Below are positions 1 through 64,000 of a DNA stretch of 64,000 bases, one piece after another (positions within the stretch are counted from its first letter, which is position 1; each line of letters opens with the position of its first letter). The translations under genes were made by a program, and so were the position numbers. This DNA is from Tubiluchus corallicola. Taxonomy: Eukaryota > Animalia > Priapulida. A model generated the notes under the pieces. The model saw nothing but the letters and a program-made list of their open reading frames with translations. It was not told where the DNA came from and searched no databases. The stretch is from the NCBI GenBank assembly GCA_030141605.1, contig JAQGDQ010000984.1, forward strand, positions 9,201 through 73,200. The letters are read 5' to 3'.

Positions 1-219
1 TTTCTTGTTCAAGTTTTTTCGACGCCTGATTTAACGGCATTCTTTAAAGTGTTATCGGCTTCTGATGGTTTAGATTTTTAACAGCAGATGCCACCACACG
101 TTAGTTTAATGTATTTCATTTTTGAGCAAATTTGCTTTCAATATTCAACAATAGCGGGTTTAATCCCTTATCAGTAATAATAACCTTGAAATGAATAAGT
201 ATCAATAATTGGTCTACAT

Positions 220-720
220 CAGGGGTGTGCAAATTGCGGCCCGCGGGCCACTTGCGGCCTGTCGAGAGAATTTGTACGGCCCGCGAAAAGATTTGTCAAC
301 CTAATGAAAGTGCGGCCCGGGCAATTAATTGAGTGTATCCAGCTGAAGTCCGTGCCACGATCCCAAAGATAGTGCGGTTAGTTTTTTCTACTAGATCGGA
401 TGCCAATAACCCTTACAAGACGGTTGTAGCTTAATGTCACTGTACTACACAGACTGTGTGATACACATTACTAATATGCATTGTAATGAAATTACCACTA
501 TCTGTCCTGAAAGTAGAGATATATGGTTTGTAATATAAATTTTAATAACTTCTAAAATAGTTTCTTGAGTGTAGTAGTAATGATGTACGCAGGTCGGATG
601 CAAAAAAAATCGTTATTAGGCCTTTCTGTACTTGGTTCTTTGATCAAACTGCCTGTGGCCCGCAGGAATTGCGGGAAAGTTTAACGTGGCCCGGCTAGTC
701 AGATAATTTGCACACCCCTG
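220..720 (+). mobile_element. hAT-like MITE, family A, full copy
   Basis: TIRs caggggtgtgcaaatt / aatttgcacacccctg; 8-bp TSD gtctacat / gtctaaat. Confidence 0.88.
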
Positions 721-829
721 GTCTAAATGTTTACTGTTTACCATTTGTTTACACTGTGTTTATCGTTTTTGTTTGTGATACCTAGCTTCGCTCACACGCT
801 CCGTGCCAGCAGCAGACTTCTCAACCTAC

Positions 830-966
830 CTCTTTCGTGCTAGTTGATCTTGATACTGAGCTCTTTGCTGGTGATGCTTCGTCTCCTCCGACAGCGTTTT
901 CCGCTTCTCTTCGTAAATCGCTCGCTCGTGTTCCAGTTTCATTTTCTCCATGGCTGCTTCGTATTC
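830..966 (-). CDS. ATAD3: ATAD3 coding exon 3 (gene continues off the left edge)
   Basis: tag|GAA TAC.. reads [46 protein letters not shown], the ATAD3 N-terminal coiled-coil region. Ends AG|gtaggt; phase fits exon 2. Confidence 0.93.
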
Positions 967-1637
967 CTACGCAAAATCATAGCCATTTTGTTACGAGCTT
1001 TTCTGTTATACTATAACAATAAGCTTCTCGACAAAAAATGTGAATAAGTTCAAACAACTTAGACGATGTTTGTTTCCACAAGAACATTTTAATGATTTTT
1101 ACATCAAATTAGTACTGACTATAGTTGAGTGTTTACCACATGTTTTTCCCCTGCAGCTTCAACACTTAACTCATCTCTTTACTTACAATTTACAGTTCAT
1201 ACATACGACCAACTAGTACAAAAATATCAAGGAATCTTTAGCCACGCTACGTTCAAGGTCACCAAAAAGTCAAAAGTTCATACTGGGCGTGACCCAAAAA
1301 CTGCCATCATGAAGGACGACCTGCACAACATCAAAACGTTATGTAAAGTGTCAACGACAAATTTGATTTAATTTTGATATGACAGCGTAATGACAAAAAC
1401 CAGAAGCAAAACTTATTAGATGTTTGCACCATTGTAAACACGTCCGAATAATTTAGAAAAAAAAGAACAAAAAAACGGAAGGATTTTAGGCAGTTTTTAA
1501 AAAAAGTTGTGCAAAGCAAGGATAGAAGTGATGGATAAAGGAATGTTCAAAAGGATAGGAAGAATGGCTTGTGAAGATTCAGCTAATCTTAAAAAATCTT
1601 AAATCTTAAAACAGAAAACTTAAAAAAACCGACACAC

Positions 1638-1837
1638 TTTAGCTTTGGCTTGAAATTCCGTCTGCTTGGTGGTCTCCTGCATCTTCGACAGTTCCAGAAC
1701 CTCTTTCGCGTTCCGAGACGCCTCCAGTTCCTTTGCGGCCTTGGCGGCCCTCTCCAGCGCGGCCGAATCGAATCTGTACGCCTCCATCTGCGTTTTGGTT
1801 TTCTCATCGAGTTCGCCTAGACGTTTCTTATCCGCAT
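1638..1837 (-). CDS. ATAD3: ATAD3 coding exon 2
   Basis: tttgcag|AT.. gives DADKKRLGELDEKTKTQMEAYRFDSAALERAAKAAKELEASRNAKEVLELSKMQETTKQTEFQAKAK. FDSAALERAAKAAKELE is the ATAD3 signature; donor gtgtgt. Confidence 0.93.
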
Positions 1838-1885
1838 CTGCAAATAAATAATAACAATAATAAATAATAATAATAACATAGCACA

Positions 1886-2403
1886 TCAAAGGACAAGAAA
1901 AGGGGTACCTACAGTAGGTTTAAAGGACAAGAAATGTGCACCTGAAGTAGGTTTAAAGGACAAGAAAAGGGGCTCCTGAAGTAGGTTTAAAAGACAAGAA
2001 AAGGGGGCTCCTGAAGTAGGTTTAAAAGACAAGAAAAGGGGGCACCTGAAGTAGGTTTAAAGGATAAGAAAAGGGGGTACGTGAAGTAAGTTTAAAGGAC
2101 AAGAAAAGGGGGTACCTGAAGTAGGTTTAAAGGACAAGAAAAGGGGTACCTAAAGCAGGTTTAAAGGACAAGAAATGGGGCACCTGAAGTAGGTTTAAAG
2201 GACAAGAAAAGGGGCTCCTGAAGTAGGTTTAAAGGACAAGAAAAGGGGCTCCTGAAGTAGGTTTAAAAGACAAGAAAAGGGGCTCCTGAAGTAGGTTTAA
2301 TAGACAAGAAAAGGGGGGCACCTGAAGTAGGTTTAAAGGATAAGAAAAAGGGTTACCTGAAGTAAGTTTAAAGGACAAGAAAAGAGGGTACCTGAAGTAG
2401 GTT
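1886..2403. repeat. About 14 copies of a 36-39 nt unit derived from the terminus of Kolobok-like MITE family C
   Basis: Unit ttaaaggacaagaaaagggg(g)tacctgaagtaggt. The last unit continues into the MITE body seen inverted at about 9560-9669. Confidence 0.85.
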
Positions 2404-3326
2404 TCAGAAAAATTGCCTTAAAAAATTATATTACTCTATAGCAATTTTATGCCTATATCTTACTCGCGTTGAAAGGATTTTTTGTTTGTTTTCATTTTAA
2501 ATACTGTACCGACCGTAGCATTACGTGACATCATATACGCACAACGTAAATCATGGGATGAAAGGGAAATGTTAAATTTTGTCCCAAAAACTTTAAAAAA
2601 TTATCAGCAGTTGTAAAATGCCAGTGGGATACAGGCTATATTTAGCACACGCGGGCACAGGTAGAAAAAAATAATTATTATGTGTAAACAAGATGGACAT
2701 ACTGAACAAAAGTACCAAGCCAAAAAATGTTTTCTTATTAAAAACATAATTTGGGACTGAAAGGGTTAAACAAAATGCATGTTATTCCTTTGCCACAAAA
2801 ATGCAACAGCATAACACATCGTCGAATAAATAACCAGTTTTCATTGCCGGTTCCAAACATGTGAACGTGCCCTTAATGAATGCTTCTGTTTTTTTAGTTG
2901 GTTAATGGCATATTTACACCAACTCAATCCACTCACTGGACCACAATTACATAATACAACGGTTATGGTTATACAAAACGTTTGGGGAGATGGTATACAG
3001 GATGAATAGCAGGAAGGTGTCCATCGAGGACCTCGGCTACAGTGCACATTGTGCTAATTCTGTTACTGCATCTGTGTTTTGTGTTGTTATCATTATAGCC
3101 AAAAATAGTGTAAAATATAATAATTATAATAATTATAGTCATAAATGCTGTAAAATATAATTATTAGTTTATAAAAGATATACAGTTTTTTGTTTATTAT
3201 TGACTCGGCTGAAAGCATGAAATTTAAAAAAACGTATTTATTTGGAATGGCTAAATAACTTTTGCCGCTAAAATTTGAAAATAAAATGCTAGGGCAAAAA
3301 ATCTTTCATTAACGTATCAGTTAATC

Positions 3327-3807
3327 CAGGGGTGTGCAAATTATCTGACTAGCCGGGCCACATTAAACTTTCCCGCAATTCCTGCGGGCCACAGGCAGTT
3401 TGATCAAGGAGCCAAGCACAGAAAGGCCTAATAACGATTTTTTGCATCCGACCTGCGTACATCATTACTACTACACACAAGAAACTATTTTAGAAGTTAT
3501 TAAAATTTATATTACAAACCATATATTTCTACTTTCAGGACAGATAGTGGTAATTTCATTACAATGCATATTAGTAATGTGTATCACACAGTCTGTGTAG
3601 TACAGTGACATTAAGCTACAACCGTCTTGTAAGGGTTAATGGCATCCGATCTAGTAGAAAAAACTACCTGCACTATCTTTGGGATCGTGGCACGGACTTC
3701 AGCTGGATACACTCAATTAATCGCCCCGGCCGCACTTTCATTAGGTTGACAAATCTCTTGGCGGGCCGCACAAATTCTCTTGGCGGGCCGCAACTTGCAC
3801 ACCCCTG
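3327..3807 (-). mobile_element. hAT-like MITE, family A, inverted copy
   Basis: Reverse complement of 220-720; TSD agttaatc / atttaatc. Confidence 0.88.
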
Positions 3808-4167
3808 ATTTAATCAAAGCCTTGTGAACTTAAGAATTATACATACCCTATGTTATTAATTGTGCTAAACTTATAAAGAATTACTTCCATAATTTGCCCT
3901 CCCAAAAAAACAAATTGACAGGCCTATTGTACCCAGACGCACTATCAAATTAAAAAGCTGAGATAAGAGAAAAACTTGCCTAGCTTAATGAGAGAAGGTT
4001 TTTCTATGACTGTTCGATTATTTATTGACTATGTCGAGAATTTCCGTTGATCTAATAAATTACCTAGTTGAGAACTAGCTGGTCTAAATTGATGTTTTAT
4101 CGTCTTTAAAGCCATCAAACTGAAATGTTTGTTCATTTATTTATGCGTTATTTAAAGGAAAAGTCTA

Positions 4168-4611
4168 TAGGTTTTACACGTCAAATGTAGACACAGGAAA
4201 GTTCAAATGTGACTTAGGTAAGTCAAATGTAGATGCATTACTTTGAATAAATCGGTAATTAAGTTATTTAAGTGCAAATTAGAAAAAGATAAACCAAAGA
4301 CAGTGCATCTATTAGTAGGCCTATAACGTACGTTGTTATTTTAACTTAGGAGTAATTATTAAATTGAAATTAAAGAAGATTAAATTTAACATCCTTAAAC
4401 TTTAACAACTATCCCACATTTGAGATACGAATGTCACATTTGACTTGACACGTGTCTACATTTGACTTACCAAAAATGCTTAAGATTTCTTGAAAACCAT
4501 TGTTAACACATTTGAACTACCTAAGTCTACATTTGAGTTACCAAGACACATTTAAATTACCTAAATCTACATTTGAGTTAACGTAGGTCTACATTTGACA
4601 TGTAAAACCTA
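4168..4611. mobile_element. TA-flanked MITE, family D (second copy at 17227-17696)
   Basis: TIRs taggttttacacgtcaaatgtagac / gtctacatttgacatgtaaaaccta, TA on both sides, internal caaatgt/acatttg subrepeats. Confidence 0.82.
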
Positions 4612-4741
4612 TAGAAGTTCAGTTAGTGTATAGCTAGAAAAAAACGTTTGTAGCTGTGAAATAAGAGGATGAACAAAAATATGAAAATATGAAGTATGAA
4701 CACAAAGATGATAACAAATTGGTTAGACGGCACATTATGAG

Positions 4742-5400
4742 CAGCGGCGGATTATGATTTTATGGGCCTTAGGCTTGAGCTTGGAACGGGCCTTTTAAAT
4801 GTTGCTACACTGCTGAGCTGACGATACAACTACAGATGTATCGGCAAATTGTTTCCAATAACCTTCTGTCACGGTTCCCAAATGTTTACATATGTGTTAG
4901 AATGTACTTTTGATTGTTTCAAACTGCAAGTGAGGAACGATCATTCTCTGCTCTGAAAAGGATAAAAACTTATTTACGGTCATCTCAAAAGGATGACAAA
5001 TTAAACAATTTATCACTGATGCATATTGAGTCAGATATGTTGAAAAAAAATGGACTTTTCAGAAATTATAACTGACTTTTCCCCCAGAAAAATTCGGAAA
5101 CTGAAATTTTGAACTTAAACTTAAACTGTGTAAACGTGAATTGTGTAAACTTAAATTGGGTAAACTTGAATTGTGTAAACTTAAATTGTGTAAACTTGAT
5201 TTGTGTAAACCCGATTTGAAATATAGTGACTGACTTTTGAAAAAAAACTTTTTTCTATATTTTATTTTGGCGGGCCCCTTGCTCTTTTGTCAATTTATTT
5301 TTTTTTACAAAAAATTTTTTTTCGTTTTATTTTGCCGGGCCCCTTTTGATCCCGGGCCTTAGGCTTCAGCCTATTCAGCCTATAGGGCTATCCGCTACAC
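4742..5400 (+). mobile_element. Internally deleted hAT element with a decayed transposase dimerization domain
   Basis: 8-bp TSD attatgag on both sides; left end cagcggcggat. About 4935-5100 translates in part to ERSFSALKRIKTYLRSSQKDDKLNNLSLMHIESD, with frameshifts or stops around it. Confidence 0.82.
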
Positions 5401-5499
5401 ATTATGAGTTAGTATACAATATCTAAGTTTTCACTGTAAATCAACGACATTTTAGTTTAACAAATCTAGCACTTTATGCTATAATTTTACTATAAGTAA

Positions 5500-5827
5500 T
5501 TGATTAATTGAGTGTATCCAGCTGAAGTCCGTGACACGATCCCAAAGATAGTGCGGGTAGTTTTTTCTACTAGATCGGATGCCATGAACCCTTACAAGAC
5601 GGTTGTAGCTTAATGTCACTGTACTACACAGACTGTGCGATACACATTACTAATATGCATTGTAATGAAATTACCAGTACCTGTCCTGAAAGTATAAATA
5701 TATGGTTTGTAATATAAATTTTAATAACTTCTAAAATAGTTTCTTGAGCGTAGTAGTAATGATGTACGCAGGTCGGATGCAAAAAAAATCGTTATTAGGC
5801 CTTTCTGTACTTGGCTCCTTGATCAAA
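5500..5827 (+). mobile_element. hAT-like MITE, family A, internal fragment
   Basis: Near-identical to about 323-648; TIRs absent. Confidence 0.8.
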
Positions 5828-5987
5828 ATGACTGCGGTCATCGTAGGAGTTTAAATTTACATGTTTTATACAGCGTTATTGCCGACGCAAGCCTAATATG
5901 TGAAAAGGCAAACGTAAGTGGTATAAAATTTCAATACAAATTTTTTAAGCTTTATGTAAGTTGATGGTTTTCTTGTGCTTTAACATA

Positions 5988-6700
5988 GACATAGAACATT
6001 TATTTTCTCCAATTAGTTTAACACCAAAAGTTTTTTAAATATTAAGTAATTATAATCATGGAGCAGGGCAGGGAAGGACCATAGGGTCATCTAATCTCCT
6101 GCCCTTTCTTATAAATAGATTAGTATATTAAAAATTAACGGTGATGCTGCAGATAACAAAAACAAAAACAAATAAGAAAAAAATAGAAATAATGATACAA
6201 ATTATTCAAAAAGAACTGAAAATAAAAAATAATAAAGTTGGATACCTAAATCTAAACAAAACAATACAATTATTCAGTAATTAGGATTATTATATGTAGT
6301 AGTTTCAAATGCGGTCTTATTAACAGGGGAATTTGACCAAGGTTAGTGAGTAAAGTTAAAAACCGAGAGTATGGAAAGAAAAAAATAAGTATCAAAAAAG
6401 TGTAATATATCAAAATTTCTGAGAAAAAGTAAGTATGAGAAAGAGCAACAATTACTTGCTAGCGAGACGGAGAGGAAAAAAGAAAAAAAAGAAATTGCTA
6501 GCTTGCTTATTACTACTACTAGTCTTACAAGTTGTGCTACAGGTATATCCATTTAGTAAGATTTTTGTGTATTTTTTGGAAGCAGAAAATAAGCTGCCTT
6601 CAAAGGTATCTTTTGGCAAGGAATTCCATAATTTAACGAGAGTTGAGAGGGTGATGAATAGTAAATCGTAAATACATGATGTAGGTAAATCATTCTTTTA
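5988..6700 (-). mobile_element. 3' fragment of a CR1/L2-group LINE (3' part repeated at 29948-30420)
   Basis: Minus-strand remnant KLWNSLPK near 6615-6635; the 3' region with a stem-loop has a close second copy at about 29948-30420. Confidence 0.6.
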
Positions 6701-6721
6701 CCGGTCTGGCATTTCACTCAC

Positions 6722-6836
6722 CTGAAGGCTCACCACTATCACTTCCACCACCTCCTGTTGGATATTGAGGAAACTGCGGGATTTCTGGCGGCGGCACATC
6801 TTTCCTAATGCCAAGCAACGGGTTTAACCAAGACAT
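6722..6836 (-). CDS. ATAD3: ATAD3 coding exon 1 (start codon at 6836)
   Basis: MSWLNPLLGIRKDVPPPEIPQFPQYPTGGGGSDSGEPS. An MSWL start with a Pro/Gly-rich tail is typical of ATAD3; CAG|gtgagt donor in phase 1 matches exon 2. Confidence 0.88.
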
Positions 6837-7113
6837 TTTAAACGATCCTCAAATAATATTCTAAATTACGTAATTACAGTACTTAAATGGTTAAGTCTTA
6901 GTAACTCCTCTTTTTACAGTACAGCAAGAAACACATGGTCTATAAGACGTTCTCTTGTTTCGACTTGCGCCACCTATTGGAGAAATCCTGTTAAGTTAAT
7001 GTTTTCATTACTGTTTTGTGATTGTGCTAAGTGAAATATTAAAATTTTGTTGTTTTCGTTATTTACTATGCAGTAAATTCACCAAACTGGCTTCCAAAAA
7101 GAGAAATAATGTG
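6837..7113. promoter_or_regulatory. Putative bidirectional promoter shared by ATAD3 and FEM1C, with a CTCF-like/CCAAT motif at 6966-6980
   Basis: Divergent ATGs are separated by 277 bp. Minus-strand CCAATAGGTGGCGCA resembles the CTCF core and contains CCAAT. Confidence 0.6.
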
Positions 7114-7657
7114 ATGGAGTTTAGGAATGTCGTTTATATCGCTGCGCGTGATGGAAAGTTAAGACGACTACGAATTTTCTTGGATCATAGGTCAAGAGAA
7201 GACGTTAAACTTCTTGTTTCAGCAAAAACAGATGACGCAACACCTCTTCTGGCGGCATGTCGGAAAGGCCATTACGAAGTCGCCGAATATCTGGTCAAAG
7301 AATGTGGGGCTGACGTAGAACAAGTGGGGTCCGTGAGTTTTGATAATGAAACAATTGAGGGTGCACCTCCCCTGTGGTGTGCGGCGGCAGCAGGTTATCT
7401 CCCAATAGTTCAGCTTCTACAGCGACATGGCGCATCGGTGAATAGCACAACTTACACAAATTCTACGCCGCTGCGAGCCGCATGTTTTGACGGACACATG
7501 GAAATTGTGAAATACCTGATAAACAACAAGGCAGATATTGAAGTTCCTAATAGACACGGTCATACATGCCTTATGATATCTTGTTACAAAAAACATTACG
7601 AAATTGCACGATACTTGATAAAACTTGGTGCCGATATTAATAGGAAAAGTTTAAAAG
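7114..7657 (+). CDS. FEM1C: Fem-1 homolog (FEM1C/A-like) coding exon 1, ankyrin repeats
   Basis: MEFRNVVYIAARDGKLRRL..GAPPLWCAAAAGY..TNSTPLRAACFDGH..NRHGHTCLMISCYK..KSLK; donor G|gtttga in phase 1. Confidence 0.93.
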
Positions 7658-8259
7658 GTTTGATTCTAATTCATTTTTTTTTGGTTTGTTTTATGTTTTA
7701 ATTGGTTAGTTAAATACTTTACATATTTTCTTAATCATCATTTCATATTTTTCATTTTATTTCTTTGTTGCATAGCTTATTTAGTTATTTCGCTTTCACG
7801 TTTAATGTATTCCCCCATAAATTCATGTGAACAGCAGCACTACAAATTTTTTACAATTTACACTAATCTGAAAAGGGTAGCTGACTCGATGACCTATTGG
7901 TCTTTCGCTACCCTTTCTTCTGCACCCCCCCTCAACTGTTTCCTTTATGCTTAATTTATCCTTTTTAATCAGTAAGTATAAAAATAATAGTCAATTTGTA
8001 TACAGGTGTAAGTGAGGAGATAAATAAAAATGTCTATGTCATTGCTCTTAGCAAGATACAGTCAAACCTTGTTATACGCCAGGTCTGGGACATTGATCGC
8101 TCAATATGGCGGTACAGCGTAGTTCACAGTAAGGCGAGGTTCATGAAATATCAAAGCAATTCCAGTCTTTAACCTCGATTTTGTTTCCTAGTTAATTTTA
8201 ATGTCATAAATAGTACAATATTAGTATACCTACAACAATACGTGTGGATATAACAATCT

Positions 8260-8880
8260 GGGTATATAAAGAATTTAATACCTTAGAAAGGGCATGCTAA
8301 AATATTACAAATCGGCGTTAGGAGTAAAGAGCTCAACACCCACACCAGCTGTCTTGAGGGAATTGGGCAAATATCCCATCAACCTATCAATTAAAATGAG
8401 ACATTAAGTATTGGCTTTGTTTAGTTTCACTGCCAGATAACAAACTGTGCAAGAAAGATTATATTTTGTCTAAACAATATAATGTACCGTAGTATCTAGG
8501 ACTAACAAAAATACTGTCTGATATTAATCTAGTGTTTTTATTAGAAAATGATATAGTGCCATTGTATATGAATACTTTGTATATTGGTGTAGGAAAGTTG
8601 CAAGTATGTTATGTCACCTTTCGGAAAAATGCACTAGCCGAAATATCAAAGTTATCTTTTTACAGTAAATTCAAAACTTCTTTTAAATTTGAATCTTATT
8701 TGTTAAATGTAAAGAATGTTAAAAATCGAAAAACATTGACTAAGCTTAGAACAAGCGCTTACTCAATGCCTATTGTACATTTTTGGTACATTAACAAAAT
8801 TAATGCAGGTGTAGTTCTACGGCAGCACGTTGCAAAACTTTTATGTAACACAATGTGGAATAGCAGATAGATAGATAATT
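8260..8880 (+). mobile_element. Decayed LINE ORF2 C-terminal fragment (RTEX-like)
   Basis: GVKSSTPTPAVLRELGKYPI and SKLSFYSKFKTSFKFESYL..RKTLTKLRTSAYSMPI resemble post-RT motifs of invertebrate RTEX-type elements (recalled, not searched); frames are broken. Confidence 0.65.
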
Positions 8881-8978
8881 TTATTTATCTGTTGTAATAC
8901 ACGCAAAAAAACAATTACATAGCAAAATAAATTGTTAGTATTAGAGAAAGGGTGGCGAAAAAACCCTAGAGGACCCTT

Positions 8979-9669
8979 TTAAGCACAAGAAAACCCTGCA
9001 TAAACATAAAACTTGAAAAATTCGTTTTGAAATTTTATATCGCTTATATACTGCCTTTTTGCGTGCAGGACTTCAATCGGCAGTCACGCTGTATAGAACA
9101 TGTAAATTTAAACTCCCGCGATGACCGTTAGACGCAGCCATTTTCACGACAGGTCATTTGAAACAAGTTTAAATAACATTTTGTAAAGTTTGAAAAAATA
9201 ATCAGAGCATTCGTAGCGCACAAGTCACTAGCTAAATAAAATTTAAAATTACTGTATCTTGTCAATAACATTAAAAATAGGTTTTTTGGTTAGTAAGTGG
9301 TGCACCCTGGAGGGTGAGTCAGCGACATTTTATCAATTGGTGAAAACATTTTAAATAATTAATAATTTTCTTTTCTAGTTACATAAGCCTTTCTAGCAGG
9401 TGAGCAAAATGCTAAGTAATATAACTTTGCATGGAAAGTTTTTAGGGACATAATTTAACATTGCCTTTTCTTCCCTTGATTTATGTTTGGTACACGGCGT
9501 CATGTAATGGCTCTGTCGGAACAGTATTGCCGGAGATTTAAAATGAAAACAAACTAAAATTCCTTTCTGTGCGAGTAAGATATACGCATAAAATTGCTAT
9601 AAAGTAATATAATTTTTTAAGGCGATTTTTCTGAAACCTACTTCAGGTACCCCTTTTCTTGTCCTTTAA
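8979..9669. mobile_element. Kolobok/T2-like MITE, family C (other copies about 35540-36208 and 51530-52002)
   Basis: TTAA-flanked ends ttaagcacaagaaa / tttcttgtcctttaa; body repeated elsewhere in the window. Confidence 0.72.
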
Positions 9670-9841
9670 GTAAGGTTATAACAAGAATATCTTGCGATGA
9701 AATACGCATAAAATGAGTAAATCAAACTGAAATAACACTGTAAAGTGGCTTTATAAACAAATAAAGCAGATTGGTTTGTGCGTGATGTTACAATGACAGG
9801 CAAAAAAAGCAAAAATGAAATTTTTATCAGCATTATTTATT

Positions 9842-10340
9842 CAGGGATGAGAATTTTCTGCGGATACGCGGAATACCGAGTTTTTGGAAGACCAGTAGTG
9901 CCATTTTTTTTAAATTGAGTGAATTCGTTGTGAAAATTTTTACGGACCCAGTACATTATTTCACAAGCTGACCGCTAGTTGGCAGGCCGTCAGTTTGTTT
10001 ACATAACGTACATCAGTGTAATCACGTGTATATCTCTATGTATAATAATATACAATCAGTTGTGCAGAGTTATTTGAGTCAATTGCAGACAGTTTATATA
10101 TACTTTTGCATAGGAGCGGCCAGTACTTAGGCGTTTTTGAGACAATTAGGTATCATGTATCCTTGATAGTTGGGTATTTTAAATTATGCATGAAACAAGG
10201 TAATTGATATTTTAAGTCCGCTTAGAGGCTCTCTATGGTCATCAAAATTGCAATTTGTTGCTTTGCCCCCTTGAACCCCCGCGACCTCCAAACCCCCGGC
10301 CTGTTTCAGAGTTTTTTGCAATTTGTCATTCTCATCCCTG
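9842..10340. mobile_element. CAGGG-terminated MITE, family F (inverted copies about 25630-26123 and 61292-61875)
   Basis: TIRs cagggatgagaat / attctcatccctg; 6-bp direct repeat tttatt on both sides. Confidence 0.8.
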
Positions 10341-10932
10341 TTTATTAGACTCGCTGTTAATAAAATCAGTTGCTTTAATTCATTCAAAAACAGCTGGTAC
10401 GGGTCACTCCTATTCAAATGTATATAAAAACTACTGGCAATTCACTAAAAAAAATCCATGTAATTGACGCAAGATTTTTGTATCAGACATCCATGTAAGT
10501 GTGGTATGTCTATATACGTACAATCATGTTAAAGCAAAACCGGACCCAATCTTAAACTGCAGGTCAAAACAATTTACTCTTTAAAATATTGAAAGGAAAC
10601 GCTATTTTTTTTAAAGAATGACTTACGTGAAAGAATTATTACCACACAAACACAATTTCATGTTCGCGCCACTAGTTTTTCACTGTTACATGCATTTCGC
10701 CATTCTCTAGTTAGACGGGCAGTAGCGCCTGCATTTCGGAAACGCGTTGCAGAAAAACAGATGCTGTACCTCCTAGTTCGGATGTGTTGGTTTGTGACGA
10801 ATTGCACACATTCGGCAGCTCATGCATGAGCACAGCGGTAAATGTGAGTGTTGAATTTTTATGAAAGCTGAATTTTTAATCATTTGCCTAGTGGGGTCCT
10901 GTTGAAACTCCTGCTACTTTTCACAAAAATGT

Positions 10933-11489
10933 TTAACCCTTATAGGGTCACGATTTTTTACAACCAATTTTGGTAACTGGGGGGTAAAAAATTATTTGTG
11001 GTTATGCTGATCACCATAGGATACATTATACCTCTGCTTAAAGTCATGTGACTTACTAGTAATGCGAAATTTAAATTCACTTAGTTACGTTCCCTTATCT
11101 ATGCTGGAATAAATGTAGACAACCGACATTGTTAGCGCGTGTGTAAAAGTCATTGTTATTTTGAATTTATTGTCTACTACTTTCTTCTTTTAGGTGGAGT
11201 AATTTGAGTAACTGACATTATCAGATACATCGCCCGTATGATGTATAGACAAGCGAAGTAAAGTGACGACAATTTTGAAAAATCGACATATTGCATTTTC
11301 ACTTTTATTTCGTGGTGAGACAATGCACCTAAAATAAATAACTGAAAGTATTTTGTGCAAAAAACATATTTAGAAAAAGTCATAGAAAAGGTTTACTGAG
11401 AAGCGTATGGTAAAAAGGTAAAATGCAAAAAACCGGGCTGGGGGTAATTTTTTACCCCCCCCCCCCCCCGGTGACCCTATAAGGGTTAA
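10933..11489. mobile_element. piggyBac-like MITE (partial copy about 40225-40464)
   Basis: TTAA + cccttatagggtcac ... gtgaccctataaggg + TTAA. Confidence 0.82.
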
Positions 11490-11625
11490 TCAGTAAACTG
11501 TTGCTGTTACACCACCAGGCGGCGCCAGTAATCCACAGGTCAATATTCTTTGCGATTTTTTTACAAGCGTAAATGTCATCGAACATATAAGAGTACAGAG
11601 TTAACTTTGACAAAATAACTTTCAC

Positions 11626-11878
11626 CAGACGGTTTAGTCTAGTGGCAATGCGTCTGCTTTCCGTCTGAGAGGTCGTGAGTTCGAACCAGCGGCCGCGTCG
11701 TACCAAAGACTTTAAAAATGGTACCTGCTGTTGCCCTGCCTGGCACGTGGTATTTAAGGTAAAAGTGGGGTAATAATAGTCTCTGTTATGTAGTTGTAGG
11801 TTATTTACAGTCGGCGATAAAAGCTGACTTTAAATAAATATTATTATTATTATTAATATTATTATTATTATTATTATA
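11626..11878 (+). mobile_element. tRNA-derived SINE
   Basis: A-box tagtctagtgg, B-box gagttcgaacc, core taccaaagactttaaaaatggtacctgctg (resembles the Meta/MESC-type SINE core, from memory) and a (tta)n tail. Confidence 0.7.
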
Positions 11879-12551
11879 GAGAATAAGTGTAAAGATCTAA
11901 CATTTAAAACTTTCGCCACAAGAAATGTGATATTTGCTTGTTTGTAGAGAATCACCTAAGCAAATCCTAGCAAGAAACTGCTTATTCTGAGTTAACCTTT
12001 TTTACATATACATGTATGTTTATAGTGAAACAGTAGGCCTATAGTCTATTATATGCACCATAACTGAATACAAGAAAAGTTAATTACGTAAACGAAAAGT
12101 TCTCGATAAAAATGTCTCATTTTAAGTGAGTCATTAATGTCTAAATAATTAATTTAATTATTTTCTTTTAATTCGTTAGTTTAAACTTTAAAATTAATTA
12201 CTCAAACCTGTTTACATTTGCGTGAGCATTGTGATTCGTCTTTGGCAAAATTTAACATTACGTATGCAAAATGTTCTCAATAAAAATGCTTGATTTTAAG
12301 TGAGTCACTAATGTCTAAATAATTAATTTAATTATTTTCTTTTAATTCATTAGTTTAACTTTTAAAATTGATGACTCTGACCGGTGTGTACTTGTGTGAA
12401 TTTTTTCCCATCCCAAAATGCATTGTATAAGGAGGTTTGACTGTACTTCTATTCTAGTTCAAATATTCAAAATTCTATTTTACTTAAACTTTTAACACCA
12501 AAATACTCACTTAGATTATTGAACAGAGCTACGCAAAAATTCAGTATTGTA

Positions 12552-13485
12552 CAGTCAACCTTTCCTGGATATAAGGGACACCTCCCGACCGGAAAAAACC
12601 GTCTCTTATATCCCATGACCCTTATAGTCGAAGTTGAGTCAGACCGAGGGTGTTCTTAGACCTGTACTTTTCTGTACTTTTACCCGTATTTTTATGGATT
12701 ATTGCTACACACTCAGTGCAAACGGCATGTAGGAAGCTCCTTCAGTAACGCGAGATGTATGTGACTGTAAAAACTGAGCTGTTCGAAGGCCGAGTTTATG
12801 AAAAATTGAGGTTAAAAATCGATCAATTTCACTTGATTTGATAGTGCTATGAGCATATAGTTAATTAAAAAAACCAGATTTAAAATAATTAGTTTGTTTT
12901 GAAATGGCGGTCAGTTATTAAAGTTCAAAAAAATGACTAAGTCCAGTTTGAGCAAAAGGTTAAAAATTGTACTTTTGGCATTCTATTATTTATAACTAAG
13001 GATTCCAAATACAGGCTTTAGTATGTTAGTGTTGTTAAATGGAGTGCATTGCACGAGAAATAATCATATCAAGTCATATGGCAACATAGTATTCGTTTTT
13101 CCAGCATCCAAAATTCATCCAAATGATGTTTTACCTTAACAGGTGTGAAAATGGACCTTTTACAAAAGTGTGCTAACTTGTCAACTTTAGAGTGTTATAA
13201 AAGATGCCAATTCAGCTGATAGTTAATTGTTAATATAATTTTTGGTAGCCCATTGTAGTGTAATTAGATAATCATAAACATTTTGCACCTCCACATTTAC
13301 CTGGGTTTCCATTACGCGGGACCTGAAGATATCATCCCTTATAACCAAAAGTCTCTTATATCTGAGTGCCTTATATACGAAGATTTTTATAAGGAAAACA
13401 GTCACGAAAAATCAGGATCGGTGTTGGTGGTCCCTTATAAGCGAGTGTCCTTTATAAACGAGTACCCTATACCCGAGGTTGACTG
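12552..13485. mobile_element. pogo/Tigger-like non-autonomous element
   Basis: TA + cagtcaacct ... aggttgactg + TA, with subterminal ccttata repeats. Confidence 0.78.
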
Positions 13486-13609
13486 TACTATGAGGTTGTA
13501 CTAGAATGCTGAATACAGTTCTTCAATTCCTGCTGCCGTTTTGTTAAATTGTCGTTTTCACTGTAAGCAAATTAAGTTTCATATTTTTGTATACATGTAG
13601 TACATTGTT

Positions 13610-14842
13610 TATTTGTTTATTTACCAGTTGTTTGTTTATTTTGCTAAATATATTGTTTCATTTCCAGGCAACACTGCAATGCATGTTTACTTTACCAGCT
13701 GTGTTATTTTGCTAAATGTATCGTTTCTTTTCCAGGCAACACTGCAACGCTTGTTCATTTTGCTAAATGTATCGTTTCTTTTCCAGGCAACACTGCAACG
13801 CTTGTTCATTTTGCTAAATGTGTCGTTTCTTTTCTAGGCAACACTGCAACGCTTGTTCATTTTGCTAAATGTATCGTTTCTTTCCCAGGCAACACTGCAA
13901 CGCTTGTTTATTTTACCAGCTCTGTTTATTTTGCTAAACGTATCGTTTCTTTTCCAGGCAACACTGCAATGCTTGTTTATTTTGCTAAATGTATCGTTTC
14001 TTTTCCAGGCAACACTGCAACGCTTGGTTATTTTGCTAAATGTATCGTTTCTTTCCCAGGCAACACTGCAACGCTTGTTTACTTTACCAGCTCTTGTTTA
14101 TTTTGCTAAACGTGTCGTTTCTTTCCCAGGCAACACTGCAATGCTTGTTTACTTTACCAGCTATTTGTTTATTTTGCTAAATGTATCGTTTCTTTGCCAG
14201 GCAACACTGCAACGCTTGGTTATTTTACTAAATGTATCGTTTCTTTCCCAGGCAACACTGCAGTGCTTGTTTACTTTACCAGCTCTTGTTTATTTTGCTA
14301 AACGTGTCGTTTCTTTCCCAGGCAACACTGCAATGCTTGTTTACTTTACCAGCTATTTGTTTATTTTGCTAAACGTGTCGTTTCTTTCCCAGGCAACACT
14401 GCAATGCTTGTTTACTTTACCAGCTATTTGTTTATTTTGCTAAATGTATCGTTTCTTTGCCAGGCAACACTGCAATGCTTGTTTATTTTGCTAAACGTAT
14501 CGTTTCTTTTCCAGGCAACACTGCAACGCTTGGTTATTTTGCTAAATGTATCGTTTCTTTCCCAGGCAACACTGCAGTGCTTGTTTACTTTACCAGCTCT
14601 TGTTTATTTTGCTAAACGTGTCGTTTCTTTCCCAGGCAACACTGCAATGCTTGTTTACTTTACCAGCTATTTGTTTATTTTGCTAAATGTATCGTTTCTT
14701 TGCCAGGCAACACTGCAATGCTTGTTTATTTTGCTAAACGTATTGTTTCATTTCCAGGCGACACTGCAATGTTTGTTTACTTTACAAGTTCTTTGTTTAT
14801 TTTGCTAAATGTATTGTTTATTTTCCAGGCAACACTGCAATG
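13610..14842 (+). repeat. Tandem array (51-nt and 68-71-nt units) of the FEM1C intron/exon 2 junction, 20 acceptor copies
   Basis: Each unit has ttttgctaaa(t/c)g..tttc..ccag|gcaacactgca; 19 copies counted before the real acceptor at 14827-14828. Confidence 0.93.
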
Positions 14843-16186
14843 CACGACTGTGCCGAATCGGGCGCATTGAACATAATGAAATTACTTCTCACTCATGGTG
14901 CTAAGATGAGCCCCGACTCAAACGGAATGACCCCTCTGCTGGCCGCGGCCGTCACGGGACACACGGAAATCGTCGAGTATCTCATCACCCGGCCGGAGAT
15001 CAGCCGACTGGAGCACATCGAGGCGCTGGAGCTGCTCGGCGCCACGTTCGTGGACAAGAAGCGGGACATGTTGGGGGCGCTGCAGTACTGGAAGAGGTCC
15101 ATGGAGGAGAGGTTCTCCGAAGCGGCGCCTCCCATGCCGAAGCCCGTCACCATCTCGCAGATCGGCGCCTACGAGAACGTGCTGGAGGTACAGTCGCTGG
15201 ACCAGCTGGCGGATCTCATCTCCGATCCGGACGAGATGCGGATGCAGGCGCTGTTGGTGCGCGAGCGGATTCTCGGGCCCGCCCACCCGGACACGTCTTA
15301 CTACATCCGCTTTCGGGGAGCCGTCTACGCCGACATGGGCAACTTCCGGAAGTGCATCTCCCTGTGGATGTACGCGCTGGACATGCAACAGCGGCTGCAG
15401 GAACCTCTCGGACCGATGACCCAGAGCTCCTTCCTGTCCTTTGCGGAGCTCTTCTCGTTCATGATGTCCGACACGCGGTTCCACCTCCACGAAAAACCAA
15501 AAGTGGAGTTCGCCGACGTCATGTGCATCTTTCGGAAGAGCGTCACCGAAGTGGAGCGCGGAGCGGAGTACCTGCGAACGATCGTCCCGCCTTCCGCTCG
15601 CGCCGGCAACTGCCCGCTGGAGAAGGACACCGTCCACTTCACGCGAACGGTCATCATCACGCTCCACCTGATCTGCATCCTGTGTCACATCCAGCCGAAC
15701 ATGACGGAGGACGAGGAGCAGGAGATGAAGACGGCCGTCTACAGCTACGTTCACACCGAGCCGCGCGTCCACAACAGCTCCACGCTGCTCCACCTCGCCT
15801 GCAGTCGACAGAGCACCACCGTGGGGAAGTATCCGGTGTGCAAGTTTCCCTCCCTGCCCGTCGTGCAGCTGCTGCTGGAAGTGGGCGGGTCCCCGACCGC
15901 CGTGGACGGCGACGGCAACACCCCCCTCCACGTGGTGGCGAAGAACCACGTCCGCGAGCCGGAGATCATCAAGACTCTGCTGGAAGGCGGAGCTCACGTG
16001 GATACGTGCAATCTTCAGCGGCAGACATTCGTGGATCTTTTGCAACCCGGTACGGTACAAGAGATAGTCTCTCCACTGAGATACATGACATTGCAGTGTC
16101 TGGCTGCCAGACAGGTTAGAAAATACGGCTTACGATACAAAAACACGTTAACTAAGAGGCTAAGCGATTTCGTTGAACTGCATTGA
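14829..16186 (+). CDS. FEM1C: Fem-1 homolog (FEM1C/A-like) coding exon 2 to stop
   Basis: ttttccag|GC AAC ACT GCA ATG CAC completes KG-NTAMHDCAESG. Also contains ALELLGATFVDKKRD, DPDEMRMQALLVRERILGPAHPDTSYYIR and the C-terminal TLQCLAAR (VHL/BC-box) ..FVELH*. The joined CDS is 1902 nt (633 aa). Confidence 0.95.
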
Positions 16187-17173
16187 TTAGCATAATTTTG
16201 TTAAAGGAAAACCGGACGATTGTTTAGATAATTAGCAGAAGCACAAGTACCATTATACTTCAAACTAATATTATATGAGAAAAATTCAATATTGGGAACC
16301 CTGTGGATCTGGCACCCCATCCTAGATACGCCTTGAACTTGGTACAGTAAACTCTGCATAGCTGAAAATCGTACAACTCAAATTTTGCGTAACTCAAAGA
16401 ATTTCAGTTGAGCGGATGAAATCCTTCGTTTTTCTCACAAAAAAACTTTGCTTAACTCAAAATATGTAACTCAAAATTTCGCCTAACTCAAATAAAAAAT
16501 TATGGCTCATTTAATCAAAATACTTGTAATTTAATTTGCTCTAAAATGCAATTTATACTCTAGAAAAGCAAAAGTTGACGTGTATACGGTTTACGATACA
16601 AAAACACGCTAACTAAGAGGCTGAGCGATTTCGTTGAACTGCATTGATTAGCAATTAGCATGATTAGCGTGATTTTGTTAAAGGAAGACCGGACGATCAT
16701 TTAGACTCAATCTCATTTTAATTTACTGTCCAAAATATACATTTTACATGTCAAATGTAGACATGCGTTAACTCAAATGTAATTTTGTTAAAAGAAGACC
16801 GGACGATTGTTTAGATAATTAGCAGAAGGCTAACACAGAGTACCCATTTTACTTCAAAATAATATTATATGAGAAAAATTCAATATTGGGAACCCTGGCG
16901 GTTGACCGTCGAACTGGCCTTGTACCTGTCAGTTCAGTTGTGACGTGGTAGACAATTCGAGAGCTAAAGGTTAACACAGTGATAATTTGGAATTTGAATT
17001 AGTAAAACTTAAGATTTGCACAATTTTGCTGTATCACACTGAATGTTATACAGTAGCACTGTACTTCAATTTTCGCTTTCGCAAATGCATACAACACCCT
17101 CGTTGGATGTTTGTGCTGTTGAAAATCATGTTCACTTGTTACGTAATCACTAGCTGGGGCCGTTAATAATTAA

Positions 17174-18179
17174 TAAAGTAAAAATCGGACGATTGTTTAG
17201 ACTCAATCTCATTACTGTCCAAAATATAGGTTTTACATGTCAAATGTAGACCTGCGTTAACTCAAATGTAGATTTAGGTAATTCAAATGTGTCTTGGTAA
17301 CTCAAATGTAGACTTAGGTAGTTCAAATGTGTTAACAATGGTTTTCAAGAAATCTTAAGCATTTTTGGTAAGTCAAATGTAGGCACATGTCAAGTCAAAT
17401 GTCCTATGTCTACATTTGACTTACCTAAGTCACATTTGAGTTACCAAAACACATTCGAGATTCCTATGTCTACATTTGACTTACCTAAGTCACATTTTAG
17501 TTACCAAAACACATTCGAAATTCCTATGTCTACATTTAACTTACCTAAGTCACATTTGAACTTTCCTGTGTCTACATTTGACTTACCTAAGTCACATTTG
17601 AGTTATCAAAACACATTCAAAATTCCTATGTCTACATTTAACTTACCTAAGTCACATTTGAACTTTCCTGGGTCTACATTTGACGTGTAAAACCTATATA
17701 CATTTTCTTGTATATAAAAGTTAACAGTTAAATCTAAATAATTAGCTTGGAAAGTTAATTAACGGCAACCGAACACAGCTATTGCTTACATCAGAAACTA
17801 ACCACAGTTTGTGCAATGGCAGGCGTCTTCTCTTGCGTGTCAAGCTTGTTTGCATAAGTGTTACTGCTTAAATGCATGATGCCACGAAAACTGGGCTCTG
17901 CATCATATTGCGTCAGAAACTAACACTGCAGTTCATGATCATGGTTATCATGGTACCGCCTTCTATTTGTCAGCCACCCGAATGTGACAAAAAGGTACCA
18001 TTGCCAATCTTAGTAGCTTCACTGAGCCGCGCGTAACTTTTAAAGTTAAAATTTGAGTGTCCGAGGTAATTGTTATTTAATCTAAGCTTTGATTTAAAAT
18101 AAGCTATTGTAGTTTTCAATATTTTAGAGCATTCTTTATTCTGAACTCGTGTTTACACAATCATCCGGTTTTCTTTTAA
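17174..18179 (-). mobile_element. Kolobok/T2-like MITE, family B, with family D inserted at 17227-17696
   Basis: Reverse complement of 43994-44550, interrupted at a TA. Confidence 0.8.
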
Positions 18180-18899
18180 TGTGTCTTGTAATGATTTAAT
18201 GAAAGCTATGATAATTTAGAGCCATATTTTTAATTTATATTGATTTTTTAGTTTTTTTGTGGCTCGAAGCTCGTCAGTGATTTCGTATTAATAGAAAAGC
18301 AAGTGAACGTACTTAAATTGAGAAATTTAGCGAGAATAGAACGTAGTTTATGTAAATTGTAAGTTAAGTGAAACGTTGAAGAGCAATAGGGGAGATCTTC
18401 TTAGTCGTCTCTCGCGAGTTTAAACGAAGCAAATTAAACTCGCGACTGCTGTAGCTCGTGATATTTTCGATGATGCAATGATGATGATGATGATGATGAT
18501 AACTCCAAAGGGTATTATTATTGGCTAACGCAACTATTAAGAATTTATGTGAAAAGTTTTCACGAATGTATGCAAAAAAACGCGTTTGAACATGTTGGGG
18601 TTTCTAGTAGTTTTTTTTGCAGAGAGGAAGCCCAGTTGTGTTTGTTTTCTTTATCATAACTTGTTTTTTTCACCAGTCTGTAGTAAATTGCTTAATTGCC
18701 CCGCTTTACCTGTGTAAGTATGATGAACAACGAAAACAAAAAATTGTTTTTTTTATCGTTTTTGGCAAATACCGTACAAAACGCTCGCTTGTTAAATGTA
18801 ATGGCTGTCTAATATGCTGTGGCGACTTGGCAACTAATTATTCCTTTAATATAAGTACTATGGAATACAAGTTAAAATGCTCCAGGCTGGCGTGCTGTT

Positions 18900-19740
18900 A
18901 TTCATTCACTGTTGAATGTAAAGGTGTCTATGGCTTAGCTGTTGGCATTCTAGCTATTCGTTCACTGTTGAATATGAGATTTCCAAGGCTTTGAATTTGG
19001 AATCTAATTATGCATTCACTATTGAATATAAGGTGTCTAAGGCTTAGTTATTGGCATTCTAGCTATTCGTTCTGTTGAATATGAGATGCCTAAGACTTAG
19101 CTGTTGGCATTCTAACTATTCATTCTCTGTTTAATACGAAATGTTCAGGGGTTAGCTGTTGACATTTTAACTATTCATCCACTGTTGAATAAGAGATGTC
19201 CAAGGCTTAGCTGTTGACATTTTAATTATTCCTCCACTGTTGAATAAGAGATGTCCAAGGCTTAGGTGCTGGCATTCTAACTATTCATCCATTGTTGAAT
19301 ACGAGATGTCCAAAGTCTTGCAGTTGGAATCTAATTATTCACTCACTGTTGAATAAGAGATGTCCAAGGCTTAGGTGCTGGCATTCTAACTATTCATCCA
19401 TTGTTGAATACGAGATGTCCAAAGCCTTGCAGTTGCAATCTAATTATTCATTCACTGTTGAATATAAGGTGTCAAAGGCTTACGTGTTGGCATTCTAACT
19501 ATTCATTCACTGTTGAATATGAACTGTCCAAGACTTTGCAGCTGGAATCTAATTATTCATTCACTATTGAATATAAGGTGTCTAAGCCTTGGCATCTACT
19601 TATTCTTTCATTATTGAATGTAAGATGTCTAAGATTTTGCAGTTGGCACCTAATTATTCATTCATTCGCTGGTGAATATGGGAAGTTTGAGGCTCAACTA
19701 TTGGCATTCTGTGTATTCTTTCAATTTTGAGTATAAGCCG
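18900..19740. repeat. Degenerate minisatellite, unit about 57 nt
   Basis: Recurring tattcattcactgttgaata..gatgtccaaggcttag..ggcattctaa. Confidence 0.8.
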
Positions 19741-20404
19741 TGGCTCAGCAGTCAAAATCTAATTTTCTCTTGCATTTTGTTTGTGGAATTTTGTTTCTTT
19801 AGCACTGACACTTGCGTTTGAGGAATGTTATATTACGATAAACTATTTGTGGTTTGTTATTGTTTCAAATAAATTCTTTATCCAAATAAAGTGTTGAATT
19901 TTCCTTTAATCGCTTCAAGAAATGAACGTAAATGGAAGAAAATTTCAAACATCATAATAGACGTGTTTCAAAAGCAGCAGCTTAAGTATTTCTGCTTTTA
20001 AAAATGACTTTATTTCGAACAAAAGACGTCAGGCGTGAATATAAAGCTGTTAGTGAAGTGAAAATGCCCATCACAAATTATCATCAACTGCTGTTAGTAT
20101 TTTTACAAGAGCGCTATACTCCTCAGAACAGGAAAAATAACCATTACAATAAAATCTCTATTTATTTTTCTAACATACTAACCGTAAGCTTTAAACATTT
20201 TTAAAATTTTAGTCAAACTGTCATAATTGTCTTATTAAATGTCTTGTTGAGAGGGTGGCTGACCTCGATAACTTATAGTTCTTTTACCAAACTTTCACCA
20301 CTAATCAATAATTACTTTTGCACTTTGTAATATTATTGTATGTTGTACATATTTATAAATCACTTAGTTATGTATTTTGCTATTTTAAAAATGGTGATTA
20401 ACTA

Positions 20405-20770
20405 ATAAACTTACTCACTTATTTACTTACTTACTTACTAACTAACTTACTAACTAACTAACTGACTTACTTACTTATTTACTTACTTTCACTCACTCAC
20501 TCACTTACTAACTAACTTACTAACTGACTGACTGATTTACTTACTTTCACTCACTCACTCACTCACTTACTAACTATCTTACTTACTTACTAACTAACTA
20601 ACTTACTTTCTTACTAACTTACTTACTAACTAACTGACTGACTGATTTACTTATTTACTTACTTTCACTCACTCACTCACTTTCTAACTTACTTACTTAC
20701 TAACTAACTTACTACCTAACTTACTTACTTACTAACTAACTAACTTACTTACTTACATTAAACTTACTAA
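20405..20770. repeat. Compound tetranucleotide microsatellite (ACTT/ACTA/ACTC/ACTG)n
   Basis: Direct reading of the sequence. Confidence 0.92.
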
Positions 20771-21156
20771 GCAAGGCAGGGAGTTTAGTTACCACTATAC
20801 TTGGGCGTATACATTTCAAAAAAAAAATCAAAAACCACGACAAACGATTCATAACGGACACAATTATTATTATAACATCCAGTGAAAAATACACGATATG
20901 ATTTTAATTGTCTAACTACGTTCATTTACATAACAACATTTTAATGATGAAAACAGAAATACGGGCATTTTAACACAATCAAAACATTTTTTGATAACGC
21001 AGGGACAAATTAACATGTACAGGTTTGTCCAAAAAAATCGAAACGATTCGTGTGAAAATAGGGAGTCCCCGCTGTATGTGCAACGGCATTACTAGAAAAC
21101 GTGATTTCACTCCAACAGAGAATCTTCACGGGAAGCGACGCATTAGGAATACTGTT

Positions 21157-21650
21157 TGCAATTGCAAAACGCGACCTTTTTCATTGTGTATGCAATTGCA
21201 AAACCCGACATTTTTCATTGTGTATGCAATTGCAAAACGCGACCTTTTTCATTGTGTATGCAATTGCAAAACGCGACCTTTTTCATTGTGTATGCAATTG
21301 CAAAACCCGGCATTTTTCATTGTGTATGCAATTGCAAAACGCAACCTTTTCATTGTGTATGCAATTGCAAAACGCAACTTTTTTCATTGTGTATGCAATT
21401 GCAAAACGCAACCTTTTTCATTGTGTATGCAATTGCAAAACCCGACTTTTTTCATTGTGTATGCAATTGCAAAACCCGACTTTTTTCATTGTGTATGCAA
21501 TTGCAAAACCCGACATTTTTCATTGTGTATGCAATTGCAAAACGCAACCTTTTTCATTGTGTATGCAATTGCAAAACCCGACTTTTTTCATTGTGTATGC
21601 AATTGCAAAACGCAACCATTTTCATTGTATATGCAATTGCAAAACCTGAT
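21157..21650. repeat. Minisatellite, unit about 34 nt, containing the palindrome TGCAATTGCA
   Basis: tgcaattgcaaaac(g/c)c(g/a)acctttttcattgtgta repeated about 14 times. Confidence 0.9.
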
Positions 21651-21856
21651 TTTTAAATGAGTTCCACACATTTTCAATTCTTTTAGTTTAGTTTAGTTTT
21701 TAAAAAGCGAAATTTCTTGACACGTCTGTTGCACCGTAGAATGAGCTACAAGCAAATACACTCATCGTTTATCTACTTAAAAAAACAGATTCTAGGACAG
21801 TTCTTGCATAAATTAAATGATTTAACAGCAACACAATCAACCAAGGGAGTTATGCT

Positions 21857-22650
21857 TTAAAGGAAAACAGGATGATTTTGTACCCTATCCCATTCTAAAG
21901 CATGTAACAACTGACAACAAACTGTGTGAGCGACAGTACTTTCTCTACCTAGCAGCAGATGCTAGCAGTGCAGAGTACAGCGTGTTATCTCACACATGGT
22001 CACATGTGCACAACAGCCAAACACACCACTCTGCTGGGTTGTATACTGGACCGTATAAGTATAAAGAAAGAATTAAAGAAAAAAGATTTATTATATTGAA
22101 TATTATCGATAATGTTGAGTGAAAATAGGGGGTGCTGCAGTTCCACAGTAGCTATACACGAGTCGCCACTGGCGTAAAAATGCCAAAATTTGCGATAATT
22201 AAATAATAGGTTAAAAACTAGCGAGCCCAACCGTTGATGACATCACAAACTAACACAATTTTCAACATCAAAGATATTCCACGAGCGTGTTGCACATGTT
22301 TGCTAAAGCGAAAATTTAAGTACAGTGCTACAGTAAGACATTCAGTGTGGGTACATAAAGACTTAGCAAACTTTAAAATTAAAGTTTCTTAAGTTTTCCC
22401 ACTGTGCTTTCGCATGAACTCTTGAACGTGTGCACTACATCACAACTGAACAACTCTGAACTGAGAAGTACAGCTCCAGTTTTTCTGTGCAACACATTAC
22501 CGAGATGCAGTTACTAGTAGTGATTATTACTCTGTGGTAATAATTCTTTCACGTAAGTCATTCTTGAAACAATGGTACGTTTCCTTTCAACATTTCAAAG
22601 AGTAGATTGTTTTGAGTTGCAACTTAAGATTGGGTCCGGTTTTCCTTTAA
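21857..22650. mobile_element. Kolobok/T2-like MITE, family E (fragments near 10530, 16900, 34600, 60700)
   Basis: TTAA + aggaaaacagga ... tccggttttcct + TTAA; related sequence recurs in the window. Confidence 0.72.
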
Positions 22651-23435
22651 AGCGATACACATTTACAATAAACACAAATCAGAAACCTTATTTACAAACT
22701 ATATTTCTGCACCAACAGAATTTAAACTAATCATCGGAACTACGTCATAATTACACTTATCCCGACACTACAACAAAAAATATTTACAAAAATTAACAAC
22801 AGATGGAGCTGCGCGAATGAAAACAATGCTATTACTTGGTCACGCAAGACCAGCAACGCTCTCTTGCCTTGCTTGCATAACACAAACCTGCGTTTACAAA
22901 TCGGTAGGTTTAAGACAAATCGCCATGCTGTACAAAAACTAAAGAACTAAAAAACTGACGTTGCCATGGTTACATTCAACAGCTACAACTTCGCTGTACC
23001 AAGAAGATGACTTTCTAGAACCTTGAAATACGAACGACATTATTTTACAATTCATATATATAATATGTATAAACACGTATTAATATTATATGAGGAAAAT
23101 ATATTTGCAAATTTCAGTGCTTTTCTATACAAGAAAAAGTTACGTATTCTTATGTATAATTAAAGATTAACAATCACAAATATCATCAAGGTGCACTAAC
23201 TTGCGGTTATTCAAAAATGGCACTGTGACACCAGTACGTGTGGTGGCATCTACTGTTGAAAATCTAAACCATTACAAGCCGATAACACTTTAAAGAATGC
23301 CACTAAATTAGGCGTCAAAAAACTTGGACAAGAAGCGACATGAATTCATGACAGGCAGATTTATTAATCAAAACAAATAAGTAGATCAGCCCTGTGGATC
23401 TGGCACCCCATCCTAGATACGCCTTGAACTTAGTA

Positions 23436-24092
23436 CAGTAAACTCCGCATAGCTGAAAATCGCGCAACTCAAATTTTTGCGTAACTCAAAGAATTTCATT
23501 GGAACAGATGAAATCCTTCGTTTTTCTCACAAAAAACATCGCTTAACTCAAAATACATAACTCAAAATTTTGCCTAACTCAAATAAAAAATTATGGCCCA
23601 CTTGTAATTTAATTTACTCTAAAATGCAAGTCATACTCTAGAAAAACAAAAGTTTTCTACAACTCAAAAACAGTAACGTCTTCCGGGAAAATTCTGATGT
23701 CTTATAAGCCCCCTCCCCGGATTATTTTCCCCGGGATTGATTTTTCCGTGTTGCGTACGTGTCCTTTTGTAACACAAGAAAATCGTGTTTCACTACATAA
23801 TTTGTTATTCTTTACGTAACTGTCATCAAATCTCATTCTTTAAGTATAGAAGGGTTGACTTTCTACCGTTTGTTTAGCTCGCCGCCTGGTGGAGGGGATT
23901 AGAGTTTCTATGCTGGAAAATGGTCAACATCACGTCCTCTGGAGAAGGGGTTTACAGTTTCTTGGCTACAAAATGGTCAACATCACGCCATCTTGAGGAG
24001 GGGTTTAGAGTTTCTATGCTGGAAAATGGTCAACATTGCCTAACTCAACGTTTTTTCGGTTGCATTGGATTTGAGTCATGCGGAGTTTACTC
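23436..24092. mobile_element. pogo-like non-autonomous element
   Basis: TA + cagtaaactccgcat ... atgcggagtttactc + TA; taactcaa subterminal repeats. Confidence 0.72.
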
Positions 24093-24367
24093 TACTCAGC
24101 TTATTGCTAAACACAAAGGACAACAACTTGGCATCAAGAAACGTGAACACAAATTATATTGGCATGAAAAAACGCAATTTTTGCAACTAACTCTAAAGAC
24201 AAGACTTGGCTACACATTAGAACTAATAGATCGTAATATTTACATCAACAACAAAAAATCAGTAACAAATGCATAATGGCTGCTGAATAGTAACACAAAA
24301 TTCGCCGAACAAAAGTAAAAAAACTCGTATCTGAAAAGGGCAGGTCGGGCAAAAAGAAGTGCACATC

Positions 24368-25087
24368 TCACGGAGTCTATGGCGCCGAAACTGGCATCGG
24401 AATCACGAAATTTAGTTGCTAATCGACTCACAGTCTATGGCGCCGAAACTGGCATCCGAATTACGAAATTTAGTTGCTAATCGACTCACAAAGTCTATGG
24501 CGCCAAAACTGACATCGGAATTACGAAATTTAGTTGCTAATCGACTCACAAAGTCTATGGCGCCGAAACTGGCATCCGAATTACGAAATTTAGTTGCTAA
24601 TCGACTCACAAAGTCTATGGCGCCAAAACTGACATCGGAATTACGAAATTTAGTTGCTAATCGACTCACAAAGTCTATGGCGCCGAAACTGGCATCCGAA
24701 TTACGAAATTTAGTTGCTAATCGACTCACAAAGTCTATGGCGCCAAAACTGACATCGGAATTACAAAATTTAGTTGCCAATCGACTCACAAAGTCTATGG
24801 CGCCGAAACTGGCATCGGAATTACGAAATCTGGTTGCTAATCGACTCACGAAGTTTACGGCGCCGAAACTGGCATCGGAATTGTGAAATTTAGTTGCAAA
24901 TCGACTCCCAGAGTCTATGGCGCCGAAACTGGCATCGGAATTGCGAAATTTATTTGCTAATCGACTCACGAGGTCTATGGCACCGGAACTGGCATCGGAA
25001 TTGCGAAATTTATTTGCTAATCGACTCGCGAGGTCTATGGCACCGGAACCAGCATCGGAATTGCGAAATTTAGTTGCTAATCGACTG
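24368..25087. repeat. 60-nt minisatellite (about 12 copies) in the probable NEDD4 3' UTR
   Basis: agtctatggcgccgaaactggcatcggaattacgaaatttagttgctaatcgactcac units with exact 60-nt period. Confidence 0.92.
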
Positions 25088-25415
25088 GCAAAGAAATGTT
25101 CATCTCACGCAAGATGAGCAGCAACATCCTTAACACAGAAAAAGATTAAAAAAAGACTTTTCATCATGGAATGCTGAACTGCCGTCACCGGATCGCCGTA
25201 GTCAGACACCGTTGCCGTTATTGTACCAAGTCGACGACTACCTGTACCAATGTGCCATCGGGTTTTGAGGATTGCCGTTGCTACGATAAGATTATAAGTT
25301 GCCGTCGTCGGATGTGTCGGAATCAAATGCCCGTGAAGAAAATATTTACACTTTACTGAAGGGAGGGCGAGGGTAGAGATGCCGTCGGACCAAGAGGAAA
25401 AATAGCGGGGTTTGC

Positions 25416-25544
<129 letters not shown>

Positions 25545-26683
25545 CTAAGACAAAGACATGACACGACCTTAACTCATATATCATTTATTTCTCATTACAC
25601 ATTTATAATAGTTTCGTGTACAATATATGGAGGGATGAGATTGACAAATTGCAAAAAACTCTGAAACAGGCAGGGGGTTTGGGGGCCACGTAGGAACCAG
25701 CAACAAATTGCAATTTTGTGACCATAGAGAGCCTCTAAGACTAAGTGGACTTAAAATATCAATTACCTTGTTTCATGCATAATTTAAAATAGCCAACTAT
25801 CAAGGATACATGATACCTAATTGTCTCAAAAACGCCTAAGTACTGGCCGCTCCTATGCAAAAGTATATAAAAACTGTCTGCAATTGACTCAAATAACTCC
25901 GCACAATCGATTCTATATTTTTATACATAGAGATATACACGTGGTTACACTGATGTACGTGATGTAAACAAAGTGACGGCCTGCCAACTAGCGGTCAGCT
26001 TGTGAAATAATGTACTGCGTCTGTAAAACTTTTCTCAACGAATTTACGCGATTTATAAAAATGACACTACTGGTCTTCCAAAAACTCGGAATTCCGCGTA
26101 TCCGCGGAAAATTCTCATCCCTGCTTTAAGTCATAAGTCATTTATTTCACCTCACACATTTACAATGGTTACATATACAATATCTAGTGAAAGGGCCTAC
26201 AATGAACATAATACAAATAGGAAATACTGCACAGGAAAAGCCTCAAACACTGTTCACTTATACACGAAGGTAAATGTGTTGCGGGTAATTCCGCGCACGA
26301 AATAGTATTGTGGGAGATTGAAAATGAAAACAAACAAAAAATAATTTCGACGCGAGTACGATATACGCATAAAATTGCTTAAAGTAACATAAGTTTGAGT
26401 GGAAAGTTTTTAGGGACATAGGTCAACATTTCCTTTTCTTCTCCTGATTTACGTTGACGCCACGTAATGGCCCGGCTGAACAGTATTAGTGGATATTTGG
26501 AATGAAGACAAACAAAAATTCCTTTTAACGCAAGTACGACATTGCGTTAAAGTAACATAAGTATAAAATTGCTATAAAGTAGTATAAGTTTGAGTGGAAA
26601 GTTTTTTGGGATGTAGTTTAACATGTTCCTCTGCCTCCCCTTTAAGAGATTACAATGATCACTCTTAATAATCAGATCAATCA

Positions 26684-28430
<1,747 letters not shown>

Positions 28431-28537
28431 TTGAATAACGTGATTTCGTTATTTTTATTCTGTTTGCAAAACCCAAGCGCAAAAAAACAAGCAAAGCTAA
28501 AAATACTCTCCTCCCAAAAATTTGCGTAACAACTCAC

Positions 28538-28645
28538 CCTCCAGAACCACTGAATAACCTTGTGATTGGCGAAGTATTCTCCTTTATACACGGTGTGGTC
28601 TCTCCAATCTTTCACATCAATGTCTCCCAGTCCGCACATCAACAA
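28538..28645 (-). CDS. NEDD4: NEDD4 HECT exon
   Basis: [36 protein letters not shown]; tttag / gtgagt. Confidence 0.95.
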
Positions 28646-28854
28646 CTAAAAAGAAAAACCGCACATTTTGAAAAACAACCAATCTCCAAGTGACAAGGAA
28701 TATTTTATGTTGTCCAAATTGACAGAAACCTTTACAATGTTTGAATAGTGATGGCAATAATACTGGCAATGGCAATGGCAATGGCAATAATGGCAAGACT
28801 ATTGGCATTCGCAATCTGAGTAGTGAAGTATCGTTTCTCTTTGTATGAGAAATC

Positions 28855-29340
28855 GTGACTAATTGTTTAATTCACAAGGTTCTTTCCTTATGACTAACTA
28901 ACTCTAATTATTTGTCTGACTAGATTCCTCTTGTGAGACTAATCAAGACTAATTATTTTGTCTGATTGGATTCCTCTAGTGAGATTAATCAAGACTAATT
29001 GTTTCATCTGACTAGGTTCATCTTGTGAGACTAAACAAGACTAATTATTTTGCATGACTAGATTCCTCTTGTGAGACTAATCGAGACTAATTATTTCGTC
29101 TGACTAAGTTCCCTTTGTAGACTAATCAAGACTAATTATAGACTAATCAAGACTAATTATTTTGTCTGACTAGATTCCCTTTGTTAGACTAATCAAGACT
29201 AATTATTTTGTCTGACTAGATTCCTCTTGTGAGACTAATCAAGACTAATTATTTCGTCTCACTATGTTCCTTTTGCCAGACTAATCAGGACTAATTAATT
29301 TGTCTGACTAGATTAGCTTTGTGCAACTAATCAAGACGAA
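28855..29340. repeat. Degenerate minisatellite, unit about 45 nt
   Basis: gactaatcaagactaattattttgtctgactagattcctcttgtga repeated. Confidence 0.85.
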
Positions 29341-29678
29341 GTATTTCGAGACCGCAACACATATTTCCATGAACCAAACTGACTGCCTGGCAAGTTAGTA
29401 TACAGATGCACGGATAACACAAAGAATTATTTACAAAGTAAAATCACAAACAAAAAATTTAATTAATGACGATTCTTATTAACAAAGCTGAAGGCTTTAG
29501 CATAATCTAATAAACCTGTTTTAATTAAATAAATATTTAGCAGCTTAAAAATGCTTGATTTTATTCAAGCTCCGATATCCGATTGACAAACGAAACGGTC
29601 TCTATAATTCCTCCAAGTTTCTTGACCGGGCAGTTTGCAAATGGACGGGTCAATTACAGAAATGTACCAACTACTCAC

Positions 29679-29799
29679 CTCCACTTCGTTCTCGTCAAAA
29701 ATTTGAAGAAGAGCCAAGGGCACGACGTCATTAAAGCCGTCACAAAATGCGTTCATCTGAGGTTTGATTCTGTCCACGAACCTCCATTGCATCACCAAC
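29679..29799 (-). CDS. NEDD4: NEDD4 HECT exon
   Basis: LVMQWRFVDRIKPQMNAFCDGFNDVVPLALLQIFDENEVE; cacag / gtgagt. Confidence 0.95.
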
Positions 29800-30479
29800 C
29801 TGTGAAATGACAAACATTAAACCATAAGAAAATACTATTCTTTTATCAACCTAAAGCAATTTGTCTGGAAATTTTAGGTCAAGCACTATGGGAAACCTTC
29901 GCCTGTGCTGGCTTTCAGGGCGTTGGAATGCGAAAACTACCACAATAGACATAGAACATTTATTTTCTCCAATTAGTTTGACATCAAAAGTTTTTTTAAA
30001 TATTAAGTAATTATAATCATGGAGCAGGGCAGGGAAGGACCATAGGGTCATCTAGTCTCCTGCCCTTTCTTATAAGTAAATTAGTATATTAAAAATAAAT
30101 ATGTAGGCTGCAGATAACAAAAAAAAATAAGAAAAAATAATAATAAAAAACAGTATAAATGAAAACAGAATAAGTGAAAACAAAAAATACTAAAGCTAGA
30201 TCATACCTAAATCTAAACAAAACAATACAATTAATCAGTAATTATGATTATTATGTATAATATTTTCAAATAGGGGTCTTATTGACAGGGGAATTTGAAC
30301 AAGGTTAGTGAGTAAAGTAAAAAAACTGAGAGTATGGAGAGATAAAATAAGTATCAAATAAGTGTAATATAGAAAAATTTAAGAGAAAAAGTAAGTATGA
30401 GAAAGAACAACAATTACTTAGGAGATGAGGAGATATCACTTAGCTTTTAGTGTCAAAACACTTCCAAGCAAAACTGCTA

Positions 30480-31015
30480 CTTCCTCAGAAAAATGAACAC
30501 TGCAGAACACCCCACATATGATGGTGTTACATTCGGCAAGAAAAGTTTCTCCTATTATGGAGCCACATTGTGGAATGAATTACCAAACTGTCTCCGAATG
30601 GCCGAAAATCTTGGGGAATTTAAACGTCTAATTAACTCATGGACTGGTGCATCATGTAAATGTGCCATTTGTAAATTCAGTGAACTTCCCAATTTTGTTA
30701 AGTCGTAATTAAATGCTGAAATGTTGGCAGGAGAAATTTTTATTGACTTAGACAGCTTTTTGTGTAAATTTTAGAAATTTTTATTACTTCCTAAAATTTT
30801 TGCCATCTTCATGTAGTTTTAATTTTCCTTGTACCAATACCTCTGGTGGCATCCAAACGACTTAAGAAGTTCATATTATTACCATGTTATCGCTCATATA
30901 CATTATGTTTGATATCGGTTTACGAGCTTTAAGCTTATGTTTCTACAAATATGTACTGTTTATATCATACCGACGAAAATAAATATTAATCTTATGTTAA
31001 CTTATCTTATCTTAT
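30480..31015 (+). mobile_element. 5'-truncated CR1/L2-group LINE 3' end
   Basis: TFGKKSFSYYGATLWNELPNCLR..FKRLINSWTGASCKCAIC, then a UTR, an aataaa and a (cttat)n tail. Confidence 0.8.
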
Positions 31016-31184
31016 CCCAAAGTGAGGAAAACACTATTCTTCTATCAAGCTAAAAAAATTCGATTGGAAATTTTATATCACTTAGCTTTTAGTGTCAAAA
31101 CAATTTCATTCCAAAGTGAGTGCATTAAGCGACATCTACTGTACTTAAAAGTAAACAAGTAAAAAATGTCGGTTTATCACTTAC

Positions 31185-31258
31185 TGTACATATTCAACTT
31201 TGTTTACGTCGGTTACGACGATATCACCACCTCCTGGTTTTAGCTCCTTCGTTACCAT
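31185..31258 (-). CDS. NEDD4: NEDD4 HECT exon
   Basis: MVTKELKPGGGDIVVTDVNKVEYV; ttcag / gtaagt. Confidence 0.92.
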
Positions 31259-32083
31259 CTGAAATGAGGAAAGTGTTAATCTGACGCAGCAAAATCAAAA
31301 CAATGAAAACAATTTGTAATGGTGCAGAAGCAACTGTAACTGTAACTAGTTACTTTTCTGATGGTGGAGGAGAAGCAACTGTAACTAGTTACTTTTCTGA
31401 TGGTGCAGAAGCAACTGTAACTGTAACTAGTTACTTTTCTGATGGTGCAGAAGCAACTGTAACTGTAACTAGTTACTTTTCTGATGGTGGAGGAGAAGGA
31501 ACTGTAACTGTAACATGTACTAACGTGTACAGCGTTGGGATAGTTCCTTTACTAAAGTAACTGTTACATTTCCGAAAATATGACTTGTTACAGTTACAAG
31601 TTATGCTGTCAAAAAGTAACATCACAAAGTTACAATTCCTTCTCCACCATCAGAAAAGTAACTAGTCACAGTTATAGTTCATTCTCCATAATCAGAAAAG
31701 TAATTACATACATTATCTACACATATGTGTTAACTACATTTTTTAGCTAATTTTGGAACCTTTCCACCAAATCACTAAATTATTCATTGTAAATTTTAAC
31801 ACTTTGTCACCATGGATGCAGTGGATCACTTTTAGATTTCCACCGTTCTCGTTTTTACATTCTAGAAACAACAGCACTCATTTTTTGCAAACGGTTAAGT
31901 TAGTTTCAACCAACCAAAAGGCTAAAGCATCATTTGTCGAAAAGATTCCCCACGTTGAACTTTTTTCCACCCTCAGACATCCAGTTTTCAATGTTTAAGC
32001 TCTAGCTCTCCTATTTCTATTACATTTTTTTCCAAAACGACAAATCTCCGCTCTCCGCTCAGCTACGTCACCTCTTCACTCAC

Positions 32084-32250
32084 CTGTCCGAAATTCTCCT
32101 CGTCCACCGCAAATCGGAGATCGAGCTCCGATGGATCGTTTTCCATGATCCAGACGAGAGAGTTGTAGTACTCCGAGTCCACCGACTCCATATCCTTGAG
32201 AGCCATGGGCTTCCCCAGTAACATCTTGTAGAATGGACGAATGAAGAATG
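32084..32250 (-). CDS. NEDD4: NEDD4 HECT exon
   Basis: [56 protein letters not shown]; ctccag / gtgagt. Confidence 0.95.
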
Positions 32251-32379
32251 CTGGAGGGAGAGAAAAAACGAATGTTTGACACTAACAAGGTAATCAAGTC
32301 AAGAAAAAATTCATTTTAGATGAAAAACGTTTACTTTAAAGCAAAGAAGAAGCCGCTCAGTATGTTGGTTTTAATTCAC

Positions 32380-32980
32380 TGTTAGGTTAGGTTAGGTTAC
32401 GTTAGGTTAGGTTATGTTAGGTTGTGTTAGGTTAGGATACATTAGGTTAGGTTAGGATACGTTAGGTTAGGTTAGCATACGTTAGGATAGGTTAGGTTAC
32501 ATTACGTTAGGTTAGGTTAGGTTACGTTACATTACATTAGGTTAGGTTACATTAAGTTAGGTTGGCTTATGTTACATTAGGTTAGGTTAAGTTAGGTTAG
32601 GTTACTTTAGGTTGTGTTAGGTTAGGATACATTAGGTTAGGTTAGGATACGTTAGGTTAGGTTAGCATACGTTAGGATAGGTTAGGTTACATTACGTTAG
32701 GTTAGGTTAGGTTACGTTAGGTTATGTTACATTAGGTTAGGTTAGGTTGGTTTAGGTTAGGTTATGTTAGGTTAGTTGATATTAGGTTAGGTTAGGTTAG
32801 GTTATGTTAGGTTAGGTTACTTTAGGTTACGTTACGTTAGGTTACTTTAGGTTGCATTAGGTTAGGTTTGGTTAGGATACATCAGGTTAGGTTAGGATAT
32901 GTTAGGTCAGGTTAAGTTACGTTAGGATACGTTAGGATTGGTTAGGTTACGTTAGGTTAGGTTAGGTTAGGTTAGGTTAG
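32380..32980 (+). repeat. Degenerate (TTAGG)n pentanucleotide tract
   Basis: gttag runs interleaved with gttac/gttat/attag/gatac variants. Confidence 0.92.
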
Positions 32981-33379
32981 ATGAGGCAGGATTAAATTTT
33001 ATCTAAATGCACATAGTACATCTTGCAACTCCCCATTCAGTATTTCATTTAAATTTTCATAACTTTCGTCAATTGACTAGGTTTTGCTTTGCCTTTCTGG
33101 ACATTCATTTATCTTGAGTGATGTCACGTGATTAGTCTGGCTTCCTATCATGGCGAAACAATAAATTATTTGCATGTGAATACCAACAGTTGGCTTGGCT
33201 GGTTATTTAATAAATAAGTCATAAGTGCCTAAGTGCCACGACAAGGCACAGTACTTAGCCGGGACATTGAAGCATTGTGGGGAGGAAAGGGAGGAGGGAA
33301 AGTAAATCCTATGGAGTTTTCCTTGCAAAGTTATATTACTTACCATTACGCTTACTTATTTGAAAAACTTGTGTAATTA

Positions 33380-34185
33380 GAAAGGAAAGAACAAGTCACT
33401 CAGTATGATGGGTTTATTTTTCTGTTATCATTTAAACTGTTTGTGGTGTGCTAAAGGAAAGAACAAGTCACTCAGTATGATGGGTTTATTTTTCTGTTAT
33501 CATTTAAACTGTTTGTGGTGTGCTAAAGGAAAGAACAAGTCACTCAGTATGTTGGGTTTATTTTACTGTTATCACTTAAACTGTTTGTGGTGTGCTAAAG
33601 AAAAGAACAAGTCACTCAGTATGTTGGGTTTATTTTACTGTTATCACTTAAACTGTTTGTGGTGTGCTAAAGGAAAGGACAAGTCACTCAGCATGATGGG
33701 TTTATTTTACTGGTATCTCTTAAACTGCTTGTGGTGTGTTAAATGAAAGGACAAGTCACTCAGTATGTTGAGTTTATTTTACTGTTATCACTTAAACTGT
33801 TTGTGGTGTGCTAAATGAAAGAACAAGTCACTCAGTATGTTGAGTTTATTTTACTGTTATCACTTAAACTGTTTGTGGTGTGCTAAAGGAAAGAACAAGT
33901 CACTCACTATGATGGGTTTATTTTACTGTTATCATTTAAACTGTTTGTGGTGTGCTAAAGGAAAGGACAAGTCACTCAGCATGATGGGTTTATTTTACTG
34001 GTATCTCTTAAACTGCTTGTGGTATGCTAAAGGAAAGAACAAGTCACTCAGTATGTTGGGTTTATTTTACTGTTATCATTTAAACTGTTTGTGGTGTGCT
34101 AAAGGAAAGAACAAGTCACTCAGTATGATGGGTTTATTTTACTGTTATCTCTTAAACCGTTTGTGGTGTGCTAAAGGAAGAACTT
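33380..34185. repeat. 72-nt minisatellite (about 11 copies) between about 100-nt direct repeats
   Basis: aaaggaaagaacaagtcactcagtatg..aaactgtttgtggtgtgct units; flanks at about 33254-33359 and 34183-34281 match each other. Confidence 0.9.
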
Positions 34186-34317
34186 AGCTGGGACATTGTT
34201 TTGGAGGAAAGGAAGGAGGAAAAGTAAATCCCATGGAAGTTTCCTTGCAAAGTTATATTACTTACCATTACGCTTACTTATCACTTACTAAAAATCACTG
34301 CTTCTTCTAACGACTTA

Positions 34318-34512
<195 letters not shown>

Positions 34513-35236
34513 TTAACCTTCAGGTGAAAATGGTGCTGGAATGCAGAGGAAGAGGAGCGAACCCGGAACTATTAGCAACAAATGCATGACATCACAAATA
34601 AACGCAATTTTCAAAAGCGTAAGCAATTTTCTGATTATAGATTAAATCATAGATTAAAATCTTAGTTAATGGCGGGCGAGCCCAACTTTTTATGGCATCA
34701 CAAACAAACCTCATTTTCAACAACAAAGATATTCCGCAATCGTGTTGCACGTGTTTGCAAAAGCGAAAATTTAAGTACAGTGCTACTGTAAGATACTCAG
34801 TGTGTTGTACTAATACTAGTCGAGTTTTAAGATAAAAATTCAAATTTCAAATTTACCGCTGTGCTCACGCATGAGCTGTCGAACGTGTGTAGTTCATTGA
34901 AAACTAACACATCTGAACTGAGAGGTACAGCAGCTGTTTACTGTGCAATGCATTTACAAAACGCAGGCGCTAGTGCCCATCTAACTAGAGGATGCAGCGA
35001 ATATTGGGGTGTGGGAATGATTCTACAGTCTTTAGACACGAGAAAGTGAAATTTTTGGATGGTACAGCACTGTGTTTACCATCTATAAACACTACGTGGA
35101 ACGTACGCGCTTGCCCGACATAACTGTTCAGTGCGGGAACTGCATACCGCCTCATTATGTACCATAGCTCACTGAACCGAAACTATCGTCACTATCAATG
35201 AAACTGAAGTTTCTAAAACTCATAATGCTGCACTTA

Positions 35237-35335
<99 letters not shown>

Positions 35336-36273
35336 CTACGAGAAGTTATCGAAAATGTTGTAAAGAATCAATACAAAGTTGCAGTGCAAAATAACAATGC
35401 AAAGAAACAATGCAAACTATGTGAAAATTTGTAGCATGTTGGGAATTTGATCATTCCTTAACAACTGTTTGTGGCGTGTTACGAATTTACTCATTCCTTA
35501 ACAACTGTTTGTGGTGTGTTGGAAATTTTGCTCATTTCTAATAGCACAAGAAAAGCCTGCATTCACATAAAGCTTAAAAAATTCTTCTTGAAAGTCTATA
35601 CCAATTACATCCTGCGTTTTTGCACACAGGGCTTGCGTCGGCAGTAAAGCTGTATAAAACCCGTAAATTTAAATTACTGTGATGGCAGTTAGATGCAGCC
35701 ATTTTCACGACAGGTCATTTGAAACAAGATTAGATAACACTGAGTAAAGTTTGAAAAAATAATCAGAGCATTCGTAGCGCACATTTTACTAACTGAGTAA
35801 AATTTTAAATTACTGTATCTTGTCAATAAGATCAATAATACGTTTTTTGGTTAGTGAGTGGTGCACCCTGGCGGTGGGTGGCACAACATTTTATCAACTG
35901 GTGAAAACATTTTAAATTATTATTTCTAGTTACATAAGTATGTCAAGCAGGTAAGCAAAACGCTAAGTAATAAAACTTTGCATTGAAAGTTTTTAGGGAC
36001 ATAATTTAACATTTCCTTTTCTTCCCCTAATTTACGTTGTGCGTGTATGACGTCATGTAATGGCGCGGTCGAAACAGTTTTGCGGGAGATTCGAAATGAA
36101 AAAAAACAAAAATTCCTTTCAATGCGAGTAAGATATACGCATAAAATTGCTGTAAAGTAATATCATTTTTTGTGAAATTACCTCAAGTACCCCTTTCTTG
36201 TCGTTTAAGCAATTAGCAAGCGAGAAAAGCTTCAGCTGCTCCTTGGAGACGACATACTTTATCCAAAACCATA

Positions 36274-36824
36274 CAATCATTTTCAAAAGTTTAAGACCAA
36301 AGTGATTTTTTTCATGAAAATTGACAAAACCATCGTTTAACACGGTTCCATCTAAAAACTATTCATTTATTCTTCTAGAAAATTATACTACAGCATAGTT
36401 TGTATGTTTTTGTCCAAAAATAGTCACAGTCCTTGAACATTTTAGTACTTTGTATGGCCGCCGAAGTTGTCAATCACTGCCTTCATTCTAAGAGGCATAC
36501 TGGAAATTAGGTTTTGGCAGTACTCGGAAGTAATTTCTTTAACCCAAACGTCCTTGATAACTCTTTGCAAGTCTTCAGCACTTGATGGCTGCCTGTCTGC
36601 CATCTTATCCTTCAGTATCTCCGAGAGATTCTCTATCGGATTGAGGTTCTGTATCCACCTGTATGGATAGCGGCAGGCAAATGAGTCACTCATACTCACT
36701 AGACGTCACTGTTTCAAACCACTAGCAGTATGATGCAATCAACAAAGAATCTGATGCAATCAGGCTACAGTATGATGAAAATCCCGAAAACTCGAGCTTG
36801 GTCTTAGACTTTTGCAAATGACTG
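36274..36824 (-). mobile_element. Internally deleted Tc1-family transposon
   Basis: NLNPIENL..ISSMPLRMKAVIDNFGGHTKY (Tc1 transposase C-terminus). TIRs caatcattttcaaaagtttaagacca / tggtcttagacttttgcaaatgactg; TA TSD. Confidence 0.9.
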
Positions 36825-37385
36825 TAAAATTCTATCCACTACGACAATGAACCACTCAAACATTCCTAGTGCCTTAGGCCACCTACACTTGAACCTCGCC
36901 AGCATTAGCAAGCGAGAACAGCTTCAGCTACTCCTTGGAGACAACATATTTTATCCAAAAACCATAAAATTCTATCCACTACAACAACGAACCACTCAAA
37001 CATTCCTAGTGCCTTACGCCACCTACACTTGAACCTCGCCAGCATTAGCAAGCGAGAACAGCTTCAGTTACTCCTTGGAGACAACATATTTTATCCAAAA
37101 ACCATAAAATTCTATCCACTACGACAATGAACCACTCAAACATTCCTAGTGCCTTAGGCCACCTACACTTGAACCTCGCCAGCATTAGCAAGCGAGAACA
37201 GCTTCAGCTACTCCTTGGAGACAACATATTTTATCCAAAAACCATAAAATTCTATCCACTACGACAATGAACCACTCAAACATTCCTAGTGCCTTAGGCC
37301 ACCTACACTTGAACCTCGCCAGCACTAGCAAGCGAGAACAGCTTCAGCTGCTCCTTGGTGACGACATATTTTATCCAAAACAATA
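36825..37385. repeat. About 140-nt tandem repeat, 4 copies
   Basis: aaattctatccactacgacaatgaaccactc..ttttatccaaaaaccat repeated. Confidence 0.9.
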
Positions 37386-37405
37386 AAATCAAAATGGCCA
37401 CCCAC

Positions 37406-37540
37406 CTCTCCGTCGAATTCTATCCACAAATTTGTCCTGAGCAGTTCCATTCGCGGCAGGTTCAGATAAATCGTCTTGAACGAGTCTTCGAACACGTGAG
37501 CGCGACGAACTTTGAAAGCGAATTTATTTGGCGTAGTCGA
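37406..37540 (-). CDS. NEDD4: NEDD4 exon (start of HECT)
   Basis: STTPNKFAFKVRRAHVFEDSFKTIYLNLPRMELLRTNLWIEFDGE; ttacag / gtgggt. Confidence 0.92.
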
Positions 37541-37702
37541 CTGTAAGGAAAAAATAAATGCGATGGCGTAGTTCGACTGTAAGACAAACAAGAGAACGTG
37601 CAACACAATGATTTGAGAATTATGTGATTCAATTTCTTAACTACAGTCATACTACGTAGCCATACATTTACACAACTGTTACAATCTGCTAAAAGAAGAC
37701 TT

Positions 37703-37822
37703 GACTACGGCCATATCACGTTGAAAACACCGGTTCTCGTCTGATCACCGAAGTTAAGCAACGTAGAGCCTGGTTAGTACTTGGATGGGTGACCGCCTAG
37801 GAATACCAAGAGCTGTAGGCTT
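37703..37822 (+). rRNA. 5S rRNA-like sequence (diverged copy or head of a 5S-derived SINE)
   Basis: gactacggccatatcacgttgaaaacaccggttctcgtctgatcaccgaagttaagcaacg..ggttagtacttggatgggtgaccgcc..gctgtaggctt is a full-length metazoan 5S with internal control boxes; no T4 terminator follows. Confidence 0.85.
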
Positions 37823-38534
37823 GCGGGATGCCCACACTGTATCTCGACTCTAGGCGGAGGAGCTGCACAAGGCAGCCAATGGCTAGAGGGCAGAGGAGGT
37901 CAAGTGACCCAACGGCCATGTGTAAAGTAAACCTTCCAAATCAGGAGTGGAGCCCCGAAGGTGGACCAGTGCAACATGCTCACTGACTCCGGCAGCTCCT
38001 GCAGCCAACCCGGTGCCAAACGTATCGCTCCGCTTTCCTTTGGACTACACCAGGGAGGAAGAGATGGGGTTCCTGTTATCTGGGCAACTCAGGATCTCCA
38101 GGCGTGCGCCCTGGAGACGTTCAAGGATCGGATTGCTCAGCCACAGTCGACGCTGCAGCTCCATCAATGTGATCAATAACTGACTCTCTTGGCGCACACT
38201 CCATTGTCTTCAGAGACAGAAGGATGCCAACCAAGTAACAAGCTTAGTATTACATAAACATATGTGTGCATGTATGGGAAAATCGTCCATATCTCCTCAA
38301 AAATCATCCAAGCAATGTGGCATATCTTCAGTGGCGAGGACTGTGAACCCTTGAGGTTTACAGGCACAATCAACCGAAATATCAGAGCATACTTTGAATA
38401 AAACCGAGTCTAGTTTTATAATTTATGGAAATATGAGTGACAAACGTATTTGCAAAATAAAATTTGTCAATTTCTATGAAGCTCGAAGATCTTTAACCAT
38501 CCACACTGTTTTAGTTTTTTGGTTAGGATTTTTG

Positions 38535-39841
38535 CCTAGCTACTTCAATCAAGCTACTTCAATCAAGCTACTTCAATCAAACTACTTCAATCAAGCTTGC
38601 ATCAAGCTACTTCAATCAAGCTGCTTCAATCACGCTGCTTCAATCACGCTACTTCAATCAAATTACTTCAATCAAGCTACTTCAATCAAGCTACTTCAAT
38701 CAAGCTTGTATCAAGCTACTTCAATCAAGCTACTTCAATCAAGCTACTTCAATCAAGCTACTGCAATCAAGCTTGCATCAAGCTACTTCAATCAAGCTAC
38801 TTCAATCAAGCTACTTCAATCAAGCTTGTATCAAGCTACTTCAATCAAGCTACTTCAATCAAGCTACTGCAATCAAGCTACTTCAATCAAGCTACTTCAA
38901 TCAAGCTACTGCAATCAAGCTTGCATCAAGCTACTTCAATCAAGCTACTGCAATCAAGCTTGTATCAAGCTACTTCAATCAAGCTACTGCAATCAAGCTT
39001 GCATCAAGCTACTTCAATCAAGCTACTGCAATCAAGCTTGTATCAAGCTACTTCAATCAAGCTACTGCAATCAAGCTACTGCAATCAAGCTTGTATCAAG
39101 CTACTTCAATCAAGCTACTGCAATCAAGCTTGTATCAAGCTACTTCAATCAAGCTACTGCAATCAAGCTTGTATCAAGCTACTGCAATCAAGCTACTGCA
39201 ATCAAGCTTGTATCAAGCTACTTCAATCAAGCTACTGCAATCAAGCTTGTATCAAGCTATTTCAATCAAGCTACTGCAATCAAGCTACTGCAATCAAGCT
39301 TGTATCAAGCTACTTCAATCAAGCTACTGCAATCAAGCTTGTATCAAGCTACTTCAATCAAGCTACTGCAATCAAGCTTGTATCAAGCTACTGCAATCAA
39401 GCTTGTATCAAGCTACTTCAATCAAGCTACTTCAATCAAGCTACTGCAATCAAGCTACTGCAATCAAGCTTGTATCAAGCTACTTCAATCAAGCTACTGC
39501 AATCAAGCTTGTATCAAGCTACTTCAATCAAGCTACTGCAATCAAGCTTGTATCAAGCTACTGCAATCAAGCTACTGCAATCAAGCTTGTATCAAGCTAC
39601 TTCAATCAAGCTACTGCAATCAAGCTTGTATCAAGCTACTTCAATCAAGCTACTGCAATCAAGCTACTGCAATCAAGCTTGTATCAAGCTACTGCAATCA
39701 AGCTACTGCAATCAAGCTTGTATCAAGCTACTGCAATCAAGCTACTGCAATCAAGCTTGTATCAAGCTACTTCAATCAAGCTACTGCAATCAAGCTTGCG
39801 CCAAGCTACTTCAATCAAGCTACTGCAATCAAGCTTGCATC
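38535..39841. repeat. Satellite mixing 14-mer (aatcaagctact[g/t]c) and 11-mer (atcaagcttg[t/c]) units
   Basis: Direct reading of the sequence. Confidence 0.93.
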
Positions 39842-40053
39842 AGTGTAAATAAAAGCAAACAAGCACATATTTTATTCTTTTCAGAATTTCTTTCAGTTTT
39901 GATGACAGCTGGTGTTGCAAATACGATTTCGGCTCGGTTTAATTTCGGTTTCTTATATGTCATAGATTTCGGTTTCGGTTTGTAATTTCAGGTTCGGTAA
40001 CATCCCTGACACATAAGGAAACAAAATTAATATGAAAGAAGAAAATTACTTAC

Positions 40054-40119
40054 ATGCTTTGGTAGTCGAGACTTGAAATAATCGTATTTTCTTTTGTAGT
40101 CTCGCGAGTATGGTAAAGC
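40054..40119 (-). CDS. NEDD4: NEDD4 exon (WW-HECT linker)
   Basis: ALPYSRDYKRKYDYFKSRLPKH (the PYSRDYK..KY motif of NEDD4); gatag / gtaagt. Confidence 0.93.
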
Positions 40120-40545
40120 CTATCAAAAAATGATACAATTCAGATATAGTAAAAAATATATTTATATGTACGTTAGAGAGAGAGAGAGAGAGAGAGAAAG
40201 AGGGAGAGGGACAGAGAGAGGGAGAGATGTATAGACAAGTGAAATAAAGTTTCGACAATTTTAAAAAATCGACATATTGCATTTTCACTTTTATTTCGTG
40301 GTGAGACAATGCGCCTAAAATAAATAACTGAAAGTATTTTGGCACAAAACATATTTAGAAAAAGTCATAGAAAAGGTTTACTGGGATGCGCATGGTAAAA
40401 GGGCAAAATGCAAAAAACCAGTCTGGGGGTAATTTTTAACCCGCGGTGACCCTATAAGGGTTAAGTGGCGCATACTGTATTAACATTTTTTAGCACCTAA
40501 GCACTGCTTACAATATCCAACAACTATTTTCGCTAAATTCCATAC

Positions 40546-40604
40546 CTGTCCAGCAACTTTTGGGTCTGACAATCGGGGATCTTCCCATTGAGTATGTCTG
40601 CTAT
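40546..40604 (-). CDS. NEDD4: NEDD4 exon (end of last WW)
   Basis: (N)SRHTQWEDPRLSDPKVAGQ; tttag / gtatgg. Confidence 0.92.
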
Positions 40605-40961
40605 CTAAAAAAAGTTCAACAAACTTAGTTTCCGAAAGCGGAAAGCGTTACGCATTTTAAAAAACGCTGTTTCGAAACGGTTTCCAGTATCAAATTTTTA
40701 AAGCAGCTGTCAACACATGCCCCAAGCTTGCGCTATTGAGGCTGATTATCTAGATGAGGCACCGAACCATCCGGAGCATCTCGGCCACGTTAGGATGCGA
40801 AAACAGCCACTCTTAATGTGATGAATGCACACAAGAGAAGGCACAACAGAACAAACTTTATGCAACGAGCAACGAGACAGGCGGTCACTCATCAAATTAC
40901 TGCACAGGTTCAGCATTGCTTGCATTATTATGAATAGTGTAGGAATAGCATTTATACATAC

Positions 40962-41016
40962 TGTGGTCGATGTAGAAAACTCTCCCGTCCGTATGCACCC
41001 TTTCCTCCCAGCCGGC
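40962..41016 (-). CDS. NEDD4: NEDD4 exon (last WW domain)
   Basis: AGWEERVHTDGRVFYIDH; aacag / gtatgt. Confidence 0.93.
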
Positions 41017-41717
41017 CTGTTAAAATGTAGAACAAACTTGTTAACACATGTTAAACACATTGGACATTCACGTTTTAGCATCAAATTATCAAGAAAATGT
41101 TCAAAAAATACTAAAAATTTAATTTCATAACCCAGTATGCATCTTTTGTGCTAGAAACTAGTACTGCAATTGTAAAAATGCTTATATTTTCAAACTCAGA
41201 TAGTAGCTGCTGGAAGCAGTTCATTCTGCTTCGGGTTTTTTCTGTTACCAAGCCCAGATCTTCGTCAGGAAGAGCCATCTACAGGATTTAAACATAACTT
41301 CAATGTGTTCTTACAAAGTCTGTAGCAACTAACATTTGTGCGGCTGCTAAGTGTTTTGTAGAGACGTGATCAAAAACAATGGCTGACTTTAACAGTGATT
41401 TTCCCAAGATTATGTTTTTCAGTGTGCATAGCCTGCACCTCAACTTCAACGTGGATTATCTCAGCTTAGAAATAACATAGAGCGATGAACTTGGTATCAA
41501 AAAGATCCTCATGAAATGGAGATTCGGGATACGTGAATAACTAGAAAAGCTTAATTGCCGACTTATTGACGTTTTTGCCATGCAAACAACATACACAAAC
41601 GGACCTCAACTTCAATGTGGATTATCTCAGCTTAGAAATAACATAGAGCGATGAACTTGGTATCAAAATGATCCTCATGAAATGGAGATTCAGAACATGT
41701 GAATAACTAGAAAATAA

Positions 41718-42045
41718 CTAGTGAACCAAGAACATTTGAAATATATCGGTAGGGAACCACGAACATTTGCAGCTTAACGGTGTGAACCAAGAACATTTGA
41801 ACTTTATCGGTTCCGAACCAAGACATCTAAAGCATATCGGTATTAATCCAAGAACATTTGAAGCCTATTGGTAGTGAACTAACAACATTTAGAACTTATC
41901 GGTAGTGAACCAAGAGCATATGAATGAAGCACATCGGCAGTGAACCAAAAAAAAATTGAAACTTATCGGCAACAAACCGAAAACATTTGAAACTAACCGG
42001 TACTGGACCAAGAACATTGAAAAAACTTACCGGTAGTGGACCGAG
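41718..42045 (-). repeat. Degenerate about 30-nt repeat (about 10 copies) derived from the donor junction of exon 42031-42180
   Basis: Plus-strand units gaacatttgaaacttatcggtagtgaaccaa align with the real junction gaacattgaaaaaacttaccggtagtggacc. Confidence 0.78.
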
Positions 42046-42180
42046 GTCATTTGTTAATGACCTAGGCCGTTTAAAGCCTTCTTGTTCTGCTTCGTTCAAG
42101 CCAGCGGCAACTTGATCGTGGTGATGATGATGGTGGCGACGACCCACTCTGGGACTCGGCGTGTGTGTTCTGGGGTCATT
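42031..42180 (-). CDS. NEDD4: NEDD4 exon (inter-WW linker)
   Basis: NDPRTHTPSPRVGRRHHHHHHDQVAAGLNEAEQEGFKRPRSLTNDLGPLP; ttcag / gtaagt. Confidence 0.92.
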
Positions 42181-42397
42181 CTGAAAATTTCAGTGATCAA
42201 AAATAAAAAAACAAAATAAGGAAAAGTAAACAAAGCAGTAAACAAAGTAGTAAACAAGTAGCAAAAAAGTTGAAAACTATGATTTCGGCAAAAACAGCTA
42301 CCGGCAAGAATCGAACCTACGACCCACAGATGAAAATTATTACAAGAAATCTTCAACAAGTTTCGCAATATCAAACTATTGTTTTGTACAAATTTAC

Positions 42398-42853
42398 TTA
42401 ACCCTTTCACACCCGTGGGATACGAGAAAATTTTCTGCCTTTAAAATTAATAAAATTTTAAAACTGACAGTTATTTGACCTGTTAATAGTTATTTTGATT
42501 TAAGCCAATAACGATAGACTAAAAATGGTGATAAAATGGCAAACTAGAAAATCTACATAGCATAAAAACTGCGCAAGGTACAGTACTTTAGAGACGACTT
42601 TGTACAGATCAGCATGGCGTGCATACTAAATGTCTTAAATACTTTAAAAAATTATCAGCAGTTGCAAAATGAAGCACATTTTATGCTTCCATTGAATCCC
42701 ATTGTATCCCGTGGGATACAGGCTATATTTAGCACGCGGGCACAGGTAGAAAAAATAATTATTATGCGTAAACAAGATGGACATACTGAACAACAGTACC
42801 AAGTCAAAAAAATTTTTCTTATTACAAAAATAATTTGGGACTGAAAGGGTTAA
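42398..42853. mobile_element. piggyBac-like MITE, family G (copy at 53808-54284, fragment about 2590-2769)
   Basis: TTAA + ccctttca ... tgaaaggg + TTAA. Confidence 0.82.
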
Positions 42854-42973
42854 CAAAAATTAAACTATTTCATCTACAAGTTAGCATTACTAAGCTGGGG
42901 CGTATCTACATTTCAAAAAACTTTACTAGTTTACAACACTAGCAGTGGCATATCCAGGAGCGAACAAACGTAC

Positions 42974-43189
42974 CCAAGTCGTCGTCTTCGAATTGTGATC
43001 GATGAAAAAAATTCGACCGTTTTGGGCCATCTGCATCGCCCAGCCGGTGGGGAGCGGTTCCTCTTCCGGATTGGCCATTCCCATTTCCAGCGCCTGCAGT
43101 ATCACGCTCGAGTCCGTCATGGGAACCACAGGGGGCTCTTGCGCAGCCGTAGCTTCTCTGTTTCTAGAATTTTCCACGGAATCGCGAGT
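42974..43189 (-). CDS. NEDD4: NEDD4 exon (second WW domain seen)
   Basis: [40 protein letters not shown]; ttcag / gtacgt. Confidence 0.92.
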
Positions 43190-43419
43190 CTGAAAAACGC
43201 ACGTTCTTTCATTACTCGATGACCTATCAGTGACCTTGACATGCAGACAAAATTCGTTTGACCTTTGACTGTACGGTGATCTGGGGCCGCTTTCGCAAAG
43301 TCGTCACTAACCTAACGACGTCGTTATTACATTCATTTAACTATTAATAATGACGATGCTAAGTCAGTGACGGCTTTGTGAAACTGCGCCAAGGTCAAGG
43401 TCAAGCTGTTATCCAAAAG

Positions 43420-43810
43420 AAATGTTCAACACTCAACACAGAAATATTCAACACCCAATGTTCAACACTCAACACAGAACTGTTCAACACTCAATGTTCA
43501 ACACTCAACACAGAAATATTCAACACTCAATGTTCAACACTCAACACAGAAATATTCAACACTCAATGTTCAACACTCAACACAGAACTGTTCAACACTC
43601 AATGTTCAACACTCAACACAGAAATATTCAACACTCAACACAGAAATGTTCAACACTGAACACAGAAATGTTCAACACTGAACACAGAAATGTTCAACAC
43701 TCAATGTTCAACACTGAACACAGAAATGTTCAACACTCAATGTTCAACACTCAACACAGAAATGTTCAACACTCAATGTTCAACACTCAACACAGAAATG
43801 TTCAACACGC
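43420..43810. repeat. Short-unit satellite (tgttcaacactcaa / cacagaaa)
   Basis: Direct reading of the sequence. Confidence 0.9.
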
Positions 43811-43993
43811 AAAGAAACTTTTCAAACGATATTGTATCGAATTCAAGAAAGCCTGCGGTGCAAGTTAAAATAATTTACTTCATTTCATGTCGAGTTTAAA
43901 GGAAAAATCAACCTTGAAAAGCGTTCAAGGTATTTTACTATACACTGAGAAATGTTGAAATTATGCCTAATATATGCGAGCAACATGCCTTGC

Positions 43994-44550
43994 TTAAAGG
44001 AAAACCGTATGATTGTATAAACACGAGTTCAGAATAAAAAATGCTGTGAAATATTGAAAACTACAATAGCTTATTTTAAATCAAAGCTTAGATTAAATAA
44101 TAATTACCTCGGATACTCAAATTTCGTTAAACTTTCAAAGCTACGAGCGGCTCAGTGAATTTACTAAAATTGGCAGCGACGCCTTTTTGTCACATGCACA
44201 TGGCCGACAAATAGAAGGCGGTACCGTGATAACCATGATCATGAACTGCAGTGTTAGTTTGTGACGTCATGTGATATAGAGCTAATTTTCCGTGACATCA
44301 TGCTTTTGAACAGTACTGTAACGCCTATGCAAATGTGCTTGATGCGCAAGGGAAGACGCCTGGCATTGCACAAACTGTGGTTAGTTTCTGACGTAAGCAA
44401 TAGCTGTGTTCGGTTGCCGTTAATTATTTTTCTAAGCTAATTATTCAAATATAAAGAACAATTGTTAACTTTTACAGGCAAGAAAATGTATATTTTGGAC
44501 AGTAAATTGAAATGACGTCGAGTCTAAACAATCGTCCGGTCTTCCTTTAA
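43994..44550 (+). mobile_element. Kolobok/T2-like MITE, family B (copy at 50404-51450, fragment 62815-62965)
   Basis: TTAA + aggaaaaccgtatgattgt ... acaatcgtccggtcttcct + TTAA. TTAA TSD with AGG termini is the T2/Kolobok pattern. Confidence 0.82.
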
Positions 44551-44889
44551 ACGGGCAACAAAAACATTTAAAATACCCATATCTCACAGCAAGTGCACCT
44601 CGCTGCGAGCACTTTTTAAAAAATCACGTAAGCTGGTGGCCAGCGTTAATGAACGTGTAAGAAAACTCCCGCACTTCACTCAGACCTTCCGCTATGCTAC
44701 CGACAGGTCAGTTAGCTTATAGAGTTCAGTTTATGCTACCGACAGGTCAGTTAGCTTATAGAGATCAGTTTAGCTGTTAACATTTCTTAGTTTTAGTTTT
44801 AAATTTGCTTTCCGGTTGAGAATGTTCACCCCTGAGTTTAGTGTTTTTCAAACAGGGTATAGAATAACAATGGTGTTACCAGTAACCGC

Positions 44890-45319
44890 TTAACCCTTTC
44901 GCTACGGAAGCCAGCACACTGCCACCCATGCTTTTCATGCAGGGGACGGAAGGTGGCACACTGCCACCCATGCTCAGCACTAAGCACAGTCAGTCACCCA
45001 GGACTGTTTATTTCACTGTTACAATAATGCAAAAACATTGTAGAAAAGCTTAACAGCCGTGGGATTGGTGTTGCCTCACAACAGGTAATGCTAACCAGCC
45101 AATCAGCGTCTGAAGCCAGGTGCATTCCATAATTCTGTACTGTATGTTATGTTCTCATGCAAAATCACTTGTAGATCGTTGATCAGACGTATGTTTAGTT
45201 GACTGTTCTGCATTCTTATAAAACGATTGCGTATCATGGATTCGTATTGTGTCTTTTGTGAAAACTGGTTTCTAAATAAAAGTGCATGCTTATCTATGAA
45301 GGTGTGTGTGCGTGCGTGC

Positions 45320-45374
<55 letters not shown>

Positions 45375-45488
45375 TTTGCTCCCATGTATGTGATGTCACC
45401 GATAGTTAGGCTAGCCCGCCATTAATTAAGATTTAATCATTAATTTAAGATTTTCTTCAAACCAGCAACTATGTAGTGAAAGGGTTAT
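44890..45488. mobile_element. piggyBac-like MITE whose right end is part of the 64-nt array unit
   Basis: ttaa ccctttcgctac ... gtagtgaaaggg ttat; contains a (GT)n tract at about 45302-45371. Confidence 0.65.
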
Positions 45489-48400
45489 AAATGAGTGAGG
45501 CAAAGAGGTACCTGAGTCGTGAACCTCTGCAACTATGTAGTGAAAGGGTTATAAATGAGTGAGGCAAAGAGGTACCTGAGTCGTGAACCTCTGCAACTAT
45601 GTAGTGAAAGGGTTATAAATGAGAGAAGCAAAGAGGTACCTGAGTCGTGAACCTCTGCAACTACGTAGTGAAAGGGTTATAAATGAGTGAGGCAAAGAGG
45701 TACCTGTGTTGTGAACCTCTGCAACTACGTAGTGAAAGGGTTATAAATGAGTGAGGCAAAGAGGTACCTGAGTCGTGAACCTCTGCAATTATGTAGTGAA
45801 AGGGTTATAAATGCGTGAGGCAAAGAGGTACCTGAGTCGTGAACCTCTCCAACTATGTAGTGAAAGGGTTATAAATGAGTGAGGCAAAGAGGTACCTGTG
45901 TTGTGAACCTCTGCAATTATGTAGTGAAAGGGTTATAAATGAGTGAGGCAAAGAGGTACCTGAGTCGTGAACCTCTCCAACTATGTAGTGAAAGGGTTAT
46001 AAATGAGTGAGGCAAAGAGGTACCTGTGTTGTGAACCTCTGCAACTATGTAGTGAAAGGGTTATAAATGAGTGAGGCAAAGAGGTACCTGTGTTGTGAAC
46101 CTCTGCAATTATGTAGTGTAAGGGTTATAAATGAGTGAGGCAAAGAGGTACCTGTGTTGTGAACCTCTGCAACTATGTAGTGAAAGGCTTATAAATGAGT
46201 GAGGCAAAGAGGTACCTGTGTTGTGAACCTCTGCAATTATGTAGTGAAAGGGTTATAAATGAGTGAGGCAAAGAGGTACCTGTGTTGTGAACCTCTGCAA
46301 TTATGTAGTGAAAGGGTTATAAATGCGTGAGGCAAAGAGGTACCTGTGTTGTGAACCTCTACAACTATGTAGTGAAAGGGTTATAAATGCGTGAGGCAGA
46401 GGTACCTGAGTCGTGAACCTCTGCAACTATGTAGTGAAAGGGTTATAAATGAGTGAGGCAAAGAGGTACCTGTGTTGTGAACCTCTGCAACTATGTAGTG
46501 AAAGGGTTATAAATGAGTGAGGCAAAGAGGTACCTGTGTTGTGAACCTCTGCAATTATGTAGTGAAAGGGTTATAAATGAGTGAGGCAAAGAGGTACCTG
46601 TGTTGTGAACCTCTGCAATTATGTAGTGAAAGGGTTATAAATGAGTGAGGCAAAGAGGTACCTGTGTTGTGAACCTCTGCAACTATGTAGTGAAAGGCTT
46701 ATAAATGAGTGAGGCAAAGAGGTACCTGTGTTGTGAACCTCTGCAACTATGTAGTGAAAGGGTTATAAATGAGTGAGGCAAAGAGGTACCTGTGTTGTGA
46801 ACCTCTGCAATTATGTAGTGAAAGGGTTATAAATGAGTGAGGCAAAGAGGTACCTGTGTTGTGAACCTCTGCAATTATGTAGTGAAAGGGTTATAAATGC
46901 GTGAGGCAAAGAGGTACCTGTGTTGTGAACCTCTACAACTATGTAGTGAAAGGGTTATAAATGCGTGAGGCAGAGGTACCTGAGTCGTGAACCTCTGCAA
47001 CTATGTAGTGAAAGGGTTATAAATGAGTGAGGCAAAGAGGTACCTGTGTTGTGAACCTCTGCAACTATGTAGTGAAAGGGTTATAAATGAGTGAGGCAAA
47101 GAGGTACCTGTGTTGTGAACCTCTGCAATTATGTAGTGAAAGGGTTATAAATGAGTGAGGCAAAGAGGTACCTGTGTTGTGAACCTCTGCAACTATGTAG
47201 TGAAAGGCTTATAAATGAGTGAGGCAAAGAGGTAAATGTGTTGTGAACCTCTGCAATTATGTAGTGAAAGGGTTATAAATGAGTGAGGCAAAGAGGTACC
47301 TGTGTTGTGAACCTCTGCAATTATGTAGTGAAAGGGTTATAAATGCGTGAGGCAAAGAGGTACCTGTGTTGTGAACCTCTACAACTATGTAGTGAAAGGG
47401 TTATAAATGCGTGAGGCAGAGGTACCTGAGTCGTGAACCTCTGCAACTATGTAGTGAAAGGGTTATAAATGAGTGAGGCAAAGAGGTACCTGTGTTGTGA
47501 ACCTCTCCAACTATGTAGTGAAAGGGTTATAAATGCGTGAGGCAAAGAGGTACCTGTGTTGTGAACCTCTGCAACTATGTAGTGAAAGGATTATAAATGC
47601 GTGAGGCAAAGAGGTACCTGAGTCGTGAACCTCTGCAATTATGTAGTGAAAGGGTTATAAATGCGTGAGGCAAAGAGGTACCTGTGTTGTGAACCTCTCC
47701 AATTATGTAGTGAAAGGGTTATAAATGCGTGAGGCAAAGAGGTACCTGTGTTGTGAACCTCTGCAATTATGTAGTGAAAGGGTTATAAATGAGTGAGGCA
47801 AAGAGGTACCTGTGTTGTGAACCTCTGCAACTATGTAGTGACAGGCTTATAAATGAGTGAGGCAAAGAGGTAAATGTGTTGTGAACCTCTGCAATTATGT
47901 AGTGAAAGGGTTATAAATGAGTGAGGCAAAGAGGTACCTGTGTTGTGAACCTCTGCAATTATGTAGTGAAAGGGTTATAAATGCGTGAGGCAAAGAGGTA
48001 CCTGTGTTGTGAACCTCTACAACTATGTAGCGCAAGGGTTATAAATGCGTGAGGCAGAGGTACCTGAGTCGTGAACCTCTGCAACTATGTAGTGAAAGGG
48101 TTATAAATGAGTGAGGCAAAGAGGTACCTGTGTTGTGAACCTCTCCAACTATGTAGTGAAAGGGTTATAAATGCGTGAGGCAAAGAGGTACCTGTGTTGT
48201 GAACCTCTGCAACTATGTAGTGAAAGGGTTATAAATGCGTGAGGCAAAGAGGTACCTGAGTCGTGAACCTCTGCAATTATGTAGTGAAAGGGTTATAAAT
48301 GCGTGAGGCAAAGAGGTACCTGTGTTGTGAACCTCTCCAATTATGTAGTGAAAGGGTTATAAATGCGTGAGGCAAAGAGGTACCTGTGTTGTGAACCTCT

Positions 48401-50186
48401 GCAATTATGTAGTGAAAGGGTTATAAATGAGTGAGGCAAAGAGGTACCTGTGTTGTGAACCTCTCCAACTATGTAGTGAAAGGGTTATAAATGCGTGAGG
48501 CAAAGAGGTACCTGTGTCGTGAACCTCTGCAACTATGTAGTGAAAGGGTTATAAATGAGTGAGGCAAAGAGGTACCTGAGTCGTGAACCTCTGCAACTAT
48601 GTAGTGAAAGGGTTATAAATGAGTGAGGCAAACAGGTTCCTGAGTCGTGAACCTCTACAACTATGTAGTGAAAGGGTTATACATGAGTGAGGCAAAGAGG
48701 TACCTGAGTCGTGAACCTCTCCAACTATGTAGTGAAAGGGTTATAAATGAGTGTGGCAAAGAGGTACCTGAGTCGTGAACCTCTGCAATTATGTAGTGAA
48801 AGGGTTATAAATGAGTGAGGCAAAGAGGTACCTGTGTTGTGAACCTCTCCAACTATGTAGTGAAAGGGTTATAAATGCGTGAGGCAAAGAGGTACCTGTG
48901 TTGTGAACCTCTGCAACTATGTAGTGAAAGGATTATAAATGCGTGAGGCAAAGAGGTACCTGAGTCGTGAACCTCTGCAATTATGTAGTGAAAGGGTTAT
49001 AAATGCGTGAGGCAAAGAGGTACCTGTGTTGTGAACCTCTCCAATTATGTAGTGAAAGGGTTATAAATGCGTGAGGCAAAGAGGTACCTGTGTTGTGAAC
49101 CTCTGCAATTATGTAGTGAAAGGGTTATAAATGAGTGAGGCAAAGAGGTACCTGTGTTGTGAACCTCTGCAACTATGTAGTGAAAGGCTTATAAATGAGT
49201 GAGGCAAAGAGGTAAATGTGTTGTGAACCTCTGCAATTATGTAGTGAAAGGGTTATAAATGAGTGAGGCAAAGAGGTACCTGTGTTGTGAACCTCTGCAA
49301 TTATGTAGTGAAAGGGTTATAAATGCGTGAGGCAAAGAGGTACCTGTGTTGTGAACCTCTACAACTATGTAGCGCAAGGGTTATAAATGCGTGAGGCAGA
49401 GGTACCTGAGTCGTGAACCTCTGCAACTATGTAGTGAAAGGGTTATAAATGAGTGAGGCAAAGAGGTACCTGTGTTGTGAACCTCTCCAACTATGTAGTG
49501 AAAGGGTTATAAATGCGTGAGGCAAAGAGGTACCTGTGTTGTGAACCTCTGCAACTATGTAGTGAAAGGGTTATAAATGCGTGAGGCAAAGAGGTACCTG
49601 AGTCGTGAACCTCTGCAATTATGTAGTGAAAGGGTTATAAATGCGTGAGGCAAAGAGGTACCTGTGTTGTGAACCTCTCCAATTATGTAGTGAAAGGGTT
49701 ATAAATGCGTGAGGCAAAGAGGTACCTGTGTTGTGAACCTCTGCAATTATGTAGTGAAAGGGTTATAAATGAGTGAGGCAAAGAGGTACCTGTGTTGTGA
49801 ACCTCTCCAACTATGTAGTGAAAGGGTTATAAATGCGTGAGGCAAAGAGGTACCTGTGTCGTGAACCTCTGCAACTATGTAGTGAAAGGGTTATAAATGA
49901 GTGAGGCAAAGAGGTACCTGTGTTGTGAACCTCTCCAACTATGTAGTGAAAGGGTTATAAATGAGTGAGGCAAAGAGGTACCTGTGTTGTGAACCTCTCC
50001 AACTATGTAGTGAAAGGGTTATAAATGCGTGAGGCAAAGAGGTACCTGTGTCGTGAACCTCTGCAACTATGTAGTGAAAGGGTTATAAATGAGTGAGGCA
50101 AAGAGGTACCTGAGTCGTGAACCTCTGCAACTACGTAGTGAAAGGGTTATAAATGAGTGAGGCAAAGAGGTACCTGAGTCGTGAAC
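45466..50186 (-). repeat. 64-nt minisatellite (about 74 copies) containing the donor junction of NEDD4 exon 50174-50354
   Basis: Sense unit gtacctctttgcctcactcatttataaccctttcactacatagttgcag-aggttcacgactcag; the array runs directly into the exon end. Confidence 0.95.
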
Positions 50187-50354
50187 ACTTCATCTCCTCC
50201 GGCTCTCATGTTAAGTCCGGAACCAAAAGAGAACCGCATCTGATCGGCCGAATCGTCCTGGCTGATATGCCTGCGCTGTCGAAATTCCATGGCGGCCGCT
50301 GCTTCCGCACGACGCTGCGTGGCGGCGCCACCAGACGGGGTTGAATTCGAAGCC
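50174..50354 (-). CDS. NEDD4: NEDD4 exon (linker after WW1)
   Basis: ASNSTPSGGAATQRRAEAAAAMEFRQRRHISQDDSADQMRFSFGSGLNMRAGGDEVFTTQ (the FxxRRHIS motif of the NEDD4 linker); ttttag / gtacct; phases fit both neighbours. Confidence 0.88.
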
Positions 50355-50461
50355 CTAAAAAGAGGAATAAGCTAGGATTAGAGGAGTAACAGTCTTGCTG
50401 TTTTTAAAAGAAACCCGGGCGATTGTGTAGACACGAGTTCAGAATAAAGAATGCTCTAACC

Positions 50462-50944
50462 CAGGGGTGTGCAAATTATCTGACTAGCCGGGCCACATTA
50501 AACTTTCCCACAATTCCTGCGGGCCACAGGCAGTTTGATCAAGGAGCCAAGTACAGAAAGGCCTAATAACGATTTTTTTTGCATCCGACCTGCGTACATC
50601 ATTACTAGTACACTCAAGAAACCATTTTAGAAGTTATTAAAATTTATATTACAAACCATATGTTTCTACTTTCAGGACAGATAGTGGTAATTTCATTACA
50701 ATGCATATTAGTAATGTGTATCACACAGTCTGTGTAGTACAGTGACATTAAGCTACAACCGTCTTGTAAGGGTTAATGGCATCCGATCTAGTAGAAAAAA
50801 CTACCCGCACCATCTTTGGGATCGTGACACGGACTTCAGCTGCATACACTCAATTAATCGCCCAGGCCGCACTTTCATTAGGTTGACAAATCTCTTCACG
50901 GGCCGCACAAATTCTCTCGGCGGGCCGCAATTTGCACACCCCTG
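50462..50944 (-). mobile_element. hAT-like MITE, family A, nested in a Kolobok-like MITE
   Basis: Same TIRs; TSD ctctaacc / ctctaaaa. The empty site gctctaaaa is seen in other copies of the host element (e.g. near 62864). Confidence 0.88.
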
Positions 50945-52049
50945 CTCTAAAACGTTGAAAGCTACAATAGCTTATTTTAAATCAATGCTTAGATTAAATA
51001 ATAATTACTTTGGATACTCAAATTTTGTTAAACTTTCAAAGCTACGAGCGGCTTAGTGAATTTACTAAGATTGGCAACGGCGCCTTTTTGTCACGTTCAC
51101 GTGGCTGACAAATAGAAGGCAGTACCGTGATAACCATGATCATGAGCTGCCGTGTTAGTTTCTGACGTCGTGTGATGTAAAGCCCATTTTTGCGTGACAT
51201 CATGCAATTAAGCAGTACTGTAACACTTACGCAAACATGCTTTTGAAGCGTAAGGGAAGATGCCTGCCATTGCACAAACTGCACTTTCTGACGTAAGCAA
51301 TAGCTGCGTTCGGTTGCCATTAATTAACTTTCTAACCTAATTATTCAAATATAAGAAACATTTGCTAACTTTTATAGGCAAGAAAATGTATATTTTGGAC
51401 AGTAAATTAAAATGACATTGAGTCTAAACAATCGTCCAGTATTCCTTTAAATGGGCAACAGAAATATTCCTTAAAATATCCCATATCTCACGGCAAGCGA
51501 ACCTCAGCCGTTCTTGGCGTAAGTCGTTTGAAACAAGTTCTGATAACACTCAGTAAAGGTTGAAAAAATAATCAGAGCATTCGTAGCACATATGTCAGTA
51601 ACTAAGTACAATTTAAAACTACTGTATCTTGTCAATAAGATTAAAAATAAGTTTTCTCGTTAGTGAGTGGTGCACCTTGGCGGTGATTTTACCAATTGTT
51701 GAAAACATTTTAAATAATTAAAAATTTTCTTTTCTAGTTACATAAGTCTTTGCAGCAGATAAGCGAAATGCTAAGTAATAAAACTTTGCATTGAAAGTTT
51801 TTAGGGACATAATTTAACATTGCCTTTTCTTCCCTTGATTTACGTTGTGTGTTTATGACGTCATGTAATGGCGCGGTCGGAACAGGAAAACAAACAACAA
51901 TTCTTTCAACGCGAGTACGATATACGCGTAAAATTGCTATAAATTAACATAATTTTTTTCAGACGATTTTTCTGGAAGCAACTTCCTTTTCTTGTACTTT
52001 AAGCGCCCCGAAGCATGGTTGGTAAACAGATGGGCGATCGGGATAGTTT

Positions 52050-52650
52050 TAAATGCCGCACTTTTCTAGTTATGCATCCCGGCTGAAGAAGACCATGAGT
52101 GACTTCATTGGTACAGCGAATCCAAAACACGAAAGAACAAATACAGTTAGCCAAACTACTATGAAGGTCGCCCATTCCGTTACTGAACGGCATAACATCG
52201 CTTAACTTGAAAAGAGGATCATAGGAAAAACTGCTCTGGAATGGTTTCAAATACCGCACTTTTCTGGTGAAGTGAATCCAAACGTAAAAGAACAAATACA
52301 GTTCACCAAGCTACTATTGGTGTGCAGGTCACCCATTCGATTACTGGACAGCATAACATCGCTTAACTTGAAAAGAGGATCATAGGAAAAACTGCTCTGG
52401 AATGGTTTCAAATACCGCCCTTTTCTGCTGCAGCAAATCCAAACGTAAAAGAACAAATACAGTTCACCAAACTACTATTGGTGTGAAGGTCACCCATTCC
52501 GTTACTGAACGGCATAACATCGCTTAACTTGGAAAAAGGATCATAGGAAAAACTGCTCTGGAACGGTTTAAAATACCGCACTTTTGAAGTGCAGAGAATC
52601 CAAGCGTGAAGGTCACCCATTCTGTTACTGAACGGCATAACACTGCTTAA
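52050..52650. repeat. About 160-nt tandem repeat, 3-4 copies
   Basis: cataacatcgcttaacttgaaaagaggatcataggaaaaactgctctggaa repeated. Confidence 0.85.
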
Positions 52651-52659
52651 CTGTAATCA

Positions 52660-52905
<246 letters not shown>

Positions 52906-53028
52906 CTAGCGAAAAGATGGCAACTCTCATTCACGAACAAAATTTAGTTAATTTAAAAAACATTAACAATAATCAATACCTCTTAACCCTTTCATACGAA
53001 AATTTTGCTTTATGCGAACATACTGCCT

Positions 53029-53729
<701 letters not shown>

Positions 53730-55054
53730 TACTTAGTACACAATTAGAACACGATTACTAAGTTTGCTCACTGCTAGGCATTTGTTTATAATTGTCTGTT
53801 TAAAAGTTTAACCCTTTCACACCCGTTGTATCCCGTGGGATACGAGGATATTTTCTGCCTTTAAAACTAATAAAATTTTAAAACTGACAGTTTTTTGAAC
53901 TGTTAATAGTTATTTTGATTTAAGCCAATAACAATAGACTAAAAATGGTGATAAAATGGCAAACTAGAAAATCTACATAGCATAAAAAACAGCGCAAGGT
54001 GCAGTACTTTAGATACGACATTGTACAGATCAGCATAGCATACACACTAAATGTCTTAAATACTTTAAAAAATTAACAGCAGTCGCAAAATGAAGCACAT
54101 TTTTTGCTTTTGTTGTGTTTTTAAAAAAGTCGGACTTTGTTTTTTGCAATGTTGTGTATGTAGGTAGGTAGAATGAAGGTAGAAAATAATTATTATGTGT
54201 AAACAAGATGGACATACTGAACAAAAGTACCAAGCCAAAAAATGTTTTCTTATTAAAAAAATAATTTGGGGCTGAAAGGGTTAATGATTATTATCAATTT
54301 CTACAACTTTTGCTAATAACTTAGGCACAACAAGGTGACAATTAGTACCTTACTGATTTTTTAATACATCGTAACATAGGTCAAACACTTCGTTCTAATG
54401 CTAATGAACAAATTAGTTGACATCAGCCAAAATGCTTCGTAAGGTGTAGTTCACTCACTACACAGCATCAGGAATGGGGGCTCGCAAAAAGCCAGGTTCA
54501 AACAACTTTCGAGCGAATGTTTTTTTTCTTGTTCACTTGATTCTGGCTGGCGCTGAATTTCTTATAACTTTTTTTAGATAAAATGGTGTTTTTTGTTTCT
54601 TTCAAAGCAACTTTTATTATTTCCAGTGTCAACATGGCTTAAAGAATTTTAATTTTGTAACCAAGGTGGCTCCATCTAGCTGAAAACTTTTAAGTGCGAG
54701 CTTTGACCCAGTTATATTGTTATTATACTGTTCTGTAGTACATGTGTACGATATGTATTGAGCAAACTAGCGAAATTTATCATTAGATATATGCCACGCC
54801 GACGTGAGTTCATTTCTATTCAATTTTGATTTATTCACTGATATTTTTTATTGATGTATTGACTGTCAATGTAACTAAACTATGTAACTTTTCATAAAAT
54901 TAGCCAATATCAGTCAATTTCTATATCTACATGCACTTCAACTTAATGCCTCTCAGAGACACCAATTACCATCACAAAATCTACAGTTTTAGGTTGGCCA
55001 AGCTCGGCATCGAGCCAGTACCGATACAGAAGAGCCAAGCACTTTATTACTCAC

Positions 55055-55175
55055 TCGTTCATTGCACTCTTCGATCAGCTCATCGAGTACCACGTTTAAA
55101 TCGGCTTCCTCCTCTTCGTCGTCCCGTAAAAATCCAACTGACATTCGCAAGTGACCCTTGACCTTTGACCTGGCA
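55055..55175 (-). CDS. NEDD4: NEDD4 exon (end of C2)
   Basis: (S)ARSKVKGHLRMSVGFLRDDEEEEADLNVVLDELIEECNER; tctag / gtgagt. Confidence 0.88.
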
Positions 55176-56114
55176 CTAGAGATGAAAATGTGACCAATTA
55201 ATTACAAGCACTAATTAACTAATCAAGTACTTACGATCTTAATTCAGAGACGGCCGTCCTGCCGATTTTCTCAGCTAAAAATTTTCCAGTGACCCTTGAC
55301 CTTTGACCTGCCAATTTTCTCAGCTAGAAATTTTTCTCTCGGCTAATTGGTTAGCCATACGTGGGTTACATAAGGCAAGAGAGAGGCCCTGCTACTTCCA
55401 TGATTAGCTATTGATCAATAATTATTGAAAGTTTAAAATCATTCACAAGCAAAGGTATTTGGATAGTGTTGAATTGTAACCAAAAGGTCCGAGGTTCAAA
55501 TCTACGATCGGCCACAAATTTTTTTACACTTCTTTCCTTTCGGTCGAGCTTATTTTGAAAATTTCAATCAGTTATAGAAACACTAATTATCATATATACA
55601 TTTAAAATTACAAATTCTTAACAAAAAGGACAGGCATTTGGTTATTTTAGATGAGCGAAAAGCAGAGATTTGGTTTGTTTTCTGCTGGTCAGTGGAACCT
55701 GCATAGGTACTGTGGAACTCCAGCGTCCCCTGTTTTCATTCAATATTATCGTTAATATTTAATATAAGTCTTTTGTGCAGTTCCTTCTTTATGCTTGTAC
55801 GGAACCCATGCATTTATTAATTTTAACTACGAGCCACCACTGCTCAATTGCAATACAATAATCACCAGAAGACAATAGATGGGTACTAATCAACAATTCG
55901 CTGACACACAGCGCAACAGAAACAAGACAGCGCCAGACAAAAGAAATTCCAGACACACATCAATTTTTGGATGAGTAAGAGCCATCAACAAGTCAAAACA
56001 AACAAAATTACAAAATACAAAATCAGCAAACAGACGGGTGAATAGAAAAATGATGCACAAATGACAGATGGACACACAGACAGACGCGTGAATGGACGAA
56101 CATTAATACGATAC

Positions 56115-56218
56115 CTTCGGGGTCGAAGAATGTGGTTTTTGTATGGCACGGGACCGTTCTGCTCCAACGGCACAAAATTCAGGAGCAGTTCAACCTGCCC
56201 CAGAAAATCGTCCCTCGT
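56115..56218 (-). CDS. NEDD4: NEDD4 C2 exon
   Basis: TRDDFLGQVELLLNFVPLEQNGPVPYKNHILRPR; tccag / gtatcg. Confidence 0.93.
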
Positions 56219-56444
56219 CTGGAAACAAATGCAAAATTAAAAATCAATATTCAATTCAATGGTTTCCAACAAAAACGTGAAACAATTCCTGCTGGTCAAC
56301 AACTCTATCACATGTAATAGTAGTATTACTTAACAACTGTTTGTGGTGTGTTGGGAATTTTGCAACACTATATATAACACTTGGGAGTTTTAGCAGAAGT
56401 AATTCATTACCATGGAGAATAATTAGCGTGTGTTTCAGGTGTAC

Positions 56445-56797
56445 GTTTTCGCATCACAACCGAAACGGTTAACTGAAACGGTTCACTCAAACTAATTTCA
56501 CGCAAAGATCTTACAATTCTAAATGTCTTACCAATCTATTTTCGCAACACAACCGAAACGGTTCACTCAAACTGATTTCGCGCAAAGATCTTACAATTCT
56601 AAATGTCTTACCAATCTATTTTCGCAACACAACCGAAACGGTTCACTCAAACTGATTTCGCGCAAAGATCTTATAACTCTAAACGTCTTACCAATCTGTT
56701 TTCGCATCAGAACCAAAACGGTTAACTGAAACGGTTCACTCAAACTGATTTCGCGCACAGATCTTATAACTCTAAATGTCTTACCAATCTATTTTCG
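56445..56797 (-). repeat. 80-93-nt repeat carrying three extra copies of the donor of exon 56785-56838
   Basis: tcttaccaatct(a/g)ttttcg near 56526, 56606, 56686 and at the real junction near 56779. Confidence 0.9.
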
Positions 56798-56838
56798 TCG
56801 AAAACTTCGAAAAGCAACCGATTCTTGTCGGGTATGAC
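56785..56838 (-). CDS. NEDD4: NEDD4 C2 exon
   Basis: VIPDKNRLLFEVFDENRL; tccag / gtaaga. Confidence 0.93.
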
Positions 56839-56984
56839 CTGGAAAATATTCGAAAAACAAAATGATATTGAAATCAATATATGGAAATCAAAGTGGATAA
56901 ATAAACACACATATACAAATTGTAAACGAAAAAACACAGTTACTGGTACAGTAAGTCTTCGCTTAACGTCTCCCCATTTTGCGA

Positions 56985-57596
56985 CGTTTCGCTTTAACGA
57001 CACTGATCATTTCACACCTTTCTTCACTTAACGACGCACGTTTCGCTTTAACGACACTGATCATTTCACACCTTTCTTCACTTAACGACGCACGTTTCGC
57101 TTTAACGACACTGATCATTTCACACCTTTCTTCACTTAACGACGCACGTTTCGCTTTAACGACACTGATTATTTCACACCTTTCTTCACTTAACGACGCA
57201 CGTTTCGCTTTAACGACACTGATCATTTCACACCTTTCTTCACTTAACGACGCACGTTTCGCTTTAACGACACTGATCATTTCACACCTTTCTTCACTTA
57301 ACGACGCACGTTTCGCTTTAACGACACTGATCATTTCACACCTTTCTTCACTTAACGACGCACGTTTCGCTTTAACGACACTGATCATTTCACACCTTTC
57401 TTCACTTAACGACGCACGTTTCGCTTTAACGACACTGATTATTTCACACCTTTCTTCACTTAACGACGCACGTTTCGCTTTAACGACACTGATCATTTCA
57501 CACCTTTCTTCACTTAACGACGCACGTTTCGCTTTAACGACACTGATCATTTCACACCTTTCTTCACTTAACGACGCACGTTTCGCTTTAACGACG
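56985..57596. repeat. 54-nt minisatellite (about 11 copies) after a pogo/Tigger-like terminus
   Basis: cgtttcgctttaacgacactgatcatttcacacctttcttcacttaacgacgca units, preceded by ta-cagtaagtcttcgcttaacg. Confidence 0.9.
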
Positions 57597-58975
57597 ATTT
57601 TCTTCCTTTGCTCAAGGCAAATTTTTATTTGATCAACAAAACTTTTTACCTAATTTGATGAAATTAAATTGCAATATTCTGTTCTAAAAACGCACGAGTA
57701 ACGTTAACAGCGTAATTATTATACACGTTTTGGCTTCCCCGACTGACTACTGATGCTACTACTGTATTATTAGTGATTTCTATCAAGTAACAAGTGACCA
57801 GCGAGCAATTTTGCATGCGACCTGTTGCTGTAGCAACCAGACCTAGACCTCATGAATGTCACCTAGTTAAAAAAGCTTCCTGATTCACTAAAGAGTTTTG
57901 CTGTTAAAAAAGGGTAATGAAAAAGCTGACAGAGGGAGTAACTTTTGGGCAGCCACTCTGTAAACACTCTGTCTTTCATGAATGTCATCTAGTTAAAAAG
58001 GCTTCCTGATTCCGTGAAACATTTTGCTGTTAAAAACAGGTAACAAAAAGCTGACACAGAGGCAGTAACTTGGCAAACATTCTGCCTTTCGTGCACATTT
58101 TAGACTGCTTCAAAGCTTGGCTAATTGGAAAAGGTTATTTATTATCGTCCTTATCTCTTATCACAGTGTCATGGTTGGAACAGTCAAAACAGAAAAGTGA
58201 TTTATCTCAAAATAAACAGACTTGAACTCTAAACCTGCAGTTCAGAGCACTTTTACCAACGCAATGTTACTACAAAACGATAGTGGAATAGAACTGATAC
58301 AAAAGACCACAATAACAACAGCTAAAAAACAAATGTGTGCTTGCATAGCAAAATCTTCCATAAGTCAGCAATTAAGCTTTTCTAGTTATTCACATATCCT
58401 GAATCTCCATTTCATGAGGATCATTTTGATACCAAGTTCATCGCTCTAAGTTATTTCTAAGCTGAGATAATCCACATTGAAGTTGAGGTGCAGGCTGCAC
58501 ACTGAAAAACGTAATCGTGAGAAAATTGTTGTTAAAGTCAGCCATTGTTTTTATTGTGTTTCTGCAAAACACTTAGCAATCGCACAAATGTTGGTTGCTA
58601 TGGACTTTGCAATCACACGTTGAAGTTATGTTTAAATCCAGTAGATGGCTCTTCCTGACGAAGATCTACGCTTGGCAAAAGAAAAAATCCGAAGCAAAAT
58701 GACGGTTGTCATTGTGCTACCACCGAAGTTTGAAAATGTTTTTTTTACAACTGCAGTACTAGTTTCTAGACAGAAACGTGGTTAAGGAGTCATCAAATTA
58801 AATTTTTGAACACTTTCTTAATAATTTGATGCTAGAATATAAAAGTCCAATATACTTAGTGTTGGTTTTTGTAAAATACAAAAAATGACGTTTGACCAAA
58901 TTTTTGATATTCTACTTTGAAGCATAATAACGTAGTTTTAACTGTGCCGGCTTATGGACGGTTTTGGTTTGCAAG

Positions 58976-60547
58976 CACACAGATGAACACAGTTGAACAC
59001 AGGTGAACACAGATGAACACAGGTGAACACAGATGAACACAGGTGAACACAGTTGAACACAGATGGTCACAGATAAACACAGATGAACACAGGTGAACAC
59101 AGATGAACACAGATGAACACAGTTGAACACAGATGGTCACAGATAAACACAGATGAACATAGATGGTCACAGGTAAACACAGATGAACACAGATGGTCAC
59201 AGATGAACACAGGTGAACACAGATGAACACAGGTGAACATAGATGAACACAGATGAACACAGGTGAACACAGGTGAACACAGATGAACATAGATGAACAC
59301 AGGTGAACACAGTTGAACACAGATGGTCACAGGGAACACAGATGAACAGGTGTATGAACACAGGTGAACATAGATGAACAGATGAACAGGTGAACATAGA
59401 TGAACACAGATGAACATAGATGGTCACAGATGAACACAGGTGAACATAGATGGTCACAGGTAAACACAGATGAACACAGATGGTCACAGATGAACACAGG
59501 TGAACACAGATGAACACAGGTGAACATAGATGAACACAGATGAACACAGGTGAACACAGGTGAACACAGATGAACATAGATGAACACAGGTGAACACAGT
59601 TGAACACAGATGGTCACAGATAAACACAGATGAACATAGATGGTCACAGGTAAACACAGATGAACACAGATGGTCACAGATGAACACAGATGAACACAGA
59701 TGAACACAGGTGAACATAGATGAACATAGATGAACACAGATGAACACAGGTGAACACAGATGAACACAGGTGAACATAGATGAACACAGGTGAACACATA
59801 TGAACACAGGTGAACACAGGTGAACACAGGTGAACACAGATGAACATAGATGAACACATATGAACACAGGTGAACACATATGAACACAGGCGAACACAGA
59901 TGAACACAGGTGAACACATATGAACACAGGTGAACATAGATGAACACAGATGAACACAGGTGAACATAGATGAACACAGATGAACATAGATGGTCACAGA
60001 TGAACACAGGTGAACATAGATGGTCACAGGTAAACACAGATGAACACAGATGGTCACAGATGAACACAGGTGAACACAGATGAACACAGGTGAACATAGA
60101 TGAACACAGATGAACACAGGTGAACACAGTTGAACACAGGTGAACACAGATGAACACAGGTGAACACAGGTGAACACAGTTGAACACAGATGAACACAGG
60201 TGAACACAGATGGTCACAGGTAAACACAGATGAACACAGATGGTCACAGATGAACACAGGTGAACACAGATGGTCACAGGTAAACACAGATGAACACAGA
60301 TGGTCACAGATGAACACAGATGAACACAGATGGTCACAGATGAACACAGGTGAACACAGTTGAACACAGATGAACACAGATGGTCACAGATAAACACAGG
60401 TGAACATAGATGGTCACAGGTAAACACAGATGAACACAGATGGTCACAGATGAACACAGGTGAACATAGATGAACACATATGAACACAGGTGAACACATA
60501 TGAACATAGATGAACACAGGTGAACACAAATGAACACAGATGAACAC
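58976..60547. repeat. 10-nt satellite (tgaacacag[a/g/t] and variants)
   Basis: Direct reading of the sequence. Confidence 0.95.
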
Positions 60548-60567
60548 TGTAAAAAAATCGTTCTTAC

Positions 60568-60606
60568 CCGAAAGAAGAACTCTGAATTCCATGCTGGATT
60601 CAACGT
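60568..60606 (-). CDS. NEDD4: NEDD4 C2 exon
   Basis: TLNPAWNSEFFFR; ttcag / gtaaga. Confidence 0.92.
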
Positions 60607-61987
60607 CTGAAATAAAATTGCAAAATTACATTGATAAATATGCTATGTGCACTGGTTGAACCAACCCCAGACCCCGTGTTAAACTGTGGATCAAAACAAT
60701 CTACGATTTAAAACATTGAAAGGAGACATACTATTTTTTTCAAAAATGACTTACGTGAAAGAATTATTACCATGCATACACAATTTCACATTCACGCCAC
60801 TAGTTCTTTGCTGTTACATGCATTTCGCCATTCTCTAGTTAGACGGGCACTAGCACCTGCATTTTGGAAACGCTGCACAAAAAACAGGTGCTGCACCACT
60901 CAGTTCAGAATGTTAGTTTCTGACGAACTGCACACGTTCAACAGTTCATGCATGAGGACAGTGGTTAACTTGAAATTTGAATCTTTATCTTAAAACTTGC
61001 CTAGTTTTAGTACAACACACTGTATATCTTACAGTAGCGCTGTACTTCAATTTTCACTTTCGCAAACATGTGCAACACGCAACACGGAATATTTTTGCTG
61101 TTGAAAATTATGTTAGTTTGTGAAGTCATCTATAGTTGGGCTCGCCCGTCATTAATTAAGTTTGTAGTGTATTATTTAATTATAAGAAACACTTTTGCAG
61201 TATTAACTGTGTTAAAATGTATACTTTTTAACATACAAGAAAATGGAAGTGTATAAGAAAAATCATCCTGTCTTCCTGTGTGCATGAATAACATGGGATG
61301 AGAGACAGGAAAAAATTGCAATTTTGTGACCATAGAGAGCCCTAAGTGGACTTAAAATATCAATTACCTTGTTTCATACCTAACTATCAAGGATACATGA
61401 TACCTAATTGTCTTAACAATGCCTAAGTACTGGCCACTCCTATACAAAAGTATATAAAAACTGTCTGCAATTGACTCAAATAACTCTGCACAATTCATGC
61501 TATATTTTTATACATAGAGATATACACGTGATTACACTGATGTAAGTGATGTAAACAAAGTGACGGCCTGCCAACTAGCGGTCAGTTTGTGAAACAATGT
61601 ACTGGCCGCTCCTATGCAAAAGTATATAAAAACTGTCTGCAATTGACTCAAATAACTCCGCACAATTGATTCTATATTTTTATACATAGAGATGTACACG
61701 TGGTTACACTGATGTACGTGATGTAAACAAAGTGACGGCCTGCCAACTAGCGGTCAGCTTGCGAGATAACGTACTGGGTCCATAAAAATTTCCTCAACGA
61801 ATTTACGCGATTTACAAAAATGGCACTACTGGTCTTCCAAAAACTCTGCGTATCCACGGAAAATTCTCATCCCTGAATAATGTGTGCATTTGTGTGAACC
61901 ATCCTTAACAGATTTAAATTTCCGTCAAATTTTTAACAGAACCATGTCAGTAAAGCTTATATCACAAAGCGGATTTTCTGTACATAC

Positions 61988-62066
61988 CCTACGACAAACT
62001 TCGGTAACCGCTGAGTCTATAACGGCGTTCGACTCACTGAGCAGCGAAACACGAACGTAAGGATCA
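61988..62066 (-). CDS. NEDD4: NEDD4 C2 exon (5'-most exon found; start codon lies beyond the window)
   Basis: (S)DPYVRVSLLSESNAVIDSAVTEVCRR; ttcag / gtatgt. Confidence 0.9.
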
Positions 62067-64000
62067 CTGAAATGAAAAAAAACAAATCGTATATATTAAT
62101 TTTGCTGGTATGTTATATATATATATATATAAGATTCGAGGCTACAGCCCGGACGAGGGCACCATTTGTAGCGATCTATATATCAAAAGAAAGGTCTCGA
62201 TCTAGTGTCGTGCCAATGGGGGTTTATTTTTCGAATCGGGCCCACCGCGAGGAACGGGGGGCGAAAAACCTCCAAAAGGGCGGTTTTTTGCAAAACTTAC
62301 ACATATACCTTGCTCTGACGTCATCCATTATACTCTGCTTATAACCTTATACCTTTAATTCAGTAAAAGCTGCTGGCTTTGTATTATAAATGAGGACTGT
62401 GTAGGATGTTCGCGTATTTTTGATTACAAGTGTATTTATATGCAAAATTTTTTGTGGGGCCTTTGCTAGTTCATTATGGTTTCACAAATTGTCTTTTTTC
62501 CTATACAGAAATAGAATAAAATAGAATGGAATCGAAACTTATTTTTCACTTGGATATGTAAAAACATAACGTTATTTCCATTACAGTTCAAGCGTGGTTC
62601 GCTATTATTAAAAATAAAAATATTATTACAAATGAAAGAAGAAGAAATTAAGAAAAACATTATGAATAATAAACACAACACGACACGTTGCAATACATCC
62701 ACAGTAAAATTAACGTATTAGTTACTAGAAAACAAGAAATACTTTAACTAAATGGGAGAGCTTTGGAAAATTATTGTAAAATAAATGAAATACATAAACA
62801 ATAAATGCTAAACTTTAAAGGAAAACCAGATGATTGTGTAAACACGAGTCCAGAATAAAGATTGCTCTAAAATGTTGAAAACTACAATAGCTTTTTTTAA
62901 ATCAAAGCTTAGATTAAATAATAATTACCTCGGATACTCAAATTTCGTTAAACATATCAAAACTAGCTCAAGAAATTAAGTCTGGGAGCTGAAGGAGAGC
63001 AGGCTAGATCAGGGGGCTTATCATTACTATCTGTTATATTTATTGTGTTTGATGTTCAATAAACGTGTACTTTTATAATCAGACTTTTCATAGTTTTGCA
63101 TAGTTCAGAATCCTCTAAAATATTAAAAACTACAATAACTACAATTACATGCAGCACCAGCACATGTAACTACACAAATTCTGATTAAGAGTGTCAAAAT
63201 CATAAACAATTTATTTTGGCAACTTTGTTTAGAAATGGCGAAATGTTATCGTAATGTTCAACAAAAACTATTAAAATGTATTTCAATTTTAATTACAATT
63301 TCAATTTAAAATTGCGTTTGAGCTTTACCATGGGGTGTTAAAGACTCCAAAAATTTAGACAAAACAAAGTTTTTGCAGCCAACAAAAACAGCTGCGATTC
63401 TACAATTACTGCAATTCTTGGCATGTTGCCAAAATAAATTTCCGGGTTTCAAAATGAAGCAGCATGCAGCGACGAAACTCGAACAATATAACTTCAAGTG
63501 TCGAAATGGTTTGGGAACAACTGTCAAAATACAACTAACGCAAAGACAACAAACACAAATCACCTCTTGTGATAATTTGGCAAAAATATTTTGACTTCGT
63601 ATTTTTCACAGTTTGAACTGTAACAAGATGCAGAACAAAAAAAATTATTGTTTAGAAATTATTAATGTTAATAATTATTATTGTATATCTAAACAAAACA
63701 TTGTGTTTCAAACAGTGATATTAATTAATAAAAAAATATTTCACAGTAAATAATTCGGTTTAGAAATTATTAATGTTGATGATTATTATTGTATACGTTG
63801 TGAACTGATCCACGAGTTTGTTTATGAACTTTATAGACTTTAGCAACAGACTACCCCAACAGTGTGGTTGACATTGGTAACTTTTAGTTTTTGCCACCCT
63901 TTCACCAATCACTTGAATATCATTAACTCAGATAATTTAATCATTTAATAATTTTGTCACTTTGATCATATTATCGTTTCATGCTCTTACTGTAAGTAAG

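What the first reader, a model, noticed from the sequence alone, without database searches (positions are those of the whole stretch)
13610..56800. Recurrent tandem amplification of exon-intron junctions (splice-site satellites) in two unrelated genes, at several stages of decay
Seen: at least seven independent duplications whose unit straddles or copies a real exon boundary. These are the FEM1C acceptor x20 (13610-14842), NEDD4 acceptors x~30 (26870-28430) and x2 (37531-37585), NEDD4 donors x~10 (41718-42045), x~74 (45466-50186) and x4 (56445-56797), and an exon-start copy (55288-55310). The units are unrelated in sequence, the extra copies always lie on the intron side, and each carries roughly 10-25 nt of exon. 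Homogeneous arrays keep GT/AG intact, while the more diverged ones have lost them (CAG>CAA, GT>AT). Established: single VNTRs overlapping splice sites are known, and tandem duplication of AG|GT is a proposed route to intron gain. Inference: this many cases among about 50 junctions suggests either a mutational process focused at splice junctions or very strict exon definition that tolerates decoys, followed by selection that knocks decoys out.
Basis: partly seen in the sequence, partly recalled or inferred. Interest (0 to 1): 0.9.

Follow-up and report, generated by a model that had tools for sequence, protein, structure and literature searches.

The report
Splice-junction "mirage" repeats, FEM1C and NEDD4
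In two neighbouring genes of an invertebrate, six exon edges with their splice signals have been copied 1 to 73 times into the adjacent intron, a repeat type already known from lancelets and humans ("mirages") that is likely a tolerated by-product of a duplication-prone genome, and it is only about three times commoner here than chance.

Summary
The arrays are real. Gene models for FEM1C, NEDD4 and part of ATAD3 give 48 junctions. Six have straddling copies: the FEM1C acceptor (19 decoys, all AG), NEDD4 donors (73, about 9 and 3 decoys) and NEDD4 acceptors (30 and 1). The seventh case is best read as a 138-nt acceptor duplication that lost 89 nt including the splice site.

This is a known kind: amphioxus "mirages" and the human F7/CBS/LMNB2/PDGF minisatellites. 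This scan has noted it in several other genomes.

The excess is modest. 6 of 48 junctions compare with 2.2 expected (P about 0.02), and 5 of 23 arrays with 1.2 (P 0.005). The window was also picked after the fact. Other arrays also sit near intron ends.

Copies lying on the intron side follows from geometry. Splice dinucleotides are not significantly more mutated than neighbours (P 0.24-0.30), and the most numerous decoys remain intact, so selective knock-out is unsupported. The open interest is as a natural test of splice-site choice, especially 19 intact acceptors in front of FEM1C's last coding exon.

The parts
7114..7657 (+). FEM1C coding exon 1
13614..14843 (+). FEM1C acceptor mirage: 19 decoy copies (51-nt unit, often plus 17-20 nt) of branch-point-like motif, pyrimidine tract, AG and 15 nt of exon; the real acceptor is the last copy
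14829..16186 (+). FEM1C last coding exon (60% GC)
25416..62066 (-). NEDD4-family E3 ligase (C2, WW, HECT): 21 exons, here lettered A-U in transcript order; the gene begins beyond the window
26848..28430 (-). Exon T acceptor mirage: 30 copies of a 51-nt unit, consensus differs from the real site at 10 of 31 shared positions; AG shifted by +1 in all copies
28428..28469 (+). Inverted partial unit (42 nt, 86%) capping the far end of the exon T array
37529..37588 (-). Exon M acceptor duplicated once (36-nt period); the decoy would be in frame and open (+12 aa)
41719..42045 (-). Exon I donor mirage: about 9 diverged decoys, 30-35-nt units; only the nearest keeps GT, and it is in frame (+11 aa)
   Evidence: covered by a contig of run X2, and 26 nt longer in run X3
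45465..50186 (-). Exon G donor mirage: 73 decoys of a 64-nt unit with 13 nt of exon, 96.6% mean identity, an 11-unit block repeated; 69 keep GT
55150..55336 (-). Exon E: a 49-nt upstream unit equals the ends of a 138-nt unit spanning the acceptor, minus an internal 89 nt holding the splice site(s)
56445..56797 (-). Exon C donor mirage: 3 decoys, 80-93-nt units, 13 nt of exon, GT kept
36825..37425 (-). Weak candidate eighth case: a 140-nt x4 array 16 nt from the exon M donor whose unit junction shares 12 nt with the end of exon M; may be chance

Best explanation
These are 'mirage' minisatellites: tandem copies of real exon-intron boundaries that likely began as ordinary local duplications in a duplication-prone genome and likely persist because splicing keeps using the one copy attached to the intact exon. 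Steps: (1) a 36-138-nt segment is duplicated locally, probably by slippage or template switching (inferred from the inverted cap on the exon T array and the microhomology-bounded exon E event). (2) If it spans a junction, the copy joined to the whole exon is necessarily the exon-side one, so extra copies fall in the intron (geometry). (3) The real site wins: for donors, by first-site selection as shown for human F7; for acceptors, likely through enhancers in the GC-rich exon, which decoys carry only 12-26 nt of (inferred). (4) Unequal exchange expands the array (repeated blocks of variant units are shown). (5) Copies decay by ordinary mutation spread through concerted evolution. The roughly threefold excess at junctions is likely the tail of a broader tendency of arrays to sit near intron ends, where mobile elements are scarce, inflated by picking this window.
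For: Straddling units and copy counts. 79 clusters of local duplication away from junctions; background 4.5%. Non-straddling intronic arrays are also near intron ends: mean relative distance 0.26, n=13, P 0.001, weakening to 0.37, n=10, P 0.08 after removing dispersed repeats. Dispersed repeats cover 4% of the first 50 intron nt versus 47-49% beyond 200 nt. Use of any FEM1C, G, C or T decoy would give a stop or frameshift (0 of 19, 73, 3 and 30 in-frame and open), yet most decoys are intact. No significant excess mutation at GT/AG. The exon I array is 26 nt longer in a contig of another sample, as expected of a VNTR. P0001 shows an insertion-free FEM1C junction in a close relative. Run X5, a roughly 92% identical relative, has a contig joining exons H and I, and its per-bin depth fits use of the real exon I donor (81 nt implied, 80 predicted, 113 if the decoy were used; a weak inference). 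Precedent: PMC3087553, PMC3902484, PMC1557585.
Against: Junction rate is 12.5% versus 3.0% for non-repeat intron 25-100 nt from junctions (P 0.003), which favours something junction-specific. In all three acceptor cases every decoy scores below the real site on a small 24-site matrix (0 of 19, 0 of 30, 0 of 1 equal or higher). Both old arrays have altered core sites, and the exon E copy lost its splice site, which fits selection against decoys. It is unknown whether the relatives behind P0001 and X5 carry the arrays, so correct splicing of these alleles is inferred, not shown.
Confidence: 0.6

Rival explanations
1. A mutational process is focused on splice junctions (for example repair or template switching at R-loops, at the GC step of exon edges, or templated by pre-mRNA), so duplications are born there preferentially.
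For: 5 of 17 locally born arrays straddle versus 0.9-1.4 expected (P 0.001-0.009). 6 of 48 versus 1.45 expected from the nearest non-repeat intron DNA. Exons are 52-60% GC against about 35% for introns. The pattern recurs in other genomes of the scan (unchecked notes).
Against: No significant excess over the 100-250-nt bin (P 0.17-0.22). Only repeats with two or more copies in the window could be masked, so expectations are underestimates. The window was chosen for this pattern. Units contain intron sequence, so spliced mRNA was not the template.
Confidence: 0.15
2. There is no excess at all. Random duplications in a repeat-rich genome plus selection of a striking window explain the count.
For: Expected 2.2 of 48 versus 6 observed is only P 0.02 before any correction for window picking. 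The whole-array shuffle gives P 0.80.
Against: All six seed-based nulls give P of 0.034 or less. Non-straddling arrays are independently skewed to intron ends.
Confidence: 0.15
3. The decoys are functional or under selection: they tune expression through unproductive splicing, give in-frame isoforms (+11 aa at exon I, +12 aa at exon M), or are purged when leaky.
For: The only GT-retaining exon I decoy and the exon M decoy are in frame and open. In human CBS and 6-16, nearby pseudo-sites are used (PMC1557585 introduction). The exon E copy lost its splice site.
Against: No significant core-site bias. GT>AT in the exon I array can be one mutation spread to 7 copies. 91 intact decoys in three arrays would be deleterious if used. 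Units are unrelated in sequence, length and copy number.
Confidence: 0.07
4. The arrays are assembly artefacts.
For: The large arrays were not checked against reads. The F7-type and amphioxus literature notes mis-assembly of such arrays (PMC3087553).
Against: Units carry structured variants (26 distinct units among 73). A 382-nt contig of a second run of the same sample spans the exon I array with 0 substitutions and 1 gap, and another sample holds it too.
Confidence: 0.03

Closest known systems
Amphioxus 'mirage' minisatellites (Adh3, globins BflGb6/BflGb9, troponin C, PGBD5). Read: passages of PMC3087553 and PMC3902484. The original Adh3 paper (Canestro 2002) was not held and is known only as cited there.
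   Same: [quoted passage not shown]
   Different: Different animal lineage (closest named FEM1C is Priapulus caudatus, 62-67%; not an identification). Higher copy numbers (up to 74). Six cases within 43 kb.
Human donor-spanning minisatellites: F7 intron 7 (37 bp), CBS intron 13, 6-16, LMNB2, PDGF. Read: PMC1557585 abstract, introduction and discussion.
   Same: The first unit spans the exon-intron boundary, with identical pseudo-donors downstream. In F7, LMNB2 and PDGF only the authentic site is used.
   Different: All are donor-side. The upstream-first rule shown there cannot explain the three acceptor cases here, where the last copy must be chosen.
Variable internal tandem repeats at exon-intron boundaries in human segmental duplications. 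Read: passages of PMC2812944.
   Same: Minisatellites at boundaries.
   Different: Those alter gene structure or create introns; no new intron or changed protein is seen here.

Membership tests
Mirage minisatellite | Tandem repeat whose unit spans a genuine exon-intron boundary of the host gene | tested here: met
   Six junctions. Five lie at boundaries continuous with homologous proteins; the exon G donor rests on frame and GT only.
Mirage minisatellite | Extra copies reiterate splice signals, many but not all intact | tested here: met
Mirage minisatellite | Normal mRNA is still made from the authentic site | tested here: inconclusive
   Only relatives: P0001 and X5 contigs. Whether they carry the arrays is unknown.
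Mirage minisatellite | Length instability between alleles | tested here: inconclusive
   One contig of run X3 is 26 nt longer across the exon I array. Other arrays untested.
Mirage minisatellite | Concerted evolution within the array | tested here: met
   Shared consensus changes versus the real site in all five arrays; an 11-unit block repeated in the exon G array.
Intron gain by tandem duplication of AG/GT | A new intron is defined between duplicated sites | tested here: not met
   Copies extend existing introns; models need no new intron.
Transposon-borne satellite | Unit has dispersed homologues elsewhere | tested here: not met
   None of the five arrays has a dispersed match within the window; the rest of the genome was not available.

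The most novel reading that the evidence does not exclude
In this lineage, minisatellites are preferentially born at or retained next to exon edges genome-wide, so about one junction in eight carries decoys. Splice sites would then act as a general nursery for intronic satellites. The spliceosome would pick the last of 20 near-identical complete acceptor modules in front of FEM1C's last coding exon, which upstream-first scanning cannot explain, giving a large natural series for measuring exon definition and the decay of decoys.
Probability: 0.25. Interest if true: 0.6.

Novelty: new member of a known kind. Interest (0 to 1): 0.3.

Why it matters
The origin of mirages is described as unclear in PMC3087553, and my four searches on such repeats listed no genome-wide test of enrichment. 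A dense set with donors and acceptors at several ages makes two questions testable: whether duplications are biased to junctions, and how the true site is picked among identical ones. Such arrays can also mislead gene annotation. On present evidence they are a tolerated by-product, not a regulatory system.

Tried and rejected
No whole genome is held, so no genome-wide permutation could be run. No RNA holder was listed for FEM1C exon 2; this says nothing about expression. Run X6 showed only repeat-derived pieces in the rows displayed. Laying contigs on 39850-43400 was swamped by dispersed repeats, and most table rows were not shown, including any I-to-J joint. X5's lack of cover over the exon I array is not used as evidence. 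The whole-array shuffle was rejected as the right null because it counts expansion after the seed event, but its result (P 0.80) is reported. Two of the six seed-based nulls mix transposon-borne arrays with masked sequence (P 0.034 and 0.023) and are less consistent than the other four. The six mirage arrays were left out of the control set, and controls were every 8th of 38,150 kept positions (4,769). The apparent similarity between exon S and the far end of the exon T array was rejected: it is an inverted array unit. The splice-site matrices come from only 24 donors and 24 acceptors and are rough. No earlier findings exist for this genome or its look-alikes. The Canestro 2002 paper was not held. 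No supplements were opened; the mirage alignments in PMC3087553's additional files could refine the comparison.
Full report
Locus. The window holds the 5' end of ATAD3 (- strand, three exons; name recalled from the protein sequence, not from a search), FEM1C (+ strand, two coding exons) and most of a NEDD4-family ligase (- strand). I built the NEDD4 model by hand: 21 exons, all AG/GT, one open frame to the stop, 55-57% identical to arthropod NEDD4 proteins, with no gaps at conserved junctions. FEM1C gives 633 aa, 94.5% identical to an unnamed protein P0001 and 67% to Priapulus caudatus. The organism is an unidentified invertebrate. No genome is held. There are 48 junctions in all.

Observation. 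Tandem Repeats Finder lists 85 rows over the window. Aligning each junction's 44-mer to its own intron flank picks out six junctions (scores 36-72, next 24): the FEM1C acceptor, NEDD4 donors of exons C, G and I, and acceptors of exons M and T. FEM1C has 19 decoys with 19 AG. G has 73 with 69 GT. C has 3 with 3 GT. I has 8 by script (1 GT, 7 AT) and a ninth by eye. T has 30, in which the in-register AG is replaced but an AG stands one base downstream in 30 of 30. M has 1. The seventh case, at exon E, is a 49-nt unit matching both ends of the adjacent 138-nt segment that spans the acceptor. The simplest readings are a straddling duplication followed by an 89-nt deletion, or a single template switch. 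The exon G donor lies in a linker without homologue support.

Artefact check. A 382-nt contig from a second run of the same sample covers the exon I array with no substitution and one gap. A contig from another sample and study (X3) holds the array 26 nt longer. The G array has 26 distinct units among 73 and a repeated 11-unit block. The large arrays were not checked against reads.

Chance. Collapsing each array to one unit gives 5 of 23 against 1.2 (P 0.005), or 5 of 17 locally born arrays against 0.9-1.4 (P 0.001-0.009). Applying the junction scan to 4,769 control positions gives a background of 4.5%, so 2.2 of 48 are expected against 6 (P 0.02). By distance from the junction the background is 5.6% (25-100 nt; 3.0% without dispersed repeats), 7.9% (100-250 nt; P 0.17) and about 3.4% beyond. 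Non-straddling intronic arrays are themselves near intron ends (n=13, P 0.001; n=10, P 0.08 after masking), and dispersed repeats avoid the first 50 nt (4% versus 47-49%). So the excess is about three- to fivefold, depends on the null, rests on six events, and comes from a window picked for the pattern.

Decoys. G and C decoys match the real donor at the scored positions (69 of 73 and 3 of 3). Acceptor decoys score lower on a rough matrix (FEM1C median 9.4 versus 11.8), within the range of real acceptors. Every FEM1C, G, C and T decoy would give a stop or frameshift; the nearest I decoy and the M decoy would add 11 and 12 residues in frame. Core dinucleotides are not significantly more changed than other unit positions (5 of 10 versus 59 of 174, P 0.24; consensus 2 of 10 versus 18 of 174, P 0.30). 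The test has low power, but the loss seen in the two old arrays is what their overall divergence predicts. Copies lying on the intron side is geometry: after a tandem duplication across a junction, only the exon-side copy is attached to a whole exon.

Splicing evidence. It is indirect. P0001 has no insertion at the FEM1C junction. Run X5 (same species label, about 92% identical) has a depth-20 contig joining exons H and I, and its bin depths match one contig covering exons I, J and K only (81 nt implied for the exon I bin, 80 predicted, 113 if the +33 decoy were used). Whether these relatives carry the arrays is unknown.

Mechanism. Shown: straddling units, concerted evolution, block expansion, an inverted cap on the T array. 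Inferred: origin by slippage or template switching; survival because the exon-attached site is chosen; neutral decay. For donors the choice has experimental precedent in human F7, where pseudo-sites are functional but only the most upstream is used (PMC1557585). For acceptors that rule would pick a decoy, so exon-dependent selection must be invoked (general knowledge of exon definition; not tested here).

Known kind. Tandem repeats spanning exon-intron boundaries are named mirages in amphioxus, at both 5' and 3' boundaries, length-variable and reported not to disturb splicing (PMC3087553; PMC3902484). Human donor-side cases are listed in PMC1557585, and PMC2812944 covers boundary repeats that alter genes. 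Unchecked notes of this scan report the same in annelids, molluscs, a sea urchin, a shark and a camelid. My searches (listings only, apart from the four papers named) showed no genome-wide enrichment test.

Verdict. A real, dense, clean example of a known repeat type. The junction-focused and selective-knock-out readings are not established. Interest 0.3.

Noticed in passing
window 55176-55323 (- strand): A strong GTAAGT donor at 55234 lies 59 nt upstream of the exon E acceptor, and the sequence before it reads in frame into exon E. This may be an unannotated alternative or first exon, for example of a C2-less NEDD4 isoform; no in-frame ATG was found.
   Followed up: partly
window 36825-37425: The junction of a 140-nt x4 array shares 12 nt with the end of exon M. 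It could be a donor duplication that lost the donor by a 29-nt deletion, or chance.
   Followed up: partly
introns across the window: Non-straddling arrays and microsatellites lie 16-260 nt from junctions, while dispersed repeats fill intron middles.
   Followed up: yes
window 6836-7114: ATAD3 and FEM1C start codons are head-to-head, about 280 nt apart, suggesting a shared bidirectional promoter.
   Followed up: no
window 1888-2404: A 34-nt x15 array built from the end of a dispersed repeat that also occurs near 9640 and 52000.
   Followed up: partly
window 16123-16186 and about 16584-16650: The end of the FEM1C coding sequence including the stop codon appears copied about 460 nt downstream, in the presumed 3' UTR (seen).
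   Followed up: no
window 7114-7657 versus 14829-16186: FEM1C exon 1 is 43% GC and exon 2 is 60% GC; the first exon of ATAD3 also looks AT-richer than its second.
   Followed up: no
run X5: Listed as probably DNA, but it has an exon-exon joint and exon-matched depth, so it behaves like RNA from a lineage about 8% diverged under the same species label.
   Followed up: partly

Follow-up and report, generated by a model that had tools for sequence, protein, structure and literature searches.

The window, i.e., the whole 64,000-nt stretch of DNA analysed here, carries three genes, ATAD3-like, fem-1, and NEDD4-like, whose features are listed in Table 1. The first of them is presumably ATAD3-like, a name given on the basis of its peptide. 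Its first exon (minus strand, 6722-7114 region) lies head to head with fem-1, the two start codons being less than 300 nt apart, and this layout suggests that they share a promoter. At approximately 7072, a possible acceptor gives a hint of a 5' untranslated fem-1 exon.

Table 1. Positions of the genes, signals, and junction-spanning arrays in the window
Feature	Position	Strand	Remark
ATAD3-like exons	830-6840	-	
fem-1 gene	coding 7114-7657 and 14829-16186	+	
fem-1 A/C-type first coding exon	7114..7657	+	ATG 7114 to phase-1 donor; ankyrin repeats
fem-1 intron	7658..14828	+	7,171 nt; phase-1 GT-AG
Junction-spanning minisatellite	13610..14844	+	20 units; higher-order blocks inside
19 decoy acceptors	13666..14757	+	AG ends from 13667 through 14757; predicted products of 197-319 aa
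TAA in true reading frame	14735..14737	+	closes all more distal in-frame acceptors
Authentic acceptor AG	14827..14828	+	sole one yielding 633 aa
fem-1 second coding exon	14829..16186	+	to TGA stop; probably terminal exon
Candidate poly(A) signal AATAAA	16491..16496	+	putative
NEDD4-like gene	62066-25416	-	21 exons in window
Acceptor-spanning array, 51 nt x ~30	26849..28430	-	before NEDD4 HECT exon starting 26869
Decayed donor-spanning array, 31 nt x ~10	41719..42045	-	after NEDD4 exon ending 42031; GT mostly lost
Donor-spanning array, 64 nt x ~74	45465..50186	-	after NEDD4 exon ending 50174
Donor-spanning array, 80 nt	56471..56800	-	after NEDD4 exon ending 56785; 3 extra intact donors

Ankyrin repeats are present in both coding exons of fem-1, and the AATAAA motifs at 16491 and 17172 indicate that the second exon is probably the terminal one. 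When exon 1 was joined to the exon after AG 14828, a product of 633 aa was obtained. Its best match, P0001, is a 633-aa protein from a 1,989-nt contig, probably a spliced transcript; 598 of the 633 residues are equal (94%), and the residues across the junction are the same. As a stand-in for the window product, to which it is 94% identical, P0001 was compared with the human proteins, and it aligned end to end with FEM1C at 744.6 bits, compared to 416.2 bits for FEM1B. The product is a full-length ankyrin/TPR protein nearer to FEM1C than to FEM1B and belongs to the FEM1A/C group. In a tree of 26 proteins, made up of the window product and 25 of the 120 listed matches (those with a named source or a top score) and holding no vertebrate FEM1A or FEM1C entries, the window product and P0001 grouped with Priapulus caudatus and one unnamed protein with a support of 100/99, which makes a priapulid, or something closely related to one, the likely source of the DNA. 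The initial annotation had called the gene FEM1C. The gene is a fem-1 of the A/C type of an invertebrate, and the greater nearness to FEM1C than to FEM1B was borne out; the name itself overstates the orthology to the vertebrate gene, since this fem-1 is probably the one gene of an invertebrate that corresponds to both FEM1A and FEM1C of vertebrates.

The FEM1A/FEM1C (Drosophila CG6966-type) CRL2 substrate receptors likewise have N-terminal and C-terminal ankyrin repeats, and they have an intron position at K/GNTA in common with the window fem-1. The same position is found in other animals; among 80 fetched metagenome fem-1 loci, a phase-1 acceptor at the same place was seen in 6, while 48 were continuous at the junction, 1 was unclassified, and 25 were without the motif. 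No junction copy was found at the homologous acceptors of the 6 intron-bearing loci (0/6), a small sample for which the base rate also predicts none.

Several other features of the gene were recorded. GC3 jumps within fem-1, with 0.27-0.44 in exon 1, 0.78-0.93 in most of exon 2, and 0.49 in the last 50 codons. The C-terminal box at 16140-16165 reads TLTKRL here, TLPTRL in P0001, and HIPEKL in human FEM1C; the proline absent from TLTKRL of this allele is one that we take to be part of the cullin-2 box. The stop region is duplicated, in that 16123-16192 (the last 64 coding bases including the stop codon, and 6 further bases) occurs again 461 nt downstream at 16584-16653 with 96% identity, and the 3' flank has further local copies.

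The last 1.2 kb of the fem-1 intron is a tandem array. Each of its 20 units is a copy of the intron/exon-2 junction, with approximately 35-55 intron bases and 12-16 exon bases, and carries a pyrimidine tract, a YAG, and the start of the exon. A pattern scan with YAG/GC(A/G)ACAC (the slash before GC is the junction) gave 20 matches in the array, and none was found outside the array on either strand of the 64-kb window. The last match is the authentic acceptor and the other 19 are intact decoy 3' splice sites, as the initial annotation had counted them. The AGs end at 13667, 13735, 13786, 13837, 13888, 13957, 14008, 14059, 14129, and 14200 (units 1-10) and at 14251, 14321, 14392, 14463, 14514, 14565, 14635, 14706, 14757, and 14828 (units 11-20), and the AG-to-AG spacing is 51 or 68-71 nt. 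The units had been described as essentially the same as the real site. This is correct for the pyrimidine tract and the YAG, which occur in all of them, and less strictly so for the rest; the branch-like word gctaaa is present in 19 of the 20 units (unit 14251 has actaaa), and the first 12 exon bases are the same as those of the true site in 16 of the 19 decoys. The word gctaaa does not fully match YTRAY, the branch-point consensus.

To the claim that only the last acceptor leads to a full-length protein, the joined reading frames gave a clear answer. When exon 1, whose phase-1 donor follows 7657, was joined to the 19 decoys one by one, the frames encoded 197-319 aa, and the predicted stops come 1,316-2,349 nt early. 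The nearest decoy, AG 14757, lies 71 nt upstream of the true site and shifts the frame to a TGA at 14868, as had been noted. The TAA in the true frame was also found where it had been reported, and all of the more distal decoys do truncate the protein; however, the TAA accounts for the 3 of the 19 decoys that are in the true frame, and the other 16 truncate via a frameshift. The predicted decoy products are not the same for all units and terminate in hydrophobic tails, roughly 12-134 residues long, that derive from the repeat, so that no single defined isoform is predicted. The array contains 14 further AGs, mostly weaker (1.2-7.6 bits), among which AG 14788 is the sole extra one past the in-frame TAA, and it is out of frame. 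No in-frame alternative full-length product was obtained from any of the 33 other AGs from 13600 to 14827.

The strength of the sites was scored by a matrix of the 23 other acceptors of the window. The true site scored 11.6 bits and the decoys 7.2-11.5 bits, compared to a leave-one-out median of 7.6 bits for the real acceptors. The scores of 18 of the 19 decoys were above this median, and those of 8 of the 19 were within 2 bits of the true site; in the remaining intron, none of the 320 other AGs reached 11.6 bits and only one came within 2 bits. The weakest decoy was the nearest one, 14757, with 7.2 bits. The decoys look like usable acceptors and, by sequence, would be largely equivalent to the true site. 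The idea that the decoys are skipped for a poorer sequence was rejected, because the scores overlap that of the true site. The earlier statement that the spliceosome must skip 19 equivalent sites is supported by these scores; to make the full-length protein it would have to pass 19 good-looking acceptors, whose transcription precedes that of the true site by up to 1,161 nt.

RNA structure masking was considered as well. For the YAG of the true site the predicted probability of being unpaired was 0.21, and for the YAGs of the decoys it was 0.03-0.12, a difference too small to rely on, and the pyrimidine tracts of the true site and of the decoys did not differ in predicted unpairedness. A ladder of micro-exons looks unlikely, as the internal GT words score -3.0 to 3.7 bits as donors. 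The sequence on the exon side is different; the 100 nt after the true site have a T fraction of 0.21 and a purine fraction of 0.53, compared to 0.38-0.45 and 0.36-0.42, respectively, after the decoys. Run X2, which is RNA by guess only, gave one 169-nt piece inside exon 2 (14846-15013, 17 differences) and none at the fem-1 exon 1/exon 2 junction, and it was counted neither in favour of any reading nor against it. The full-length junction is seen in the protein of the relative, P0001, only, and P0001 may lack the array.

The internal variation of the array tells something of its history. Unit 1 agrees with the authentic junction in 48 of the 51 core positions and retains 16 bases of the exon, and the inner units agree in 44-47. 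Units 1, 19, and 20 share TATTG, whereas the 17 inner units have TATCG or TGTCG; the edge units are thus alike, and the inner ones share derived variants and blocks. Exact internal repeats of 109-146 nt, at offsets of 192, 243, 263, 314, and 506, point to a block-wise amplification. Since 18 of the 51 core columns vary, the chance that two given columns (the AG) stay invariant is approximately 0.4, and because of this chance the 19 intact AGs need no selection. The founder was likely a chance duplication of approximately 70 bp across the intron/exon-2 junction of fem-1, which would then have been amplified, likely by unequal exchange or slippage, and afterwards have undergone concerted turnover.

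The NEDD4-like gene has four amplified junction arrays and one two-copy junction duplication. When joined across the four arrays, its 21 window exons give a frame of 808 aa that stays open up to a single stop at its end; the exons were placed by distant homologues and frame continuity, and single boundaries may be off. A search for the NEDD4 protein of a close relative found none. In the acceptor array before the HECT exon, none of the 25 pattern-matched units keeps an AG in the authentic register (19 GCAA, 4 GCGA, and 2 GTAA), which reflects either that the array is older and has decayed or that decoy acceptors were selected against, and could mean that decoy acceptors do cost something. The donor array at 50174 is 4.7 kb long and has 70 exact CAG/GTACC, including the authentic one. 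At the acceptor at 37540, a two-copy duplication (37530-37590, minus strand) has an upstream AG 36 nt off, which is in frame without a stop and could add 12 residues. Furthermore, the arrays 36825-37389 and 58977-60547 begin 17 and 21 nt downstream of NEDD4 donors, which lie outside them, and this strengthens a hint of clustering at exon edges.

These neighbours raise the question of how special the fem-1 array is. Tandem repeats make up 20,664 of the 64,000 bases (32%) of the window, with 22 arrays of at least 150 bp. A gapped scan within 260 nt on the intron side, the thresholds of which were set after the arrays had been seen by eye, found a local junction-spanning copy at 6 of the 48 mapped splice junctions, namely the fem-1 acceptor, the NEDD4 donors 56785, 50174, and 42031, and the NEDD4 acceptors 37540 and 26869; an earlier scan with fixed thresholds found copies at 3 of the 48 and missed the decayed arrays. 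At control positions taken from sequence that is neither exonic nor part of the five junction arrays, the rate was 699/10,686 (6.5%). When fem-1 was left out, 5 of 47 junctions had a copy compared to 3.1 expected (P=0.19), an excess over the local background that is not significant. It is possible, though we hold it only tentatively, that exon-intron junctions are favoured seeds of minisatellites here, the array being neutral and its position non-random, a reading compatible with the explanation that we prefer below. The large arrays without fem-1 argue for it, since 4 of 21 straddle a junction compared to 1.0 expected (Poisson P=0.019; 0.022 in genic DNA only) in a post hoc test on one window, and two more are those beginning 17 and 21 nt from a donor; moreover, the available text on amphioxus has its authors suggesting that such repeats could be general in that lineage (PMC3087553). 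This excess may indicate that the origin is not fully random. However, the broader test, which includes the two-copy duplications, was the non-significant one, and survival bias beside exons could yield an equal excess without a biased origin.

We consider it quite probable that the fem-1 array is a tolerated minisatellite of the "mirage" type, that the last acceptor is the one used, that mis-splicing is rare and its product likely cleared, and that the array has no adaptive role. The last acceptor would be selected because it is the sole one before real exon sequence and the nearest to the 3' end of the probably terminal exon. The deciding cues would lie on the exon side, i.e., a purine- and GC-richer exon and terminal-exon definition, rather than in a better acceptor sequence; first-come scanning cannot explain it, since the authentic acceptor comes last. 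Use of the last site in this organism is likely on this reasoning, and the array would be tolerated because the spliceosome would pick that site. It would persist because mis-splicing would be rare and any mis-spliced RNA likely cleared by long-3'UTR NMD. Against this reading stands the fact that the decoys are not weak. Moreover, human data, in the accessible part of the report, have upstream 3' sites generally preferred and exon definition merely reducing the preference, for internal exons only (PMC9225289), and NMD in its long-3'UTR mode has a weak transcriptome-wide signal (PMC6173133).

If the decoys were used at a meaningful rate, the array length would set the FEM1 dose or the gene would give short ankyrin-only products, as the initial annotation had proposed. 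We regard this as unlikely. All 19 decoys keep the YAG, score like real acceptors, and are transcribed well ahead of the true site, and in the human 6-16 and CBS intron 13 arrays, so far as the available text goes, two pseudo-sites are used besides the authentic donor (PMC1557585). However, the retention of the AG is within reach of chance, a like architecture recurs on the unrelated NEDD4 junctions, the predicted products differ between units and carry hydrophobic repeat tails without forming one isoform, and the distant intron-bearing loci are without a junction copy, although they are few and the base rate predicts the same. With the background test above and the published amphioxus mirages added, the proposal of a device specific to FEM1 was not sustained. 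Its extended form, a copy-number rheostat in which each unit diverts a share of the fem-1 pre-mRNA, array length sets the dose of the CUL2 receptor, and junction-seeded arrays are a general source of expression variation, appears to us distinctly improbable, and nothing specific speaks in favour of dose control, which in either form we rate as low. It is hardly credible that decoy use is repaired by re-splicing, in which AAG/GC is recreated as a GC-type donor and joined to the last acceptor to give a normal mRNA. A GC follows the AG in every unit and the exact junction would be restored, but the recreated donor scores 1.5 bits, whereas 24 real donors of the window have 0.6-11.5 bits with a median of 7.5, and it is without a G at +5, on which GC donors usually depend; the GC merely opens the conserved glycine-asparagine codons. 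It is also very unlikely that the array, in whole or over much of its length, arose as an artefact of the assembly. No contig of run X1 spans the array and the bins 14018 to 14481 are without X1 cover, and the copy number of 20 is therefore provisional. On the other side, 15 different sequences, with structured variants, are seen among the 19 inter-AG units, and contigs of X1 agree with the left edge across two units (13419-13761, 4 differences), with two inner stretches, and with the right edge (14703-14846, 0 differences), although X1 may be the source sample and in that case would not be independent.

Read as a tolerated repeat, as we favour, the array is a tidy case, with many copies, of a repeat type already known, here in a probable priapulid. 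Its value would lie in a natural test of 3' splice-site choice, with 19 acceptors approximately as strong as the real one and transcribed first. Exclusive use of the last site would mean that, at an exon that is probably terminal, definition from the exon side prevails over first-come choice, and the same window also offers donor-side (70 copies) and decayed acceptor-side comparators. The locus would carry far greater weight if decoy use scaled with copy number.

By its sequence, the fem-1 array is most likely of the "mirage" type published for amphioxus, where, in the accessible portions of the reports, mirages are described in Adh3, troponin C, the globins BflGb6 and BflGb9, and PGBD5 (PMC3087553, PMC3902484), with units of 10-160 bp (PMC3087553), and as not disturbing splicing (PMC3087553, PMC3902484). 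The units of amphioxus mirages likewise lie across an exon-intron boundary and in many cases keep the splice signals, their edge units likewise escape homogenisation, and several occur per genome. The fem-1 units span the boundary, their sizes of 51 and 68-71 nt are inside the amphioxus range, and their splice signals are kept; unit variants and exact blocks, rather than a unit tree, speak for concerted evolution of the inner units with the edge units apart. BflGb6 is of the same acceptor-side type, comprising an intron's 3' end and the 5' portion of exon 2, and has 3-6 units compared to 20 at fem-1. Unlike the amphioxus mirages, the fem-1 array keeps the AG in all 19 decoys and its exon is probably terminal; its host groups with a priapulid, an ecdysozoan, whereas mirages are known from a cephalochordate, in which normal splicing and length variation were shown, while the fem-1 array is known from sequence alone.

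The human cases are simpler or of the opposite side. In CBS 844ins68, a 68-bp junction duplication, the distal copy is strongly favoured and the mRNA is normal, according to the available text (PMC2630376). Its 68 bp is close to the founder unit size here (68-71 nt); however, it has one extra copy compared to 19, and as a human polymorphism it rescues a point mutation. The portion of PMC10078293 at hand holds nothing on reiterated acceptors. Human donor-side arrays include the F7 IVS7 37-bp VNTR, 6-16 (25 pseudo-sites), CBS intron 13, LAMIN B2, and PDGF, and in the part of the source available the authentic site is used, either alone or with the nearest two extra sites (PMC1557585). In these, a splice site is likewise reiterated by a minisatellite, and the copy next to the exon is the sole or main one in use. 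Their direct equivalents in this window are the NEDD4 donor arrays, with 70 reiterated donors at 50174 compared to 25 in 6-16 (PMC1557585). The human arrays reiterate donors and their authentic site is transcribed first, whereas in the fem-1 acceptor array the authentic site is transcribed last.

Follow-up and report, generated by a model that had tools for sequence, protein, structure and literature searches.

A 74-copy minisatellite that repeats a splice donor within an intron of a NEDD4-type ubiquitin ligase gene, and is probably silent in splicing

The intron that separates the first two WW-domain exons of a NEDD4-type E3 ubiquitin ligase gene contains a 64-bp minisatellite (45465..50186, minus strand) whose first copy includes the splice donor of the preceding exon and whose further copies reiterate that donor down the intron. 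Judging from the composition of the repeat unit and from comparable human and amphioxus loci, we consider it probable that the array is silent and that transcripts would be spliced from the first donor only, joining position 50174 to position 43189. The 73 microexon-like pieces displayed by the array would then likely be unspliced decoys, arising as a by-product of the seam at which the duplicated segments meet. Coordinates refer throughout to the window, that is, the whole 64,000-nucleotide stretch of DNA analyzed.

The host gene encodes a protein with a C2-WW-WW-WW-HECT architecture. Its model, obtained through tblastn with two NEDD4 relatives and exon boundary calling, comprises 21 exons (62066 to 25416) and a single open frame of 811 codons in which 50174 is joined directly to 43189 at residue 264. 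The exon upstream of the array (50174..50354, minus strand; 181 nt) encodes the linker following WW1, ends in ...EVFTTQ and carries the donor CAG/GTACCT that constitutes the first copy of the array, while the downstream exon (42974..43189, minus strand; 216 nt) encodes WW2, and the direct join between them leaves the reading frame uninterrupted. The 20 introns of this gene in the window range from 357 to 6984 nt (median 1281), the largest being the array-bearing intron, which would measure about 2.3 kb without the array. The real linker exon bears the mark of constraint, in that its five differences from read run X1 are all synonymous third-position changes. Searches for a protein relative that would show the junction returned no match among 179 candidates for this exon, and for the WW2 exon, with 33 candidates, they returned 11 distant WW proteins. 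The search for relatives of the exon among 1.84 billion representatives gave two matches, both unrelated, and none of the 599 pattern matches in metagenome contigs was confirmed as a locus.

Tandem Repeats Finder identified one array of period 64, with 73.9 copies and 95% matches, and cutting the minus strand at every donor yielded 74 donor-start units, 73 of which are complete with a 15-mer, in keeping with the roughly 74 tandem cassettes of 49 plus 15 nt reported in the initial annotation. Each unit is made up of a 49-nt spacer and a 15-nt exon-like piece in phase 0, with the exception of five shorter units of 62 nt that have a 47-nt spacer; the phase, the flanking exons and the presence of a TTAA/CCCT end within the unit are all as that annotation described them. 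Unit typing distinguished 26 unit types, which are ordered in higher-order blocks, with an 11-unit run recurring at lag 21, compared with a longest repeated run of 4 in 300 shuffles. A 64-nt repeat of this kind is far beyond chance.

Decomposition of the unit resolved it into 47 nt of original intron start, a 4-nt seam and 13 nt of exon tail. In unit 1, positions 1-47 (50127..50173, minus strand) combine the donor stretch (27 nt) with 20 nt of the TTAA/CCCT element end; positions 48-51 (50123..50126, minus strand) read AGAG, a tetranucleotide absent from both the original intron and the exon; and positions 52-64 match the real exon's final 13 nt exactly. By this layout AGAG marks the duplication seam, and it both completes an acceptor CAG and provides the first two bases of an arginine codon. 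What looks like a microexon is, on the same grounds, exon tail plus seam: all but the first 2 nt of the first 15-nt piece (RFTTQ; 50110..50124, minus strand) are a copy of the exon tail at 50186-50174. The resemblance of RFTTQ to the VFTTQ of the real exon end is due to copying and constitutes no separate sign of function. At the far edge, the last partial unit (45511-45465, minus strand) equals positions 1-47 of unit 1 and continues into the element. Both this continuity and the make-up of the unit as intron start, seam and exon tail support a silent array, and the decomposition bears out the earlier proposal that the repeat originated by tandem duplication over the exon end and a piggyBac-like element end.

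The element at the array edge is 599 bp long (44890..45488, strand not assigned), starts with CCCT, is flanked by ATAA on the left and TTAA on the right, and has 12-bp inverted ends matching at 11 of 12 positions. piggyBac-like MITEs are defined by a duplicated TTAA target site together with short inverted termini beginning with CCC, and we take the 599-bp element, by its end motif alone, to be a putative member of this group. Insertion of such a TTAA/CCCT element 27 nt into the intron would have been the first step in the formation of the array. Duplication of 60 bp over the donor may have followed, with the 4-nt seam completing by chance both the CAG and the in-frame 15-mer, and unequal exchange would then have multiplied units both singly and in blocks of about 10 and about 21. 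We infer this order of events as well as neutrality, and, by analogy with human F7 and with amphioxus, the use of the first donor.

The reality of the array finds modest backing in read run X1, which may be the window's own sample. The kind of this run is unrecorded, and it behaves as DNA, with an unspliced contig over both exon ends and intronic repeats at high depth. Both the unit and the seam are present in X1, the latter in contigs that extend 26 letters to one side of it and 31 to the other, short of a 31-letter threshold, as is a GAG variant of the unit acceptor, whose share of the depth (26/114) is near its share of the copies in the window (15/73). That the array or its length was produced by the assembler hence appears hardly credible, the ordering of 26 unit types in higher-order blocks also arguing against it. 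In its favor, the summed contig depth in X1 is 53-207 for the unit against 7.7 for the exon, a ratio below 74, but depth is not copy number.

Sequence variation among the 73 complete units bears on the proposal that the 15-mers encode a peptide under selection, forming a variable linker. Forty-seven of these pieces read ACA-ACA-CAG, 20 ACG-ACT-CAG and 3 ACG-ACA-CAG, all three encoding RFTTQ, and another 3 read ACA-ACA-CAT, encoding RFTTH. Of the three common synonymous versions reported initially, two are frequent, and the third (3/73) is as rare as RFTTH. Synonymous changes make up 10 of the 45 possible in the 15-mer, and the probability of two out of two variants being synonymous is 0.05 unweighted and 0.09 with CpG/transition weights of our own choosing, rising to 0.13-0.22 for at least two out of three when the CAT allele is included. 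The synonymy thus does not go beyond chance, in a test that has little power because there are just three variant alleles. The CAT change co-occurs with a broken donor, which is compatible with either reading.

Nor are variants depleted in the exon-like piece, with 3 of 15 sites variable there versus 15 of 49 in the spacer (Fisher p=0.53). The acceptor triplet is CAG in 52 units, GAG in 15 and TAG in 6. Since TAG is found at ordinary acceptors of this NEDD4 gene, GAG alone counts as an acceptor break; the initial annotation, which had listed both among the minority units that alter splice sites, is upheld for GAG and for the four copied donors that have lost their GT (69/73 retain it). Both a YAG and a GT are present in 54/73 cassettes and a site has been lost in the other 19, the acceptor-breaking GAG having spread to 15 copies. 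Selection on the 15-mer peptide does not appear detectable in these patterns, and both the absence of variant depletion and the 19 broken cassettes count for a silent array, as do the 15 GAG copies and the occurrence of GAG in X1.

The splicing potential of the unit was evaluated with matrices derived from 23 acceptors and 22 donors, all from the 64-kb window. On the local acceptor matrix, the unit CAG scores 5.9-6.7 bits and exceeds 8 of the 23 real acceptors in leave-one-out scoring. Scored in this way, the true downstream acceptor has 3.5 bits, also below the unit CAG, and on the full matrix it has 7.6 bits; among 1859 intronic AGs, 48 score at least as high as the unit CAG. The unit acceptor is therefore predicted to be plausible, comparable to a weak real one, and the 15-mer is in frame, both as previously proposed. 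In 22000 simulated duplications across the 22 donors of the window, some in-frame YAG microexon arose in 4147 (19%), a frequency that also counts for the silent reading, and an in-frame acceptor this strong arose in 434 (2%). Acceptor strength and simulation represent the best evidence for the view put forward initially, but the 2% figure is weakened by the finding having been picked post hoc from a large scan. Along with an acceptor in the real range and this simulated frequency, the points that speak against silence are the synonymous frequent variants, the 69/73 intact donors and the availability of introns of at least 113 nt.

These observations lend the most weight, among the alternatives, to a leaky array, in which a few percent of transcripts would either use a later donor, with 64n extra bases, a stop and likely nonsense-mediated decay, or include one RFTTQ via introns of at least 113 nt. 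Positions +1 to +6 are the same as in the real donor in nearly all units, and an in-frame TAA (50147..50149, minus strand) lies about 8-9 codons past the first donor, after VPLCLTHL; any use of a downstream donor without internal splicing would therefore introduce a premature stop. Leakage is in line with human IFI6 and CBS, in which two downstream donors are used (PMC1557585), a precedent that itself counts against complete silence. It is at odds with human F7, LMNB2 and PDGF, which are restricted to the first donor (PMC1557585), and with amphioxus arrays that leave splicing undisturbed (PMC3087553), and in the present case an intact gene carries an array old enough to have formed higher-order blocks. 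We regard leakage as unlikely on balance; were it to occur, copy number would slightly tune NEDD4 output without a selected function.

Less likely still is that the seam and the pyrimidine-rich transposon end created a working acceptor through which some tissue includes at least one RFTTQ. Non-adjacent units define introns of 113, 177, 241 nt and up, and single inclusions are therefore possible; copy number and unit type would then set WW1-WW2 spacing. Such inclusion would provide direct evidence for a route from junction-spanning repeats (mirages) to new exons and introns, and would make the minisatellite the coding sequence for a variable E3 ligase linker.

A regulated ladder, in which variable numbers of RFTTQ microexons lengthen the WW1-WW2 linker in the manner of the Schistosoma mansoni SmPoMuc exon-2 repeats or of neural eMIC-dependent microexons, is in our judgment highly improbable. 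The 15-mer would preserve the frame and be inserted at residue 264, between WW1 and WW2, its two common variants are synonymous, and an acceptor of this strength is expected in only 2% of simulated duplications. Inclusion of adjacent units, however, requires introns of 47-49 nt, whereas none of the 20 introns of this gene is shorter than 357 nt, and human introns of less than 65 nt are exceptional (PMC4463651); the ladder of 49-nt introns envisaged at first is accordingly not upheld, and the same length gap counts for a silent array. Features reported for eMIC-dependent microexons are a long AG-free zone, a strong CUAAY branch point, a UCUC-rich tract and a UGC near the 3' site, the last being a motif enriched near such exons (bioRxiv 2021.02.24.432780). 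Of these, the unit presents UGC alone, as a TGC immediately before the acceptor AG. The best candidates for a branch motif are located 13-21 nt from the donor, or 32-36 nt in the case of TTCAC, the pyrimidine signal is limited to one CTCT, and the unit sequence contains no CTAAY and no long AG-free zone, with an AG 6 nt upstream in most units. The broken cassettes and the lack of variant depletion argue in the same direction, as does the organization of SmPoMuc, with a 27-nt exon per repeat of about 1 kb (PMC2576457).

Recursive splicing, by which the intron would be removed stepwise at AG/GT ratchet points in each unit, was also raised initially and is rejected here as exceedingly improbable. 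A ratchet point is defined as an acceptor directly followed by a donor (PMC8605326). Two AG/GT motifs occur per unit, one of which would regenerate a donor of 7.8 bits, but its AG scores -2.5 to -3.1 as acceptor. The second motif has an acceptor score of -10 to -12 and a donor score of -3.0, so that neither combines a usable acceptor with a usable donor. The length of the intron, 6984 nt in total and about 2.3 kb apart from the array, likewise argues against this mechanism.

Tandem repeats cover about 27% of non-exonic positions in the window, and splice-junction duplications were found at five places besides the 50174 array. An objective scan detected recent junction-spanning copies at 3 of 45 splice sites (the 50174 array, NEDD4 donor 56785 and FEM1 acceptor 14829), where the frequency of repeat edges at other positions predicts 2.5 (p=0.46), and enrichment of such arrays at splice sites was rejected, the observed number corresponding to the chance rate. 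Three older or shorter cases, below the scan threshold, were seen by eye at donor 42031 and acceptors 26869 and 37540. The older arrays are, to judge from their sequence, decayed in their splice signals: the 51-mer array at 26869 holds no copy of the real CAGCTG, and in the 31-mer array at 42031 GT has mostly turned into AT. The donor array at 56785, in the same NEDD4 gene, has 3 copies and, by inspection, no in-frame microexon. The chance rate of junction copies, the decay of old arrays and the lack of a microexon at 56785 all count for a silent array at 50174. The FEM1 array retains 19 acceptor copies; the neighboring FEM1 protein has one 93% relative (P0012) and its best named match is from Priapulus caudatus, at 62%. 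P0012, likely derived from a spliced transcript, crosses the FEM1 junction without an insert, a weak control, given that the array may be missing from the relative.

Under the most likely reading, that of a silent array, the locus is a large, 74-copy case within a class already described. It offers a natural setting in which to test first-donor choice in an invertebrate, and a pitfall for gene annotation. The one trait that is unusual, a plausible acceptor besides the donor in each unit, makes it suitable for directly testing the mirage model, in which such repeats give rise to exons and introns. A role for mirages in intron gain has been put forward (PMC3087553); the initial annotation had raised intron gain in progress as one option, for which this published model exists, but nothing here shows it occurring.

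A literature search, mainly of freely accessible papers, found the class described and no report on this locus. On sequence criteria, the array belongs to the class of mirages and donor-reiterating minisatellites: its unit extends across an exon-intron boundary, taking in 13 exonic and 47 intronic nt, with the real junction first, many but not all copies (69/73) retain the splice signal, and the recurrence of an 11-unit run at lag 21 points to unequal exchange or concerted evolution. The class is further marked by allelic variation in copy number, on which X1 offers a depth ratio below 74 that is no copy number, and by mRNA confined wholly or largely to the first donor. Amphioxus mirages, in Adh3 and the globins BflGb6 and BflGb9, occur on both boundary types, and RT-PCR showed splicing to be undisturbed (PMC3087553). 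The NEDD4 array differs from them in having 74 copies, against 3-6 in BflGb6 (PMC3087553), in containing a transposon end within its unit, and in a seam that adds an acceptor, making the unit resemble a whole intron plus microexon.

In the human donor-reiterating minisatellites (F7 IVS7, 37 bp; IFI6, also known as 6-16; CBS IVS13; LMNB2, 100 bp; PDGF intron 4, 81 bp), as here, the first unit crosses the boundary, so that successive units carry the donor into the intron, and use of a later donor would add intron sequence; F7, LMNB2 and PDGF use the first donor only, and IFI6 and CBS use two more (PMC1557585). The human arrays have 5-25 copies compared with 74 here, the accessible account describes no microexon-like piece in them, and splicing was measured there (PMC1557585), whereas the present analysis covers DNA sequence. 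The array also recalls SmPoMuc exon 2, where a small frame-preserving exon is tandemly repeated with flanking intron and evolves in concert (PMC2576457), and 54/73 NEDD4 cassettes do contain a frame-preserving exon-like piece bounded by AG and GT. SmPoMuc, however, has a 27-nt exon in units of about 1 kb and a variable peptide repeat documented in cDNA (PMC2576457), as opposed to 47-49-nt spacers, short of the 357-nt minimum among the 20 NEDD4 introns and seen only in DNA. Finally, the array resembles the Rogers model of intron gain in that tandem duplication generates new donor-acceptor pairs, but in that model an exonic AGGT segment is duplicated (PMC3443670), whereas in NEDD4 the duplicated segment already contained a donor, with the acceptor contributed by the seam; the outcome would therefore be gain of a microexon rather than precise gain of an intron.

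The exon of the NEDD4-type E3 ligase gene whose donor is repeated in the main 64-bp minisatellite was compared with X1, a read run behaving as DNA. Over 50174-50300, X1 differs from the window at five positions in approximately 42 codons, all of them synonymous, whereas its main-array units match those of the window within the variation of the array itself. We read X1 as either a second haplotype of very high divergence or a closely related sister lineage.

Repeats adjoin other splice sites of NEDD4, all on the minus strand. On the donor side, an 80-bp array (56471-56800) presents the donor at 56785 three times with its GT site intact, and an old array of ten 31-bp units (41719-42046) begins at the donor at 42031, with most GT dinucleotides decayed to AT. 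On the acceptor side, the acceptor at 26869 is the source of an array of thirty 51-bp units (26885-28430), in which the acceptor context has decayed to AAG or GAG, yet the units can be read for 475 codons without a stop, in a phase matching that of the exon. A two-copy 34-bp duplication (37540-37580) covers a further acceptor and exon start, generating a second CAG 34 nt upstream and out of frame.

NEDD4 introns also harbor a 600-bp GTTAG-type repeat (32381-32980), matching the arthropod-type telomere motif TTAGG, and a short ORF (36442-36705, minus strand) with an end resembling the Tc1/mariner transposase C-terminus. Twelve TTAACCCT/AGGGTTAA ends occur in the whole window, suggesting the presence of several non-autonomous piggyBac-like elements.

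On the side of the NEDD4 3' end lies one minus-strand exon (1638-1837) of a probable ATAD3 gene, as judged from the peptide. The two-exon, plus-strand FEM1 gene (7000-16186; intron of 7171 nt) adjoins that end, and a 51/70-bp array (13614-14843, plus strand) copies the acceptor and initial 13-16 nt of its last exon. The YAG|GC(A/G)ACAC sequence is kept in 19 copies, and the in-frame reading of the 51-bp units is stop-free. This array is a mirage on the acceptor side, a mirage being, after the name used in amphioxus, a minisatellite whose unit spans an exon-intron boundary and thus copies a splice signal.
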